Source: Desulfotignum sp. (lineage in GTDB: Bacteria > Desulfobacterota > Desulfobacteria > Desulfobacterales > Desulfobacteraceae). Taken from it: 64,000 nucleotides of DNA. The position numbers were made by a program, and so were the translations under genes. This document shows, piece after piece, positions 1 through 64,000 of this stretch. The notes under the pieces are model-generated. The model was not told where the DNA came from and ran no database searches. It was given only the letters and a program-made list of their open reading frames with translations. The stretch is taken from contig JAABSO010000015.1 in assembly GCA_011390335.1 (NCBI GenBank), forward strand, positions 8,972-72,971, given 5' to 3'. The stretch's first letter is position 1; the number at the start of each line of letters is the position of its first letter.

Positions 1-742
1 TGCCTTTCCAGGGAATGCCTTCCCCCCGGTCCAGCTCCAGTATCCAACCGGCCACATTGTCCAGAAAATACCGGTCATGGGTCACGGCAATGATGGTGCC
101 TTCGTACCGGTTCAAATGCTGTTCCAGCCAGGACACGGACTCTGCATCCAGGTGGTTGGTGGGCTCATCCAGAAGCAGGATGTCGGGCTTGGACAGCAAA
201 AGCCGGCACAATGCCACCCGGCGCTTTTCCCCCCCGGAGATGACAGCCACTTTCATCTCTTCCGGTGGGCACCGCAGGGCATCCATGGCCATTTTCAACC
301 GGGCATCCAGGTCCCAGGCATCCAGATGGTCCAGTTGTTCCTGGATTTTGCCCTGGCGTTCGATGAGCTTGTCCATCTCATCATCTGACATGGGTTCTGC
401 AAATGCTTCTGAAACCTTTTCATATTCCGCCAGCAGATCCACGGTTTCCTGGACACCTTCCTCCACCACCTCCCGGACGGTTTTGGTTGAATCCACCAAA
501 GGTTCCTGTTCCAGAAACCCGATGGTGTACCCTTTGGATAAAATGGTCTCGCCGGAAAATTCCGTGTCTCTGCCTGCCATGATCCGTAACAACGAGCTTT
601 TGCCTGATCCGTTGAGGCCCAGTACCCCGATCTTGGCCCCGTAGAAATAGGACAAAGAGATATCCTTGAGCACCTGACGCTTGTCGTGGAACTTGCTCAC
701 GTTGATCATGGAGTAGATCACTTTTTTGGTATCTTCGGTCAT
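1..742 (-). CDS. ettA: Energy-dependent translational throttle protein EttA (ABC-F ATPase), 5' part; runs off window edge
   Basis: Manual translation from ATG at 742: MTEDTKKVIYSMINVSKFHDKRQVLKDISLSYFYGAKIGVLGLNGSGKSSLLRIMAG, the typical EttA N-terminus with Walker A. Absent from the ORF track because it is truncated. Confidence 0.92.
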   Translation of the reverse strand, partial: MTEDTKKVIYSMINVSKFHDKRQVLKDISLSYFYGAKIGVLGLNGSGKSSLLRIMAGRDTEFSGETILSKGYTIGFLEQEPLVDSTKTVREVVEEGVQETVDLLAEYEKVSEAFAEPMSDDEMDKLIERQGKIQEQLDHLDAWDLDARLKMAMDALRCPPEEMKVAVISGGEKRRVALCRLLLSKPDILLLDEPTNHLDAESVSWLEQHLNRYEGTIIAVTHDRYFLDNVAGWILELDRGEGIPWKG

Positions 743-752
743 GGTTTTTTCC

Positions 753-1130
753 TTATCCGGTCACGGCAATACATTCAATTTCCACAAGGGCATCCTTGGG
801 CAGGCGGCCCACCTGAAAGGCGGATCTGGCAGGTTTGTGACCTGCCAAAGCTTTTTCATACACCGCGTTCATGCCGGCAAAGTCATCCATGGATGCCAGA
901 AACACCGTGGCTTTTAAAATTTTGTCCAGGCCGGAGCCGGCAGCCGCCAGCACGGCAGCCACATTTTTCATGACCTGTTCGGTCTGTGTTTCGATGGTGT
1001 CTCCTGTGATTTCCATGGTTTCCGGATCCAGAGGGATCTGGCCGGAGGCAAACACCAGGTTTCCCTGGACAATGGCATGGCTGTATGGGCCGATGGCGGC
1101 TGGGGCCGTGGGTGCGGTTATAATGTTCAT
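753..1130 (-). CDS. ridA: RidA family enamine/imine deaminase
   Basis: APAAIGPYSHA, SGQIPLDP, PARSAFQVGRLPKDALVEIE motifs; GGAG RBS. Confidence 0.93.
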   Translation of the reverse strand: MNIITAPTAPAAIGPYSHAIVQGNLVFASGQIPLDPETMEITGDTIETQTEQVMKNVAAVLAAAGSGLDKILKATVFLASMDDFAGMNAVYEKALAGHKPARSAFQVGRLPKDALVEIECIAVTG

Positions 1131-1222
1131 GATATCTCCTTAAACGTTATGGTTGGTTTGTTTTTTCATCATTTGTTGTGCCCGGCAGGGCATAGCTGTT
1201 TATATGAAAGCCTTCAGTACTC

Positions 1223-1270
1223 AGCTAAGAGCTAAGAGCTAAAAGCTAAAAGCTAAAAGCTAAGAGCTAA
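1223..1270. repeat. Heptamer tandem repeat (AGCTAAG/AGCTAAA) x ~7
   Basis: agctaag agctaag agctaaa agctaaa agctaaa agctaag agctaa; the last unit supplies the helicase stop codon. Confidence 0.95.
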
Positions 1271-3381
1271 TGGTACTGGGTGATTACCGGTTCCTTGAGA
1301 ATCAGGTCGATGGCTTGCTTTGCCGCCAGGGCCACCCGGGGAAAACTCTGGTCGATTTTGGCGATCTGGCGCAGGTTTTCCGCAGTGCGCAGGATCAGCC
1401 GTGCAAAATCACCTTCTGCATAATCAGATCCAGCCATAAGGTCTTCCCAGGGGGTGTCATGGGCCCAGGAATACATGAGAAATGCCGGCTGGACAAAGAG
1501 GTTGGGGGCTGAAAAGCCGCTGGACAGCAATTTCAAGGCAAAGGGTTTCAGCCCTTTTCTCACAGAAAGAAAGCTCTGCTTGAGCCGTTTGGGAAGGGCA
1601 CCTTCAAACAGCAGGTCATCCTTGAACTCTTTTTCATTGACAAAGGCGGCCATGATGGCGGCCAGCAATGCCGGGTCCTGGTCCGGCAGAAGATTGTGCC
1701 GGATTCCCTCGGCCACCAGCAAAGGGGAATCGATTCTCAGTTTTGATGCCCACAGACCGTCTTGGGTAAGGCTGCCGTCATGGGTGATAAAGCCTTCTTG
1801 TGCCAGAAAGTCCATATGGGCCAGAAAATCATTCCACAGCAGTGCCAGGTCCTGGCCGAACCGTTTCCTGGCTGCTTTGGAGCGTTTTCTTCCCGCAGTG
1901 ATAAGGTAGGAGGCAAAGGAGTTGTTCAGCAGGGTCCGGATCTGGTCAGGGTTGTGGGAAAGCAGCAGGTTCAGGACCATGGAAAAATCGATTTTGATCT
2001 GGCTGTCCACATCCAGGGCCGGGGCATTCACCAGTGTGGCAATTTTTTTAACATCCATAAATTTGCCCGGCAGCACGAGGGCAAATCCGATATTGTCCAT
2101 GCCCCGGCGGCCGGCCCGGCCGGCCATTTGCTGGAACTCACTGGGGGTCAGGGATTGAAAATCCACGCCGTTGAACCGGTCGGAATTTAAAATTACCACA
2201 GACCGGGCAGGAAAATTCACCCCTGCCGCCACCGTGGAGGTGGCAAACATGGCATTGAGCAACCCCTTTGCCATCAGGGTTTCCACCACCACCTTCCATG
2301 CCGGCAGATGGCCGCTGTGGTGGGCGGCGCACCCTTTGCGGGCCAGATCCCGGCGGTGGGGGTGGTCGCCTAAGTGGGGATTGCCTGCCACAAGGTCATC
2401 TAAGGTCTGCTCCAGGGCAGCCTTTTTTTTTGGTGTTTTGTTGAGCAGGTCAGGGTTGCACAGCTTGAGGGCCTGGTCACAGTCAGCCCTGGATTTTAAA
2501 AAAAAGATGGCCGGCAGCAGGTCAAATTTGTCCATGACTGCAAGGATCTGCCCGAAATCAGGCAGCCGGCCCGGCGGAGCAATAGCCGGCGGATTTTTGG
2601 TGTTTGCATAGGCAAAGACTTTTTCATGGAGCTTAGGCGAGGGACTGGTATTTTTTTCAAGCAAAGGATACAAGGTGCCGGAAGGGTGAAAAAATATCGG
2701 GTGCAGCGGTACCGGCCGCCGCTTGTTTTCCACGATGCGGCAGGGTCGGCCCCTGATGGCGGTCAGCCATCCGGCAATCTGGTCGGAATTGCCGATGGTG
2801 GCGGACAGCAAAAGCAGCGGGATGCGCACCGGCAGGTAGATCATGATCTCTTCCCACACCACCCCGCGCTCCGCATCTCCGAGATAATGGGCTTCATCCA
2901 GGATGATCAGGTCGCAGTTGAGGTTTTCACCGGTGTGCATGGCATCATAGAGCTGGTTTCTCAGGATCTCTGTGGTGCCGATGATGACAGCGGCATCGGC
3001 ATTTTCCTTGATATCACCGGTGAGTATGCCTACGTTTTTCTCCCCGAACAGTTGGGAAAACCGGGTGTGGATGGAGTTTGTCAATGCCTTGAGGGGCGTG
3101 GCATACCAGATCCTGCCGTTTTTTTCCAGAGATTTTCTGGTCACCTCCTCGGCAATCCAGGTTTTTCCTGCACCTGTGGGGGCGGTCACCAGACAGTCTG
3201 TATCCTGGATAGCCTGGATGGCTTCAAGCTGAAACGGATCAGGGATAAAAGGTTTGTCTTCCGGCACACCGATTTTTTCAAATATGCGTAGAAGTCCTTT
3301 GTCCGCACCGGGTTTCATGGGCGGTATCTGCTTTGGCCTGCGCCGGGGCTTTGTTTCTTTGTGGTATCGTTTTGTTTTCAT
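1267..3381 (-). CDS. DEAD/DEAH-box helicase, Ski2/HelY-like superfamily II
   Basis: APTGAGKT, TPLKALTN, ILDEAHY, LLSAT, ATSTVAAGVNFP, QMAGRAGRRGMD; start placed at MKTKRY (uncertain). Confidence 0.9.
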   Translation of the reverse strand: MKTKRYHKETKPRRRPKQIPPMKPGADKGLLRIFEKIGVPEDKPFIPDPFQLEAIQAIQDTDCLVTAPTGAGKTWIAEEVTRKSLEKNGRIWYATPLKALTNSIHTRFSQLFGEKNVGILTGDIKENADAAVIIGTTEILRNQLYDAMHTGENLNCDLIILDEAHYLGDAERGVVWEEIMIYLPVRIPLLLLSATIGNSDQIAGWLTAIRGRPCRIVENKRRPVPLHPIFFHPSGTLYPLLEKNTSPSPKLHEKVFAYANTKNPPAIAPPGRLPDFGQILAVMDKFDLLPAIFFLKSRADCDQALKLCNPDLLNKTPKKKAALEQTLDDLVAGNPHLGDHPHRRDLARKGCAAHHSGHLPAWKVVVETLMAKGLLNAMFATSTVAAGVNFPARSVVILNSDRFNGVDFQSLTPSEFQQMAGRAGRRGMDNIGFALVLPGKFMDVKKIATLVNAPALDVDSQIKIDFSMVLNLLLSHNPDQIRTLLNNSFASYLITAGRKRSKAARKRFGQDLALLWNDFLAHMDFLAQEGFITHDGSLTQDGLWASKLRIDSPLLVAEGIRHNLLPDQDPALLAAIMAAFVNEKEFKDDLLFEGALPKRLKQSFLSVRKGLKPFALKLLSSGFSAPNLFVQPAFLMYSWAHDTPWEDLMAGSDYAEGDFARLILRTAENLRQIAKIDQSFPRVALAAKQAIDLILKEPVITQYH

Positions 3382-3481
3382 GTGGGCCAATTGTAACCAA
3401 TATCCGTGAAATGTGCAAGCCCTGCCTGGATCATGCTCAGGGCTAACGCAAGTAACCATTCTGAGGTTCCTTTAGGTTCCG

Positions 3482-3593
3482 GACCTTTGCCGGGAGATTT
3501 CGACATGTCATAAGACCCGTGCCGGGGGGTCCCTGTGGGTCTCACCCTCTGCCGCGTTTGACATGGAGTAGGGCATGGCTGCGCTGAACAGCA
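3482..3593. repeat. Partial copy of the dispersed element at 30228-30524 (one degenerate 32-bp unit plus left hairpin arm)
   Basis: 3514-3547 matches 30324-30357 at 32/34 nt and similarity continues to ~3593; preceded exactly 32 bp earlier by gacctttgccggga...tgtcataa. Confidence 0.8.
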
Positions 3594-3893
3594 TTCATAA
3601 AATAAGTTCCCATGCCGCTTTACATGCAATTGCCCTGGGATCATGCATATCCCGATTTTTATGGCAGGATTTATACTGCTGTTGCCCGTAATGCCCGGAT
3701 ACCGGGGCAGGATCATATGCCGGGTCCGCCGTCAGGAAAAAAACTTGACACGACATCCTGGTTATGCGTATCGAAGAATATTTTATTATCGATGTAATAA
3801 AATAATTAATACCAGGATCTTTGCGGTCCCGCATGACTGATCCGGTAAATGTAAACACCTGCGTATGGGCAGGTACAAAGGGGCGTAAAATCC

Positions 3894-5066
3894 GTGGGGT
3901 CCAGAGTTCCTCATATTGTTGTCATCGGCGGTGGTGTCATCGGGACATCCATTGCCTGGCATCTGGCAAAAAAAGCGGCCAGGGTGACCTTGATCGAATC
4001 CAATGACCTGGCATCCGGCAGTTCCGGTGCCTGTGACGGCCTGGTGTTCATGCAGTCCAAAAAACCGGGTATCCATCTGCGCCTTGCCATGGAAAGCCTG
4101 AAGCGGTTTTCTGATCTGAAAAAAGAACTGCCCATGGACATAGAGTTCAGGCAGGCCGGGGGCCGGGTGGTTATCCAGACCCCGGCGGAATATCAGGCCA
4201 TGGAACAGTTTGTCCAGGCCCAGCAGGAGATCGGCCTGGATGTGTGCCTGATGGATGCAAAAGACACGCTGGCAGCAGAACCGTTCTTATCCCCGGACAT
4301 TTACGGGTCCACCTGGTCTCCTCTGGATGCCCAGGTAAACCCCATCAAGTTGACCTTGGGATTTGCCCTGGGTGCCCGAAAGAATCATGCCTGCATCATG
4401 ACCCGCTCACCGGTGCTGGGCATTCACACAAAAAACAACCGGGTGACCGGGGTGGTCACCACCAAAGGGGAGATGGCCGCAGATATGGTGGTCAATGCCG
4501 CAGGGGCACGCTCCGGCCTGATTGCTCAGATGGTGGGGATTGACCTGCCTGTCCGGCCGCGGCGGGGCCAGCTTGTGGTGACCCAGGCCACATCCCGGAT
4601 GATTTTTTCCTGTATGATTTCAGCCGGGTATATTGCCGCCAAATTTGATCCGTCACTGGCGGATGACGCAGGAGAAGGCATGTCCATGGAGCAGACTGAT
4701 AACGGAAACCTGCTGCTGGGATCCACCCGGGAATTTGAGGGATTCTGCACACAAAATACCCTGTCGGGCATCCGCAGAATCATTTCACGAACAACCGCCA
4801 TCCTGCCGGCATTGACACGCCTTCAGGTGATCCGGACCTTTGCCGGCCTTCGGCCCTTTACGCCGGACGGCCTGCCCATCCTGGGGCCGGTTGCGTCCAT
4901 GGACGGGTTTTTCATGGCAGCCGGGCATGAGGGGGACGGCATCGCCCTGTCTCCGATCACAGGAGAACTTGTGGCAGACATGATCCTGGGGCAGAAGTCG
5001 GCCATTCCCCTGACCCCCTTTTCTTTGGAACGATTTACCACCCCAAAAGGACAGGCCCATGGGTAA
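3894..5066 (+). CDS. FAD-dependent amino-acid oxidase/dehydrogenase subunit (DadA/HcnC/OoxB-like)
   Basis: VIGGGVIG Rossmann motif, AGLRPFTPDGLPILG, AAGHEGDGIALSP. Confidence 0.88.
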   Translation: MGSRVPHIVVIGGGVIGTSIAWHLAKKAARVTLIESNDLASGSSGACDGLVFMQSKKPGIHLRLAMESLKRFSDLKKELPMDIEFRQAGGRVVIQTPAEYQAMEQFVQAQQEIGLDVCLMDAKDTLAAEPFLSPDIYGSTWSPLDAQVNPIKLTLGFALGARKNHACIMTRSPVLGIHTKNNRVTGVVTTKGEMAADMVVNAAGARSGLIAQMVGIDLPVRPRRGQLVVTQATSRMIFSCMISAGYIAAKFDPSLADDAGEGMSMEQTDNGNLLLGSTREFEGFCTQNTLSGIRRIISRTTAILPALTRLQVIRTFAGLRPFTPDGLPILGPVASMDGFFMAAGHEGDGIALSPITGELVADMILGQKSAIPLTPFSLERFTTPKGQAHG

Positions 5067-5349
5067 TACAGATACGGATCTGCGGATTGCCTGTGCAAAC
5101 CGGGGCCCAAAAATTACTTTGCAAGTGGATGGCGTGCCCTGTGTAGCCTATGAGGGGGAAACCGTTCATGCCGCTTTGCTGGCCGCCGGTATCCGTGCCT
5201 TGCGGATTGCCGGAAAAACCGGTGAGTCCCGGGGAATTTTCTGCGGCATGGGCATCTGCTATGAATGCCGGGTCACCATCAACGGGGTCCCGGACAAGCA
5301 GGCCTGCATGACCATTGCAACCGACGGCATGCAGATTGAAACCCGATGA
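5059..5349 (+). CDS. 2Fe-2S subunit (HcnA/sarcosine oxidase alpha N-terminal-like)
   Basis: GETVHAALLAAG, RGIFCGMGICYEC...AC cysteine pattern; overlaps upstream stop. Confidence 0.88.
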   Translation: MGNTDTDLRIACANRGPKITLQVDGVPCVAYEGETVHAALLAAGIRALRIAGKTGESRGIFCGMGICYECRVTINGVPDKQACMTIATDGMQIETR

Positions 5350-5362
5350 AAAAGAGGCAGTC

Positions 5363-6805
5363 GTGAAGCGGGCGTATGATGTGGTGATCGTGGGCTCCGG
5401 GGTCGCCGGTATTGCCGCTGCCAATACCCTGGCCGGTCATGGATTGGAAATCCTTGTCATTGATGAGAACCCCCATGCCGGGGGCCAGATACTCAGACAA
5501 AACTGCCGGGTCACAGACGGGTTCTGGGAATTTGACCCGCGTCTTGGGCGATCCGGCAGGACGGTTTCAATCCGGAAAATCGTTCAGAGCCTGAGGCCGA
5601 TCCAGCGGCCCAAAGGGATTACCTGTGTTCATCAGGCCCGGGTACTGGGAATTTTTTCGGACCTGCAGCTGCTGGTTCATGTGCCGGATACCCTGTACCC
5701 GGGCGGTTCTGGATCCGGACGTGTGCTGGAGATTGATGCCGGATACCTGTTGCTGGCCACCGGAGCCAGGGAGCGCTGCCTGCCCTTTAAAGGATGGACC
5801 CTGCCCGGGGTCATGTCTCTGGGGGCGGCCCAGATTCTGATGAAAAGTTCGGGTATTCTGCCGGCCCGTAAAACCCTGATTGCGGGCACCAGCCCGCTTC
5901 AGACGGTTCTGGCCCTGGAGATTCTCAAAAACAAAGGAAACGTGACCGCGATTCTGGATGAAAACCATTTGACGAAAAAGCTGGGCCTGCTGCCGCTTTT
6001 GAAACACCATGGATCCCTGGCAGGGGAGGGGGCCATGCAGATGCTTCGTCTGTTGATCCGGCAGGTGCGGTTTCGCCAGGGGGTCCGGGTGACGGAAGCC
6101 AGAGGGAAAAATGGATTGTCAGCTGTCGTGACAGCCGGCCTCGACAGAAAGGGAAACACGGTACCCGGCACGTTTCAGACGTATCCCGCCAGAGCACTGG
6201 CAGTGGGGCATGGCTTTACTGCCAACATCGAGCTGCCGGTCCAGGCCGGATGCGCTCTGGATTACGATGCAGACAGGGGCGGATGGGTGGTCCGGGTGGA
6301 CGATGCCCTTGAAACATCAGTGGCTGAAGTGTATGCAGCCGGAGAGATTACGGGCATTGCAGGGGCTGGAAAATCCTTTGTGGAAGGAAAACTGGCAGCG
6401 GTGTCAATTCTGGAAAAACTGGGGGAAAAAACAGGTCCGGATGTGTGTGTTCCGGAACTGGTCCGGATGCAGAAACAGCAGATGGGATATGCCTCATTTT
6501 TGAATCAGCTGTGCCAGGTGCCTTCATCCGCTTATGAGGCCATTGACGATGAAGTTCTGATCTGTCGGTGCGAAGAGATCTCTATGGGAGAGATCAGAAA
6601 ACAAATTTCCCAGGGGTTTGTCACTGGAGGCAGCCTGAAAAAAGCCACCCGATGCGGCATGGGACGGTGTCAGGGCCGGATTTGCCAGCCACTCCTGTTT
6701 GATATCCTCCAGGCCTTGACCGGCCAAACCCCGGAACAGATCGGCAGTCCTTCTTTCCGGGCTCCGGTGAAAAATGTTCCCCTGGAATCGTTTTTACACC
6801 CATGA
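5363..6805 (+). CDS. NAD(P)/FAD-dependent oxidoreductase with C-terminal BFD-like 2Fe-2S domain (HcnB/OoxA-like)
   Basis: IVGSGVAG, LATGARER..PFKGWTLPGV, ICRCEE...TRCGMGRCQGRIC; GTG start after GAGG. Confidence 0.88.
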   Translation: MKRAYDVVIVGSGVAGIAAANTLAGHGLEILVIDENPHAGGQILRQNCRVTDGFWEFDPRLGRSGRTVSIRKIVQSLRPIQRPKGITCVHQARVLGIFSDLQLLVHVPDTLYPGGSGSGRVLEIDAGYLLLATGARERCLPFKGWTLPGVMSLGAAQILMKSSGILPARKTLIAGTSPLQTVLALEILKNKGNVTAILDENHLTKKLGLLPLLKHHGSLAGEGAMQMLRLLIRQVRFRQGVRVTEARGKNGLSAVVTAGLDRKGNTVPGTFQTYPARALAVGHGFTANIELPVQAGCALDYDADRGGWVVRVDDALETSVAEVYAAGEITGIAGAGKSFVEGKLAAVSILEKLGEKTGPDVCVPELVRMQKQQMGYASFLNQLCQVPSSAYEAIDDEVLICRCEEISMGEIRKQISQGFVTGGSLKKATRCGMGRCQGRICQPLLFDILQALTGQTPEQIGSPSFRAPVKNVPLESFLHP

Positions 6806-6808
6806 TCC

Positions 6809-6830
6809 TGCGCCAGGTGCACCTGGCGCA
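6809..6830. terminator. Perfect palindrome between convergent genes; probable bidirectional terminator
   Basis: tgcgccaggtgcacctggcgca (22-nt perfect palindrome) just after the 6805 stop. Confidence 0.55.
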
Positions 6831-6846
6831 AACCCTTTTGCCGTTA

Positions 6847-7074
6847 TTACACGGCCCTTTTTAATTTTAGTATTTTGGCTTGTGATGATTCCAATATGGA
6901 ATCGCGAAGAAAAGAACTTGCCTCTAATATTTCTATGCCGATTAACTCACCACTTTCATTTAACTCGGCTGTGATATTTGGGCTCAGTTCAATGCTGTCA
7001 GCTTCTTTTTCCTCGGAGATAACTATGTGCAAAATATCTTCATCTTTAAAGTATGTCATTTTTGTTTTATCCAT
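6847..7074 (-). CDS. DUF2283-like small protein (putative antitoxin)
   Basis: YFKDEDILHI...ELNESGELIGIEILEAS pattern; GGAG RBS; overlaps partner gene. Confidence 0.75.
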   Translation of the reverse strand: MDKTKMTYFKDEDILHIVISEEKEADSIELSPNITAELNESGELIGIEILEASSFLRDSILESSQAKILKLKRAV

Positions 7075-7348
7075 ATATGAATCTCCCTGTTTTAAGCCGG
7101 AAATTAATCTGTTGTCGCGTTGTTGCATGAATTGTGACGGGTGTTATTTCGTTCCCATGCTTTTCATATGGAATTATAACTAGCCTTTGATCATGTTTGC
7201 CTACTGCAATTACACGTTGGGTTGTCGTATCGAAGAATCTTTCTTCAGAGTGCAGTAATATATTTTCAAGTTTTGAAAATCCCCTTAATTCTGTTTTATA
7301 TTTCATATATTCAGTCCATAGGATAACAGACTTTTCAGGGTTTTCCAC
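7067..7348 (-). CDS. Small RelE-fold/DUF4258-like protein (putative toxin)
   Basis: ~93 aa, WTEYMKYKTELRG...VIIPYEKHGNEITPVTIH..., GTG start after GGAGG, immediately upstream of DUF2283-like gene, AT-rich. Confidence 0.6.
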   Translation of the reverse strand: MENPEKSVILWTEYMKYKTELRGFSKLENILLHSEERFFDTTTQRVIAVGKHDQRLVIIPYEKHGNEITPVTIHATTRQQINFRLKTGRFIYG

Positions 7349-7476
7349 ATCCCCTCCAATCATTTATTGTTATTATACCCTATATCTTCAATTTCAGGCT
7401 AATATTATTTTTAGGATAACATCATTTTGCGCAATTCTGTCCGGGCCCGCGCCGTGGACAGACAAGTGAATTGCCT

Positions 7477-9180
7477 TTATGGTGTCATCTCATAGGTGTT
7501 TTTCAGGGCCATGACATGGTTTTCCCAGATCCGGTTGAACCGGTCGGTGTCTGTGACCGGTTTTTTTATCATCTTTATGCAAAAATCCATTTGCGCTTTG
7601 GTGGTGACGGGTTTGGCATACAGCTTCAAGGCGAATTCACTGAAATCTCTGATCATGACATCGAAAATTAGTTCCAGCAGATCCGGGTCGATTTTGTCCA
7701 TGTGAAATTTTTCAATGATGAGCTGGCCATAGGCCACCAGGGTGAACAGCTCCCCTAAGTACAGCAGAAAATCCATGTTTTTGGCCTGCGCTTTGTCCGG
7801 GGTGGCGGTCATGAGCATCCGGGCCAGCTGGTCGATCTGCTCTTTGAAGATGTTGACATTGGGCAGGTCCACGCTGTCATAGGCCAGGTGATAATCATGG
7901 AACTGGATTTTGCCCAGCCCTTTTGTTTCACCCTGGTTGAACAAAAATGTATCACATCCCGGGTGATCCTGTCTGGGAATCTTAGAGAATGTGCCGGGTT
8001 TGAAAAAATAGTTGGCCATGAACTTGATGATCAATGCCATGTTCACATGCACAGTGCCTTCCAGTTTGGGCAGAGACCGTATGTCTGTGGCAGCCATTTC
8101 AAAATAGGTGTCTTTTTCAAACCCCTTTGCCGCGATCACATCCCAGATGAGGTTGACAACATTTTCCCCTTCACAGGTCACCTTCATTTTGACCATGGGA
8201 TTGTACAGAAGATACCGCCGGTCCTGTGCCGAGGCGCTGCGAAAATAATCGGCAGCCCTCTGGGAAAACAGCTTCATGGCGGTCAGGCGGGTGTAGGCGT
8301 CCACAAGAATCTGGCGGATATGGGGGAAATCGGTGACCATTCTGCCGTACAGGTTACGGCCGGCCGCATGGTTGAGGCCTTCGTAAAAGGCATGGGTGCA
8401 GATACCGATGGATGCCCAGCCCAGGTTGAATTTTCCCACGTTGATGGTGTTTAATGCGCTGTCCCAGGCAGCCCGGCCCGTGGACATGATCTGTGCATCG
8501 GTTACAGGATATCCGTTCAGGGCATATTCCGCCACATACCCTTCCCAGTCCACCAGGTTCTGGACCAGGTCATAGTTGTCATGGGCAGGATCTGCCGCAA
8601 AAAACACATATTCATCTGTTTCCGAGTTTTTGGCAAAGGTGGACACAATGCCTGCCTGGTTGGCATTGCCGATATAGTATTTTCCGCCGTCAGCCACATA
8701 CCGGCCGTCTCCCAAGGGGGTCAAGGCCATTTCCGAAGCATACAGATCCGCCCCATGGGCTTTTTCAGACAAACCAAAGGCAAAGATATGCCCGTCTTTA
8801 AGCAACTGCGCTGTTTTTTCCTTGAGCTGCTCATTGTCCCCCATCCAGATGGGCCCTAATCCCAGAATGGATACCTGCCAGGCATACCAGTGGGCCAGGT
8901 TGTAAAAGCTTAAAATTTCATTGAAATCACAGATACGCCGTGTGTCCCACCGGGCATTTTCATTGTCTACGGCATATTTTTTTGGGGTGAGCAGGGTGGC
9001 AAAGATCTGGTTTTCCTTTAAAAAATCCAGAAAATCCTGGTACCAGACCCTCTGGTGAAAATCTGCTTTGAGTCGTTTTTTGCCGCGGCTTTCAAAATAT
9101 GCGATTGTTTTTTTCATGATCTGCCTGGATGCCGGATCCAGGTGGTCATAGGTGGCGGTCTTTGGATTGAATAAAATCAT
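7477..9180 (-). CDS. Acyl-CoA dehydrogenase family protein
   Basis: FAFGLSEKAHGAD, GGKYYIGNA, LPKLEGTVHVN. Confidence 0.9.
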   Translation of the reverse strand: MILFNPKTATYDHLDPASRQIMKKTIAYFESRGKKRLKADFHQRVWYQDFLDFLKENQIFATLLTPKKYAVDNENARWDTRRICDFNEILSFYNLAHWYAWQVSILGLGPIWMGDNEQLKEKTAQLLKDGHIFAFGLSEKAHGADLYASEMALTPLGDGRYVADGGKYYIGNANQAGIVSTFAKNSETDEYVFFAADPAHDNYDLVQNLVDWEGYVAEYALNGYPVTDAQIMSTGRAAWDSALNTINVGKFNLGWASIGICTHAFYEGLNHAAGRNLYGRMVTDFPHIRQILVDAYTRLTAMKLFSQRAADYFRSASAQDRRYLLYNPMVKMKVTCEGENVVNLIWDVIAAKGFEKDTYFEMAATDIRSLPKLEGTVHVNMALIIKFMANYFFKPGTFSKIPRQDHPGCDTFLFNQGETKGLGKIQFHDYHLAYDSVDLPNVNIFKEQIDQLARMLMTATPDKAQAKNMDFLLYLGELFTLVAYGQLIIEKFHMDKIDPDLLELIFDVMIRDFSEFALKLYAKPVTTKAQMDFCIKMIKKPVTDTDRFNRIWENHVMALKNTYEMTP

Positions 9181-9193
9181 GCTGTGGTTCCTC

Positions 9194-10078
9194 TTAAATT
9201 GTTTTATCCCGTCCCAGCCGGTGCATGGCCAGGCCGGAGCCCACAATGAGCAGGCCCCCGGCAAACAGATGCCAGGAGACCGGTTCCATGAGAAAGACAA
9301 TGCCCACCACCGCTGTAAACAGGGTTTCGCTGGACATATATGCTGCCCCTTCAAAGCCCCTGCAGAAGAAAAACCCCTGGTTCATGAGCAGCTGGGCTGC
9401 CACCGACACCGCAATAATACCTGCGCTCATGGTCCATTCGACAGCTGATGCAGGAACAATCGGGTGAAAGAGGCAATAGGGAAGGGTGGCCAAAGTGCCC
9501 ATGGTACAGAAATAAAAATAGATGATCACCGGGCCGTTGTGCTCCCGCAGAGACCGGATAATGGTGACCGTGAATCCGGCCAGCAGGGCCCCGATAATGG
9601 CCATGGCCTGGCCCAGGGCATTGGTGGAAAGCCTGAAGTCAAACAAAATGGCCACCCCTGCCAGAAGCACGGCAATGCAGGCTATCTGCAGCCGGTTCAC
9701 CTGTTCTTTATATATGATGAACCCGAACAGGGCGGCAAAGGCAGGATAGGAATAAAACAGCACCACTGCCGTGGACATGGGCAGGGTGCGCAGGGCCGAC
9801 ACCACAAAAAAAAAGGCAAGAGATCCGGAACAGCCCCTGAGGATCAGCAGCGGAATCTTGTGTCCTTTAAAGGGATTTTTTCTGCGGCTAAACACGGTTG
9901 TCAGCACCAGCATCCCGCCAAAGCAGCGGATAAACCCCAGGTGCCAGACCGTGTAATGGTCCGGCATCAGTTTGACCAAGGTGGACATGAGGGTAAACAA
10001 AAGGGCGGCAGACAGCATGAACAAGGGTCCTGCCATCCGGGCATCCATGAGAACGGTTCGGGTTGTGGATGGTTGCAT
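9194..10078 (-). CDS. DMT/EamA family transporter
   Basis: ~10 hydrophobic helices in two repeats, LILRG..G, A.VLFYSYP.F; start uncertain. Confidence 0.88.
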   Translation of the reverse strand: MQPSTTRTVLMDARMAGPLFMLSAALLFTLMSTLVKLMPDHYTVWHLGFIRCFGGMLVLTTVFSRRKNPFKGHKIPLLILRGCSGSLAFFFVVSALRTLPMSTAVVLFYSYPAFAALFGFIIYKEQVNRLQIACIAVLLAGVAILFDFRLSTNALGQAMAIIGALLAGFTVTIIRSLREHNGPVIIYFYFCTMGTLATLPYCLFHPIVPASAVEWTMSAGIIAVSVAAQLLMNQGFFFCRGFEGAAYMSSETLFTAVVGIVFLMEPVSWHLFAGGLLIVGSGLAMHRLGRDKTI

Positions 10079-10340
10079 ATGTTCAGCGGTCCTTGAGATC
10101 CATTGTTTCTGCCAGGAGTGTAAAATAGCCCCGGCAGCCATATCTGTCAAATAGATTTTACCTTCGGCCGGGTTTTGGTATCCTTAGATTTTTCATTGGA
10201 TACCTTTGGAAAATGGTGTTATGATTTTAATGGTATACTGCGGGTGATTGTACCGTATCAACATAAAAAAAGAAGCAAATGAATGCCTGCAGGGCATAAA
10301 ATAGGTATATCCCATGCAAGTAATACCAAAAAAGGACGGC

Positions 10341-12074
10341 ATGAAGGTAGCACAATTCAGATTCAGGACGTTGCAGGCAAGGCTGCTGGTGCTTTTGCTG
10401 ATTCCCGTGGTGGTGATCCTTCTGCTGGGAGGGGCGGCAAGTTTCTGGTATGCCAGGGACATCATGCTGGAACAATGGAATGAATCCGCAGCGATAAAAC
10501 TCCAGCGGGCTGCCCATTATATTGAAATGAGACTGCTCAAACCGGTGGACCTGCTCAATGCCTTGTTCCAGGTATCTGACCGGAATGCCGCCATTGTTTC
10601 TCCGGAACAGGTGGTGGATTTTCTGCAGGTCATGGATGGGGTGGTATCTGCAGAGTATGACCCGGCAGGTTCTTTACAATCTCTCAAAGAAATGGGAATG
10701 CCAGGCATGGGGTATATGGACAGGATGAATGTTGACATGCACAAGGGTATGCGGTTTTCCCGGTCCAGAATTGCAAGTGTTTCCGGACCCCAATACCATG
10801 CAGGCGGAGACGGCCGGACTGTGACCATGCGCATCACCCTGTCCGGCCCTTCAGAAGAGAGGCTGGGGCATCTTGACATCCGCATGGAGTTTGATTACCT
10901 GCTCAAAGATATCCTCTCACTGGGCTGGTGGCAGAGCGACATGGCCTGTATTGTAGATGAAAGCGGTACCTATATGGCCCATACCAACATGACCATGACG
11001 GACCGCCGCTCCCTTGGGAACTCAAATGATCCCCTGGAACAGGCAATTTTAAAAAAAATGGATTCCCAGTCATTCGGAACGGTTAGCTCCCAGGGCCATC
11101 CCCCTGACCTGGTGGCGGGTTTCTATAAACTTGACCAGGTGCCCTGGACAATTATCATGTTTGCCGACGGCCGCAAAATTCTGGGTTCCATTGTGACCTA
11201 CAGGAATGTTCTTGCTTTTGGCATATTTGTTCTGGCAGGCCTGGTGCTGGTTTTGATCCGGTTTCACATGTGCCGGATAGTGAACCAGATTCAGCAGCTT
11301 TCCTCCAAGGCACAAGCGGTGGCAGACGGTGATTACGGGTCTCCCATACCTGTGGAAAGCCGCGATGAAATCGGGAACCTGGTGGAACGGTTCAATGCCA
11401 TGGTCAGAGGACTCAAGGAACGCGATCACATCCGTAACAGCTTTGGCCGGTATGTGGACCCGGATTTTGCCAGAACCCTGATGAAGCATCCGGAGGCCGG
11501 CCAGCTGGGGGGCAGCCGGCGGGAGGCGGTGATGCTCATGTCAGACATCCGGGAGTTTACCAGTCTGTCTGAAACCCTGGAGCCTGAGCTGATTGTTACC
11601 ATTTTGAACCGGTATTTTTCCCATATGATCGAGATCATCCGTGAGCACCAGGGTATTATTGTGGATTTTTACGGGGATGCCATCCTGGTGTTTTTTGATC
11701 CCCTGGATGAACCGCTTTTGAAAACCGTCCGGCGGGCGATACAGTGTGCCTTTACCATGCAGGACCGGATGCCGTCGGTGAACCGGGAGTTGAAAGCGCA
11801 GAACCTGCCCGATCTTTCCATGGGCATCGGCATCCATGCCGGCCAGGTGGTGGTGGGAAATATCGGATCCGCCACCCGGGCCAAATACGGGGTGGTGGGA
11901 TCGGCGGTCAACATCACCGGCCGGATCCAGGAACTGGCCCAAAAAGGGCAGATCCTCATCTCAGACGCTGTTCTGGACAAGGTGAAGGACCAGGTAACGG
12001 TGATGACTTCCGTTTCAAAGGACCTGAAGGGGGTGGATCAGACCATGACCCTGCATGTGATCAAACCGGGCTGA
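10341..12074 (+). CDS. Membrane class III nucleotidyl cyclase (TM-periplasmic/Cache-like-TM-HAMP-cyclase), paralog A
   Basis: HAMP DEIGNLVERFNAM; FGRYV; MSDIREFT; IVDFYGDAI; MGIGIHAG.VVVGNIGS; KYGVVGSAVNITGRI. Confidence 0.92.
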   Translation: MKVAQFRFRTLQARLLVLLLIPVVVILLLGGAASFWYARDIMLEQWNESAAIKLQRAAHYIEMRLLKPVDLLNALFQVSDRNAAIVSPEQVVDFLQVMDGVVSAEYDPAGSLQSLKEMGMPGMGYMDRMNVDMHKGMRFSRSRIASVSGPQYHAGGDGRTVTMRITLSGPSEERLGHLDIRMEFDYLLKDILSLGWWQSDMACIVDESGTYMAHTNMTMTDRRSLGNSNDPLEQAILKKMDSQSFGTVSSQGHPPDLVAGFYKLDQVPWTIIMFADGRKILGSIVTYRNVLAFGIFVLAGLVLVLIRFHMCRIVNQIQQLSSKAQAVADGDYGSPIPVESRDEIGNLVERFNAMVRGLKERDHIRNSFGRYVDPDFARTLMKHPEAGQLGGSRREAVMLMSDIREFTSLSETLEPELIVTILNRYFSHMIEIIREHQGIIVDFYGDAILVFFDPLDEPLLKTVRRAIQCAFTMQDRMPSVNRELKAQNLPDLSMGIGIHAGQVVVGNIGSATRAKYGVVGSAVNITGRIQELAQKGQILISDAVLDKVKDQVTVMTSVSKDLKGVDQTMTLHVIKPG

Positions 12075-12139
12075 CCCTGGCACCGGCGGATGAAACCTTG
12101 CCGGCAGCATAGGAGCCCCGAAAGATCAATCCTTATTAG

Positions 12140-12262
12140 CAGAATATTTTACCATATGCCTTGTGTTTTGCAGCAGGCGCAATGATTTTTGTTGTTGTGG
12201 AAGAACTCATTCCAGAGCCTCAGAGAAAATACGAAAATATTGATGTGGTGACAATGGCAACG
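12140..12262 (+). pseudogene. Remnant of a ZIP/ZupT(GufA) metal transporter C-terminal region
   Basis: Translates [41 protein letters not shown]; in-frame TAG immediately upstream, no start codon. Confidence 0.8.
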
Positions 12263-12283
12263 CAGATGTCTCCGCTTCGGGTT

Positions 12284-13636
12284 TCAGTGGTGGTGTGCAG
12301 GTGATTCCTCCTGATCCGATTGTCTGGCCCGTGCAGACCTTTTCAGGAAGATCTGCACGGCGATTGCAATGGCGATCATAGTGACAACGGCAACACCAAT
12401 TACAAAGGGGTCGGAATTCAGCTTGACCCAGACAAAACCTCCAAGGGCGAGTAAATCGAGAAAAATGGCTGTGGCCGGCACCCATGCCCGGGCCTTGACG
12501 GCCTCGCGGAGATAGCGAATGACGCCCCAATGGATGGCAATGTCCATGATCAGGTAAAACACGATACCCAGCGCCGCAATCCGGGAGAGGTCAAAGAATG
12601 CGGTCAGGATCAGGCCGAGAACCACGGTATATACCAGGGTATGCTTCTGGATGCTTCCGGGCATACCAAAATGGCTGTGGGGCACCAGTTTCATTTCGGT
12701 CAGCATGGCCAGCATTCTGGATACGGCAAAAATGCTGGCCAGAATGCCGCCGGCGGTGGCCATTATGGCAATGGCCACCGTGAACCAAACGCCGTAGTCG
12801 CCCAATGCCGGCCGGGCGGCGGCGGCAAGGGAGTAGTCCCGTGTCTCAATGATTTCGGCAAGCGAAAGATTACTCGCAACGGCAAAGCCGACCAGGGTGT
12901 AGATCACAACGCAGGCCGCAATGGACATCATGATGGCACGACCAACATTGCGATGCGGGTCTTTCACTTCCGAGCCACTGTTGGTAATCGTTGTAAAGCC
13001 CTTGAACGCCAGTATTCCGAGGGCGGTCGCACCAAGGAAATTGCCAACGTTACCGGCCTCTCCAGCGCGTGAGAAGTCGATGGAAATGCTATCGGCAATC
13101 CAGACACCCACCAGCCCAAAAATCAGAATGCCCCCGATTTTCAAAATACCGATGAACGAGGCGACCTTTTCGATACGGCGGTTGCCCATCAGATTGATTA
13201 CAAAAGCCGCCAGGATGAGTGCCACCCCGAGAATGGGCACCATACGACCACTCTCATCTCCCCCGAAAAGCTGCATGGTATAGGCGCCGAACGTGCGGGC
13301 AAGAAAGCTTTGGGCGATCACCATCGAAAAATACATCAGTAACGCATTAAAGGCCGTCGGCAACCGGTTTCCGTAGGCCTTGTGCAGATACATGCCGATG
13401 CCACCGGCGGACGGATAGGCATTGGAAATCTTGATGTAGGAATAGGCGCTAAAGGAAACGACCACGGCAGCGGCCAGAAACGCCAACGGGAAGAGAATAC
13501 CGGTCATCTGCGCCATCTGCCCGGTCAGCGCAAAGATGCCGGCGCCTATCATGACCCCGGTTCCCAGCATGACCGTCCCAGCTAGCGTCAAGCTACCTTC
13601 TTGGTACTGCGTCGTTCTGTCATCATCTTTAGCCAT
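12284..13636 (-). CDS. APC family amino-acid permease
   Basis: [33 protein letters not shown]; 12 TM; ends in HHH. Confidence 0.9.
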
Positions 13637-13668
13637 GAAACCTCCGGTTGTTTATAAGTTCAATATAT

Positions 13669-13684
13669 AGCAAACATGATGCCA
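13669..13684 (-). promoter_or_regulatory. Sigma-54 promoter for APC permease
   Basis: Minus strand TGGCATCATGTTTGCT = GG-N10-GC, 32 nt upstream of ATG. Confidence 0.75.
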
Positions 13685-13794
13685 ACACCCTGACGGTTTG
13701 GCTGAAAATTAGTGTATACTATTGTAATATTAAGATTTTTACATATCAATGTGTACGATGGAAGAGATTACGTCAAGGTATGCGGGCGGTGATG

Positions 13795-13830
13795 TGGTCA
13801 AATAATACCACAAGGATCAAATAATAGCAC
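13795..13830. promoter_or_regulatory. Tandem imperfect repeats; candidate enhancer for the APC permease promoter
   Basis: tggtcaaataataccac and ggatcaaataatagcac, ~110-145 bp upstream of the sigma-54 site. Confidence 0.45.
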
Positions 13831-13952
13831 ATCGGTGCTGGCCCATAACTGGAAAGCTCTCAAAGTGGAAGCAGCAAAAAAAAATCCGTTAACCATAGAT
13901 GAATCCGTACTGAGCTCAGGAAAGAATCTTTACAGCTCTTTTTTTTGTCAGC

Positions 13953-13999
13953 TGCCCAATATTTAGACAATGCCATCCGATCTGTATAAAATTTATACA
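13953..13999. promoter_or_regulatory. Paired 17-bp TG(T/C)-N11-ACA sites; candidate NtrC/ZraR-family upstream activator sequence
   Basis: tgcccaatatttagaca (13953) and perfect dyad tgtataaaatttataca (13983), 30 bp apart, ~135-180 bp upstream of the 14134 sigma-54 promoter. Confidence 0.55.
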
Positions 14000-14133
14000 G
14001 ATCGGATGGGTGTTCCTTATCGAATTTTTTCTTTTGTTCATGTTTTTTCAGTGGGCATTTATATGGATAACCTTCTGTTTTAATGGTTATTTATTTTTGA
14101 ATCCTGCAGTTTTTTTGTCATGGAAAATGACTG

Positions 14134-14149
14134 TGGCATACCCGTTGCA
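14134..14149 (+). promoter_or_regulatory. Sigma-54 promoter for His-rich protein/porin operon
   Basis: TGGCATACCCGTTGCA = GG-N10-GC. Confidence 0.8.
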
Positions 14150-14232
14150 ATTCATAAAAACAACAGTAATGCAGCGATCACTAAATAATCGTCCTCTATA
14201 CCGGTAAACCATACATGAAAAAGGAGAAAAAA

Positions 14233-14580
14233 ATGAAGATAAAAATAATGTTCATCATCTTGGGAGTGCTTGTAATCGGGTTTTCCATGAAGGCGTATGC
14301 AATGATGGGAGGCGGCCGGACCCAGTCCGGTCAGACGCAGCATATGCATGACAACAGCCAGAGATATCATACGGATCAGGAATATCACAATAACGGCAGG
14401 GAACAGTATCGCCCTGACCATGGCGATCATATGGATGGTGAAGGCAGGTATGGCCAGGATCATTTTATGGACGATGATTCCTTTTACCATGATGACAGCC
14501 ATTCGATCGATCATGGGGGCAATGGATATGACGGCCGCAATGCAGACGACATGCATGACAATGGCCCACAAGGCCATTAG
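14233..14580 (+). CDS. Exported His/Asp/Met-rich low-complexity protein
   Basis: AAGGAG RBS, signal peptide ending MKAYA, mature part MMGGG...HMHD...DHGDHMD...HDDSHSIDH. Confidence 0.75.
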   Translation: MKIKIMFIILGVLVIGFSMKAYAMMGGGRTQSGQTQHMHDNSQRYHTDQEYHNNGREQYRPDHGDHMDGEGRYGQDHFMDDDSFYHDDSHSIDHGGNGYDGRNADDMHDNGPQGH

Positions 14581-14640
14581 TTCATAACCCGGGCTTCAGG
14601 GCCTAAAATGATTTTAAAGGTAAATCTAAGGAGGGAAAAA

Positions 14641-15852
14641 ATGGTTGTTTTCAGAAAAGACGCTGCAATGATGAATAACACATTGAAGGTTGTGATGATT
14701 GCCTTAATGGCGGTGATCTGGGCAGCTGGCATGGCCCAGGCAGGGTACAAATTTAAAATCAATGAAGCGGTTAAAGGAGAGATTGGTTTCTGGACCCAGG
14801 CCTGGTATCAATATGCGGAAGACGCCAGTGACAGCGATGGAGACGGGGTGCTTGATACAGATGTAAATGATTTTATGATACGAAGAGCCTATTTCAGCAT
14901 CAGCGGAGAGGCCACCCCCTATCTGGGATTTTTTACACACATTGCTGCCGACCGCATCGGTCAGGACAATCTGGATGATTCATCACTGGGCCTTGGAAGC
15001 GGTGTCGCATTCAGAGATATTTGGATCACACTGAAACCATCTGATATGCTCAATATTCAGTTGGGGCGGATGTATATTCCGTTTACGCGAAATTATGGCA
15101 CCACCTCGACCAAAGCCCTGTTGACAACAGATCTTGACTGGACCCAGGGCGGCGTCAGAGGCAATATCTTTTACCCCAGCAAGGTTGGCCGGGATGACGG
15201 TGTCACATTTTGGGGCAATCTGATGCAGGGGCTGTTCCAATACCGGTTCATGATTGCCGAAGGGGTGGAGAACATCACCCAGAATCCGGATGATAACCTG
15301 AGGTTTGCCGGAAGGGTCAGTTTCAACCTGTTTGATCCTGAGACAGGCTGGTTCAATCAGGGCACCTATCTGGGAAAGAAACAGGTTCTTGCATTCGGTC
15401 TGGGCGCAGATACCCAGGAGCTTGAATTTGGTGCCCGAACAGATGATTATTTTGCCTGGACAGCGGATATTCATTATGACCAGCCGTTGAGCAACGGGGG
15501 TGCCCTGACTGCCGAAGCTGCGTACATCAACATTGAAAAAGGGGTGAACCCTATTAAATACACCCAGTTTGCATCAGGGGATGACGGGTCAATTGTTTCC
15601 CTGAAAGCAGGGTATCTTTTCCCCGGCCGGATCGGGATAGGACAGGTACAGCCTTTTGCCCACTATGAGCTTATCAATGTGGATGAAACAAATAAAGACG
15701 ATACACAGGTATATGGTCTGGGATTGAATTACTTTTTCAAGGGACATGCCAATAAATTGAGCATCGATCTTTCATCAGTTGATCAGGAAACAGCAACAAC
15801 ATCTGCACAGGATCATTTAATTTTCACAATCCAGCTGGCAGCCGGGTTCTAA
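14641..15852 (+). CDS. Outer-membrane porin (OprO/P-like; resembles Geobacter ExtI family)
   Basis: Signal peptide (..GMAQA), DFMIRRAY, GRMYIPFTRNYGTTSTKALLTTDLDW, C-terminal Phe; AAGGAGG RBS. Confidence 0.75.
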   Translation: MVVFRKDAAMMNNTLKVVMIALMAVIWAAGMAQAGYKFKINEAVKGEIGFWTQAWYQYAEDASDSDGDGVLDTDVNDFMIRRAYFSISGEATPYLGFFTHIAADRIGQDNLDDSSLGLGSGVAFRDIWITLKPSDMLNIQLGRMYIPFTRNYGTTSTKALLTTDLDWTQGGVRGNIFYPSKVGRDDGVTFWGNLMQGLFQYRFMIAEGVENITQNPDDNLRFAGRVSFNLFDPETGWFNQGTYLGKKQVLAFGLGADTQELEFGARTDDYFAWTADIHYDQPLSNGGALTAEAAYINIEKGVNPIKYTQFASGDDGSIVSLKAGYLFPGRIGIGQVQPFAHYELINVDETNKDDTQVYGLGLNYFFKGHANKLSIDLSSVDQETATTSAQDHLIFTIQLAAGF

Positions 15853-15859
15853 AGTCCAT

Positions 15860-15904
15860 TTTAACAGACAGCCGCCCGCGTTAAGCGGGCGGCTGTCTGT
15901 TAAA
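15860..15904. terminator. Strong hairpin after porin gene
   Basis: tttaacagacagccgcccgc-gttaa-gcgggcggctgtctgttaaa, 20-bp perfect stem. Confidence 0.8.
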
Positions 15905-15966
15905 GGTTTTATCTAATAACTGGTTTTAACAATGAGGGAACAACACCAAAAATAAGGGGAAATAAC

Positions 15967-16128
15967 ATGTCGCAAACCACAAAAAACAATATCGGAAAAA
16001 AAATCTTCAGGTCTGCTGCTATTGTAATGGTTCTGATCACACTGGCTGTTCTGGTGACATCCTGTGCCGCGCCGCGGTACGGAAGGGGCCATCATCATTA
16101 TATGAATTACAATGGTGTTCAACCATGA
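15967..16128 (+). CDS. Small predicted lipoprotein with HHH motif (53 aa)
   Basis: AAGGGGA RBS; MSQTTKNNIGKKIFRSAAIVMVLITLAVLVTS-CAAPRYGRGHHHYMNYNGVQP; lipobox VTSC; below the ORF-track cutoff. Confidence 0.6.
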   Translation: MSQTTKNNIGKKIFRSAAIVMVLITLAVLVTSCAAPRYGRGHHHYMNYNGVQP

Positions 16129-17510
16129 CGGGATGATAAAATTTGGGCAAGATCCAGATGGTATTTTTTAATTTTGTTGTTTAACGTTGTTCGGGTGATG
16201 TGCAGTAATTTTGCCGCCTCGGTCTTGTTCCCCCCGGTCTGCTTCAGGGTCTCTGTCAGGGCCATGGTTTCAATGTCATCAAGGGATCTGCCGCCGAGCG
16301 CAGGCAGGGGATTTGCAGGATCTTCATCCGGTCTGTAGTTTCCCATCACAGTCGCCGGCAGGTCTTTTTCCGAGATATATTGCCCCATGGACAAAATAGC
16401 CGCCCTTTCAACGGCATTTTCAAGTTCTCTGACATTGCCGGGCCATGGATGTTTTATCATGGCATCCATGGCCATGGGCGTGAATCCTTTATACTGTTTT
16501 CTGTTTTTTTGTGCGTACAGAGTTAAAAAGTCCTGGGCAAGCAGGGGGATATCCTCTTTTCTGTCTTTTAATGAAGGGATTTTGATATTGATAACGTTCA
16601 GGCGGTAAAACAGATCTTCTCTGAACCGGCCGTCCTTCACTTCCTGTTCCAGGTTTTTGTTTGTGGCGACAATAATTCTGACATCGATTTGGATCGGTTT
16701 GTCATTTCCTATCCTTTGAATCTCTCTTTCCTGTATGGTGCGCAGCAGTTTGACCTGCATGGACAAAGGGATTTCTCCTATCTCATCTAAAAAAATGGTA
16801 CCTTTGTCTGCATGGAGAAAAAGACCGTCCCGTCTTTTGTCCGCCCCGGTGAAAGCCCCTTTTTCATGTCCGAATAGTTCCGATTCCAGAAGCGTTTCAT
16901 TCAACGCCGCACAGTTAATGGATATCAGCTTGTTTTTGTTTCTGGCGCTGTGATCATGAATGGCTTTGGCAAACAGTTCTTTTCCGGTACCGCTTTCACC
17001 GGTAATCAGGATGGTGGCATCTGTGGGCGCTGCAATTTTTGCCGTTTCCATCACTTTTTTCAAGGCAGGACTGGAACCTGTAATGCGGGAAAAACCGGTA
17101 TTTAATGATATTTTTTTTTTCAGGTCTGCATTTTCACGGGTCAGCTGCAGATGACTCATTGCCCTGTCAATGGTGATTTTAAGGTCATCAAAATTCAAGG
17201 GTTTGGTAAGATAATCATAGGCACCAAGCTTCATCGCCTCCACTGCTTTATTCACTGAAGAATACGCTGTCATGATGATAATGGGTATGGCAGGGTTGAA
17301 CTCTTTTATTTTCTGCAACGCTTCCATCCCCCCGATATTTGCCATTCTCACATCCATAAGCACCAGATCATAAGGTGTTTTTTTTACCACGCTGATGGCA
17401 TCTTTGCCGTCAGTTACACTGTGTATTGAATGACCTATGCTTTTTAAAACGGTTTCCAGCATGGACAGATGCGCTGTGTCATCATCAACGATCAAAATTT
17501 TACCTGTCAT
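16119..17510 (-). CDS. Sigma-54-dependent response regulator, ZraR/NtrC family
   Basis: REC (VDDD, MDVRM), GESGTGKE, ESELFGHEKGAFTGA, WPGNVRELEN, Fis HTH. Confidence 0.93.
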   Translation of the reverse strand: MTGKILIVDDDTAHLSMLETVLKSIGHSIHSVTDGKDAISVVKKTPYDLVLMDVRMANIGGMEALQKIKEFNPAIPIIIMTAYSSVNKAVEAMKLGAYDYLTKPLNFDDLKITIDRAMSHLQLTRENADLKKKISLNTGFSRITGSSPALKKVMETAKIAAPTDATILITGESGTGKELFAKAIHDHSARNKNKLISINCAALNETLLESELFGHEKGAFTGADKRRDGLFLHADKGTIFLDEIGEIPLSMQVKLLRTIQEREIQRIGNDKPIQIDVRIIVATNKNLEQEVKDGRFREDLFYRLNVINIKIPSLKDRKEDIPLLAQDFLTLYAQKNRKQYKGFTPMAMDAMIKHPWPGNVRELENAVERAAILSMGQYISEKDLPATVMGNYRPDEDPANPLPALGGRSLDDIETMALTETLKQTGGNKTEAAKLLHITRTTLNNKIKKYHLDLAQILSSRHG

Positions 17511-19195
17511 GGTAATATCCTCTGTTGTTTATTAAGCGGTATTGAAACGAAAAATGTGGTGCCCTTCCCCTTGAAACTTTCAAGCCAGATGGTGCCGTTA
17601 TGGCCTTCGATTATTTTGTGGACAATGGCCAGTCCCAGTCCGGTCCCCTTTTTTTTGGTTGTAAAATAGGGATTGAATACAGCGGCCTGGTCATCGGGTA
17701 AAATCCCTTCCCCGGTATCTGAGACAGCAAAAAGAACGGCATTCTCTTTCACCCGGACATCCACTGTCAGGTCTCCGCCATGTTTCATGGCCTGGATGGC
17801 ATTAATATAAAGATTCAGCAGAACCTGGCTGAAACGGTCCGGGTCAAGATTGAGTTTGGGAAGCGGGGCATCGATTTTTTCCTTCACCCGTATGCCGGCG
17901 CTTTCTGCCTCATGCCGGATAATGCGCAATGAGTTTTTGATAAATTGATCCAATTGTGTGGGGTGTAATTTTAAGTCAGCCGGCCGTGCAAATTCAAGCA
18001 GTTCAGATATCACCCGGTCCACTCTGTCAATCTCTTGCACCATTAACCGGGCCGCTTTTTTATTTTCACTGGTATCTTCAAACAGGCTGCCGAAAAAACC
18101 GGCATACCCCTTGATGGAGCTTAAGGGGTTTCTGACTTCATGGGCAATACCCGAGGCCAGTGTTCCCAGCGCGGCCAGGCTTTCTTTTCTTCTGATTTTC
18201 AGCTCCAGGGCCCGTATCTGGCTCAAATCTTTTAAAATAAAGAGAAATCCTATGAAATCACCGGCCTGGTCGAAAATATTTGTAACCATCACGGAAATGG
18301 GGGTTGCGCCTGTTTTTTCCGCGTCGACAACGATCTCTTTTTCCAGGCCTTTTCCGTTGGCATCGGCAATCTTATGCAGATGCCAGATATCTTCGGGAAG
18401 AACGTCACCGGCTGTTTTGTCAGTTATCCCCAAAATATTGATTCCCAGAAGAGAACAGGCGGTATCATTCATATACCGGATGTGCCGGCTCTTATCCACA
18501 ATGATGATTCCCATGGGAAGGCTGGCAATGGTTTCAGCGGCAAAAGCCCTTGTGTCCTGCAGCAGCCGGTGGGAACGGATGACCTTGCGGGACCAGAACA
18601 AAGAAATAATTCCGGCCAGTCCCACGAGAAAAACAATGGTGATCATCAGAATGTTGTGTTGCAGGTCTTCTCTAACAGCCTGTTCAAACGGGTGTACATC
18701 CATTCCAATGAACATCACGGGTCTGTTTTCAGCAACTTTCGGAAATGTAAACGCAAGTGGTTTGTAAACCTCGAAATACCTTGTGTTGTTTTCTTTTTCA
18801 ACGATCCGCCACCCGGGATTGCCGGGGTGTGTAACACGGTTTTCAAGTGCTGTGTCATCGCGCTGTGTGCCGATCATTTTCCGGTCATTGTGGGCCAGTA
18901 TCTTTCCAGATGCGTCAACCAGAAACATATATAAAATGCCGGATTGAGATGCGGTTTTCTCCAGTACCCTCTGCAGGGAAAAATGATTGCCCGACACCCC
19001 GGTTCCGGCATCGGCTTCAAAAGACTTGATCCATACCACCCCTTTTTCCATTAAATGGTTGCCCACATGTTGTTTTTCCCGATTGTACATTATTACGGTC
19101 TGAAAAAGGATAATCACCATGAGCACAAAACTGATGCCGATGGTGATCCATGGGGAGGCAGAAACCACCAATCGGTTTGTTTTACTAAAATTCAT
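17507..19195 (-). CDS. Sensor histidine kinase, ZraS-like (2 TM, PAS)
   Basis: AHEVRNPLSSIKG, QVLLNLYINAIQAM, FNPYFTTK..GTGLGL; ATGA overlap with regulator. Confidence 0.92.
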   Translation of the reverse strand: MNFSKTNRLVVSASPWITIGISFVLMVIILFQTVIMYNREKQHVGNHLMEKGVVWIKSFEADAGTGVSGNHFSLQRVLEKTASQSGILYMFLVDASGKILAHNDRKMIGTQRDDTALENRVTHPGNPGWRIVEKENNTRYFEVYKPLAFTFPKVAENRPVMFIGMDVHPFEQAVREDLQHNILMITIVFLVGLAGIISLFWSRKVIRSHRLLQDTRAFAAETIASLPMGIIIVDKSRHIRYMNDTACSLLGINILGITDKTAGDVLPEDIWHLHKIADANGKGLEKEIVVDAEKTGATPISVMVTNIFDQAGDFIGFLFILKDLSQIRALELKIRRKESLAALGTLASGIAHEVRNPLSSIKGYAGFFGSLFEDTSENKKAARLMVQEIDRVDRVISELLEFARPADLKLHPTQLDQFIKNSLRIIRHEAESAGIRVKEKIDAPLPKLNLDPDRFSQVLLNLYINAIQAMKHGGDLTVDVRVKENAVLFAVSDTGEGILPDDQAAVFNPYFTTKKKGTGLGLAIVHKIIEGHNGTIWLESFKGKGTTFFVSIPLNKQQRILP

Positions 19196-19419
19196 TGGTT
19201 ACGTTTCCCCAAAGATGATTAAAAATTAACCGAAGTCATTTCAAATTGTGTCCAATTATTAACCATCTGGCATGATTTTGCAACCCTGCCTTGCTGAAGC
19301 CAGGGTAAATTCCTTCTTAATAAATAATAGTATAAAATCAGTTAATTATGACTAATATCGGATGACCCTGCAGTGATTTTATTTTTTTTAAAATTACGAA
19401 GAGCAAGAAAGAGGGGCTT

Positions 19420-19446
19420 CTTCGTGTGCTTCGTGCGCTTCGTGGT
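19420..19446. repeat. Nonamer tandem repeat CTTCGTGNN x3
   Basis: cttcgtgtg cttcgtgcg cttcgtggt directly upstream of the sigma-54 promoter. Confidence 0.85.
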
Positions 19447-19455
19447 AAAATAATC

Positions 19456-19471
19456 TGGCACGGTCATTGCA
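19456..19471 (+). promoter_or_regulatory. Sigma-54 promoter for the SHOCT-cyclase-TolC-CusBA operon
   Basis: TGGCACGGTCATTGCA, near-perfect -24/-12 consensus, divergent from the ZraSR-like genes. Confidence 0.88.
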
Positions 19472-19540
19472 AAATAATATCTTAGTTAAGAATGAATGAA
19501 ACCGTTTGAAATAACCCGATAAATATATCAGGAGAAAAAA

Positions 19541-19807
19541 ATGTGGGGCTGCAATACCATTGCTTCTGGCATGGGACACTGGATTTTCGGCGGCGGCATC
19601 ATCGGATTTGGTATTACAGTATTAATACTTGCCCTGATTGTCCTTGTTCTCATCCAATTATATAAATCCGGCAAAAAATCCACACCATGCGCAGATACAA
19701 TGGATTCTCTGAAAATTTTAAAAACACGGTTTGCCAAAGGGGAAATAACTGAACAGGAATACCTGAAAATGCGGGACATTCTCTGCATTAATGATACATC
19801 CAGATGA
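19541..19807 (+). CDS. SHOCT-domain membrane protein
   Basis: One TM then SLKILKTRFAKGEITEQEYLKMR; AGGAG RBS. Confidence 0.88.
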   Translation: MWGCNTIASGMGHWIFGGGIIGFGITVLILALIVLVLIQLYKSGKKSTPCADTMDSLKILKTRFAKGEITEQEYLKMRDILCINDTSR

Positions 19808-19819
19808 CGGCGGCTTGTT

Positions 19820-21556
19820 ATGGAAATCAAAAAAATACAAAAACACAGAACACTGCAGGGCAAACTCATTATCCTGTTGCTGTTTCCAGTGTTTTTAATT
19901 ATATTTTCCGGCGGGGCCTTAAGTTTTTTATATACCCGCACCGCCCTGATAAATCAATGGAATGAATCCGCGGTGTTGAAACTTCAGCGGGCCGCTCATT
20001 ACATTGAGATGCGGCTTTTAAAGCCGGTTGAATTAATTGAAACAATGTTCCAGGTTTCCCGTGAAAAACAGATATCTCTTTCCCTTGATGAGATTGCCGC
20101 ATATCTGGAAACCATAGAAGGTGTTCTGGCGGTTGATGTCAAAAAAGAGACCGGCATGCACGCGCCTGCAGCTCACAATTATAGTGCAATGATGGCGTTC
20201 GGGGGCATGACACAATTTCGGCACACCCGTATTCAGGACGTGTCCCAACCGGTATATGACACAGATGCCGGGCATAACGCCGTCATTATGGCAGTAACAT
20301 TGGTTGATTCAGCAGGCAGCGACAATGGCCGCATAGAAATCAAGATGAGCTTCAACTATCTGCTCAAAGATATTATTCGACTGGGGTGGTGGCAGAGCGA
20401 TATGGCCTGCATTGTGGATGAAGCCGGCAAATACATGGCCCATACCAATATGACCATGAAAGGCCGACATTACCTGGGCGGAGAAAATGATCCCCTGGAA
20501 CAGGCGATTTTACAGGAAATGAAAACCGCTGTGTCCGGTACTGTGCAGTCCCCCGGCTATCCTCCGGATATGGTGGCCGGGTTTTATAAGCTGGAACAGG
20601 TCCCCTGGACCATTATCCTTTTTGCAAAGGGAAAAAAAATATTACAACCCATTACCAACTACCGAAATGCCTTTGTTTTAGGCAGCGGGATATTGATTTT
20701 TCTTATCCTGCTGCTCATCAGGCAGCATGTGGGTAAAATTGTTCATCAAATAAAAACCCTGTCAAAAAATGCCCGGAAAATTGCCAGAGGGGAATATGGA
20801 GAACCTGTCAAGGCAAACAGCAATGATGAGATCGGACAGTTGGTGGAAATATATAATGACATGGTGACCGGGCTGAAAGAACGTGATTTTATCAGAGATT
20901 CCTTTGGCCGGTATGTGGATCCGGAATTTGCCAAACTTCTGCTGCAGCATCCGGATGCCGGTAAACTGGGTGGACAGCGGCGGGAAGTCGTTTTAATGAT
21001 GTCGGATATCAGGGGATTCACACCGCTTTCAGAAACATTGAGTCCTGAAATAATCATCCGGATTCTGAATCAGTATTTTTCCCACATGATAAAAATCATC
21101 CAGGACCACGACGGTATTATCGTCGATTTTTTCGGCGACTCCATCCTGGTGTTTTTTGATCCCATCACAGGGGCGATAGAAGACAAGATTTTTTGTGCCA
21201 TTCAATGCGCATCCCGGATGCAGTCTGAAATGGCGGCATTCAATGAAAAAATGCGCCTCCAGCAGATGCCCGGGCTGGACATGGGCATCGGCATCAACTC
21301 AGGACAGGTGGTGGTCGGAAATATCGGGTCAGAGACCCGGAGCAAATACGGGGTTGTGGGGTCTGCCGTGAATATCACCAGCCGGATTCAGGCCAAGGCA
21401 CAAAAAAAAGAGATCCTTATCTCTGAATCGGTTTATGCGTATGTCAGGGACCAGGTCGACATCACTAAAAAATTTACTGCAAAGTTGAAAGGTGTGGAAG
21501 GATTAACAACACTTCGTGCAATAGACACTATTTATGCGTTAGGGAAAAGACCATGA
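19820..21556 (+). CDS. Membrane class III nucleotidyl cyclase, paralog B
   Basis: Same architecture as 10341 gene; MSDIRGFT, IVDFFGDSI, KYGVVGSAVNITSRI; stop overlaps TolC start (ATGA). Confidence 0.92.
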   Translation: MEIKKIQKHRTLQGKLIILLLFPVFLIIFSGGALSFLYTRTALINQWNESAVLKLQRAAHYIEMRLLKPVELIETMFQVSREKQISLSLDEIAAYLETIEGVLAVDVKKETGMHAPAAHNYSAMMAFGGMTQFRHTRIQDVSQPVYDTDAGHNAVIMAVTLVDSAGSDNGRIEIKMSFNYLLKDIIRLGWWQSDMACIVDEAGKYMAHTNMTMKGRHYLGGENDPLEQAILQEMKTAVSGTVQSPGYPPDMVAGFYKLEQVPWTIILFAKGKKILQPITNYRNAFVLGSGILIFLILLLIRQHVGKIVHQIKTLSKNARKIARGEYGEPVKANSNDEIGQLVEIYNDMVTGLKERDFIRDSFGRYVDPEFAKLLLQHPDAGKLGGQRREVVLMMSDIRGFTPLSETLSPEIIIRILNQYFSHMIKIIQDHDGIIVDFFGDSILVFFDPITGAIEDKIFCAIQCASRMQSEMAAFNEKMRLQQMPGLDMGIGINSGQVVVGNIGSETRSKYGVVGSAVNITSRIQAKAQKKEILISESVYAYVRDQVDITKKFTAKLKGVEGLTTLRAIDTIYALGKRP

Positions 21557-22899
21557 AACTTTTTTTTATCCGATCGGTTTTTCTGTGTTTGGGTATCCTG
21601 GTGTTGTGTCAGAACAACGCCCGGGCAACAGAACAAGAAGATCTGACAAAACTGGCATCCAGCCTGTCAACAACCATAAGATTGTCAGATCTGCTTACCT
21701 ATGCCTATTTGTCCAGTCCGGCCATCACTGCGTCCAAAAAATCCTGGCAGGCGTTTATTGAAAATTACAGGGTGGGCAAAAGCTATCCAGATCCCCAGCT
21801 GGCCGCCACCTATTTCCCCCGGCCCATTGAAACCCGGCTTGGCCCCCAGGACTGGAGTCTGACCCTGTCCCAGGTGATTCCTTTTCCGGGCACCCTGTCC
21901 CAAAAGGCCAGGGTGCTGGAAGCAGAGGTCACAATCTCCAGGCTCAAGGTGGATAAAACCGTTAAAGCTATTGTCACGGAGGTGTCCTCTTCATTTTACG
22001 AACTGGTGTATATCCAGAAAGCAATTGATGTGGCCCGGGCCAACCTGGACTTGAATCAGCAGATGCTGCAGATCAGCGAAAACGCCTATGCAGATGACAA
22101 AGCCCTGTTTTACGATGTATCCAAAGCCCGTTCCCAGACCGCCCAGATACAATATGATATCCTGCTGCTTCAGGAGCTGGAAAAAACAGAAAAAACAAAG
22201 CTCAACACCCTTTTGAACCGATCCCCGGCTGCAGCACTGGGAAATGCGACCGGCAGCCTGCCCCGGAAGGTGGTGTATTCTCTGGATGAAATTTATGAAC
22301 TTGCCATGCTGCACCAGGAAGATATCCTCATGGCAGAGGAAAACGTGCACAAATCGGAACAGGCCATGCAGCTGACACGGCTTGAAACCCTGCCCTCATT
22401 CAAACTGGGCCTGTTTTATGCCGGCATTGGTGATCCGGATGTGCCAAATCCGCCGCCAGATGCCGGTGACGATGCTGTGGGGGTGCAGTTCGGCATGAAC
22501 ATTCCCTTGTGGTCTGGAAAAAATAAAAGCCGGACCGCACAGGCTTTGGCAGAAAAACAAAAAGCACAGGCAGAGAAAACCGACATTGCCAACAAAGTCA
22601 AAGCCGGGATCAGCCGCCTGTGGTTCAAGCTGGAAAATGCCGAACGGCTGATAACCCTGTATGAAAAAGACCTGCTTCCCCAGGCGGTCTCTTCTGTACA
22701 GACTGCAGAGACCTGGTTCAAACAGGGCCAGGGCAGTTTTGCCGATTTTCTGGAAATCCAGGCAACCGCCTACAATTTTCAATTGTCTCTTACGCGGGCC
22801 AAAGCAGATTATGCCAAGACCCTGGTGCTGCTTGAGCAGGCAGCCGGTGCTGTCCTGGATGCGAAAACCGGGCAGAATACAGGAGAAAAAAAGCCATGA
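21553..22899 (+). CDS. TolC-family outer membrane factor (heavy-metal efflux type) 1
   Basis: Signal peptide, YPDPQL..., LSQVIPFPG.L, MNIPLW, helical repeats. Confidence 0.88.
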   Translation: MKLFFIRSVFLCLGILVLCQNNARATEQEDLTKLASSLSTTIRLSDLLTYAYLSSPAITASKKSWQAFIENYRVGKSYPDPQLAATYFPRPIETRLGPQDWSLTLSQVIPFPGTLSQKARVLEAEVTISRLKVDKTVKAIVTEVSSSFYELVYIQKAIDVARANLDLNQQMLQISENAYADDKALFYDVSKARSQTAQIQYDILLLQELEKTEKTKLNTLLNRSPAAALGNATGSLPRKVVYSLDEIYELAMLHQEDILMAEENVHKSEQAMQLTRLETLPSFKLGLFYAGIGDPDVPNPPPDAGDDAVGVQFGMNIPLWSGKNKSRTAQALAEKQKAQAEKTDIANKVKAGISRLWFKLENAERLITLYEKDLLPQAVSSVQTAETWFKQGQGSFADFLEIQATAYNFQLSLTRAKADYAKTLVLLEQAAGAVLDAKTGQNTGEKKP

Positions 22900-24452
22900 A
22901 AATAAAGATTTTTACCCTGACAATACCGGTGCTTTTCTTTGCTTCTGTCTGCTTTGCAGATTATGGCGCCATGAAAAAAGAACTGAAAGACTATACCCCC
23001 CAAGACAGTTTTGCCATTAGACAATCACCTGATATCGCCGTGCAGAAAACACCTTTCCATACGGCTGTTCCTTTTCCTGCCGGATCACAGATTCCTGACA
23101 GATCACAGATACACAATCTGAAGCAGGGGTATGAAAAACAGATATATGGGCCCAATGGCGATGCCGCAGCAATGGGGGTGGATGAAAAAATCCTTGCACA
23201 GGTATCTCAAACAGGCGATGACCCAAAAGCATTTGCAGCGCTCCTTGCGCAGAAGATCGATCTGAAAGAGATAAAAGCCATTGCCGTTCTGCGAAATACA
23301 GATATCAAGGCGGCTCAAAAAAAGGTTCTGGCAGAGATCCAGTCCTTTGACCAGGTCACGCACTTGGATGACAGCCTGCAGCAGTATGCGGCATTCACCG
23401 CTGCCCTCAACAACCGGGTCGGGCCTTTGAAAACAAAGGATTCCATCAGGGCAGGATATCCATTTCCCGGCCTTGTTGCCCTCAAGGGCCGCGTCATCCA
23501 AAGCCAGGTGGACATGCTGGTGGAGCAGATGAAAATTGTCGGCAAACAGGTGCGCCAGGATGTTGAAAATGCCTATTGGGAGCTTGTGTATACCACCCGG
23601 TCCATCTGGATCATCCATGAGACCACAGCAGCGTTCGACCGCCTTCTGGATGTGGCCGCATCCCTGTATAAAAGCGGCAGAACCAGTTACCAGGATGTGA
23701 TCAAGGTAACCATAAAAATAGAAGAACTTAACGAAGAGCTGATCACCCTGGAAAATAAAGCAGACAATGGTAAAATCCGGCTGCTTGAACTGATGAACCT
23801 TCCGGCAGATACACGTATGGGTCCGGTGAAAACAGCGTCTCTGCCCAAAACAATTCCCGTGCCTGAAAAATTGTTTACCATTGCCAGGGACCATCGCCAG
23901 GAACTGGCTGCCATCCGGTTTCAGATCAGCAAACTGCAGTCCATGGTGGAGATGGCTGAATCCATGAAGCAATCTTCGTTTACCCTGGGATTGTCCTATT
24001 TTGAAGCCGACCATGTCAATACAGCCGGCACAGATGCCCCGCAGCAGGCATTTGCCGAAAAAACCATGGCATCCATGAAAAACAACCAGCCGGTGAAACC
24101 CTGGTATGGCGTGGACAGCCCCTGGTTACAGCAGACAAGGCAGACACTGGCAGGTCTTGAACATACCCTGGTTGCAAGAGAGAATGCCACAGACCGCATG
24201 GTGTACAATGCCTGGTTCAAAACAGACAAAAACCTGCGGGAGCTGGACCTGTACAAAAACAGGATACTGCCTCTGACAAAGTCTGCCATGGATGTGTCCA
24301 CCAGGGAATATGAGACCGGGTCCATTCCCTTTTCCCAGGCCATCGGGTCCTATACAGACTGGCTGAACGTGAAACTGACCATTGCGCAAAAGACAAAAGA
24401 CCTGGGTATCTCTTTTGCCGCCCTTGAAACGGTTGTAGGTACAAACTTATAA
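22896..24452 (+). CDS. TolC-family outer membrane factor 2 with N-terminal extension
   Basis: Signal peptide, YPFPGLVALKG, AYWELVY, YKSGRTSYQDV, YETGSIPF. Confidence 0.8.
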   Translation: MKIKIFTLTIPVLFFASVCFADYGAMKKELKDYTPQDSFAIRQSPDIAVQKTPFHTAVPFPAGSQIPDRSQIHNLKQGYEKQIYGPNGDAAAMGVDEKILAQVSQTGDDPKAFAALLAQKIDLKEIKAIAVLRNTDIKAAQKKVLAEIQSFDQVTHLDDSLQQYAAFTAALNNRVGPLKTKDSIRAGYPFPGLVALKGRVIQSQVDMLVEQMKIVGKQVRQDVENAYWELVYTTRSIWIIHETTAAFDRLLDVAASLYKSGRTSYQDVIKVTIKIEELNEELITLENKADNGKIRLLELMNLPADTRMGPVKTASLPKTIPVPEKLFTIARDHRQELAAIRFQISKLQSMVEMAESMKQSSFTLGLSYFEADHVNTAGTDAPQQAFAEKTMASMKNNQPVKPWYGVDSPWLQQTRQTLAGLEHTLVARENATDRMVYNAWFKTDKNLRELDLYKNRILPLTKSAMDVSTREYETGSIPFSQAIGSYTDWLNVKLTIAQKTKDLGISFAALETVVGTNL

Positions 24453-24476
24453 ATACACAACATTACAAGCCCGGCT

Positions 24477-24514
24477 GGACAACGCAAGCATATAGCAGGA
24501 CAACGCAAGCGTAT
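24477..24514. repeat. Direct repeat with 21-bp period in the TolC-CusB intergenic gap
   Basis: ggacaacgcaagcatata / ggacaacgcaagcgtata. Confidence 0.75.
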
Positions 24515-24555
24515 AAAAGTTGCTTAATGGAAAATACAGGGAGAAACGATTTATC

Positions 24556-26112
24556 ATGAATATCAAATCAACCCTGCTGGTTATTATTTTGACGGCACTG
24601 ATAACAGGCACAGCGGTATTTTTTATAATAACCACCATTGGACCAACATCCTCTGAGAGTAGTAAAGCCCCGTCTGAACAAAATGGCGATGCTGCATCAA
24701 AAGAGCGGAAGATCATCTACTGGAAGGCCCCCATGGACCCCACCGAGATCTATGACGAGCCGGGTAAAAGCAAGATGGGCATGGACCTTGTGCCGGTATA
24801 TGAAGATGAGGTTTCCGAAGATGAGACGTCCAAAGACACAACAGACCGGAAAATCTTATACTGGAAAGCGCCCATGGATCCCACAGAAATCTATGATGAA
24901 CCGGGCAAAAGCAAGATGGGCATGGATCTTGTGCCGGTGTATGAAGATGAGGTAAAGGGCGGGGTGGATATTAAAATAAATCCGGTGGTGGAACAGAACA
25001 TGGGCCTTAAAATCAAACCTGTTGAACAGGGCCCTTTGAACCATATCATCAGAACCTATGGCCATGTGACCTTTGATGAAACCAGGACCGGTATTGTCAG
25101 CCCCAAAACCGCAGGGTGGGTTGAAACCCTTTATGCCGACTATACCGGGTTTGTTATTGAAAAGGGCGATCCCCTTTTTGCCATGTATTCTCCGTCCCTG
25201 CTGGCATCCCAGGAAGAATATCTGTCTGCCTATAAAAATTTTCAGGCACGCAAAACCCCCTTGAACAAGGACCTGCTGGAATCAGCCAAAAAAAGACTGG
25301 CATACTATGACATTGCAGACCAGGACATCGCTTTTCTGGAACAGACCGGGCAGGTCCGTAAAACCCTGGTCATCCGGTCCCGGTTTAAAGGGGTGGTGAC
25401 CCATAAAAACGTGATTGAAGGGGCATATGTCAAAGCCGGGGAGAGCCTGTTCACCATTGCGGATCTGTCCACGGTGTGGGTGGAAGCCCATATCTTTGAA
25501 TATGAGCAAAACCTGGTATATGAAGGGCAGACCGTTGAAATGACCCTGTCCTACAACCCGGACAAGGTGTACACGGGAAAAATTGCCTATATTTTTCCCT
25601 ATCTGCAGCCCAAAACCCGGGATGTGGTCATCAGGGTCATCTTTGACAATACAGCGGGTGACCTGAAGCCGGACATGTTTGCAAATATAAAAATCAATAC
25701 CAGCGGGGATGCAGCCGGGCTGATTATTCCCTCCGAGGCGGTGATCCACTCCGGGGAAAAACAGCTGGTGTTTGTGGCCAATGGCAATGGCCGGTTCACC
25801 CCCCGAAAGATCACCACCGGTGTCCATCTGGAAGAGGGAAGGGTCCAGGTGCTGACCGGCCTGGGTGCAGGAGAGGATGTCGTGGTGTCCGGCCAGTTCC
25901 TGCTGGATTCTGAATCCCGGCTCAAAGAGGCGATCCAGAAGATGATCGCATCCAAATCCGGCACTGCAAAAGAAAAAAAGGAACCATCCCAAAATGAAGG
26001 GGACAGTTTTTTTGAAGAGATGGAAGATGGCCCAGAATCCGGGGATGATTTTTTCCAGGACATGGAAGATGACACAGAGTCCGGGGATGACTTTTTCCAG
26101 GATATGGAATAA
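24556..26112 (+). CDS. cusB: CusB-like RND periplasmic adaptor with two heavy-metal-binding repeats and acidic tail
   Basis: YWKAPMDPTEIYDEPGKSKMGMDLVPVYEDE twice; YSPSLLASQEEYL; IADLSTVWVEA; LKPDMFA; SGQFLLDSESRL. Confidence 0.88.
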   Translation: MNIKSTLLVIILTALITGTAVFFIITTIGPTSSESSKAPSEQNGDAASKERKIIYWKAPMDPTEIYDEPGKSKMGMDLVPVYEDEVSEDETSKDTTDRKILYWKAPMDPTEIYDEPGKSKMGMDLVPVYEDEVKGGVDIKINPVVEQNMGLKIKPVEQGPLNHIIRTYGHVTFDETRTGIVSPKTAGWVETLYADYTGFVIEKGDPLFAMYSPSLLASQEEYLSAYKNFQARKTPLNKDLLESAKKRLAYYDIADQDIAFLEQTGQVRKTLVIRSRFKGVVTHKNVIEGAYVKAGESLFTIADLSTVWVEAHIFEYEQNLVYEGQTVEMTLSYNPDKVYTGKIAYIFPYLQPKTRDVVIRVIFDNTAGDLKPDMFANIKINTSGDAAGLIIPSEAVIHSGEKQLVFVANGNGRFTPRKITTGVHLEEGRVQVLTGLGAGEDVVVSGQFLLDSESRLKEAIQKMIASKSGTAKEKKEPSQNEGDSFFEEMEDGPESGDDFFQDMEDDTESGDDFFQDME

Positions 26113-26130
26113 CAGACAGGGGATGCTGCG

Positions 26131-29100
26131 ATGATAGACAAGATAATTGAATGGTCTGTACACAACAAATTCATGGTCGTCCTGGCAACTTTTTTTGTCA
26201 TTGCCGGGGGTATTCTGGCCATGGTCAACACGCCTCTGGATGCCATCCCTGATCTGTCCGACGTGCAGGTCATCATCTATACGGAATATCCGGGCCAGGC
26301 CCCCCAGGTGGTGGAGGACCAGATCACCTATCCCTTGACAACCGCCATGCTCAGTGTGCCTTTTGCCAAGGTGGTCAGGGGGTATTCTTTTTTCGGGTAC
26401 TCCTTTGTCTACCTGATATTTGAAGACGGCACCGATATCTACTGGGCCAGATCCCGGGTCATGGAGTACTTAAATTTTGTGTCCGGCCGCCTGCCTGCCG
26501 GGGTGACCCCCAGTCTCGGGCCGGATGCCACAGGAGTGGGCTGGGTGTATCAATACATCCTCCAGGATACCACGGGTGAAACCGACCTTGCCGAACTCAG
26601 GTCGCTCCAGGACTGGTTTGTGCGCTATGAGCTCACCGCGGTTCCCGGTGTCTCGGAAGTGGCCAGCATCGGCGGATTTGTCAAGCAGTACCAGGTGGAA
26701 GTGGACCCCAACAAACTGGCATCGTATGGTATCTCCATCCGGAAAATCAAAAATGCCATCCAGCAGTCCAATGCAGATGTGGGGGGCAAGCTCATTGAGA
26801 TGGGAGAAACCGAATTCATGGTCCGGGGCCTGGGGTATATCTCCTCTGTGGAAGACATTGCGCAGATTGTTGTGTCCTTTGATGACAAAGGCACCCCGAT
26901 TCTGCTGGGGGATATTGCCAATATCCAGATCGGTCCGGAATTGCGCCGGGGCATTCTGGAATGGAACGGGGAAGGGGAGACCGTGGGCGGCATCGTGGTC
27001 ATGCGGTACGGGGAAAACGCCCTGGAGGTGATCAAGCGGGTAAAAGAAAAACTTAGGGATCTGGAAAAAGGGCTGCCCGAGGGGGTGGAGATCCTCACGG
27101 GGTATGACCGGTCCGCTTTGATTGAACGGGCTGTGGATACCCTTAAAACCAAACTCACCGAGGAGATGATCGTGGTGGCCCTGGTGTGCATCATTTTTCT
27201 GTTGCATTTCAGGTCGGCATTTGTGGCCATCTTTACCCTGCCTGTGGGTATCTTGATGTCATTTATGATCATGTATCCGTTCAATGTCAATGCCAACATC
27301 ATGAGCCTGGGGGGTATTGCCATTGCCATCGGCGTGATGGTGGATGCCTCCATCGTGATGGTGGAAAACGCCCACAAGCACCTGGAGCGGGACCGGGGTA
27401 AAAAAAGCCATACCCAGATCATTATTGATGCCTCAAAGGAGGTGGGACCGGCTCTGTTTTTCAGTCTGTTGATCATCACGGTGTCGTTTTTGCCGGTATT
27501 CTCCCTCATGGAGCAGTCCGGCCGGCTTTTCAAACCCTTGGCCTACACCAAGACCACAGCCATGGCAGCCTCTTCTGTTCTGGCCATCACCATCATCCCG
27601 GTGCTCATGATATTTTTTGTCAGGGAACACCCCATTGATCCGGCCCTGCCAAAAAAAGCAAAGGCAAAAATCTGGGTTCCGGCCCTGGCAGGACCGCCCC
27701 TGGCGGTTGTCTGTGCCGGCCTTGCAGGCCTGCCCCTGCCGGATATCAGCCTGGTACTGGCCCTGGGACTTTCCGTGTTTTTTGGCATCTGCCTGTTTCC
27801 CCAGAAAATAATTGCCGAAAAAAACAATCCCCTGAACCGGTTTCTGATCTGGATCTATCTGCCTGCGATCAAATGGGTGTTGCAATGGCGTAAAATAACC
27901 ATACTGGTTGCAGTGGCCGCCATTGCAATTACCTGGTACCCCATGACCCGGGTGGGCAGCGAATTCATGCCGCCTTTGAATGAAGGGGATCTTTTGTACA
28001 TGCCTACCACGTTGCCCGGTATTTCCATCACCAAGGCCAAAGAGCTTCTCCAGCAGACAGACAAGATCATTCAGAGGTTTCCGGAAGTCAAAACCACCCT
28101 GGGAAAGGTCGGCCGGGCGGAAACATCAACCGATCCGGCACCCTTGTCCATGATCGAAACCGTGATCATGCTCAGGCCGGAAATTACCTATGAAATGGTT
28201 GATACCCCGCGGTTTTTTTCTGCATGGCCGGCCTGGCTGAAAAAACCGCTGACCTGGATCTGGCCGGAACAGGTCAAGGGAGAAATTTTACATGAATGGC
28301 GCAAAAAGCAGATCGACCGGTTCTACGCCGGCTGGCCGGGCTGGCTTGCTGCCCCGTTTGAATGGATACTGCCTGAAGAGCGCTATATCACCATGCAGGA
28401 ACTGATCGATGATCTGGATGCAGCGGTGAAGTTCCCGGGGGTGACCAATGCCTGGACCATGCCCATCAAGACCCGCATCGACATGCTGTCCACCGGCATA
28501 AAAACCCCGGTGGGAATAAAGGTCCTGGGGCCGGACCTGGAAACCCTGGCCGATCTCGGAGAACAGATCGAAAGCCTGCTCAGGGACAAAAAAGGGACCT
28601 TGTCCGTGTTTTCTGAGCGCGTGACCGGCGGCAATTACCTGGATTTTACCATTAACAGACAGGAAATCGCCAGGTACGGGTTAACGGTGCAGGATGTCCA
28701 GGACATTATCAAGACCGCCATCGGCGGGATGAACGTGACCTATACCGTGGAGGGCCTGGAACGGTATCCTGTCAATCTGCGGTATAACCGGGAGTTCCGG
28801 GACAACCTCCACATGATACGCCGGGTGTTTGTGCCCACCCCGTCCGGCGCCAAGGTGCCGTTGACCCAGCTGGCTGATATTGCCGTAAAAAAAGGCCCGG
28901 CCGGCATAAAGAGTGAAAACTCCAAAAGAAGTGCCTGGGTGTTCGTGGATATCAAAGGAATGGATCTGGGCACCTATGTCAAACAGGCCCGGCAGCTGGT
29001 GGATGAAAACATCGATCTGCCGTCAGGGTATTCCCTTGTCTGGTCCGGCCAGTATGAATATATGGAAAAGGCGAAAAAAACCTTGCAGCTCATTATTCCA

Positions 29101-29613
29101 GCCACCCTGCTGGTGATATTCATCCTGCTGTATATCCATTTTGGCAACCTTACAGAGGTGGTCATTGTGATGGCCAGTCTGCCTTTTTCTCTGATCGGGG
29201 GGTTCTGGCTGATCTATCTTCTGGGATACAACATGTCTGTGGCCGTGGGGGTGGGGTTTATCGCCCTGGCAGGACTTGCCACGGAAACCGGCATTGTCAT
29301 GCTGGTGTACCTGGATGAGGTGTATAAACGTAAAAAAAAGGAAAACCGCATGCGCACGGCATCCGACCTGTACGGGGCAGTTGTTGAAGGGGCGGTGGAC
29401 AGGGTCCGGCCCAAAATTATGACCGTTGCCACCACCCTGATCGGTCTTTTGCCGGTGATGTACGGCAGCGGGGCCGGCTCCCAGATCATGAAGCGCATTG
29501 CAGCACCCATGGTGGGGGGACTTGTGTCTTCCGCCATCATGACTTTGATTATCATTCCGGTAATCTACATTCTGTGGAAAACCCGGGAAATTAATAAAAA
29601 CAATAATATATAA
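26131..29613 (+). CDS. cusA: CusA/CzcA-family heavy-metal efflux RND permease (Cu/Ag type)
   Basis: DAIPDLSDVQVI, LGPDATGVGWV, SEFMPPLNEGDLLYMP, APLSMIET, NAWTMPIKTRIDML, RVRPKIMT. Confidence 0.93.
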   Translation: MIDKIIEWSVHNKFMVVLATFFVIAGGILAMVNTPLDAIPDLSDVQVIIYTEYPGQAPQVVEDQITYPLTTAMLSVPFAKVVRGYSFFGYSFVYLIFEDGTDIYWARSRVMEYLNFVSGRLPAGVTPSLGPDATGVGWVYQYILQDTTGETDLAELRSLQDWFVRYELTAVPGVSEVASIGGFVKQYQVEVDPNKLASYGISIRKIKNAIQQSNADVGGKLIEMGETEFMVRGLGYISSVEDIAQIVVSFDDKGTPILLGDIANIQIGPELRRGILEWNGEGETVGGIVVMRYGENALEVIKRVKEKLRDLEKGLPEGVEILTGYDRSALIERAVDTLKTKLTEEMIVVALVCIIFLLHFRSAFVAIFTLPVGILMSFMIMYPFNVNANIMSLGGIAIAIGVMVDASIVMVENAHKHLERDRGKKSHTQIIIDASKEVGPALFFSLLIITVSFLPVFSLMEQSGRLFKPLAYTKTTAMAASSVLAITIIPVLMIFFVREHPIDPALPKKAKAKIWVPALAGPPLAVVCAGLAGLPLPDISLVLALGLSVFFGICLFPQKIIAEKNNPLNRFLIWIYLPAIKWVLQWRKITILVAVAAIAITWYPMTRVGSEFMPPLNEGDLLYMPTTLPGISITKAKELLQQTDKIIQRFPEVKTTLGKVGRAETSTDPAPLSMIETVIMLRPEITYEMVDTPRFFSAWPAWLKKPLTWIWPEQVKGEILHEWRKKQIDRFYAGWPGWLAAPFEWILPEERYITMQELIDDLDAAVKFPGVTNAWTMPIKTRIDMLSTGIKTPVGIKVLGPDLETLADLGEQIESLLRDKKGTLSVFSERVTGGNYLDFTINRQEIARYGLTVQDVQDIIKTAIGGMNVTYTVEGLERYPVNLRYNREFRDNLHMIRRVFVPTPSGAKVPLTQLADIAVKKGPAGIKSENSKRSAWVFVDIKGMDLGTYVKQARQLVDENIDLPSGYSLVWSGQYEYMEKAKKTLQLIIPATLLVIFILLYIHFGNLTEVVIVMASLPFSLIGGFWLIYLLGYNMSVAVGVGFIALAGLATETGIVMLVYLDEVYKRKKKENRMRTASDLYGAVVEGAVDRVRPKIMTVATTLIGLLPVMYGSGAGSQIMKRIAAPMVGGLVSSAIMTLIIIPVIYILWKTREINKNNNI

Positions 29614-29628
29614 GAAAGGATGTTACCC

Positions 29629-30126
29629 ATGAAAAAAATATCATTAACAATTATTTGTCTTGTTACCCTGGCAGCTGCCCTGGTTTTCTTTTCAAGCACT
29701 GCTTCTGCAATGGATGACGGCCATGATATGGATTCATCTGACAAAATCGGAGAGCTGTTCCATGAATCCATGCAAAACGGGTATATGCTGTCCTATTATC
29801 TGATGGACCTTCGGGATCAGGGTGATGACAAGGCTGCTGACCATTCCTCAGGGGATCATGCTTCCCATGGAGAAAAACAGATGGACAAGCCCCATCACAT
29901 CATGGTGTATATCATGGACCAGGACCATGAACCTGTGACAGATGCAAAGGTGGGGTTTCTGATTAAAAACGGTGCCGGTGAAACCCAGAAAATCATGGCC
30001 ATGTACATGAGTAAAGGGTTTGGCATCACTGCTGACATGAAGGCAAAAGGGGTGTATGAGATCGCGGTCAAGGCGGTGGTTGACGACGTTACCCTCATGG
30101 ACCGGTTCAACCATGAAATGAAGTAG
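29629..30126 (+). CDS. Exported His/Met-rich protein, putative periplasmic metal chaperone
   Basis: Signal peptide (..TASA), MDDGHDMD, DHSSGDHASH, PHHIMVY, KIMAMYM. Confidence 0.75.
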   Translation: MKKISLTIICLVTLAAALVFFSSTASAMDDGHDMDSSDKIGELFHESMQNGYMLSYYLMDLRDQGDDKAADHSSGDHASHGEKQMDKPHHIMVYIMDQDHEPVTDAKVGFLIKNGAGETQKIMAMYMSKGFGITADMKAKGVYEIAVKAVVDDVTLMDRFNHEMK

Positions 30127-30227
30127 CCGGATGCCGGTATTGAAGCCGCCTGTCTGGCCGCTCCCTAAGGTTTGGGTTGATCCCTCCGGGGGGCACCTGT
30201 CCCGAGGGTGGTCCCGGTGGATTGAAA

Positions 30228-30355
30228 GACCCGTGTCAGGCGGTCTCGGATGGTCAAAAGACCCGTAACGGGAGGCAGCGGCTGGTCAGAAGACCCGTAC
30301 CGAGTGGTACCGGATGATCAAATGACCCGTGCCGGGCGGTTCCTGTGGGTCTCAC
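30228..30355. repeat. Degenerate tandem array of 32-bp units (4 clear copies, a 5th decayed at ~30194)
   Basis: GACCCGT starts at 30228, 30260, 30292, 30324. Confidence 0.88.
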
Positions 30356-30524
30356 CCGTCTGACTTGTTTGACAGGGTGTACGGCTTGGCGCAGCTAAAC
30401 GGCAAAAACTGCGGGCAGGTATGTCCTCATACAGTTTGCCGTTCTTAACGCTGCGCATGCCTACACCCTGTAACAAACAAGATCAGAATGGGATTCGACC
30501 CACAGGAACCGCCCGGCACTAGTC
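30324..30524. repeat. ~200-bp imperfect palindrome (REPIN/MITE-like long hairpin)
   Basis: gtgccgggcggttcctgtgggtc pairs with gacccacaggaaccgcccggcac; inner stems cttgtttg/caaacaag, acagggtgta/tacaccctgt, gcgcagc/gctgcgc, acggcaaa/tttgccgt. Confidence 0.88.
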
Positions 30525-30725
30525 GCTGACGGCAGCGGTGCACACCGGTGAAACATTGGACCCACAGGGGGCGGGTATCAAGCAGCTGAACAGGATGTGG
30601 TTATATGCGGTGGCCTTGCTCGGGCCTTGGTTCCTTGCTGAATGGAAGCCTTGTATGGCAAAGCGGACCCGGGGAGCATTTGTACGGCGGAGCCCCTGGT
30701 GGGTGACCAATGTCGGGCCTAACAA

Positions 30726-31847
30726 TCAGAGCATCAGGGATGTCAGGTATTTCAGGCCGTTTCTGATTTCAATCCGGCCGGCTTTCTGTTCCTGTTTCAG
30801 GTTTTTGACCAGTTGCATCCCCGGGGTGTGATACCGTTTATTGAAATTGACAAGGGATCTGGCCGGTGACGGGTCGGACAGCTTGACCTCGATCATCAGT
30901 TCCGGGCCTCTGCTGCCGGCAATGCAAAAATCCACTTCCGCCTTGTCCTTGGTTCTCAAATAGTGCAATGTGCAGGGTTTGCCCAGGTAATCATTAAGCG
31001 CATACACGTGTTTCAACAGGGATACCGCCACCAGGTTTTCAAATTTTATTCCCGCATCTCCCTCCACCATGCCGGTGTCAAAAAAATAGATTTTGGGTTC
31101 CTTTAAAATGGACCGGGCAATGTTTTTTGAATAAGGGGCGGTCCGGAAAACAATATACAGGGATTCAAAAATCCGGATGTATTTTTTAACAGTGTTGGGC
31201 GATATTCCCGCATCCCCGGCAATGGATGTGTAGGATACCGGAGATCCCACCCGGGACCGGAGCAGTTCAAGCACCAAAGAGATGGCCTTGAAATCGTGGA
31301 TTTTTTCAAAATCAAGGATATCGGTTCGAATGAGTCCATCAATATACTGCATGCGCCAGCGGTTTGTCTCAACAGGATCATCTTCAAGGAATGGTTCCGG
31401 AAAACCCCCGTGAACAAGCAGTTTTTCCATATCAACCGGCTGGTTGATCAAAGACAGTTCAGCCGGTGAAAACGGGAGCAGCCGGTGTTTGAAGAATCTG
31501 CCGGCCATGGAATCGCCTCCGGCGGCAAATGCGTCCAGCCGGGCACTGCCTGTCACCAGTATTTTCATGAAAGGAGGCCGTGTATCAAAAATTCCTTTGA
31601 CCACATTTTTCCATCCTGGCATCTTGTGGATCTCATCCAGAATCAGCAGGTCGGTGTCATCCAGCCAGGCCTGAGCTGTTATGATTTTTCTGTCTTTTAC
31701 ATGATCATAATTGAGATAGACGCTGTTGGGAAATGATGCGGCAATATCCTGTGCCAGCCAGGTTTTTCCCACCTGACGCGGTCCTGTCAGGAACACCAGT
31801 TTTTTGTTCAGGTCTTTTAGAATGAATTTTTTCTGGTATCTGTCCAT
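30726..31847 (-). CDS. AAA+ ATPase with DUF4143 domain
   Basis: LTGPRQVGKT, ILDEIHK, VTGSA, HGGFPE, PKIYFFDTG, FENLV, EVDF...IEVK. Confidence 0.9.
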   Translation of the reverse strand: MDRYQKKFILKDLNKKLVFLTGPRQVGKTWLAQDIAASFPNSVYLNYDHVKDRKIITAQAWLDDTDLLILDEIHKMPGWKNVVKGIFDTRPPFMKILVTGSARLDAFAAGGDSMAGRFFKHRLLPFSPAELSLINQPVDMEKLLVHGGFPEPFLEDDPVETNRWRMQYIDGLIRTDILDFEKIHDFKAISLVLELLRSRVGSPVSYTSIAGDAGISPNTVKKYIRIFESLYIVFRTAPYSKNIARSILKEPKIYFFDTGMVEGDAGIKFENLVAVSLLKHVYALNDYLGKPCTLHYLRTKDKAEVDFCIAGSRGPELMIEVKLSDPSPARSLVNFNKRYHTPGMQLVKNLKQEQKAGRIEIRNGLKYLTSLML

Positions 31848-31858
31848 AACCCTCCTTC

Positions 31859-31929
31859 GACTATTGTGCATTAAAATGCAAAATAGTCAAGACTATTTTG
31901 CAATACTGTTCAAAATAGTCTTGATTTTG
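31859..31929. promoter_or_regulatory. Operator-like dyad array upstream of the AAA+ gene
   Basis: tgcaaaatagtc-aa-gactattttgca (31877-31902) flanked by half-sites gactattgtgca (31859) and caaaatagtc (31911). Confidence 0.65.
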
Positions 31930-32038
31930 GTATATCAAATCCCATTTGCATTGACATATCTATGTGAAAACAGCATTTTATTGATATGGTTATGGGGGGT
32001 CATCCTGGCTGGAACAACAGAGATAAAGAAAATGTGAC

Positions 32039-32842
32039 ATGCTTTATTATCGCAAAATGGGATCAGGACCGCCGGTGATTCTGGTCCACGGCCTGCTGGG
32101 GTCCTGTGCCACCATGGGGACGCTGGCAAAGGGGCTGGCCCGAAAATTTGAAGTGCTGGCCGTTGATTTGAGAAATCATGGCAGCTCTTTTCATGCCGCC
32201 ACCATGACGTACAGGGAGATGGCCTGGGACCTGGTCCGATTCATGGATGAAAAAAAACTGGTGTCTGCCTGTGTGACCGGCCATTCCATGGGGGGGAAAT
32301 GCGCCATGCAGCTGGCCATGGATTTTCCTGACAGGGTAAACCGCCTGGCAGTGCTGGACATGGCCCCAAGGGCATATGAACCTTTGTGGAAACCCTATAT
32401 CCGGGCTATGCTGGATCTGGATCTGTCACAGATAACCAGGCGGGACCAGGCTGACCAGCACCTGGCATCGGCCATCCCGGACAGGGATTTGAGAACATTT
32501 TTTCTCCAGAATTTGAGAACTTCCGGCAATAATGACTTTTTTTGGCGGTCCAATCTTGCCGCGATCCTGGCATCCCAGGATGATATCTGTGCCAGGATAT
32601 CCGGCAGCCCCTATCCCGGAGAGTCCCTTTTCATAAGGGGAGGAAAATCCGATTTTATCCAGGACGCAGACTGGGATGAGATCAAAGATCTGTTCCCAAA
32701 GGCCGGGCTCAAGACCATTGCCCGGGCAGGCCATCTGGTGCACATGGAGTATAAGGATCTGGTAACCCAACTGTTGGCAGCTTTTTTCCAGGAAAAACCC
32801 CGGTCTCCCAATAGCGGCCATGCCCTGCCGGGTACAACATAA
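32039..32842 (+). CDS. Alpha/beta hydrolase (YbfF-like esterase)
   Basis: VHGLLGS, VDLRNHGSS, GHSMGGK nucleophile elbow, AGHLVH. Confidence 0.9.
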   Translation: MLYYRKMGSGPPVILVHGLLGSCATMGTLAKGLARKFEVLAVDLRNHGSSFHAATMTYREMAWDLVRFMDEKKLVSACVTGHSMGGKCAMQLAMDFPDRVNRLAVLDMAPRAYEPLWKPYIRAMLDLDLSQITRRDQADQHLASAIPDRDLRTFFLQNLRTSGNNDFFWRSNLAAILASQDDICARISGSPYPGESLFIRGGKSDFIQDADWDEIKDLFPKAGLKTIARAGHLVHMEYKDLVTQLLAAFFQEKPRSPNSGHALPGTT

Positions 32843-32908
32843 TCATGAAAGAATGGGTCAGCAGGCAGTTCTTTCATATAAAAAAATATAGTAAAGAGGT
32901 AGTGTAAT

Positions 32909-33331
32909 ATGGTGCTGCAGATCACCCCTGACATTCAGATTCCTGACAATGAAATTGTGCTGGAAGCCATCCGTGCCCAGGGGGCAGGTGGGCAGCATGT
33001 TAACAAGGTTGCCACGGCCATCCACCTGCGGTTTGATATTGCAGGCTCCAGCCTGCCCGAGGAGGTAAAAACAAGGCTTTTTGCATTCCGGGACCAGCGG
33101 ATTTCCAAAGAGGGCACCATTGTCATCAAAGCCCAGCAGTTCCGCAGCCAGGAGAAAAATAAGGAAGATGCACTGAAACGGCTTAAAAAACTGGTTCTCC
33201 GTGCCATGTCCCGGCCCAAAAAGCGCAAACCCACCCGCGTGTCAAAAAGAGCACAGAAAAAGCGCCTGGACAAAAAAACCAAAAGAGGCAGTGTGAAGCG
33301 GCTGCGGGGATCTGTATCACCGGATGACTGA
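32909..33331 (+). CDS. arfB: Alternative ribosome rescue peptidyl-tRNA hydrolase ArfB
   Basis: RAQGAGGQHVNKV, RSQEKNK, basic C-terminal tail. Confidence 0.95.
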   Translation: MVLQITPDIQIPDNEIVLEAIRAQGAGGQHVNKVATAIHLRFDIAGSSLPEEVKTRLFAFRDQRISKEGTIVIKAQQFRSQEKNKEDALKRLKKLVLRAMSRPKKRKPTRVSKRAQKKRLDKKTKRGSVKRLRGSVSPDD

Positions 33332-33425
33332 GAAATGGTTGACCAGATTTTTGCCGGGATGCCTTTGCAGACAGGCATGTCAGATAAACTAAAGCCATAA
33401 ATATGAAAATAAGAGGAGATATCTG

Positions 33426-34307
33426 ATGCGGCTGGGAATGCATACATACAGCCTTTATCATCACGGGGTTGCCGAGGACTGGGCCGGATTCACATTGCCT
33501 TGGGAACGGCAGATGACCCTGCTTGAAATGATGGATTATATCAAAACCCTGGGACTGGAGGGGCTTCACCTGGATGCCAAAGCCCTGGACCGCATGGATC
33601 CTGCATATTTTGAACAGGTCCGGCAGTATGCGCAGGACAGGGATCTGTATCTGGAATTCAATTTTGCCCTGAAAAGCGGAAATTATGATTCTGCTGTCCA
33701 GTTTGACATCCAGGAGGGTGTCACCATCGCCCATGGCATTGGTGCAGATATCACCAAGATCGGCATGAATTTGAAGCGCCCCCGGCCTGTGGCTGCCGGT
33801 AAATTTCATCCGGACATGATGATCCAGCTGGAAAATGTTGTTCAGAAAGTCACGGCTGCTTTGGGTATGGTGGAGAAAACCGGGGTGAAACTGGCCCTGG
33901 AAAACCATACTGACGCGTTTTCAGAAGAGGTCCTGTGGGTCCTGGACCAAATCGATCATCCGCTGGTGGGGGCCTGCATTGATACAGTCAACGGCATACA
34001 TGTGACGGAAAATCCCATCACAGCCGTGGAAAACCTTGCTCCCCGGGCATTCACCAACCATTTCAGGGACAACAAAATCGTGATCACGCCCTGGGGACTC
34101 AAGTTCACCGGTGCTGCCGTGGGGGAAGGAGACCTGGACATGAAGCAGGCTTATGCCCTGATCCGCAGCAATCCCCACATGAACAGAATCAATATCGAGC
34201 TGGATCTGGACTGCCCCCTGGACAACAAGGAAACCGCCATGGCATTTGAGCGGGATGCTTTACAGCGCAGTATTGCCTATTGCCGGGATGTTCTGGGGGT
34301 GTGTTGA
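33426..34307 (+). CDS. Sugar phosphate isomerase/epimerase-family TIM-barrel protein
   Basis: LALENH, ACIDTVN, TNHFRD, VGEGDLD, INIE metal-ligand pattern. Confidence 0.82.
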   Translation: MRLGMHTYSLYHHGVAEDWAGFTLPWERQMTLLEMMDYIKTLGLEGLHLDAKALDRMDPAYFEQVRQYAQDRDLYLEFNFALKSGNYDSAVQFDIQEGVTIAHGIGADITKIGMNLKRPRPVAAGKFHPDMMIQLENVVQKVTAALGMVEKTGVKLALENHTDAFSEEVLWVLDQIDHPLVGACIDTVNGIHVTENPITAVENLAPRAFTNHFRDNKIVITPWGLKFTGAAVGEGDLDMKQAYALIRSNPHMNRINIELDLDCPLDNKETAMAFERDALQRSIAYCRDVLGVC

Positions 34308-34445
34308 AAACCTTGTGCGCCGTTCGGTTTTCCGGTACGCTCCGGAGCCATGATGAAGTTTCGCGATTTACCTGATTATTTTTGGACCCTGGCTCACCGC
34401 ATCCTCATGGAAAAGCAACTCCCGTAAGACATGCCGGCCGGATTT

Positions 34446-36647
34446 TTATACCGCATCCAACACCTGCCTGACCCTTGCGGCCAGGCCTTTGACACTGAAA
34501 GGCTTCTGGATGAACTGGATCCCTTTTTCCAGAATGCCGTGATGGGCTATGACGTTGGATGTGTACCCGGACATGTACAACACCTTTATGCCGGGATGGG
34601 TTTTGCTGACTTTCAGATAAAGGTCTTTTCCGTTCAGGCCGGGCATGACAACATCGGTGAGCATCATGTGAATTTTTTTGTCATAGCCGGAGACTGTTTC
34701 CAAAGCCTTCTCGCCATTGGCTGCGGCAAGCACCTTATAGCCTTTGTTTTTCAAAACAGCATGTGCCAGCTCCCGCACCTGTTCATTGTCTTCCACCAGC
34801 AGAATGGTTTCAGTGCCGGCAAGGTTGTTATCTTTGTCTCCGGCAGCAGCCGGTTTCATTTCCATATCCTGTGCAAGGGGCAGGTAAATTTTAAAGCTTG
34901 TTCCTTTTTCAGGTTCGGAATACACCCAGATGTTGCCCCCGTGCTGTTTTACGATGCCGTATACCGTTGCAAGCCCCAGACCCGTGCCTTTGTCTCCTTT
35001 GGTGGAAAAAAACGGTTCAAAGATGTTTTTACAGGTCTGTTCATCCATACCGGACCCGGTATCACTGACAGCCAGCAGGGCATAATTGCCCGGTACAACC
35101 CCCTGGCGGGTTTGTGCATAGGATGCATCCAGATCCTTACGGGCGGTTTCTATGGTGAGATACCCCCCATCGGGCATGGCATCTGCCGCATTGACCACCA
35201 GGTTCATTATGACCTGTTCCAGCTGGCCGATATCTGCCATCACAATCTGGGGATCGGAAGACAATGCCAGGGTGATGTGAATGTTTTCCCGGATGGTGCG
35301 CTGCAGCAAAGGCTGAAAATTTGTCACTGCCTGGTTGATATCCACGGGTTTGACCGCAAGGGTCTGTTTCCGGCTGAATGCCAGCAGCTGGCGCACCAGG
35401 TCCCGGGCACGCAGCCCTGCCTGTAAAACCGTATTTACCGATTTCTGCTGTTTTTCTGATATCCCGGGATCTGCGAGCATTAGTTCACTGTAGCCTAAAA
35501 TAGGAGACAGCAGGTTGTTCAAATCATGGGCAACACCCCCGGCCAGGCGCCCGATGGACTCCATTTTCTGAATCTGCCGGTATTGCTCCTCCACCCGGTC
35601 TTTTTCTTTTTGCATCTGTTTGTAGTCGGACAGGTCCAGATCAATAGAGAACAACTCTTTTTCACCGGCAGGGCTGGTTATCATGACATGGCTGGAAAAA
35701 ACCGGAACCGGTTTTCCTGAACGGTTCTGCAGCACCATTTCCCCGGCTGGTATGGGGGTGCCGTTATCATGCCAGACCTGTATGGCTTTTATCGTCTGGG
35801 TGCGCATGTCACCCGGGATGATGAGGTCTTCAAGCTGCTGTCCAAAGGCCTGTTCTCGGGAATATCCATACACGTACTCACTGGCCCGGTTCCAGAATAT
35901 CACCTTGCGTTCTTTGTCATATCCCTGGATGGGTATGTTTTCCACCGCATCAAAAACTGCATGGAGCCGTGCCTCGCTTTGTTGCAGGTTTTCCCGGGTA
36001 GCCTGTTCTTTTTCAAAGGTTTTTTTCAAGCTGTGCAGCATTAAAGCGGTTGTCGTGGAAATCAAGGCATTAATGAACAAAAAATTGCCAGTCATCACCA
36101 GCCATTGTTTCAAAGGGTTTTCAGATGGAATATTCCAGTGCAGCGTTCCGTTTCCAATAAAGACAGCAATCACACCAAAAGCCAGAGCATTGCATGCCAG
36201 GGTGATAAAAGCAGCTTTGAGATCATAAATGGTGCTGACAATGATGGATGCCCCCAGCAACCACACATACCCCGCACCAACAGGTCCAAGAATGACCATC
36301 AATCCTACACCCAGAGAAAAAAGAACAATGAAAATCAGGCTGGCACGTATCTTTAAAGAGAGATTTTTTGAAAATAACACCACCACAGTACCGAGATAGG
36401 CAGCCAGATCCAATATAGCGACACTTCCCAGTCCTTCAGCCATGGAAAGCAGTATGGAAGGCACCAGTACCAAAGGACCAAAAAAACTGGCAGTAAAGCA
36501 GATGATAAACAAAATGCGTTCCTGCCAGAATGTGAATGGATCAGTTTCCCAGACATAGGCAGGCATCAGTTTTTTTTCCAGTGTCTGCCACACCGGTTTT
36601 ATTTTTCCGTACAGATTGATCATGTATCTTTTCCATGTGCGGTTCAT
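34446..36647 (-). CDS. Hybrid sensor histidine kinase/response regulator (multi-TM, PAS)
   Basis: AHDLNNLL, QVIMNLVVNA, FEPFFSTK..GTGLGL, C-terminal REC (LVED, TDVVMP). Confidence 0.92.
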   Translation of the reverse strand: MNRTWKRYMINLYGKIKPVWQTLEKKLMPAYVWETDPFTFWQERILFIICFTASFFGPLVLVPSILLSMAEGLGSVAILDLAAYLGTVVVLFSKNLSLKIRASLIFIVLFSLGVGLMVILGPVGAGYVWLLGASIIVSTIYDLKAAFITLACNALAFGVIAVFIGNGTLHWNIPSENPLKQWLVMTGNFLFINALISTTTALMLHSLKKTFEKEQATRENLQQSEARLHAVFDAVENIPIQGYDKERKVIFWNRASEYVYGYSREQAFGQQLEDLIIPGDMRTQTIKAIQVWHDNGTPIPAGEMVLQNRSGKPVPVFSSHVMITSPAGEKELFSIDLDLSDYKQMQKEKDRVEEQYRQIQKMESIGRLAGGVAHDLNNLLSPILGYSELMLADPGISEKQQKSVNTVLQAGLRARDLVRQLLAFSRKQTLAVKPVDINQAVTNFQPLLQRTIRENIHITLALSSDPQIVMADIGQLEQVIMNLVVNAADAMPDGGYLTIETARKDLDASYAQTRQGVVPGNYALLAVSDTGSGMDEQTCKNIFEPFFSTKGDKGTGLGLATVYGIVKQHGGNIWVYSEPEKGTSFKIYLPLAQDMEMKPAAAGDKDNNLAGTETILLVEDNEQVRELAHAVLKNKGYKVLAAANGEKALETVSGYDKKIHMMLTDVVMPGLNGKDLYLKVSKTHPGIKVLYMSGYTSNVIAHHGILEKGIQFIQKPFSVKGLAARVRQVLDAV

Positions 36648-36736
36648 GCTTCATCCAAAGCGTTCTTTTCTTATACGCAAAGATCCGGCTCTGGTCAACC
36701 AGAGGGTGAAAAGTTCGGGTTATGGCGGATTGGTGC

Positions 36737-36765
36737 TTGACACCGCAAAAAAGAAATGATATTAA
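36737..36765 (+). promoter_or_regulatory. Sigma-70 promoter of tRNA-Pro
   Basis: TTGACA-17 nt-TATTAA with extended -10 TG. Confidence 0.7.
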
Positions 36766-36782
36766 CCCATTCTGTTTTGATT

Positions 36783-36859
36783 CGGGGCGTAGCGCAGTCT
36801 GGTAGCGCACTTGTCTGGGGGACAAGTGGTCGCAAGTTCAAATCTTGCCGTCCCGACCA
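36783..36859 (+). tRNA. tRNA-Pro(GGG)
   Basis: cggggcgtagcgcagtctggtagcgc; anticodon arm cttgt-ctggggg-acaag; T-arm gcaag-ttcaaat-cttgc; encoded CCA; 77 nt. Confidence 0.97.
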
Positions 36860-36867
36860 TTGATAAT

Positions 36868-36902
36868 AAAGGCTTCTGGCATTTTAGTCAGGGGCCTTTT
36901 TT
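36868..36902 (+). terminator. Rho-independent terminator after tRNA-Pro
   Basis: aaaggcttctggc...gtcaggggccttt followed by T-run. Confidence 0.7.
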
Positions 36903-37356
36903 AATATTTGGTTGCGGATTTGTTTTTTTTTGTGAAAATTTTCCTGAAATTGACTCCATTGCTACTTGAAATATTCTCTTCGGTTATTTTGTACAATTTC
37001 ATCCTTCTTTTTGCATGACGACTATATTGTATGGGTTTGGTTAACATTGTTCAAGGGGTTTATGTTCTTTGTATGGGTGTGGGCTTGCATTATGACATTA
37101 TCCGGTGGGGTACTGTCAACCTGTGAGCAGCCATTTTCAGATCGGAACCGCGTTAATGATTTTGTCCAGACGGATTTCATGGGTGTGTCATCAAACAGGC
37201 TTTGGAATCCATAGAGGGCGGTTTGTGTATGGACTGTGACTGAATTTAGTCTGGCAGGCAAAACAATTGGTTGTTTTTGTTCAGGGAAGGGTGTAATGTA
37301 CCGACAAGTTTGTATTTTGTTTATATTTTGGTTATCACATACACGAAAGATGGTAC

Positions 37357-37710
37357 ATGATAAACAAATCTCAGGATAACCAGCAGCAGGCACTTCGCTC
37401 GGAAGTACGCAGCGCGGCTTCAGAATCAGCAAGCATAGCATTCAAGCCCCCGGAGGCTGAAATGGAATACCATTTCAAATTGCGGGATTTTTCTGCTTCC
37501 GGTCTGGGCCTTCTTGTGAAAAAAGATTCCAGACTTTTAAAATATATAGATGCCGGTGATATTTTTCCTGCAAAATATTACAAAGAAAATGCCGCAACAC
37601 CACCTGAAAACCTTAAAGTACAGATTCAGCACATTTCAGCACCCGCGGGAGGCAAACCTGAAAATCATGTGATCGTGGGCCTGTATTTCCTTGAAAAAAT
37701 GCAAAAATAA
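37357..37710 (+). CDS. Stand-alone PilZ-like domain protein
   Basis: RSEVR (RxxxR) and DFSASG (DxSxxG) c-di-GMP motifs. Confidence 0.75.
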   Translation: MINKSQDNQQQALRSEVRSAASESASIAFKPPEAEMEYHFKLRDFSASGLGLLVKKDSRLLKYIDAGDIFPAKYYKENAATPPENLKVQIQHISAPAGGKPENHVIVGLYFLEKMQK

Positions 37711-37857
37711 TTCACATACAGGTTGGTGACACCACAGGTGTCCCTGTAATCATTTCTCCAAAAAAGACACAGCATTCTGTCGCTTATGTCCGCCAATTTA
37801 ATCTTGACTTTCTTTGCTGTATTTATTACTCGAAGATCAGTTTTTTTGGACTTGTGA

Positions 37858-37947
37858 GGGGTCAGGCTTGCGTTATTGGCGTTATTTGCCACTGCCGTTG
37901 TGACCTCAGGACGGCACAAATAATGCCAATAACGCAAGCCTGACCCC
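37858..37947. repeat. 90-bp REPIN/MITE-like palindromic element, copy 1
   Basis: 31-nt arms ggggtcaggcttgcgttattggcgttatttg / caaataatgccaataacgcaagcctgacccc (1 mismatch). Confidence 0.9.
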
Positions 37948-37971
37948 GTTTTCCACAGGAGAAATGAATCC

Positions 37972-39501
37972 ATGAAGTTGAATAAACTTGCACTTGTCAT
38001 GATGCTGGTTGGTTTTTTCATTTTTGCAACAGAGATTTTTGCAGCTGATAATGACCCGGAACATGTGAATCCGGCCGGCCAGGCGGTACAGGCGCAGCAG
38101 GCCAATGGGCCGGAACATGGACCTGGAGATGGACACGGGGATGCAGGGGGGCACGGCCACCCGGACTTAGGCAAGATACTGCCCCTGTATGCCTGCATCC
38201 CCTTTGCCTGCATGCTGCTGTCCATAGCTCTTTTGCCCCTTGTGGCCGGCACCTTCTGGCACCACCATTTCGGCAAAATTTCCGCTTTCTGGGCCGCCAG
38301 TCTGGCCATTCCGTTTGTAGTGGTCTACAAAGGAGATGCGGTTTACGAAATTCTGCATATCATCCTGGCGGATTATGTGCCTTTTATTATCCTGCTGTGG
38401 GCTTTGTTTACGATTTCCGGGGGGATACTGCTGCGGGGCACCCTGCGGGGCACCCCTGTGGTGAATACCGGCATTATTCTTTTGGGCACCATCCTGGCCT
38501 CCTGGATGGGAACAACCGGTGCGGCCATGCTGCTGATCCGGCCGTTTCTGCGGGCCAATGATTTCAGGAAAAACAGAACTTTCATGGTGGTTTTTTTCAT
38601 ATTTCTGGTGGCCAATGTGGGCGGATCATTGACACCACTGGGGGACCCGCCCCTGTTTTTAGGGTTTCTCCACGGGGTCAGTTTTTTCTGGACCATGAAC
38701 ATTGCCCCCCACATGCTGCTGACCAGCGGGATTTTGCTGGTGATCTATTTTTTTCTGGACTCCTGGTATTTCAAAAAAGAAGGGGCGGTTGTGCCGGATG
38801 ACGGGGAAAAAAAGCCGCTGCGCCTGGTGGGAACCTATAATTTCATTTTTCTGGGCGGTGTCATCGCTGCCGTGCTCATGAGCGGCATCCTGGACTTAGG
38901 GGAGGTGAACACCTTCGGGGTGCACCGGGCCATCCAGGACTGGATGCGGGATATCATCCTTATTGTGCTTGGCGGTCTTTCCCTGTGGGCCACACCCTGG
39001 ACCCTGCGGGAGGAAAACGAATTCTCCTGGTTTCCCATCATCGAGGTGGCCTATCTGTTCATCGGGATTTTTGTCACCATGATTCCCTGCCTGCTGCTGC
39101 TCAAGGCTGGACCTGACGGGTCCTTTGCCTTTCTTATTGCAGCAGTGAAAGAACCGTTCCATTATTTCTGGGTCACCGGCGTGCTGTCGGCATTTTTGGA
39201 CAATGCCCCCACCTATCTGACTTTTTTCAACACCGCTCTGGGCAGTTTTTATGCAGGCATGCCGGAATCAGCTTCCGTACCTTTGCTGATGACCGATAAA
39301 ATGGTGTATCTGCAAGCCATTTCCACCGGGGCCGTGTTTTTCGGGGCGGTCAGTTATATCGGCAATGCCCCCAATTTCATGGTCAGGTCCATTGCGGCTG
39401 AATCCGGCACCATGATGCCCAGTTTTTTCGGGTATATTTTCAAATATTCTTTGGTGTTTCTGATTCCTACCTTTGTGATTGTCACCGTAATTTTCTTTTA
39501 A
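37972..39501 (+). CDS. Putative sodium:proton antiporter (IT superfamily)
   Basis: ASWMGTTGAAMLL, ANVGGSLTPLGDPPLFLG, SAFLDNAPTY, YIGNAPNFMV; His-rich N-terminal linker. Confidence 0.85.
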   Translation: MKLNKLALVMMLVGFFIFATEIFAADNDPEHVNPAGQAVQAQQANGPEHGPGDGHGDAGGHGHPDLGKILPLYACIPFACMLLSIALLPLVAGTFWHHHFGKISAFWAASLAIPFVVVYKGDAVYEILHIILADYVPFIILLWALFTISGGILLRGTLRGTPVVNTGIILLGTILASWMGTTGAAMLLIRPFLRANDFRKNRTFMVVFFIFLVANVGGSLTPLGDPPLFLGFLHGVSFFWTMNIAPHMLLTSGILLVIYFFLDSWYFKKEGAVVPDDGEKKPLRLVGTYNFIFLGGVIAAVLMSGILDLGEVNTFGVHRAIQDWMRDIILIVLGGLSLWATPWTLREENEFSWFPIIEVAYLFIGIFVTMIPCLLLLKAGPDGSFAFLIAAVKEPFHYFWVTGVLSAFLDNAPTYLTFFNTALGSFYAGMPESASVPLLMTDKMVYLQAISTGAVFFGAVSYIGNAPNFMVRSIAAESGTMMPSFFGYIFKYSLVFLIPTFVIVTVIFF

Positions 39502-39542
39502 TATACTGTCCGTGATAAGGCATTATTGAAAAAGGAGCAGCC

Positions 39543-41606
39543 ATGTATTTTGACCTGAAGGGATTGAAAATTGCCATCATCGGCGGCGGTGATCCCTGCG
39601 GGGAAATTCTGGATCACCTTACCGGCCCCGGGTTGAAAGAGATGGGCATCCAGGTGCTCATGGTGGCTGATACCATAGACATTGTAAGGGGCATTGTCCG
39701 GGCAAAAGAACTAAACATCCCCACTGCAAATGATTACAATGCCGTGTGTGACCTTTCAGGCCTGGATGTGATCCTGAAATTGAAAAATGATGAACTGCTC
39801 TCGTGCATCCTGGAAAAGGTGAATTTCGAACGGGTGAGCATCATCGATCTGGACAATTACGGTGCCATGTCCTTTATCAATTTTTTAAAGACGGAAGCAG
39901 AAAAAATCCGGATAAGAAAACGTATCCAGACGCAGGATATGTGCAAAGAAGAGACTGCTGATCTTTTTGAACGCTTTTCCATCCGGATCAATGAAATTGC
40001 GGAAAACCGCATTGCCTACCTGGAAGAAGAACACCGGGACCTGCAGAAAATGGAAAAAGAGCTGAACCAGATCATCCAGGGCAGCATGATCCCCACCTTT
40101 ATCATCAACAACGAACACATGATCACCCATTGGAACGCGGCATGTGAGGAGCTCACCGGGTACCCGGCCTATGAACTGGTGGGCACCGACCGGCAGTGGG
40201 CCCCTTTCCGATCCGCCAAACGTCCCACCCTGGCGGATGTGGTGGTGGCCCAGATGGATGAAAAAGAGGTGCACAAATATTACGGCAATGCCTGGCGCAA
40301 GTGCAAAATAATCAATGCAGCCTATGAGGCGGAAGAGTTTTTCCCGCACCTGGGAGAAAACGGAAAATGGATATTTTTCACGGCCGCTCCCATCAAATCA
40401 CCGGATGGAAAAATCATCGGCGCCATCCAGACCCTGCGGGACAGAACCGAAGACAAAAAAGCCCAGGAGGAGATTGAACTCCAGGACCAGGAGCTGTCCA
40501 AACTCCATGAAAAATATAAAAAATCGGAAGAAAAATACCGGTCCCTTTTTAATGAGAATCCCAATCCCATTTTTATCATTGACAGCCAGACCTTTGAAAT
40601 TCTGGATGTGAACCACAGGGTCCAGGAAAATTACGGGTATTCCAAGTCCGAGCTGCTGGGCACCTCGTTTCTGGAGATCGGTGAAAAAACCGACGACACC
40701 ATCAAGCAGGGCATGCAGGGATTGACCCGGGGCGGTTCCATGCTGTTCACCAAAAAACGCCACTGGCGGAAAATCGGCCAGTCTTTTTTTGTGAATATCA
40801 AGGTGGTAAAGGTGGTTTACAGCCACCGGGATGTGCTCATTGCCTCTACCACAGATATCACCGAAAGCGTGGAAAAAGAAACCCAGCTGATCCAGGCCGG
40901 TAAACTGGCCACCCTGGGCACCATGGCAGCCGGCATGGCCCATGAAATCAACCAGCCGTTGAATGTGATCCAGATCTGTGCGGACCTTATCCAGAAAATG
41001 GTGAAAAAGAAGGTACCCATTCCGGATGACGAGCTGGTGGGCATGGCAAAAGATATCATTGAAAACGTGGCACGGGCCTCCGGGGTGATCAAACATGTGC
41101 GGGATTTTGCCAGGCAGTCTGAACGGGATTTGAAAAAACTCAACATCAACGATCCCATCACAGATGTGTTCAAGGTACTGGGACACCAGCTCTCGGTCCA
41201 TTCCATTGAAAAGACCCTGGAGCTTTCTGAAAACCTGCCAAAGATCCGGGCGGAGCACAACCGTCTGGAGCAGGTGTTCATCAACCTGGTGACCAATGCC
41301 ATTGATGCCATGGATGAAAAGGCTTCCAAAACACAAGGGTCTGTGAAAAAAATGCTGACCATTAAAACCTTTGCCCAAAACGGTTATGTGGTGGCAACCG
41401 TGTCCGATACAGGGGTGGGGATGAATGAGGAAGTAAAAAACAAGATTTTTGAACCTTTTTTCACCACCAAGGACACCGGTAAAGGCACCGGCCTGGGAAC
41501 CAGCATCAGTTTCGGGATTATCAAGGATTACAGCGGCACCATTGATGTAAAAAGTGTGGAAGGTGAGGGGTCTTGTTTTACCATTTCATTTCCGGCCATA
41601 AAATAG
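39543..41606 (+). CDS. Cytoplasmic PAS-PAS histidine kinase with N-terminal Rossmann-like domain
   Basis: KIAIIGGG...IQVLMVAD N-terminus; two PAS; AHEINQPL; QVFINLVTNA; GKGTGLG. Confidence 0.9.
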   Translation: MYFDLKGLKIAIIGGGDPCGEILDHLTGPGLKEMGIQVLMVADTIDIVRGIVRAKELNIPTANDYNAVCDLSGLDVILKLKNDELLSCILEKVNFERVSIIDLDNYGAMSFINFLKTEAEKIRIRKRIQTQDMCKEETADLFERFSIRINEIAENRIAYLEEEHRDLQKMEKELNQIIQGSMIPTFIINNEHMITHWNAACEELTGYPAYELVGTDRQWAPFRSAKRPTLADVVVAQMDEKEVHKYYGNAWRKCKIINAAYEAEEFFPHLGENGKWIFFTAAPIKSPDGKIIGAIQTLRDRTEDKKAQEEIELQDQELSKLHEKYKKSEEKYRSLFNENPNPIFIIDSQTFEILDVNHRVQENYGYSKSELLGTSFLEIGEKTDDTIKQGMQGLTRGGSMLFTKKRHWRKIGQSFFVNIKVVKVVYSHRDVLIASTTDITESVEKETQLIQAGKLATLGTMAAGMAHEINQPLNVIQICADLIQKMVKKKVPIPDDELVGMAKDIIENVARASGVIKHVRDFARQSERDLKKLNINDPITDVFKVLGHQLSVHSIEKTLELSENLPKIRAEHNRLEQVFINLVTNAIDAMDEKASKTQGSVKKMLTIKTFAQNGYVVATVSDTGVGMNEEVKNKIFEPFFTTKDTGKGTGLGTSISFGIIKDYSGTIDVKSVEGEGSCFTISFPAIK

Positions 41607-41618
41607 GGAAAAACTGCT

Positions 41619-43163
41619 ATGCCAGCCAATAAGATACTGATTGTGGATGATGAACAGGTCATTGTGCGGCTGTTGTCCATGTCCTTGAAAAGTGACGGGT
41701 ATGAGACATTGAGCGCCTTCAGTGGTGAAGAGGCCCTGGATGTGTTTGAAAAATCTGATCCTGATATCGTGGTGACCGACATCAAAATGCCGGGCATGGA
41801 CGGGCTGGAACTGCTCAAAAAAATCAAGGAGCTTGACCCGGAAAAAGAGGTGATCATTGTCACGGGCCACGGGGATATCGATTCCACCATCACGGCCCTG
41901 CAGTACGGCGCCAGCGATTTTATCAACAAGCCGGTGCGGGACGAGGCCCTGGCCATTGCCCTGGACCGGGCCAAAACAAAGATCAGTATCAGGGAACAGC
42001 TGGCCTCCTATACCCATGATCTGGAGGATAAGGTGGCGGAAGCCACAACAGAAATTCGGCGCAAGTCCAATTTCCAGCGGCTGTTGATTCACTCCAGCCA
42101 TGATGCCATTGTGGCATTTGATCAGGACTGGCAGATCGTGGTGTATAATCCGGAGGCTGCGAAGATATTTGAAAAAAAACCCGGGGATGTCCTTGGCAAA
42201 ATGACCATTGATGAATTGTATACCCCACAACTGGCACAATATTTCAGAAAAGAGGCCAAAAATAAAGCCAATGACCGGGATATGCCCTGGCAGGAGATGA
42301 CCCTGGAAACACGCTGCAAAAAACAGATCCCGGTGCGGTATGCCACCAATGTGCTCCATGAAAAACATGAATTCATGGGAATTGTCAATTTTTTCCAGGA
42401 TCTCACCGAGATCAAGCGGCTGGAAAAAGAACTGATCCAGTCGGAACGTATGGCAGCGGTGGGTCAGACGGTTTCCGGCCTGGCCCATTATGTGAAAAAT
42501 ATCCTTATCGGTCTTAAGGGCGGCAGTTATGTGGTGGATGTGGGGCTCCGGAACAACAACATGGAAAAGCTTACGACCGGCTGGCTGACCATCAAGAAGA
42601 ATATCAAACGGGTGGCGGATCTGACCCAGGATATGCTCACCTATTCAAAGGAACGAAAACCGGAAGCCGAGCTGTGTTTTCCCAATGAGATTGTGGATGA
42701 GGTGGTGGACCTGGTGACCGACTTTGCAGCTTCCCATAATATTCAAATTTCCAAGATCTGTGATCCGCAACTGGGGGAGATGGTGCTGGATCCCCGCACC
42801 ATTCACCGGGCTTTGCTGAACCTTATGAACAATGCCATTGAAGCCTGCCTGGAACTGGAAGAGGAAAACAAAAAATTTGTTGTGGAGATCAGTACAAAAA
42901 AAGGGGATGACGGATCAGCAGTCTTTTCCGTCAAAGACAACGGCATCGGCATGGATGAAGAAACCCGGACCAAGCTGTTTACTCCCATGTTCAGTTCTAA
43001 AGGGGGTAAAGGTACCGGTCTTGGGCTTCTTGTGACCAAAAAACTGGTGGAAGAGCATGGGGGCACCATTGACATTGACACCAGTTTGGGATATGGATCT
43101 GTGTTTACCATGAGGCTGCCTGAGCAACCAGGGGACAGCCGGAATGGTAACAAAAAAGGATAG
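41619..43163 (+). CDS. REC-PAS-histidine kinase hybrid
   Basis: N-terminal REC (VDDE, TDIKMP), PAS, H-box AHYVKNIL, GKGTGLGL. Confidence 0.9.
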   Translation: MPANKILIVDDEQVIVRLLSMSLKSDGYETLSAFSGEEALDVFEKSDPDIVVTDIKMPGMDGLELLKKIKELDPEKEVIIVTGHGDIDSTITALQYGASDFINKPVRDEALAIALDRAKTKISIREQLASYTHDLEDKVAEATTEIRRKSNFQRLLIHSSHDAIVAFDQDWQIVVYNPEAAKIFEKKPGDVLGKMTIDELYTPQLAQYFRKEAKNKANDRDMPWQEMTLETRCKKQIPVRYATNVLHEKHEFMGIVNFFQDLTEIKRLEKELIQSERMAAVGQTVSGLAHYVKNILIGLKGGSYVVDVGLRNNNMEKLTTGWLTIKKNIKRVADLTQDMLTYSKERKPEAELCFPNEIVDEVVDLVTDFAASHNIQISKICDPQLGEMVLDPRTIHRALLNLMNNAIEACLELEEENKKFVVEISTKKGDDGSAVFSVKDNGIGMDEETRTKLFTPMFSSKGGKGTGLGLLVTKKLVEEHGGTIDIDTSLGYGSVFTMRLPEQPGDSRNGNKKG

Positions 43164-43170
43164 GTGAGTT

Positions 43171-43560
43171 ATGAGTAAAAAAGTGCTTGTGGTGGACGAT
43201 GATCCGGATGTCAGGTCATTTGTTGTCACGGTTCTGGAAGAAAACCAGTATACACCTCTGGTGGCCTGTGACGGTGTGGAAGGGCTGGAGATGATTCAAA
43301 AAGAAAAGCCCGACCTGGTGATACTGGATGTGCTCATGCCCAGGGGAAGCGGCATCCGCCTTTACCGCCACCTGAAAACCGATGATGCCCTTAAAGCTGT
43401 TCCGGTGATCATGTTCACCGGTATTGCCCTGCGGTCCTTTCTCAAATCCCAGAAAGCCCTGGAAGAGTTCAAGGGAGAAAAGGTGCCGGAACCTGATATT
43501 TACCTGGAAAAACCGGTGGAACCCCAGGAACTGGTGGATGCCATCAAAAAAAAGATTTAA
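43171..43560 (+). CDS. Single-domain response regulator
   Basis: VVDDD, ILDVLMP, EKP. Confidence 0.9.
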   Translation: MSKKVLVVDDDPDVRSFVVTVLEENQYTPLVACDGVEGLEMIQKEKPDLVILDVLMPRGSGIRLYRHLKTDDALKAVPVIMFTGIALRSFLKSQKALEEFKGEKVPEPDIYLEKPVEPQELVDAIKKKI

Positions 43561-43624
43561 ATGGTGCCGTAAAAAACCGTGTCCCAGGAGAATGTGACAA
43601 GACTAAGGACAGGAAGGTGTGTTC

Positions 43625-44500
43625 ATGAAAATCAAGAAACTGTTGTTTGTGACCAAATTTGAAAGCCTATGCTATGATGCATTGCATTCACTTCTTGACT
43701 TAAGAAAATCCGGCCTGGAACATGTGGTTTTTTTAAATGTGATCGAGCGGGAAAAAGTGACCATGCGGCGGGGCAAGGGATATGTAAAAGATGATGAAGT
43801 ACGGCTCAAGGAAATTGCCAATATAAGGTTCATCGACTGGGCGGAAAACCTGTTTGAAATGGGCATGGAGGTGGGGGCCTATATTGAAGTCGCTTCTCTG
43901 ATTCCCAAGATTGTCGAGGTGGTTGAAAAAGAAAAGCCTGACCTCATCGTCATCGGCCGGTCCCAGAAAGGAAAGATTGAACAGCTGTATTCCAGATCTG
44001 ATATCACAGAGTTGACCCGCAGATCCCCAGTGCCCATCCTGGTGTTCAAGCACATGACCGAAAACAAACTGGTGCCGGCAAAAATTTTTGAAAGACCTTT
44101 GTTTGCCACCTCTTGGTCCAACAGCAGCGAAAAAGCCGTGGCATGCCTCAAGGAGCTGGGAAATGTCATTGGTGAAATGCATATTATGCATGTGGTGGAT
44201 GAAAAGGATCTGAAAACCGCAGATACCCATGTGGTACAGCAGGTGCGCAAAAAAGAGAGAAACCGGCTGGATGATCTGTGTGCGGAGTTTGAAGAAAAAG
44301 GCATATCTGCCAGGCCCCATGTGTATGTGGGAGACCCGGAAACAGAAATATTGAGGGCAGCCCAGGAATACCAGGCATCCATGATCATTCTGGGCTTCAG
44401 TGACCGCACCGCCCTGATGGAGCGCTGGATGGGATCCATTTCCAGAAATATTGCTGATAAATCTCCGTATCCCTGCCTGCTGTTTCCGGTGAAAAAATAA
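43625..44500 (+). CDS. Tandem-domain universal stress protein
   Basis: Two USP domains: PDLIVIGR...PVPILV; MIILG...WMGSISRNIA..SPYPCLL. Confidence 0.88.
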   Translation: MKIKKLLFVTKFESLCYDALHSLLDLRKSGLEHVVFLNVIEREKVTMRRGKGYVKDDEVRLKEIANIRFIDWAENLFEMGMEVGAYIEVASLIPKIVEVVEKEKPDLIVIGRSQKGKIEQLYSRSDITELTRRSPVPILVFKHMTENKLVPAKIFERPLFATSWSNSSEKAVACLKELGNVIGEMHIMHVVDEKDLKTADTHVVQQVRKKERNRLDDLCAEFEEKGISARPHVYVGDPETEILRAAQEYQASMIILGFSDRTALMERWMGSISRNIADKSPYPCLLFPVKK

Positions 44501-44544
44501 AGGGGTTTGATGAGGGAAAGTGGGTCAGGCTTGTGAGGGGAAAT

Positions 44545-44634
44545 GGGGTCAGGCTTGCGTTAATGGCATTATCGGTGCTGTCATGGGGTCATAAAGGCTG
44601 TGGTAGATAACGCCAATAACACAAGCCTGACCCC
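44545..44634. repeat. 90-bp REPIN/MITE-like palindromic element, copy 2 (inverted relative to copy 1), with an extra partial arm at ~44511-44533
   Basis: ggggtcaggcttgcgttaatggcattatc...gataacgccaataacacaagcctgacccc; reverse complement is colinear with 37858-37947 including the loop. Confidence 0.9.
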
Positions 44635-44661
44635 TCACACAGTTTTCAACAAAGGGTTTGT

Positions 44662-45129
44662 ATGAAATTACTATTTATAGATGATGAACAGACATTTTTA
44701 AAATATATTGCCAAGCGGCTGAAGCTTGAGGGGTTTACGGTTAAAACCACGTTTTCAGGCGAAGAAGGGGTGGCAGCAGCGGCACAAGAGGTGTTTGACG
44801 TGGCTGTAGTGGATTTGCAGATGCCCGGCATTGACGGCATTGAGGTACAGCGCAGGCTCAAGGATCTGCAGCCGGATCTGCCCTGTATTGTGCTCACCGG
44901 TCACGGGAGTGTGGAAAACGCCCTTGAAAGCGGCAAATACAACGCGTTCAAATTTTTGTCCAAACCTGTGGACATGGATACCCTCATTGAGACTATCCAG
45001 GCAGCCCATGATTTTCGTCGTGAAAAAGAGGCGGCCGGCACTCCGGATGCGGCAGCAGCATCAGAAGGGCAGGGGCCGGTGTCCAAATTTTTTAAAAAAT
45101 TCCGCAGCATTTATGGTGTAGAAAAATAA
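44662..45129 (+). CDS. Response regulator (REC plus short tail)
   Basis: FIDDE, VDLQMPG, LTGHGS, SKP. Confidence 0.9.
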   Translation: MKLLFIDDEQTFLKYIAKRLKLEGFTVKTTFSGEEGVAAAAQEVFDVAVVDLQMPGIDGIEVQRRLKDLQPDLPCIVLTGHGSVENALESGKYNAFKFLSKPVDMDTLIETIQAAHDFRREKEAAGTPDAAAASEGQGPVSKFFKKFRSIYGVEK

Positions 45130-45217
45130 ACATATAAACAGCCGCCGGTGTTACGGGCTTTTTTTGTGAACGGACTGGTACGTGAAACCCCGGTGAAAAT
45201 AAAAAGGAAAGTGGGTG

Positions 45218-45763
45218 ATGGAAGAAAACAGATATGAAAATAAAGAGAGCGGAACCGGCACACCGTCGGGATCAGCCTTTCTTTCATTTTTTATCACTTT
45301 TTTTTTCATGTTTGCTACCTGGATCATCCTGTCCGGCAAATTCGATCCTTTGCTGCTGGGTCTGGGACTTTTTTCAAGTGCGCTCGTGGCCTGGTTTTTT
45401 CATGATCTGCTGTTTGCCGGTGTCAGCATGAAACAGGCAGGGGTGTTTGTCAGGTTCTGCCGGTATATGCCCTGGCTTGTCATGGAGATCATCAAAGCCA
45501 ATTTTCATATCTTATATCTTGTGTTTCATCCCAGGATGCTTCAGCTCATTGATCCCCACATTATCCAGTTCCAGACCGGCTTAAAATCCGACATTGCTAT
45601 CACCACCCTGGCCAATGCCATTACCCTGACCCCCGGGACGGTGACCATAACAGCCACTTCCGAAGGCGGCTTCCGGGTGCACGCCATTGACAGGCCCAGT
45701 GCTGAATCGCTTCCCGGTGCCATGCGGGACCGGGTGGCCCATGTTTACGGAGAAAAGATATGA
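45218..45763 (+). CDS. mnhE: Mrp/Mnh Na+/H+ antiporter subunit E
   Basis: LANAITLTPGTVT, VHAID. Confidence 0.9.
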   Translation: MEENRYENKESGTGTPSGSAFLSFFITFFFMFATWIILSGKFDPLLLGLGLFSSALVAWFFHDLLFAGVSMKQAGVFVRFCRYMPWLVMEIIKANFHILYLVFHPRMLQLIDPHIIQFQTGLKSDIAITTLANAITLTPGTVTITATSEGGFRVHAIDRPSAESLPGAMRDRVAHVYGEKI

Positions 45764-46047
45764 CCTATTTTTTTTCATGTATTGCCGTTGCCCTGTGCCT
45801 GATCATGGTGCTGCCGCTGTATCGGTGCCTGTTCGGCCCCACGGTGCTGGACCGGCTGGTGGGGGTGAATGCCATCGGCAGCAAAACCGTTGTGCTGCTT
45901 TTGCTCATAGGATACCTGTACGGCCGGGTGGACATGTTTGTGGACATTGCCCTGGCATATGCGTTTTTAAATTTTGTGGCCGTGCTTGCCGCCTCCCGGT
46001 ATTTTCACAAGCGCAAAGGCCTGTACGAAGAATCATTCATGGAGTGA
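45760..46047 (+). CDS. mnhF: Mrp/Mnh subunit F
   Basis: RCLFGPTVLDRLVG, DIALAYAFLNFV. Confidence 0.9.
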   Translation: MTYFFSCIAVALCLIMVLPLYRCLFGPTVLDRLVGVNAIGSKTVVLLLLIGYLYGRVDMFVDIALAYAFLNFVAVLAASRYFHKRKGLYEESFME

Positions 46048-46385
46048 TGATGCATATTCTCATAAATATTGCGGCCATTTTTTTTCTGGTCATGGGCCTG
46101 GTTTTTTTTCTGGGCGGGGCTGTAGGCATCATCCGGATGCCTGATTTTTATTCAAGGCTGCATCCTGCCGGAAAACTGGACACCCTGGGGATATTTGCCA
46201 TGGTCACGGGACTGGTTATCTTCAACCTGCACCATTTTTCCCTTGAAACCCTGCTGTTGTCCATCAAAATGTTTCTGATTGTGTTTTTTGTGTTCCTGGC
46301 CAGTCCCACAGCCACCCATTCCATTGTGGATGCCGGCATGCGGGCGGGACTGCGGCCCTGGACACAAAAAAAGAAAAAGGAATAA
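46047..46385 (+). CDS. mnhG: Mrp/Mnh subunit G
   Basis: GIIRMPDFYSRLH.AGKLDTLG, SPTATH; TGATG coupling. Confidence 0.9.
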   Translation: MMHILINIAAIFFLVMGLVFFLGGAVGIIRMPDFYSRLHPAGKLDTLGIFAMVTGLVIFNLHHFSLETLLLSIKMFLIVFFVFLASPTATHSIVDAGMRAGLRPWTQKKKKE

Positions 46386-46391
46386 CCTAAG

Positions 46392-46637
46392 ATGCTGTGG
46401 CCCATTGACCTGATTGTATTGACCTTTGTGATTTTCTGCGCCATTGCCGCCATCACTGTCCGGGACCTTTTGGGAACCGCCATTTTATTCAGTGCATATT
46501 CCTTTTTGATGTGCCTGTTATGGGCTGTCATGGGGGCGGTGGATGTGGCATTCACCGAAGCATCGGTAGGCGCCGGGGTGAGCACTGTCTTTTTGGTGGC
46601 AGCGGTGTTTCGTACCAGCAGGAGGACAAAAGATTGA
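46392..46637 (+). CDS. DUF4040 / MrpA C-terminal-like small subunit
   Basis: AVDVAFTEASVGAG. Confidence 0.85.
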   Translation: MLWPIDLIVLTFVIFCAIAAITVRDLLGTAILFSAYSFLMCLLWAVMGAVDVAFTEASVGAGVSTVFLVAAVFRTSRRTKD

Positions 46638-47458
46638 AATTTTTCGGCTTTGTTATCGTCTGTCTTACCGGCGGACTGTTGCTGTATGGCACCATGGACC
46701 TGCCGGACTGGGGTGATCCCGGATCCCCGGCATCCACCCATCTGTCTGACTATTATATTGAGCATATTGTGGAAGAAACCCAGGTACCCAACCTGGTGAC
46801 AGCTGTACTGGCGGACTACAGGGGATATGACACCATGTTTGAGACTGCGGTGGTGTTTTGCGCAGGACTTGCCTGCTTTCTTCTGCTCAGGGATTTTCGA
46901 CCCAAAAAAGACCGGTATTTCCGGCACGTGCCCACCGGGGTGATGCTGCATTTCAAGAACCCGCAAACCCGCCTGATTGCGGGAAATGAATTTGAGCACA
47001 TGGACAAAGACTGGGTGCCCTCGGATATGATCATCAAAACCGTGTGCCGGATACTGATTCCCTTTATCCAGATCTATGCACTGTATGTGGTGGCCCATGG
47101 GGACTTTTCACCGGGAGGCGGGTTCCAGGGCGGGGTGATCTTCGGATCCAGCCTGATTCTGATGGCCATCTCCTATAACCTGAAAACCCTGGTAAAAAGG
47201 GTGACGGAAAAATTTTTGTCTGTTTTTGCCGCCCTGGGGGTCTTGATTTACGTGGGACTCGGGGTGGCTGCCATGCTCATGGGAGGGCATTTTCTGGACT
47301 ACGGCATGCTGGCGCCGCTTTTGCCTTCTGATCCCGGCCATATCCGGGCCTTAGGGATGCTGGGGGTGGAGATCGGTGTGGGCATTGCCGTGATGGCGGT
47401 CATGGTGATCATTTACATTAATATCGTCTCTGAAGGCAGACATGATGAAGGACTGTAG
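46634..47458 (+). CDS. mnhB: Mrp/Mnh subunit B
   Basis: PNLVTAVLADYRGYDTMFE, HGDFSPGGGFQGG; TTG start overlapping upstream stop. Confidence 0.88.
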   Translation: MKFFGFVIVCLTGGLLLYGTMDLPDWGDPGSPASTHLSDYYIEHIVEETQVPNLVTAVLADYRGYDTMFETAVVFCAGLACFLLLRDFRPKKDRYFRHVPTGVMLHFKNPQTRLIAGNEFEHMDKDWVPSDMIIKTVCRILIPFIQIYALYVVAHGDFSPGGGFQGGVIFGSSLILMAISYNLKTLVKRVTEKFLSVFAALGVLIYVGLGVAAMLMGGHFLDYGMLAPLLPSDPGHIRALGMLGVEIGVGIAVMAVMVIIYINIVSEGRHDEGL

Positions 47459-47467
47459 GAGAACCCC

Positions 47468-47884
47468 ATGAGTGACATCCTGCCGCTGATCGTGGCAAAA
47501 TACAATTTCTGGCTCTATATCATTCTCATGATGATCGGGCTGTATGCCATGATCGCCAAAAACAATCTGATGAAAAAACTGGTGGGCATGAACATCTTTC
47601 AAACCGCCATTATCCTGTTTTATGTGTCCATCGGATACAAGCACGGGGCCACCATCCCCATCATTCAGGGGGGGCATGGCGGTCATTCAGCCCATGATGC
47701 CGTGATCCATGCAGCAGATTACATCAACCCGCTGCCCCATGTGCTCATGCTCACCGCCATTGTGGTGTCGGTGGCCACCTTCGGGGTGGCCATGGCATTG
47801 TGTGTCCGGATTTACCAGCGGTACCAGACCCTGGAAGAAGATGAACTGAGAATGCGCGTATCTGAAAGAATTACCCATGAATAA
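47468..47884 (+). CDS. mnhC: Mrp/Mnh subunit C
   Basis: NLMKKLVG, NPLPHVLMLTAIVV. Confidence 0.9.
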   Translation: MSDILPLIVAKYNFWLYIILMMIGLYAMIAKNNLMKKLVGMNIFQTAIILFYVSIGYKHGATIPIIQGGHGGHSAHDAVIHAADYINPLPHVLMLTAIVVSVATFGVAMALCVRIYQRYQTLEEDELRMRVSERITHE

Positions 47885-49352
47885 CATGCCGGCAATACTT
47901 GTTCTAGCCCCGCTGCTGGGGGCATTTTTCGCATGCCTGGCCGCCTGGATACAAAAACAACTCTCCTACTATATCGCCCTGGCTGCCATGGCTGTCTCCT
48001 GTTTTGCCGCTGTCAGCGTGCTGACGGATGTGATAACCTCAGGCACAATGCAGTACCGCATGGCCGGGTGGGCCCCACCCATGGGTATAGAGTTGCGGAT
48101 CGATCTGCTCAACGCCATGGTGCTGGTGCTGATATCTGCCATCGCCTTTGTGAACCTGGTGGCCAGTGTTAAAAATGTGGAACAGGAAATCTCCGACCGT
48201 GCCCCCTCTTTTTATGTGATGTACCTGCTGTTTGTGGTGGGACTTCTCGGGGTCACTGCCACAGGGGACCTGTTCAACCTGTATGTGCTCATCGAGATCA
48301 CCTCATTGACCTCCTATACCCTGATTGCCTTAGGAGACAAAGACCGTGCACCCCTTGCCGCATTGAATTATATCTTCATCGGTGTCATAGGGGCCTCGTT
48401 TTATCTGCTGGGGGTGGGGTATCTGTACATCACCACCGGATCATTGAACATGGCGGATGTGGCAGTCATCCTCAAAGGAATTCAGGGATCATCCGCTGTT
48501 CTCACCGCATTTATCTTATGCATTCTGGGGGTCTGGATCAAGATGGCCCTTTTTCCTTTGCATGTGTGGCTTCCCAATGCCTATGCATTTGCGCCGGTGG
48601 GGTTTGCCCGGGTGGTGGCACCGCTGATGACCAAGGTGATGGTATATGTCATGGTGCGGCTCATGGTTACCGTGTTCGGGCTGGAATATATTTTTGAGAC
48701 CCTGAACCTGGCCGATGCCGTGGTATGGCTGGCCGTCACCGCCATCCTTGCCGGGGCGTTCACAGCCTTGTTCCAGAAAGATCTGAAAAAAATGCTGGCC
48801 TATATCATTGTATGCGAGATCGGATACATGGTGGGGGGTGCCTGGCTGGGAAATTCTCTGGGCATGACCGGGGCCATTCTCCACATCCTCAATGACGGGC
48901 TCATGACCTTTGCGTTGTTTCTGGCAGTGGGCAATATCATCTATATGCGCAGACAGACGGCATTTTCAGATTTGTCAGGGCTGTTTGCCGCCATGCCCTG
49001 GACCATGGCCGGGTTTGTCCTGGCGGGCTTAAGCATCATCGGGGTACCCCCCACCTGCGGGTTTTTCAGCAAATGGTACCTGGTGCTGGGTGCGTTTGAG
49101 GCCGGTGCCTATCATTTTGCCGCAGCCCTGATCATCTCCAGCCTGGTATGTGCGGTGCTGTTTTTCAAGGTGTTTGAGATCTGTTTTTTTGAAGCTGATT
49201 CCGGGGCAGGGGATCATAACCCGGCCAAAGTGATAACCGAAGCACCGGTGTCCATGCTGGCATCCCTGGGACTGGTGAGCGTGGCCATCATTGCAGCCGG
49301 GATCTATGCCGGTACCATTGTCGACACCATTATATTGCCGTTTCTCCAATGA
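47877..49352 (+). CDS. mnhD: Mrp/Mnh subunit D-family proton-pumping subunit 1
   Basis: GDLFNLYVLIE, KMALFPLHVWLP.AY, GVPPTCGFFSKW. Confidence 0.9.
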   Translation: MNNMPAILVLAPLLGAFFACLAAWIQKQLSYYIALAAMAVSCFAAVSVLTDVITSGTMQYRMAGWAPPMGIELRIDLLNAMVLVLISAIAFVNLVASVKNVEQEISDRAPSFYVMYLLFVVGLLGVTATGDLFNLYVLIEITSLTSYTLIALGDKDRAPLAALNYIFIGVIGASFYLLGVGYLYITTGSLNMADVAVILKGIQGSSAVLTAFILCILGVWIKMALFPLHVWLPNAYAFAPVGFARVVAPLMTKVMVYVMVRLMVTVFGLEYIFETLNLADAVVWLAVTAILAGAFTALFQKDLKKMLAYIIVCEIGYMVGGAWLGNSLGMTGAILHILNDGLMTFALFLAVGNIIYMRRQTAFSDLSGLFAAMPWTMAGFVLAGLSIIGVPPTCGFFSKWYLVLGAFEAGAYHFAAALIISSLVCAVLFFKVFEICFFEADSGAGDHNPAKVITEAPVSMLASLGLVSVAIIAAGIYAGTIVDTIILPFLQ

Positions 49353-49433
49353 GGACCACAGCCATGACCGATTATTTTTTGTGCAACCAATACACCTACC
49401 TGATGTTTATATCCCAAAAAGGCTGATCCAACC

Positions 49434-50909
49434 ATGGAAATCCTCATCTCAATAAAACCGTTGTTGACTGTCCTGGTCCCCCTGCTGGTCATCCCCATCC
49501 TGGTGTCATCATCACAAAAACCCAATGTCAGGGAAGCCTGGATATTTGGTGCCGGGTTTGTCATGTTTTTTCTGGTGGCATCCATGGTGCCGGCTGTATT
49601 GTCCGGCAGTAAAATTGTGTTCACCCTGTTTGAACTGGCCCCCGGGGCGGATATCGCCTTTCAGGTGGACGGCCTGGGCATGCTGTTTGCCCTGGTGGCA
49701 GGAAGTTTGTACATCGTCACCTCCCTGTACTCCATCGGGTACATGCGGGGGCTCAAGGAACACGGCCAGACCCGGTTTGTATCCTTTTTTGCTTTGGCCA
49801 TCTCCGCAACAATGGGGGCGGCGTTTTCCGCCAACCTGCTCACTTTGTACCTGTTTTATGAAATACTGTCTTTGGCCACCTATCCTTTGGTGGCCCATCA
49901 TGAAGATGCAAAATCCCGTATTTCCGCCCGGCGGTACCTGGTGTTTATCCTGGGGACCTCCATCGGTCTGGTGTTGCCGGCCATGATCTACTGCTACCAT
50001 GTCACCGGCACCCTGGCATTTTCCACGGCCGGTATTTTTGCGGGCCAGCTGTCAAAACCGGCTGCCACCGTGCTTTTGCTCATGTTTGTGTTCGGGTTTG
50101 CCAAGGCCGGGATCATGCCGTTTCATTCCTGGCTGCCGGCAGCCATGGTGGCTCCCACACCGGTGAGTGCGCTATTGCATGCCGTGGCCGTGGTCAAGGT
50201 GGGGGTGTTTTCCATTGTACGGGTCATTACCGGGATCTTCGGGGTGGACCTGCTGGCACATTTCAATCTGGGGGTTGTGGTCATGGTCATTGCATCCTTT
50301 ACCATTATCGTCAGCTCCTGCATCGCCCTGTCCCAGGATGAACTCAAGCGCAGGCTGGCCTTTTCCACCATCAGCCAACTGTCTTATATTGTATTCGGCG
50401 TGGCCCTTTTGTCACCTTCGGGCCAGTTGGGCGGAGTGATCCATATTCTCATGCACGCATTCGGCAAAATCACCTTGTTTTTCTGTGCAGGTGCCATTTT
50501 TGTGGCCACAGGCAAAAAATATATCTCCCAGATGAAAGGTTTGGGCCGACAGATGCCCGTGACTTTTGCTGCGTTTTTCATCGGATCTTTGGGGGTGATC
50601 GGATTGCCCCCCACCGGCGGATTTTACAGCAAGTGGAATTTGATCCTGGGCACACTTGAGGCCGGCCAGACCATTTTCATGGTGGTGCTGCTGGTATCTT
50701 CATTTTTGAATGCATTTTATTTTCTGCCCATTGTGTATCAGGCGTTTTTCGGCAAAGGCAAAGACGACCTTTCCGGTGCCCGGGTAAAAATCCAGGAAGC
50801 CAATCTGTGCCTGGTGTTGCCCCTGGCCATCACTGCACTGGCATCCATCGGGCTGTTTTTCTTTCCCCAGATGTTTGTGGACCTGATCACCCTGGGGCTG
50901 AATTTGTGA
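49434..50909 (+). CDS. Mrp/Mnh subunit D-family subunit 2
   Basis: YLFYE, KAGIMPFHSWLP.AMVAPTPVSALLHA, KRRLAFST, HAFGK. Confidence 0.9.
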   Translation: MEILISIKPLLTVLVPLLVIPILVSSSQKPNVREAWIFGAGFVMFFLVASMVPAVLSGSKIVFTLFELAPGADIAFQVDGLGMLFALVAGSLYIVTSLYSIGYMRGLKEHGQTRFVSFFALAISATMGAAFSANLLTLYLFYEILSLATYPLVAHHEDAKSRISARRYLVFILGTSIGLVLPAMIYCYHVTGTLAFSTAGIFAGQLSKPAATVLLLMFVFGFAKAGIMPFHSWLPAAMVAPTPVSALLHAVAVVKVGVFSIVRVITGIFGVDLLAHFNLGVVVMVIASFTIIVSSCIALSQDELKRRLAFSTISQLSYIVFGVALLSPSGQLGGVIHILMHAFGKITLFFCAGAIFVATGKKYISQMKGLGRQMPVTFAAFFIGSLGVIGLPPTGGFYSKWNLILGTLEAGQTIFMVVLLVSSFLNAFYFLPIVYQAFFGKGKDDLSGARVKIQEANLCLVLPLAITALASIGLFFFPQMFVDLITLGLNL

Positions 50910-50954
50910 TGACCCTTTTGACTGAATGAATGATGTATTAAGGATGTAAAAGCC

Positions 50955-51122
50955 ATGACAATAAAAGACAATTCCCATAAAGACAACCCCAATAATGAAG
51001 GCTGGGAGATGCTGGGACATGACCCGGTTCCCGGATACAAGACCGCGTTTTACATTGCGGTGCTGGTGTCTGTGATATATCTGGCAGTGGCTTTTTTTCC
51101 CGGTGGCGGTGGCGGCCATTAA
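50955..51122 (+). CDS. Small single-TM protein (55 aa) inside mrp operon
   Basis: AAGGA RBS; MTIKDNSHKDNPNNEGWEMLGHDPVPGYKTAFYIAVLVSVIYLAVAFFPGGGGGH. Confidence 0.6.
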   Translation: MTIKDNSHKDNPNNEGWEMLGHDPVPGYKTAFYIAVLVSVIYLAVAFFPGGGGGH

Positions 51123-51216
51123 CAAAAAAAATACCGAAGCCCTGGTTGTTCATGTTGTTCAAGTCATGGCCGGGCCGGTTGAACTTCACAAGGTTTGCAA
51201 GGCATAAGGTGTTAAG

Positions 51217-51462
51217 ATGAAAAAAGAGTTGACCATTTTTGACAAACCAAAGAATGTAAAAATCCTGCTGAGATGCTTTTATGGCTCCCTGGTTGTTTTG
51301 CTGATTGCGGAGTTTTTCATTCATCCGCATCCGGCGTTTTATTTTGAACAGATCAAGGGATTTTCTGCTGTATACGGCTTTTTTTCCTGTGTGCTGCTCA
51401 TTTTTCTGGCCAAAATCCTGCGCCTGATCGTCATGAAAAAAGAGGATTACTATGACCGGTAA
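51217..51462 (+). CDS. Small two-TM protein of mrp operon
   Basis: FDKPKNV..., GFSAVYGF..CV, MKKEDYYD; overlaps next gene. Confidence 0.75.
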   Translation: MKKELTIFDKPKNVKILLRCFYGSLVVLLIAEFFIHPHPAFYFEQIKGFSAVYGFFSCVLLIFLAKILRLIVMKKEDYYDR

Positions 51463-53224
51463 TCTTTTGCCTCCGGCCCTGATTTTTATTGCTGCCGCGC
51501 TTTTGATCCCTTTTTTGCGGGGCAGAGCCAAAGCGGCGTATATGCTGCTGATTCCTGTGGTGTGTTTTTACATCCTCATGAAAATCCCCATGGGCAGTAT
51601 ATGGACCTATGAGTTCTGGGAATACACCCTGATCATGGGGCGTATTGACAAACTGTCCATGGTGTTCGGGTATATTTTTACCATCATGGCATTTTTGGGC
51701 ATTCTGTTTGCCCTGAAGGTAAAAGACGACCTGCAGCACGTGTCCGCCATTGTGTATGCCGGGGCCACATTGGGCGTGGTGTTTGCCGGGGATTTTCTCA
51801 CCCTGTACCTGTTCTGGGAAGTCATGGCGGTAAGTTCCACCTTTCTGGTCATTGCCTCCCGCACCGATGCAGCCCGGAAAGCCGGGTTCCGGTATATCCT
51901 GGTGCATCTGGTCGGCGGTTTGTTTCTGCTGGCCGGCATTGTTTTGTACATCCAGCAGACCGGTACCACTGCCTTTGACTACATCGGATTGTCCGGCACC
52001 GCATCTTACCTGATTTTTATCGGCATCGCCCTGAACGCGGCAGCCATCCCCCTGCATGCCTGGCTGCCGGATGCCTATCCCATGGGTACCCCCACCAGCA
52101 CGGTGTTTTTGAGCGCATTTACCACCAAGTCAGCCGTGTATCTGTTGATCAGAACCTTTCCCGGCACGGAACTGCTCATCTGGATCGGGGCGTTCATGGT
52201 GTTTGTCCCCATTTTTTATGCGGTCCTTGAAAATGATATCAGAAGGGTTTTGGCCTACAGTCTTTTGAACCAGATAGGGTTCATGCTGGTGGGCTCCGGC
52301 ATCGGGTCCCAGCTGGCACTGAACGGGGCTGTGGCCCATGCCTTCTGCCATATTCTTTACAAGGGTCTTTTGTTCATGGCTGCCGGGTCTGTGCTCCAGA
52401 TGACCGGCAAAATCAAATGCACCGAGATCGGCGGGCTTTACAAGACCATGCCCTTAACCTGCCTGTTCTGCATTGTGGGGGCTGCCTCCATCTCAGCCTT
52501 TCCGCTTTTTTCCGGGTTTGTGTCCAAATCCATGGTGGTGACGGCAACGGTGAATGAAAACCTGGTGCTGGTGTATCTGGTCCTGCAGTTTGCCTCTGCC
52601 GGCGTGTTTCACCATGCCGGGATCAAGGTGCCGTTTTTCACCTTTTTCGGCCATGATTCAGGCATCCGGGCCAAGGACCCCTCCTGGAACATGGTGCTGG
52701 CCATGGGCATTGCCGCATTTGCCTGTATCTTCATCGGTGTGTTTCCCCAGCCCCTGTACAACCTGCTTCCCTTTACCGTGGACTACATCCCCTACACCGG
52801 GGCACATGTGGTGGGACAGCTGCAGCTGCTCATGTTCGGGGCTCTGGCCTTTGCCCTGCTGATTCTTTCCGGATATTATCCCCCTGAAATCAAATCCATC
52901 AACCTGGATGTGGACTGGACCTACAGAAAACTGGGAAAGGCAGCCTACCGGATGCTGGACAGTGGCCTGAACGCGGCAAACTGCAGGGCGGAACATATAT
53001 TGATGACAGTGGTCAAAGGGTGCAGCAGCTTTTTTCGGCAGATCATTGTGCACCTGGCCCTGTTTTTTTCCGTGAATCTGTGGCTGCTCCAGGGCTACAG
53101 AGACAAGCACCTGGCCCTGAAAAAACAGCGGCTGTACAATGATGTGGTTCAAGGGACCCTTCCCATCGGCCTTGGTGCGGCAGTGGCAATTTCATTTATT
53201 ATTTTGATATTTGTATTAACCTGA
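51452..53224 (+). CDS. Mrp/Mnh subunit D/A-like subunit 3
   Basis: YLFWE, PLHAWLPDAYP, SAFTTK, RRVLAYS, HILYKGLLF. Confidence 0.9.
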   Translation: MTGNLLPPALIFIAAALLIPFLRGRAKAAYMLLIPVVCFYILMKIPMGSIWTYEFWEYTLIMGRIDKLSMVFGYIFTIMAFLGILFALKVKDDLQHVSAIVYAGATLGVVFAGDFLTLYLFWEVMAVSSTFLVIASRTDAARKAGFRYILVHLVGGLFLLAGIVLYIQQTGTTAFDYIGLSGTASYLIFIGIALNAAAIPLHAWLPDAYPMGTPTSTVFLSAFTTKSAVYLLIRTFPGTELLIWIGAFMVFVPIFYAVLENDIRRVLAYSLLNQIGFMLVGSGIGSQLALNGAVAHAFCHILYKGLLFMAAGSVLQMTGKIKCTEIGGLYKTMPLTCLFCIVGAASISAFPLFSGFVSKSMVVTATVNENLVLVYLVLQFASAGVFHHAGIKVPFFTFFGHDSGIRAKDPSWNMVLAMGIAAFACIFIGVFPQPLYNLLPFTVDYIPYTGAHVVGQLQLLMFGALAFALLILSGYYPPEIKSINLDVDWTYRKLGKAAYRMLDSGLNAANCRAEHILMTVVKGCSSFFRQIIVHLALFFSVNLWLLQGYRDKHLALKKQRLYNDVVQGTLPIGLGAAVAISFIILIFVLT

Positions 53225-53252
53225 AAAAAGGCAAAGACCAGAGGGTTTTCCC

Positions 53253-53759
53253 ATGGTAAAAATACAGGATTTAAAACAGATCCATATATTGGAAGCGATG
53301 CCGGACCATTTGCTGGCCCTTATCGGACAGGAAGCCCAGCTGTCCATTTTCAGCAGCGGTACCTGCCTTTTCAGGGCAGGCGAAGCTGTGGACACTTTCT
53401 ACATGCTCATTATGGGCCAGGTTGCCCTGACCGTGGCCCTGAACAAGGATGTGGACGTGATCCTGGAAAATATCCAGTCCGGTCGCACTTTCGGGTCTTC
53501 CGCATTGATCTCCGGCGGACCGGCCGCCTACACCGCCGTCTGCCAGGAGCCCTGCGAAACCATCACCCTGTCCGGTGCCCGCATGCAGGAAATTTTTGAA
53601 ACCAATCATGAACTGGCCTTTTACATGATGGCCGGCGTGGCCAGGCAGTACAAGCAGACCATGGACAGCCGGGCAAAAATGATCAAGAAAACCCTGGAAC
53701 AACATCCTGAGATGAAAGCATCCATCCATGACATAGAAACACTGACCCCGGCGTATTAG
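53253..53759 (+). CDS. Stand-alone cyclic-nucleotide-binding domain protein 1
   Basis: LFRAGE..DTFYMLIMGQV, G.TFG.SAL, TAVC.EPC. Confidence 0.82.
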   Translation: MVKIQDLKQIHILEAMPDHLLALIGQEAQLSIFSSGTCLFRAGEAVDTFYMLIMGQVALTVALNKDVDVILENIQSGRTFGSSALISGGPAAYTAVCQEPCETITLSGARMQEIFETNHELAFYMMAGVARQYKQTMDSRAKMIKKTLEQHPEMKASIHDIETLTPAY

Positions 53760-53797
53760 GCCCGGCATGCCGGGACCCGTATGCCCAAGGAATTGAT

Positions 53798-54271
53798 ATG
53801 GTACCCATTGATCTTTTGAAAAAAATACAGTTTCTCCAGGATCTGCCCGACGATATTCTGGAAAAAATCAGTCCCCTGGCCCAGGTGGAAACCTTTGACC
53901 CGGAAGTTATACTGGTGCGGCAGAACCAGGCCCAGCACCTGGTGTATATGCTGGTGGCAGGAAAGATATGCCTCAATGCCCGGTCTGATGACGGCAGGAT
54001 TCTGACCCTGGATGAAATTACCCCGGGCCGCAGTATAGGGGTGTCTGCTCTTTTGGGAAATGCCTTTGCCCCCTTTACCGCTGTCTGCACCGAACACTGT
54101 GAGGTGATCACCCTGTCAGGCGATCAGATGCGCAAGTTGTTCGCATCCGACTTCACTGCAGGGTACGCCGTGATGGAAAGGGTTGCCCGATTGTTCAAAG
54201 ATCGCATGAACAAGCATACCCGGCAGTTTCTCCATTCGCTGTCCATCCACCCGGCCATAAACCCCATGTGA
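53798..54271 (+). CDS. Stand-alone cyclic-nucleotide-binding domain protein 2
   Basis: LKKIQFLQDL, VYMLVAGKI, PG.SIG.SAL, TAVCTEHCE. Confidence 0.82.
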   Translation: MVPIDLLKKIQFLQDLPDDILEKISPLAQVETFDPEVILVRQNQAQHLVYMLVAGKICLNARSDDGRILTLDEITPGRSIGVSALLGNAFAPFTAVCTEHCEVITLSGDQMRKLFASDFTAGYAVMERVARLFKDRMNKHTRQFLHSLSIHPAINPM

Positions 54272-54330
54272 GAATACCCGGGATCCCTACCCGATTTTAT
54301 TTTTTGTCGTCGTGAGACAGTTTAATGCCC

Positions 54331-54555
54331 TTATTTTTTGATATCCGTTATCTGTTTTTTCAAAATTTCCAGTATATTGCTTCCTCTTTTTTTGGCAATC
54401 ACATGGGCATCTGCCACAATTTTTTCTGTTTGCGCCTGGAGTGTTGCCTCATCAGGCATAGCGATGCCGGCGTTTTCATATCTCCAGGCAAGCAGTTTTT
54501 TTGCAAACGCAACCTCCTGCTGCCGGATAAATCCGTTTTTACCAAATAAAGCCAT
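54331..54555 (-). CDS. Hypothetical protein
   Basis: GGAG RBS 7 nt before ATG; MALFGKNGFIRQQEVAFAKKLLAWRYE..., helical and protein-like. Confidence 0.6.
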   Translation of the reverse strand: MALFGKNGFIRQQEVAFAKKLLAWRYENAGIAMPDEATLQAQTEKIVADAHVIAKKRGSNILEILKKQITDIKK

Positions 54556-54706
54556 AGACATACTCCATAATAAAAGAAGTGTAACCGTTGGTCTGGATAT
54601 TGTCAATGTACTGGTCAGTGCAAAATCTGTATCGTTTCAGGGAGGCTGGGGTAGTGGACCCTTTCGGCAGTGATACCGCCCCTGCAGGGGTATCTTGCTA
54701 CCCGCC

Positions 54707-56170
54707 TCAGCCATCCCTCACCGGCAGGGTGATGACGAACGCGGCCCCATGGCCCTCTTTGCTGGACACATCCAGCCACCCCCCGTGTTCGGCAATGATA
54801 TTGTAGGCAATGCTCAGCCCCAGGCCTGTGCCGTGATCCTTGGTGGTAAAAAACGGGTTGAATATCTCAGATTGAATCTCTTTGGGGATGCCGGGGCCGT
54901 CATCCATGATCCGGATGATCACCGCTTTTTCCAAAGGCGGGATGAAACTTTCCTCCTCACTGACGATGATCTGTCCGTCCTGTCTGATGGCTTCGCACGC
55001 ATTGATGATGATGTTGACAATTACCTCTTTGAGTTGTTCAGGATCGATGAGGGTGGGAGCAAGCCTGTGCTTCCGTACCAGTTTGACAGCGACCCGGTAG
55101 GATTTGAGCCGCTGTTCCAGCAGGTTGAGAGCACTGTCCACAATGAGAGACGGGCTCATGTTTCTGGTTTTCAGCCGGGGGGGTCTGGAAAACTCCAGAA
55201 AATTGTCCACGATTTTGTTTATCTGCTGGATTTCGCTTGAAATGACGTTGACGTCCTCCTGCTGGCCATCGGTGAATTTGCAGGACCGGTTCAGGGAAAA
55301 CAGCCGCATCTTGACGGATGTCAACGGGTTCCGGATGCTGTGGGCCGTGCCGGCAGCCAGTTTTCCCAGCAGGGCCATTTTTTCTGACTGCAGCAGGGTT
55401 TCCTGGCTTTTTTTCAAGTCCTGGTGCACCTGTTCCGTATTTTTGATCAGTCCGTGAACGCTCAGCTCCAGGGCCGCAACCTCATTGGCGGGTTTCGGAG
55501 AATCCCCCTGAATATAGGCTTCTTGTGCAATTTTCCGGATGGGTCCCAGAATATGCCGGGCAAAGATGTAATTGATCAAAAGCGAGAGAATGATCACAAT
55601 GATGATGGCCAGGAGCGCCATATACCGCAGCCGGTTGGATTCCTCCCGGCTGGTTTCGACGGCCGCAGAAATCTTGTTTTTGTGAAAGGTTTTGAACTGT
55701 TCGCACAGGGCCAGGATCTGAGCAAAGTGTTCCCGGGTCGTTTCATGGATTGCATATCCTTTTTCAAATTCTCCGGACAGGTACAGGTCAATGACCATAT
55801 CCTTGGTGGTGATGTAGTCTGCATATTGGGACTCAATCTGGGCAATGGCATCAATTTCCCAGTCATCTGCCACCAGGGATTTGACGCCTGCCATATGTTC
55901 AATGAACGAATCCCGGGCCTGATGCAGCCGGTCGATCCAGGCTGGATTCCTGTCCAGCAGATAGTAGGAGACAAATCCCTTGTGTTTGACAAGTGCGGTG
56001 GCCAGGCTTTCGGCAGACTGGTACACAATGATGTTCTTGTTGATAATGGTCTGGAAGATTTTTTCGGTTTTGTAGGTGTACCATATCATCAAAAGCCCGC
56101 CGATCACCGTGATGCTCACCAGAATGGTGTTGACGAGGTAGATTCTGTTTTTAAGGCTCAACTGAAGCAT
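54707..56170 (-). CDS. Membrane sensor histidine kinase (four-helix periplasmic domain)
   Basis: 2 TM, H-box AHSIRNPL, VIVNIIINA, FNPFFTTK.HGTGLGL. Confidence 0.9.
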   Translation of the reverse strand: MLQLSLKNRIYLVNTILVSITVIGGLLMIWYTYKTEKIFQTIINKNIIVYQSAESLATALVKHKGFVSYYLLDRNPAWIDRLHQARDSFIEHMAGVKSLVADDWEIDAIAQIESQYADYITTKDMVIDLYLSGEFEKGYAIHETTREHFAQILALCEQFKTFHKNKISAAVETSREESNRLRYMALLAIIIVIILSLLINYIFARHILGPIRKIAQEAYIQGDSPKPANEVAALELSVHGLIKNTEQVHQDLKKSQETLLQSEKMALLGKLAAGTAHSIRNPLTSVKMRLFSLNRSCKFTDGQQEDVNVISSEIQQINKIVDNFLEFSRPPRLKTRNMSPSLIVDSALNLLEQRLKSYRVAVKLVRKHRLAPTLIDPEQLKEVIVNIIINACEAIRQDGQIIVSEEESFIPPLEKAVIIRIMDDGPGIPKEIQSEIFNPFFTTKDHGTGLGLSIAYNIIAEHGGWLDVSSKEGHGAAFVITLPVRDG

Positions 56171-56287
56171 GGAATTCCTTTCAAATCCATCCCTGTCAAA
56201 ATGGATCCGGTCCTGTTCCGGCAAAAAATACTGCCGTGTCATAAAAAGCGACCGTAATTTTTGTTGATCATATTACCACTGCGTGAT

Positions 56288-58972
56288 TTATTCAATATCC
56301 AGGTCATCATTTTCAATGATCAGCTCATATTCCCCGCCTCCGGGCACCCGGTTGATGGAAAATCCCAGTTTTCTGCCCAGTTTGAGCATCTGGGTGTTTT
56401 CCGCCAGCACACAGCCCATGACCCGTCGGATGCCCATCTGCCTGGCCGCTTTCAGGCACTGGGTCAACAGGGAGGAACCGATGCCTTTGCCCTGCCAGTC
56501 GTCACTGATGGCCAGGGCAAATTCCGCCTGGGTTTTTTCGGGAAACACAATGATACGGCATACGCCGACCATTTTCTGGCTCTGTTCCTTTCCCATCAGG
56601 GCCACCAGGGCGATCTCCCGGTCGTAATCGATCTGGGTCAGCCTGATGAGCATATCCCTGGACAGCTGCTTCACGGGAGAGAAAAAGCGCATGTAGATGC
56701 TCCTGGATGACAGGGAATGAAAATGATTTATCAGCAGGTCTGCATCACTGGGCCGGATAGGACGGATAAAAAAGGGCTGGCTGTCCACTGTTTCCCCCAG
56801 GGACTCATACTGCCAGGGATAGGAACTGATGATCAGGTGCATGGGGGATGTTACCTGTGCCGGTGCGATAAATACCCGGGCATCCACGGCTGTCAGGACC
56901 CCGTCTCTCACCATGAGCGGATTGATGTCCAGTGTTTCGATTTCAGGAAAATCGGTCATCAGCCGCCCCACCCGTATCAGCAGCTCCTCCAGCAGCGCCA
57001 TATCCATGGGCCGGATATTTCTGAAACCCTTCAGCACAGTTGCAATTTTTGTTTTTCCGATCAAATGGTTTGCAAGCATGCGGTTCAAGGGCGGCAGCCC
57101 CATGGAAATGTCTTTGAACACTTCGGTTAACACGCCGCCCATGCCGAAAAGGATCACCGGACCGAAATGGGGATCTTTTCTGGCACCGATGATCAGTTCG
57201 ACATCGGCCCGGTCCTGCATCGCCTGGACAGTGACACCGGTGATGTGTGCGGATGGAAAATGCTGTCCGGCGTTTGCCATGATCTGTCTGTACGCGGTGG
57301 TTACATCCCGGGCGGTCTTCAGGTCGAGTGCCACGCCGTTGCAGTCTGATTTATGGGGGATGTCTCTGGAGCAGATTTTCAGCACCACGGGAAATCCTGT
57401 CTGCGCCGCTAATTCCAGGGCCGCCTCTTCAGTGTCGGCAATTTTTGTTTCGTTGACGGGAATGCCATAGGCATCGAGCAGGGCCTTGGCCGTGTTTTCC
57501 ACAAGGCCGTCTTTTTTTTCAGCGAATGCGGTTTTAATGATGTTTTCGGCGGTTTGCCGGTGAATGATCAATTTGGTATCGGTGCGGATGGGGATCTGGG
57601 TCAGCCGCTCAATGTTTTTCCCGTATTCATACAGGTTCTTGAATGCCCGGACCGCCCGTTCGGCTGAATCATAGGTGACAATTCCGGCCTGGTTGAACAC
57701 CTGCCTGGCCTTTGCCACATTGTCACCGCCGATCCAGGCGGTGAATACGGGACAGGAAATGGTCCGCAGATGGGGTACCAGAAGCTCGGCCAAGGCCCGG
57801 GTATCCATGGTGCCGGCAGGCGAGCAGATCAGCAGCAGCGCATCGGTTTTTGGGTCGGCCGCACAGAGATTCACGGTGTCGACATAAGCCGATGCCGGGG
57901 TGTCTCCCAGGATGTCAACGGGATTGCCCCGGCTCCAGTTGTCAGGCAGCAGCCCATCGAGCCGGTCAATGGTTGTCTGGGACAACCTTGCCGGCTCCAT
58001 GCCGCAGGATGCCAGGGCATCGGCAGCCATGACCCCGGGGCCCCCGGCATTGGTGATGATGGCCAGGCCGCTTCCTTTGGGCCGCTGTTGTTTTGCCAGA
58101 AATTCGATACAGTCGAACAACTCTTCGAATTCAGTGACCCGGAGAATGCCGGCCCGCTGAAACGCGGCATCATACAAGGCATCCTCTTCGGCCATGGCCC
58201 CGGTGTGAGATGCGGCTGCTCTGGCCCCGGCATGGGATCTTCCGGATTTGAGGACAATGATGGGCTTGATGCGGGACACGGCCCGGGCCGCACTCATGAA
58301 ATTGCGGATGTTGGTGATGTTTTCCATATACATCACAATACTTCCCACAGATCTCTGGGAACCCAGGTAGTCGATCATGTCTGCAAAATCCACATCCACC
58401 ATGGAACCCAGGTTGACAAAATGGCTGAACCCTACCTTTTTCCGAAGGGCCAGGTCCAGCACCGAGGTACACACGGCCCCGCTCTGGGATAAAAAAGAAA
58501 TGTTGCCGGGCAGGGGCGTCAGGTGGGAGAAACTGGCATTCAGAGAGATGGTGGTGTTGATGATGCCAAGGCAGTTGGGGCCGATTATTCTGAGGTCGGA
58601 TTTTTGGGCGGCTGCCAGAATCTCTCCTTCCAGAATCTTGCCTTTGGTGCCTGCTTCCCTTCCACCGGATGATACAATGACGGCGCCGGCAACCCCTTTT
58701 TTTTCGCACTCTTCCACCAGGTCCGGCACCATTTGAATGGGGGTGGCAATCACTGCCATGTCCACCGCGCCCTCGATCTCCTGTATCCGGGGTACACAGG
58801 TCAGGTCAAACAGTTTTTTGTGCCCGGGGTTCACCGGAAATATTGCATATTTCCCGTTGCCGGCCAGCAGGTTTTTCATGATGGCACAGCCCACGGAACC
58901 CTGTTTTTCCCTGGCCCCGATAACCGCCACACTTTTCGGGTTGCACAGCCGGTCCAGATTATGCGTACTCAT
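56288..58972 (-). CDS. Acetate-CoA ligase (ADP-forming)-GNAT fusion, Pat/Pka-type protein lysine acetyltransferase
   Basis: PKSVAVIGA, IIGPNCLG, SQSGA, ASHTG, TNAGGPG, HKSD, C-terminal GNAT QGKGIG. Confidence 0.92.
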   Translation of the reverse strand: MSTHNLDRLCNPKSVAVIGAREKQGSVGCAIMKNLLAGNGKYAIFPVNPGHKKLFDLTCVPRIQEIEGAVDMAVIATPIQMVPDLVEECEKKGVAGAVIVSSGGREAGTKGKILEGEILAAAQKSDLRIIGPNCLGIINTTISLNASFSHLTPLPGNISFLSQSGAVCTSVLDLALRKKVGFSHFVNLGSMVDVDFADMIDYLGSQRSVGSIVMYMENITNIRNFMSAARAVSRIKPIIVLKSGRSHAGARAAASHTGAMAEEDALYDAAFQRAGILRVTEFEELFDCIEFLAKQQRPKGSGLAIITNAGGPGVMAADALASCGMEPARLSQTTIDRLDGLLPDNWSRGNPVDILGDTPASAYVDTVNLCAADPKTDALLLICSPAGTMDTRALAELLVPHLRTISCPVFTAWIGGDNVAKARQVFNQAGIVTYDSAERAVRAFKNLYEYGKNIERLTQIPIRTDTKLIIHRQTAENIIKTAFAEKKDGLVENTAKALLDAYGIPVNETKIADTEEAALELAAQTGFPVVLKICSRDIPHKSDCNGVALDLKTARDVTTAYRQIMANAGQHFPSAHITGVTVQAMQDRADVELIIGARKDPHFGPVILFGMGGVLTEVFKDISMGLPPLNRMLANHLIGKTKIATVLKGFRNIRPMDMALLEELLIRVGRLMTDFPEIETLDINPLMVRDGVLTAVDARVFIAPAQVTSPMHLIISSYPWQYESLGETVDSQPFFIRPIRPSDADLLINHFHSLSSRSIYMRFFSPVKQLSRDMLIRLTQIDYDREIALVALMGKEQSQKMVGVCRIIVFPEKTQAEFALAISDDWQGKGIGSSLLTQCLKAARQMGIRRVMGCVLAENTQMLKLGRKLGFSINRVPGGGEYELIIENDDLDIE

Positions 58973-59051
58973 GACAGCACCCCCTGCAAGCTGTTTTTAT
59001 TTTCTGACATATCCCGGCCTCCTTTTTATACTTCTTTCCATTTTTACATTG

Positions 59052-59525
59052 TCAGGAACGGACGCTCATCACCGGCACAGGTGAGTGCCGAAACAGTTTT
59101 TCCGCAACAGATCCGAACAGAAATTCCTTGAAATCGGTCCGGCCTTTGGGGCCGAATACCAGAAAATCCGCGTTTTCTCTTTTGACGGCTTCCAGGATTT
59201 CCACATGGGGTATCCCATGGCCGATACGGATTTTCACCGGCACATCATCCAGCATGGGGATCCCTTTGATCAGGGTTTTCAATTTCAATTTCCGCCGATC
59301 CATCTCTTCACCCAGAAATTTGGCCAGGTCAAACTGGTTTGGATGTTCGGCATTGACGGCTTTTTCCATGGCATCGATCTGTTTCTGGTTGATTATATTG
59401 ATCAATACCATCCGGGCATCGGTCAGGGCTGCCGTTTGAACAGCATATTCCAGTGTGTCCCTGGAATATGCGGAAAAATCGATGGCCACCACTATCTTTG
59501 ATATTTTTTGGGCTTGTTTTTCCAT
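59052..59525 (-). CDS. Universal stress protein
   Basis: IVVAIDFS, GPKGRT...FGSVAEKLFRHSPVPV. Confidence 0.92.
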   Translation of the reverse strand: MEKQAQKISKIVVAIDFSAYSRDTLEYAVQTAALTDARMVLINIINQKQIDAMEKAVNAEHPNQFDLAKFLGEEMDRRKLKLKTLIKGIPMLDDVPVKIRIGHGIPHVEILEAVKRENADFLVFGPKGRTDFKEFLFGSVAEKLFRHSPVPVMSVRS

Positions 59526-60028
59526 TATGGTTTTCTCCCTTGTTTGAATTTTTCGGGATCTCTGACACACACCACCGGGACCTTAGCGTGACGGAACACT
59601 TTTTCAGCCGCGCTGCCGAACAATACCCGTGACAGGTTCCCCCGGCCCTTGTTGGCAAGGACAATCATATCGACATCTTCCGCATCCGCTGTTTTCAGGA
59701 TACAGTCATAGGGGATGCCGGTATCCACTATCAGGTGCATCTTTGATTTGTCTTCAAAAAAATGTTCTTTTGCCAGCTGCTTCAACTGGATCATCCGGTC
59801 TTTTTTCCAGTTATCGACATGATCCTCCACGCCCAGCGTTACAGGTCCCACAGATGGAAAATATCCCACTGCCATTTTGATGCCGTTGATGTCCCGCTGG
59901 TTGATGACGTTCAACACAATAATCTGCATGTCAGGTGCAGAGGCCAGTGCCGCTGCATAGGACAATACCATCGTGGAGTACTCTGAAAAATCCACGCATG
60001 CCAGAATTTTATTTATTTTTCGATTCAT
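59525..60028 (-). CDS. Universal stress protein
   Basis: ILACVDFS, NKGRGNLSRVLFGSAAEKV; TAATG coupling. Confidence 0.92.
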   Translation of the reverse strand: MNRKINKILACVDFSEYSTMVLSYAAALASAPDMQIIVLNVINQRDINGIKMAVGYFPSVGPVTLGVEDHVDNWKKDRMIQLKQLAKEHFFEDKSKMHLIVDTGIPYDCILKTADAEDVDMIVLANKGRGNLSRVLFGSAAEKVFRHAKVPVVCVRDPEKFKQGRKP

Positions 60029-60056
60029 GGCCTATCTCCTCAACATTCATGAATTG

Positions 60057-60734
60057 TTAAAAAATTTTTCGGTATCCCCGACCCAGGTCGGCAGCATAAT
60101 ACAATTGCCCGATCTCACTGAATGTCTCCACCAGGCTGGCAAATCCTTCCGGATCAATATCGAATGTGTGAAAATACACCTTTCGGTATCCATCTTCGAT
60201 ATCATCGTAGGATGTCATGATACTGCAGAGACGTCCGTTTTTTTTGCGGATCATGTCCGTGAATTTTTTAATGAGCCCGGGCCTGTCCTGGAGCCTGGAA
60301 GCAAAAATCTGTCCTTTGCTGGATACCCCGGTAAAAGAAACGAAACACCGGAAAATATCGCTCTTGGTGATAATTCCTTCCATGTCACCTGCGTGATTCA
60401 TTACCGGCATGCCGGAAATGCCTTTTCTCAGCATGGTGGCGGCTGCCTCATCCACGGTATGGTCAGAACGAATGGTGATGACAGGTGTTGACATCACCGT
60501 GCCGACTTTGACCGAATCCAGGAGTGCCGGCAGTTCGAACCGGTCCAGTGTGCTGGCCTCGGACGGCATGGCCTTTTTGAAGTCACCATCGGTGATGATG
60601 CCTGCCAGCATGTCATCTTTAAGTACCGGGAGCATGGAAATTACCCGGGTTCGGAATTGTTTTGCCGCATCATTTAATGATTCATCATGGGTGATAGTGA
60701 TCACAGGTTTGCTCATCCATTCTTTTATCAGCAT
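60057..60734 (-). CDS. CBS-pair plus ACT domain protein (AcuB-like)
   Basis: WMSKPVITI, LPV...GIITDGD, GIITKSDIF, DRPGLIK ACT-like; GGAGG RBS. Confidence 0.88.
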   Translation of the reverse strand: MLIKEWMSKPVITITHDESLNDAAKQFRTRVISMLPVLKDDMLAGIITDGDFKKAMPSEASTLDRFELPALLDSVKVGTVMSTPVITIRSDHTVDEAAATMLRKGISGMPVMNHAGDMEGIITKSDIFRCFVSFTGVSSKGQIFASRLQDRPGLIKKFTDMIRKKNGRLCSIMTSYDDIEDGYRKVYFHTFDIDPEGFASLVETFSEIGQLYYAADLGRGYRKIF

Positions 60735-60804
60735 GGGTTACCTCCATTTGTCATTTGTGTTGCATGAAATCTGCACAGGTTTTTCCTGCAGTTGACAACT
60801 GAAC

Positions 60805-60820
60805 AGCAATTGCTGTGCCA
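60805..60820 (-). promoter_or_regulatory. Sigma-54 promoter for CBS-ACT/USP/Pat operon
   Basis: Minus strand TGGCACAGCAATTGCT = GG-N10-GC; TGT-N11-ACA site at 60926-60942. Confidence 0.82.
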
Positions 60821-60946
60821 CTGATAGTTATTTTTTTAACCTGCTTGTTTTACAGTTTATTTTGATTTAGGTGTGAAAAAGAAAGGAAGGGGCTGAGATC
60901 AGGTTCATCATGTTTTTTTGCAAGGTGTGAAAAAACCTGACACAGA

Positions 60947-62371
60947 TCAATCAGAAATCTGCGTTTTCATTCTGATATTATGTTTTTCAATTTTGGCATG
61001 AAGGGTCGGCCGTGACATGCCCAGCAGTTTCGCCGCTTGGGTGCGGTTGCCATCGGTTAATTTCAGTGCTTCGGATATAACGATACCTGATACGATATCC
61101 ATAAAATCATCAAACCGGTAAGGATCTGGTTCTTTGGTCATCATCTGCCTGGCCCACTGCCGGATGATATCCAAATTGAGCGTTTGGGTATTTTCCCCAT
61201 CGCCCGGCGGGTTTATGATTTGTGTCAGGTCGGTAATACCAATGGGCGCCCCCCGGTTGAAAATCAATGACTTCTGGACCAGATTGGCCAGTTCCCGGAC
61301 ATTTCCCGGCCATTCATAATCGTGCAGGTGTGTCATTGCCTCATCCTGAATGCCGGGATTATCAATTTTCAAATCAGAGGAAAATTTTTGCAGGTAATAG
61401 GCAATCAATCCCTTTATATCCTCTTTACGGTTTCTGAGGGGCGGCAGCTCAATGGTCACAACTTTGAGCCGGAAATAAAGGTCTTCCCTGAATTCTCCGT
61501 CTTCAATTGCCTGTTCCAGATTCTGGTGGGTGGCAGCGATAATCCGGACATCCACGGGAATGGTTTCTTCTCCCCCCAGACGTTCAATGCTTTTTTCCTG
61601 GAGCAGCCGCAGAATTTTGGCCTGGATGCTCAGTGGCATGTCACCTATTTCATCCAGGAATACGGTGCCGCCGTTGGCCTGTTCTATCTTTCCGATATGT
61701 TTCTGGGCCGCTCCTGTAAAAGCGCCTTTTTCATACCCGAATAATTCACTTTCCAGCAGGGTTTCAGGTATGGCCACACAATTGATGATAAGGAACGGCT
61801 TGTGTGAACGGTTACTGTGCTGGTAAACCGCCCGGGCCACCAACTCTTTTCCCGTACCGGATTCTCCCCGGATCAAAATGGTGGCATCGGTCTGGGACAC
61901 CCGGCCGATGGCTTTGTACACGGTCTGCATGGCCCGGCTCTGGCCGATGATGGCATCACCAGATTGTTTGTCGGGGGTTGCATCCACCGTCACCGGGGAT
62001 CTCATGAAATACCCGGCTTCAATGGCCTGGGTGATCAGGTTTAGCATTTCAGGGATTTCAAAGGGCTTCAGCACATAATCATAGGCCCCCATTTTGGTGG
62101 CTTCGATGGCGGTTTCCGTGGTGCCGAAAGCGGTGACGATGATCACCGGGAGTTTCGGGTCCACTTTCTTGATCTGTTTGAAGGTTTCCATGCCGTCCAT
62201 ACCCGGCAGCCGCATGTCCAGAATCACCAGATCCAGGGGCTGCTGCGTCACGATTTCAATGCCGGATTCACCTGAAGCCGCCCCCAGTACGGAATAGTTC
62301 TCTTCTCTCAACAGTTTGCAGAAACTGATGCGCAGCTGGTCATCATCATCTATCACAAGAATGGTATTCAT
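60947..62371 (-). CDS. Sigma-54-dependent response regulator (NtrC family)
   Basis: REC, GESGTGKE, GAFTGA, WPGNVREL, HTH. Confidence 0.93.
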   Translation of the reverse strand: MNTILVIDDDDQLRISFCKLLREENYSVLGAASGESGIEIVTQQPLDLVILDMRLPGMDGMETFKQIKKVDPKLPVIIVTAFGTTETAIEATKMGAYDYVLKPFEIPEMLNLITQAIEAGYFMRSPVTVDATPDKQSGDAIIGQSRAMQTVYKAIGRVSQTDATILIRGESGTGKELVARAVYQHSNRSHKPFLIINCVAIPETLLESELFGYEKGAFTGAAQKHIGKIEQANGGTVFLDEIGDMPLSIQAKILRLLQEKSIERLGGEETIPVDVRIIAATHQNLEQAIEDGEFREDLYFRLKVVTIELPPLRNRKEDIKGLIAYYLQKFSSDLKIDNPGIQDEAMTHLHDYEWPGNVRELANLVQKSLIFNRGAPIGITDLTQIINPPGDGENTQTLNLDIIRQWARQMMTKEPDPYRFDDFMDIVSGIVISEALKLTDGNRTQAAKLLGMSRPTLHAKIEKHNIRMKTQISD

Positions 62372-62555
62372 TGGACGTGTCCTGTAACTGGCCATGGTCG
62401 GGCATCATCAAAAAAGGTCACCAGGTTGTCAGATATACCATGACCGTCCAGACGGTTCAATACACAATGTAAAAGCTTTGTCTTTCTTCAGACATTGAGA
62501 AAAAACAGATGGCAGGGTTAGGGTTTTTTTCTTTGTTGGAAACAATGACAGCGCA

Positions 62556-63230
62556 TCAATGGGAGATGTGGTCATTTTCAATTACGCTCTTGCCGGGTCG
62601 ATCCCAAACCGGTGAGGTGATTCCGAAACGCAGCCATTTGAAACGTTCCTGTTCCTTTGGAGAGATGTTTTTGCCGATTCTTGCCATAAAAATATTTTCC
62701 GGTTTCAGGCAGACATTGGGTTCGTTGGTCTGGTAAGAAACAAACCCGAACCTGGCATACAGGTTCAAAAGCATATGCCTGTATCTCTCCATGCTCATGC
62801 CGGAACAGGCAAGATCCCACAACCAGGAGTAGGCGGAAAGGCAAATGATCCGGTCTTCCAGGCAGACAGGTGAGAACATTTCCGACAGCAGGCGTGTGGC
62901 AATCCCCTGCTGCCGGAACTGCCTTGCCACTTCAACAGCGGAAAGTTCCCGGATCATGCGGTTTCTGCACCTGGCCCAGCGGGATGTGCCGCTGGGGGGG
63001 GAAAGGACGGCAAACCCCACAATGGTTTTGTTTTCCAGAAGCGCGAGGCATATGACCACACCCGATTCAGCACATTTTTCCTGGATCTGTTCCCGGGTAT
63101 ACAGGGGGGTGTATGTGTTGTCTGGCAGATCAAACACAGATTCCAGGGTTTTGAGCTGCTCCGGTGTCGGTCCGGCATGAATGGAAACATTGCCTTGTGG
63201 AATGGTCATATTTCTTGAAAGCATCGACAA
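62556..63230 (-). CDS. GNAT acetyltransferase, AcuA-like
   Basis: RW...ELSAVEVARQFRQQGIA, YSWLWDL...YR.ML..LY..FGF..Y.TNEP; start uncertain. Confidence 0.8.
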   Translation of the reverse strand: MSMLSRNMTIPQGNVSIHAGPTPEQLKTLESVFDLPDNTYTPLYTREQIQEKCAESGVVICLALLENKTIVGFAVLSPPSGTSRWARCRNRMIRELSAVEVARQFRQQGIATRLLSEMFSPVCLEDRIICLSAYSWLWDLACSGMSMERYRHMLLNLYARFGFVSYQTNEPNVCLKPENIFMARIGKNISPKEQERFKWLRFGITSPVWDRPGKSVIENDHISH

Positions 63231-63989
63231 TCAATCACTTGTTTCGGCAGACAGTATGTATTCTGATCCGAATTTCTGTTCAAATGCGCATGCGACTATT
63301 TTTGCCACATGGACAGCATCTTTGAAGTAATCCCTGTTGATGACCAGATCAAACCCGTCAAAAGATGTTTCTTCCTTCTGGAAAACGGTTTTGAAAAACT
63401 GTTCCTGTTCCCTGTCACATCGGTCCAGATGCTTTTCAGCTTCCGGCTCGTCAATGCCCAACAAATCTGCCAGTCGATCGATTCGGTATTTTCTGCTGCA
63501 AATGATCCGCACGGATAAAACCAAATCCCGGGGCAAAATAAAATGGGTCCCCCTTCCCACAAAAATAGTGGGTTCTGAGGAGGCCAGTGCAGTGACTGTT
63601 TTTGCCAGTTGTCTGGCATAATCACTTTTGATAAAGGTTTTTTCCCTGGTGATCATGGCAAGCCATTCGCTTATCCGTCCGGGATACCGTTCATCAAACA
63701 GTTCAATTAGTTTGACCGCCAGATTTGCATCTTCAGCCATATGTTCCATGATCTCCCTGTCAACCACCCGGTAATGGATGGTTTGGGCCAGAAGATCTGC
63801 TATCTCCAAGGCGCCTACACCAATTTGTCTTGAAAAACAGATACTCCGGTAGTGCTTGGGTTTTGCTGTATCCTGTTTTTTTCGGGCCTCTTTTTGGGCC
63901 CATTTTTTGAAATAGTTGTCCACCCACTGATCAGGGCTTTGTCGTTTTTTTCCATAAAATCCGGGGCGATATCCTGTTTTTTTGTTCAT
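63231..63989 (-). CDS. Cytidylate kinase-like family protein
   Basis: ICFSRQIGVG, VVDREI, IFVGRG, FDLVIN; GGAG RBS. Confidence 0.85.
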   Translation of the reverse strand: MNKKTGYRPGFYGKKRQSPDQWVDNYFKKWAQKEARKKQDTAKPKHYRSICFSRQIGVGALEIADLLAQTIHYRVVDREIMEHMAEDANLAVKLIELFDERYPGRISEWLAMITREKTFIKSDYARQLAKTVTALASSEPTIFVGRGTHFILPRDLVLSVRIICSRKYRIDRLADLLGIDEPEAEKHLDRCDREQEQFFKTVFQKEETSFDGFDLVINRDYFKDAVHVAKIVACAFEQKFGSEYILSAETSD

Positions 63990-64000
63990 GGTGTCTCTCC

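What the first reader, a model, noticed from the sequence alone, without database searches (positions are those of the whole stretch)
10341..30126. Candidate metal-responsive cyclic-nucleotide signalling system wired into a sigma-54 Cu/Ag efflux regulon
Seen: a membrane class III cyclase is the second gene of the operon SHOCT-cyclase-TolC-TolC-CusB-CusA-His/Met protein. It is translationally coupled to TolC (ATGA overlap) and sits behind a consensus sigma-54 promoter divergent from a ZraSR-like pair. A close paralog lies ~9.5 kb upstream beside a ZIP remnant. Established: Cus systems export Cu(I)/Ag(I), and ZraSR activates sigma-54 promoters under metal/envelope stress; characterised cus operons that I know of contain no nucleotidyl cyclase. 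Inference: metal stress both induces efflux and produces a second messenger. This is my best candidate for an undescribed system.
Basis: partly seen in the sequence, partly recalled or inferred. Interest (0 to 1): 0.82.

Follow-up and report, generated by a model that had tools for sequence, protein, structure and literature searches.

The report
Copper-linked receptor cyclase inside efflux operon
A membrane receptor gene inside a copper-export gene cluster belongs to a family found again and again beside copper-export genes in related bacteria; it likely senses copper or silver outside the cell and is predicted to make a cyclic-nucleotide messenger (probably cGMP), while many relatives carry a phosphatase on the same sensor instead.

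Summary
The gene order, both ATGA overlaps, the sigma-54 motif, the divergent ZraSR-like pair and the 55%-identical paralog are all real. The cyclase is a TM-dCache-TM-HAMP-class III receptor with an intact catalytic set. Its base-selecting pair is an invariant Asp/Gly, closest to the Glu/Gly of the guanylyl cyclase Cya2.

The copper link held in two genome samples. In the larger, 24 of 80 family genes lie within 10 kb of a CusA, against 2 of 133 control genes, across 12 families and several layouts.

The link follows the sensor, not the cyclase: 60 of those 80 carry a SpoIIE phosphatase in place of the cyclase and are linked as often. The sensor has a near-invariant His-x3-Met on helix 1 (115 of 123; 0 of 46 controls) and a Met/His-rich loop.

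Against a dedicated system: most members are unlinked, no effector travels with them, sigma-54 control is not general, and four same-genus genomes deleted this gene from the operon.

Verdict: likely an accessory Cu(I)/Ag(I) receptor with swappable outputs. Ligand, product and target are untested.

The parts
10341..12074 (+). Paralogous receptor cyclase (cycA), same dCache-HAMP-class III build, Asp/Gly pair and His-x3-Met; frame open from 10314
   Evidence: family found in 18 of 21 same-genus genomes; in most such loci this copy sits directly convergent to the zraR-like gene
12140..12298 (+).
   Evidence: translation; no Pfam hit at E 0.05; likeness recalled only
12284..13636 (-). APC-family amino acid permease, lying between the two modules; not shown to be part of the system
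14134..14149 (+). Second strict sigma-54 motif, ahead of the His-rich protein and porin
14215..14580 (+). His/Asp/Met-rich protein with hydrophobic N-terminus, likely periplasmic metal binder
   Evidence: sequence; no Pfam family over cut-off
14608..15852 (+). Porin, ExtI-like (148 bits, cut-off 150); followed by a 20-bp terminator hairpin at 15860-15904
16119..17510 (-). ZraR-like sigma-54 enhancer-binding response regulator
17507..19195 (-). ZraS-like membrane histidine kinase (PAS-HisKA-HATPase)
19456..19471 (+). Sigma-54 -24/-12 motif, 70 nt before SHOCT
19541..19807 (+). SHOCT-domain small membrane protein, first gene of the predicted operon
19820..21556 (+). Receptor cyclase cycB: TM1-dCache-TM2-HAMP-class III nucleotidyl cyclase, 578 aa
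19928..20668 (+). Periplasmic double-Cache sensor (aa 37-283), missed by Pfam; shared with SpoIIE-output relatives
19997..20011 (+). His60-x3-Met64 on helix 1, candidate Cu(I)/Ag(I) ligands
20129..20227 (+). Variable Met/His-rich loop (aa 104-136; pLDDT under 50 at 112-129) in the distal Cache subdomain
20981..21502 (+). Catalytic domain: D396, D440, N518, R522 intact, K557 just beyond; base-selecting pair D436 (21125-21127) and G511 (21350-21352)
21553..22899 (+). Outer-membrane efflux protein 1 (TolC/CusC family), ATGA-coupled to the cyclase
22896..24452 (+). Outer-membrane efflux protein 2, ATGA-coupled to OEP1
24520..26112 (+). CusB-type adaptor with two heavy-metal-binding domains and an acidic tail
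26131..29613 (+). CusA-type Cu(I)/Ag(I) RND pump; M624, M674 and M785 align with Met of solved CusA; D405, E1052, K1095 present
29620..30126 (+). His/Met-rich protein, faint YtkA-like hit (E 0.026), likely periplasmic copper chaperone; follows cusA in related loci

Best explanation
The gene at 19820-21556 encodes a membrane receptor (double-Cache sensor, HAMP, class III cyclase domain with all catalytic residues) of a family that recurs beside copper-export genes, and it likely senses periplasmic Cu(I)/Ag(I) and is predicted to make a cyclic nucleotide, most likely cGMP, as an accessory signal beside the Cus pump. Shown: architecture, catalytic residues, the Asp/Gly base-selecting pair, gene order and coupling, linkage to copper genes, the swap of cyclase for SpoIIE phosphatase on the same sensor, and conservation of His60/Met64. 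Inferred: (1) His60/Met64 of two protomers bind the metal at the helix-1 dimer interface, as in CusS, CopS and CzcS, helped by the Met/His loop. (2) Binding moves TM2 and HAMP and switches the catalytic dimer. (3) Here the ZraR-like activator and sigma-54 co-transcribe receptor and pump, a feed-forward step in which metal raises both efflux and the capacity to signal. (4) The messenger acts on cNMP-binding proteins encoded elsewhere. My odds for the product, given activity: cGMP about 0.5, cAMP 0.2, mixed 0.15, pyrimidine or other 0.15. The receptor is not needed for efflux.
For: Linkage, phylum sample: 5 of 43 family genes within 10 kb of a TIGR00914 hit vs 1 of 124 other cyclase domains in the same genomes; 8 of 43 once the long CusA-like pumps seen in the loci are counted. 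Linkage, new order-level loci: 24 of 80 vs 2 of 133 other SpoIIE genes, both of which lie in these same loci; 12 families; 12 of 80 within 1.5 kb. 29 of 80 have CusA/B, a CopA-like ATPase or a multicopper oxidase. Layouts differ (after cusA, divergent from it, convergent on it, or in the slot between a zraSR-like pair and the OEP genes), so this is not one inherited block. His60 116 of 124 and Met64 115 of 124 are the only near-invariant metal-type residues of the sensor. His-x3-Met is in 115 of 123 members vs 0 of 46 other dCache or cyclase sensors. The loop is 13.6% Met+His vs 5.3% elsewhere. Catalytic D396, D440, N518, R522 and K557 are kept in 116-119 of the 117-119 sequences covering them; D436 118 of 118; G511 119 of 119. 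The best solved match by sequence is Cya2 (2W01 and its fusion 6FHT), where D436 aligns with Glu and G511 with Gly. Among top library hits, cyclases without this sensor read Glu in 24 and Lys in 4. Precedent for helix-1 metal sites: PMC7763554 and PMC5540610 (passages).
Against: Most members are not beside a core copper gene (51 of 80 and 33 of 43; many contigs are short). Kin are not independent, so the Fisher p values overstate. No cNMP effector or phosphodiesterase stood out among recurring neighbours. A sigma-54 motif lies upstream in only 15 of 119 loci vs 41 of 615 random windows. Four same-genus genomes deleted cycB in frame. Some cus-linked members have almost no Met/His in the loop (L055, L155, L160), and among cyclases loop content does not differ with linkage (medians 5.5 vs 4.5, p 0.44). 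Whether His60/Met64 face a dimer interface was not shown. The Tyr that raises GC activity in Cya2 (PMC4215837) is Ser here (S521 in 99 of 118), and in that paper an Glu/Gly mutant of Ma1120 still preferred ATP. By fold, CyaB and CyaC (adenylyl) tie with Cya2 (Z 27.0, 26.5, 26.7).
Confidence: 0.55

Rival explanations
1. The receptor senses some other cue of the same stress (envelope damage, oxygen or redox state, an organic ligand in the Cache pocket) and sits with copper genes because they share a ZraSR-type stress regulon or mobile metal-tolerance islands.
For: 51 of 80 and 33 of 43 members lack a core copper neighbour. The solved dCache matches bind small organic ligands where a ligand is named. 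Insertion and deletion turnover is visible in this region. ZraSR as an envelope-stress system is recalled, not checked.
Against: The neighbours are specifically copper-type (CusA, CopA-like ATPase, multicopper oxidase, NosL, YtkA). Other phosphatases and cyclases of the same genomes are not linked. The sensor keeps His/Met and lacks the amino-acid motif YxxxxRxWY.
Confidence: 0.25
2. It is a metal receptor, but for Zn(II), Ni(II) or Co(II), bound by His60 with the acidic residue at 63 in the manner of CzcS.
For: Position 63 is Asp in 107 of 124 sensors (Glu here). CzcS binds Zn through His55/Asp60 on helix 1 (PMC5540610). The regulator is ZraSR-like.
Against: Met64 is as conserved as His60, and Met ligation favours Cu(I)/Ag(I) (established chemistry, recalled). 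The linked pump is CusA-type, not ZneA/CzcA-type.
Confidence: 0.12
3. The Asp at the base-selecting site marks an enzyme that makes no purine cNMP: either a catalytically weak scaffold or a maker of a non-canonical nucleotide.
For: Neither Lys (adenylyl) nor Glu (guanylyl) is at 436. PMC4215837 names Lys for adenylyl and Glu for guanylyl cyclases at this position in the parts read. No cognate effector is linked.
Against: All metal-binding and transition-state residues are kept across the family (all 16 new cyclases read Asp/Gly). Cytidylate and uridylate cyclases rank lower by fold (Z 18-20.4 vs 26.5-27).
Confidence: 0.08

Closest known systems
Cya2 guanylyl cyclase of Synechocystis (PDB 2W01)
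   Same: Best sequence match among solved structures; about 40% identity and 1.6-1.8 A rmsd over the catalytic domain; same Gly at the second base-selecting site.
   Different: Asp instead of Glu at the first site; Ser instead of the GC-enhancing Tyr; a dCache sensor; copper-gene context.
CusS/CusR, CopS/CopR and CzcS/CzcR metal-sensing two-component systems
   Same: Membrane receptors tied to metal RND efflux; metal bound by His at the sensor's dimer interface (PMC7763554, PMC5540610; passages).
   Different: Those are histidine kinases that switch on the pump genes. This receptor has a double-Cache sensor and a cyclase or SpoIIE output, and is itself a passenger of the operon.
CorSR and the curA operon of Myxococcus xanthus
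   Same: A sigma-54 two-component system that drives a copper operon with multicopper oxidase, CopA and a PF13442 cytochrome c (PMC3707914, passages); the same gene types recur beside this family.
   Different: No receptor cyclase appears in the passages read. corSR lies inside curA, whereas here the pair is divergent. Homology of CorS to this kinase was not tested.
dCache_1 receptors (PctA, TlpC; dCache_1AA)
   Same: Same double-Cache fold (Z 13.7-14.1 over about 200 residues; profile hits E 2e-4 to 0.03).
   Different: Below Pfam's dCache_1 threshold; amino-acid motif absent, with a Met/His-rich loop in that region; family-specific His-x3-Met on helix 1.
E. coli cusCFBA
   Same: CusA with aligned Met triad, CusB, outer-membrane factor, small His/Met protein.
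   Different: Two OEP genes, SHOCT and a receptor cyclase in the cluster; predicted sigma-54 control; no CusF hit.

Membership tests
Class III nucleotidyl cyclase | Guanylate_cyc domain and fold | tested here: met
   PF00211 92.9 bits; Z 26.5-27 to CyaB, Cya2, CyaC
Class III nucleotidyl cyclase | Two metal-binding Asp plus Asn/Arg transition-state pair | tested here: met
   D396, D440, N518, R522
Class III nucleotidyl cyclase | Measured cyclase activity | not testable with these tools
   needs an enzyme assay
Canonical adenylyl cyclase | Lys and Asp/Thr at the base-selecting sites | tested here: not met
   D436 in 118 of 118, G511 in 119 of 119
Cya2-type guanylyl cyclase | Glu/Gly base-selecting pair | tested here: inconclusive
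   Gly met; Asp in place of Glu
Cya2-type guanylyl cyclase | Tyr three residues after the catalytic Asn | tested here: not met
   S521; role from PMC4215837
dCache_1 sensor | Double-Cache fold between two TM helices | tested here: met
dCache_1 sensor | Pfam PF02743 gathering score | tested here: not met
   no hit for the window's sensor; 17-18 bits vs cut-off 45 in three relatives
dCache_1AA amino-acid sensor | YxxxxRxWY plus Y and D motif | tested here: not met
   motif from PMC8915833; absent from the family consensus
CusA-type Cu(I)/Ag(I) RND pump | TIGR00914 over cut-off; nearer CusA than ZneA; Met triad | tested here: met
   which Met form the triad is recalled
ZraSR | NCBIfam ZraS and ZraR cut-offs | tested here: not met
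   408 of 479 and 543 of 760 bits, though the best hits
ZraSR | Adjacent zraP | tested here: not met
   the genome's one PF13801 hit is on contig C13; genome 88% complete
CusS/CzcS-like interface metal sensor (works like) | Conserved His (with Met/Asp) on the N-terminal sensor helix | tested here: met
   H60, D/E63, M64
CusS/CzcS-like interface metal sensor (works like) | These residues meet at the dimer interface and bind metal | tested here: inconclusive
   not resolved by any search; needs a structure and a binding assay
Sigma-54 operon | -24/-12 motif and a linked enhancer-binding protein | tested here: met
Sigma-54 operon | One transcript from SHOCT to cusA, induced by metal | tested here: inconclusive
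   RNA runs hold only short contigs, mostly of relatives

The most novel reading that the evidence does not exclude
A Desulfobacterota family of double-Cache receptors has become a Cu(I)/Ag(I) sensor through a His-x3-Met site on helix 1, and plugs this one sensor into two interchangeable outputs: a SpoIIE phosphatase, or an Asp/Gly cyclase making cGMP or a non-canonical cyclic nucleotide. It would be a metal-sensing dCache domain and a copper-triggered second-messenger branch running beside the kinase that induces efflux.
Probability: 0.38. Interest if true: 0.82.

Novelty: new variant of a known kind. Interest (0 to 1): 0.66.

Why it matters
The bacterial periplasmic copper sensors tied to efflux in the papers read here (CusS, CopS, CorS) are histidine kinases that switch on pump genes. 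A receptor that turns periplasmic copper into a cyclic nucleotide or a phosphatase signal would let metal stress reach targets beyond the efflux regulon, in sulfate reducers that live in metal-sulfide settings and matter for corrosion. It would add a metal ligand class and a two-residue signature to the dCache family. It also offers an invariant Asp/Gly cyclase for the open question of how bacterial class III enzymes choose their base. All of it can be tested with one soluble domain and one enzyme assay.

Tried and rejected
Structure and binding: the single-sequence fold of the sensor failed (pLDDT 35). The sensor-dimer prediction with zinc gave no verdict (score 0.01) and is used neither for nor against.

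RNA: four runs held at most 0.13 of the sampled words. The three laid gave short contigs, mostly of relatives; none listed bridges cyclase and OEP1, which shows nothing.

A copper-induced phosphatase, Dde_3047 of D. alaskensis (PMC8836040, passages and supplement rows), looked like a lead. Its neighbours are a DUF1987 protein and a diguanylate cyclase, so I set it aside; its sequence was not compared.

Effector search: clustering neighbours of 123 loci gave cus, OEP, kinase/regulator, His/Met, DUF6488 and CopA genes, and no cNMP-binding protein or phosphodiesterase that I could recognise among the clusters in four or more loci (read from first residues, not scanned against Pfam). The window's two cNMP-domain genes (53253-54271) lie 23 kb away and were not linked to this locus.

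General sigma-54 control: weak, 15 of 119 vs 41 of 615. The pattern had a wrong spacer and its motif output was ignored.

The metagenome scan with the sensor alignment could not run. Earlier scan findings: none. The ZIP remnant is unconfirmed. The idea that cycB was recently inserted into the operon was dropped once deletion scars were found.

Literature searches that found no description of this system: 0 papers; 1; 1; 7; 1; 10 listed, unrelated by title; 5 listed. The library lacks most subscription papers, and supplements of papers not opened may bear on novelty.
Full report
OBSERVATION. The window is contig C6 of genome G000. The nearest named records of the cyclase, at 96% identity, are Desulfotignum. 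The cyclase stop overlaps the OEP1 start (ATGA, 21553-21556), and OEP1 overlaps OEP2 the same way; the other gaps are 6 to about 100 nt. The terminator scan lists only 5-7-pair stems inside 19541-30126, against a 20-pair hairpin after the porin gene. A strict sigma-54 motif lies at 19456 and another at 14134; the genome has 52. The pump is CusA-type: 1179 bits to solved CusA against 519 to ZneA, with Met aligned at the three sites (which residues form the triad is recalled). The divergent pair is nearest ZraS/ZraR but under both cut-offs, and the only ZraP-like gene is on another contig. The ZIP remnant has no Pfam support.

THE PROTEIN. The model from a 99-row alignment (mean pLDDT 85.5) shows TM1 running into a long helix 1, two Cache subdomains, TM2, HAMP and a class III domain. 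Pfam misses the sensor. Fold comparison places it with dCache domains (Z 13.7-14.1, about 200 residues), as do the profile search and the Atlas, queried with homologue P0001. In 122 aligned sequences the catalytic residues are nearly invariant, and the base-selecting positions are Asp436 (118 of 118 covering) and Gly511 (119 of 119). The best solved match by sequence is the guanylyl cyclase Cya2, where these align with Glu and Gly. PMC4215837 (parts 1-2 of 4 read) gives Lys/Asp for adenylyl and Glu plus a varied residue for guanylyl cyclases. It also shows that an Glu/Gly mutant still preferred ATP until a Tyr was added, and that position is Ser here. Among the top 150 library representatives, those with this sensor were 34 cyclases (Asp read in 31, 3 not parsed), 41 phosphatases and 20 fragments. 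Cyclases with no sensor match read Glu in 24, Asp in 14 (several are fragments), Lys in 4, with 13 unparsed. cGMP is therefore the best guess, not a finding.

LINKAGE. The N-terminal 380 residues matched 35 of 401 phylum genomes, 43 genes outside G000; the sensor profile gave nearly the same set, 36 of 401, with a sharp score gap. Five of the 43 lie within 10 kb of a listed TIGR00914 hit, against 1 of 124 other cyclase domains (150 of 259 rows were listed). Counting the long CusA-like pumps seen in the loci gives 8 of 43, and 10 of 43 have a core copper gene. For replication, the sensor profile matched 113 of 401 order-level genomes, 127 genes. I fetched 80: 9 were already examined, 18 were skipped as fragments or near contig ends, and 20 could not be fetched. 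24 of 80 lie within 10 kb of a CusA over the cut-off, against 2 of 133 other SpoIIE genes (150 of 583 rows listed), and both control hits are in these same loci. The linked genes span 12 families, and 12 of 80 are within 1.5 kb. 29 of 80 have CusA/B, a CopA-like ATPase or a multicopper oxidase. The layouts vary: directly after cusA (L147, L164, L165), divergent from the OEP-cusB-cusA block (L142, L152, L166), convergent on it (L121, L193), or downstream of a divergent zraSR-like pair and ahead of OEP genes, as in the window (L123, L129, L131, L150). Kin are not independent, so I rely on the repeated rearrangement more than on the p values.

THE LINK FOLLOWS THE SENSOR. Eight of the 43 phylum genes have a SpoIIE domain where the cyclase would be and form their own branch in a quick tree (the careful search did not finish). 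In the order sample 60 of 80 are phosphatases, 16 are cyclases (all Asp/Gly) and 4 are cut short. CusA linkage is 17 of 60 and 5 of 16. The four loci that copy the window's layout with OEP genes carry the phosphatase form. Across 124 sensors the only near-invariant His, Met or Cys are His60 (116) and Met64 (115), one turn apart on helix 1, with Asp at 63 in 107. His-x3-Met occurs in the first 40 sensor residues of 115 of 123 members and 66 of 83 library representatives. It occurs in 0 of 46 control dCache_1 or related cyclase sensors (51 examined, 5 dropped for no TM found). A variable loop in the distal subdomain is 13.6% Met+His against 5.3% elsewhere. It is richer in linked than unlinked phosphatases (medians 7.5 vs 4, n 28 and 21, p 0.011) but not in cyclases (5.5 vs 4.5, n 14 and 22, p 0.44), and some linked members lack it. 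The amino-acid motif of PMC8915833 (passages) is absent. CusS and CopS bind Cu/Ag through His at the sensor's dimer interface (PMC7763554, passages), and CzcS binds Zn through His55/Asp60 on helix 1 (PMC5540610, passages). That His60/Met64 do the same is inference.

HOW FIXED IS THE WIRING. Not very. In five co-directional loci from other genera of the family (L003, L005, L006, L007, L009) a sigma-54 motif lies between cyclase and OEP1; two of them have another about 207 nt before the cyclase. Family-wide the motif is only weakly enriched (15 of 119 vs 41 of 615). Within the genus, 18 of 21 genomes carry the family, but cycB itself (95-96%) is found in 4 besides G000. Of seven same-genus loci where the OEP1 start could be read without cycB, four (L084, L085, L089, L092) begin OEP1 with about 15 cycB-like codons joined in frame to the OEP1 signal peptide; three do not. 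I read this as a deletion scar: the internal cyclase was present in their ancestor and lost, while cycA was kept, usually beside zraR. The cus genes persist without it. No effector was recognised among recurring neighbours. G000 has 8 cNMP-binding domains; its one CRP-like protein lacks the phosphate-binding Arg, while four larger proteins keep it (motif recalled).

MECHANISM AND RIVALS. Most likely (0.55), periplasmic Cu(I)/Ag(I) binds His60/Met64 across the receptor dimer and HAMP relays this to the catalytic dimer. Here the ZraR-like activator would raise receptor and pump together, and the messenger would act on unlinked targets. Rivals: another stress cue with shared regulon or island (0.25), another metal (0.12), no purine cNMP (0.08). 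CorSR of M. xanthus (PMC3707914, passages) is as good a precedent for the sigma-54 copper regulon as ZraSR.

NOVELTY. Every part is of a known kind. The combination was not found in seven literature searches aimed at it (listings only, except the papers named) or in earlier scan notes. Two Atlas clusters, 176 SpoIIE and 150 cyclase members, carry the sensor with no family name over it. I rate it a new variant of a known kind, interest 0.66.

Noticed in passing
L084:9746-11167, L085:14386-15762, L089:14652-16025, L092:3858-5234: OEP1 begins with about 15 cycB-like codons fused in frame to its signal peptide: a natural deletion scar of the cyclase gene. In L084 the zraSR-like pair and SHOCT are also reduced to short remnants.
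   Followed up: yes
window 14134-15904: A second sigma-54 motif precedes a His/Asp-rich protein and an ExtI-like porin ending in a 20-bp hairpin; likely a second target of the ZraR-like regulator.
   Followed up: partly
L080:13036-17500, L082:12600-17100: In two same-genus genomes a partial zraR-like gene remains beside cycA while a full copy lies beside cycB, suggesting duplication of the regulator block.
   Followed up: partly
L060, L066, L068: A long (1263-1293 aa) CusA-like pump with altered motifs, then NosL, then the cyclase; two loci are preceded by FtrD-like and MacB-type ABC genes. These pumps were not listed at the TIGR00914 threshold used.
   Followed up: partly
L062, L129, L131, L142, L143, L144, L150, L152, L163, L191: DUF6488 recurs beside the sensor and copper genes; in L062, L129, L131, L143 and L150 it sits just upstream of the sensor, where SHOCT sits in the window; a candidate copper-stress protein.
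   Followed up: partly
G000:C65:30941-31471: Another cyclase in the same genome with the Glu/Gly pair of Cya2, a candidate guanylyl cyclase, about 4.4 kb from a cNMP-binding domain gene.
   Followed up: no
window 53253-54271: Two tandem stand-alone cNMP-binding-domain genes at the end of an Mrp-type Na+/H+ antiporter cluster (45215-53224), 35% identical to each other.
   Followed up: no
L155 and L172: A second, unrelated SpoIIE gene lies in the same cus-sensor locus; these are the only two control hits.
   Followed up: no
window 24520-26112: CusB has a duplicated heavy-metal-binding domain (DNA repeat near 24702-24953) and a thrice-repeated acidic tail motif.
   Followed up: no
L097: One family member sits beside an ArsP-type permease, thioredoxin and DsbD-like gene rather than copper genes.
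   Followed up: no
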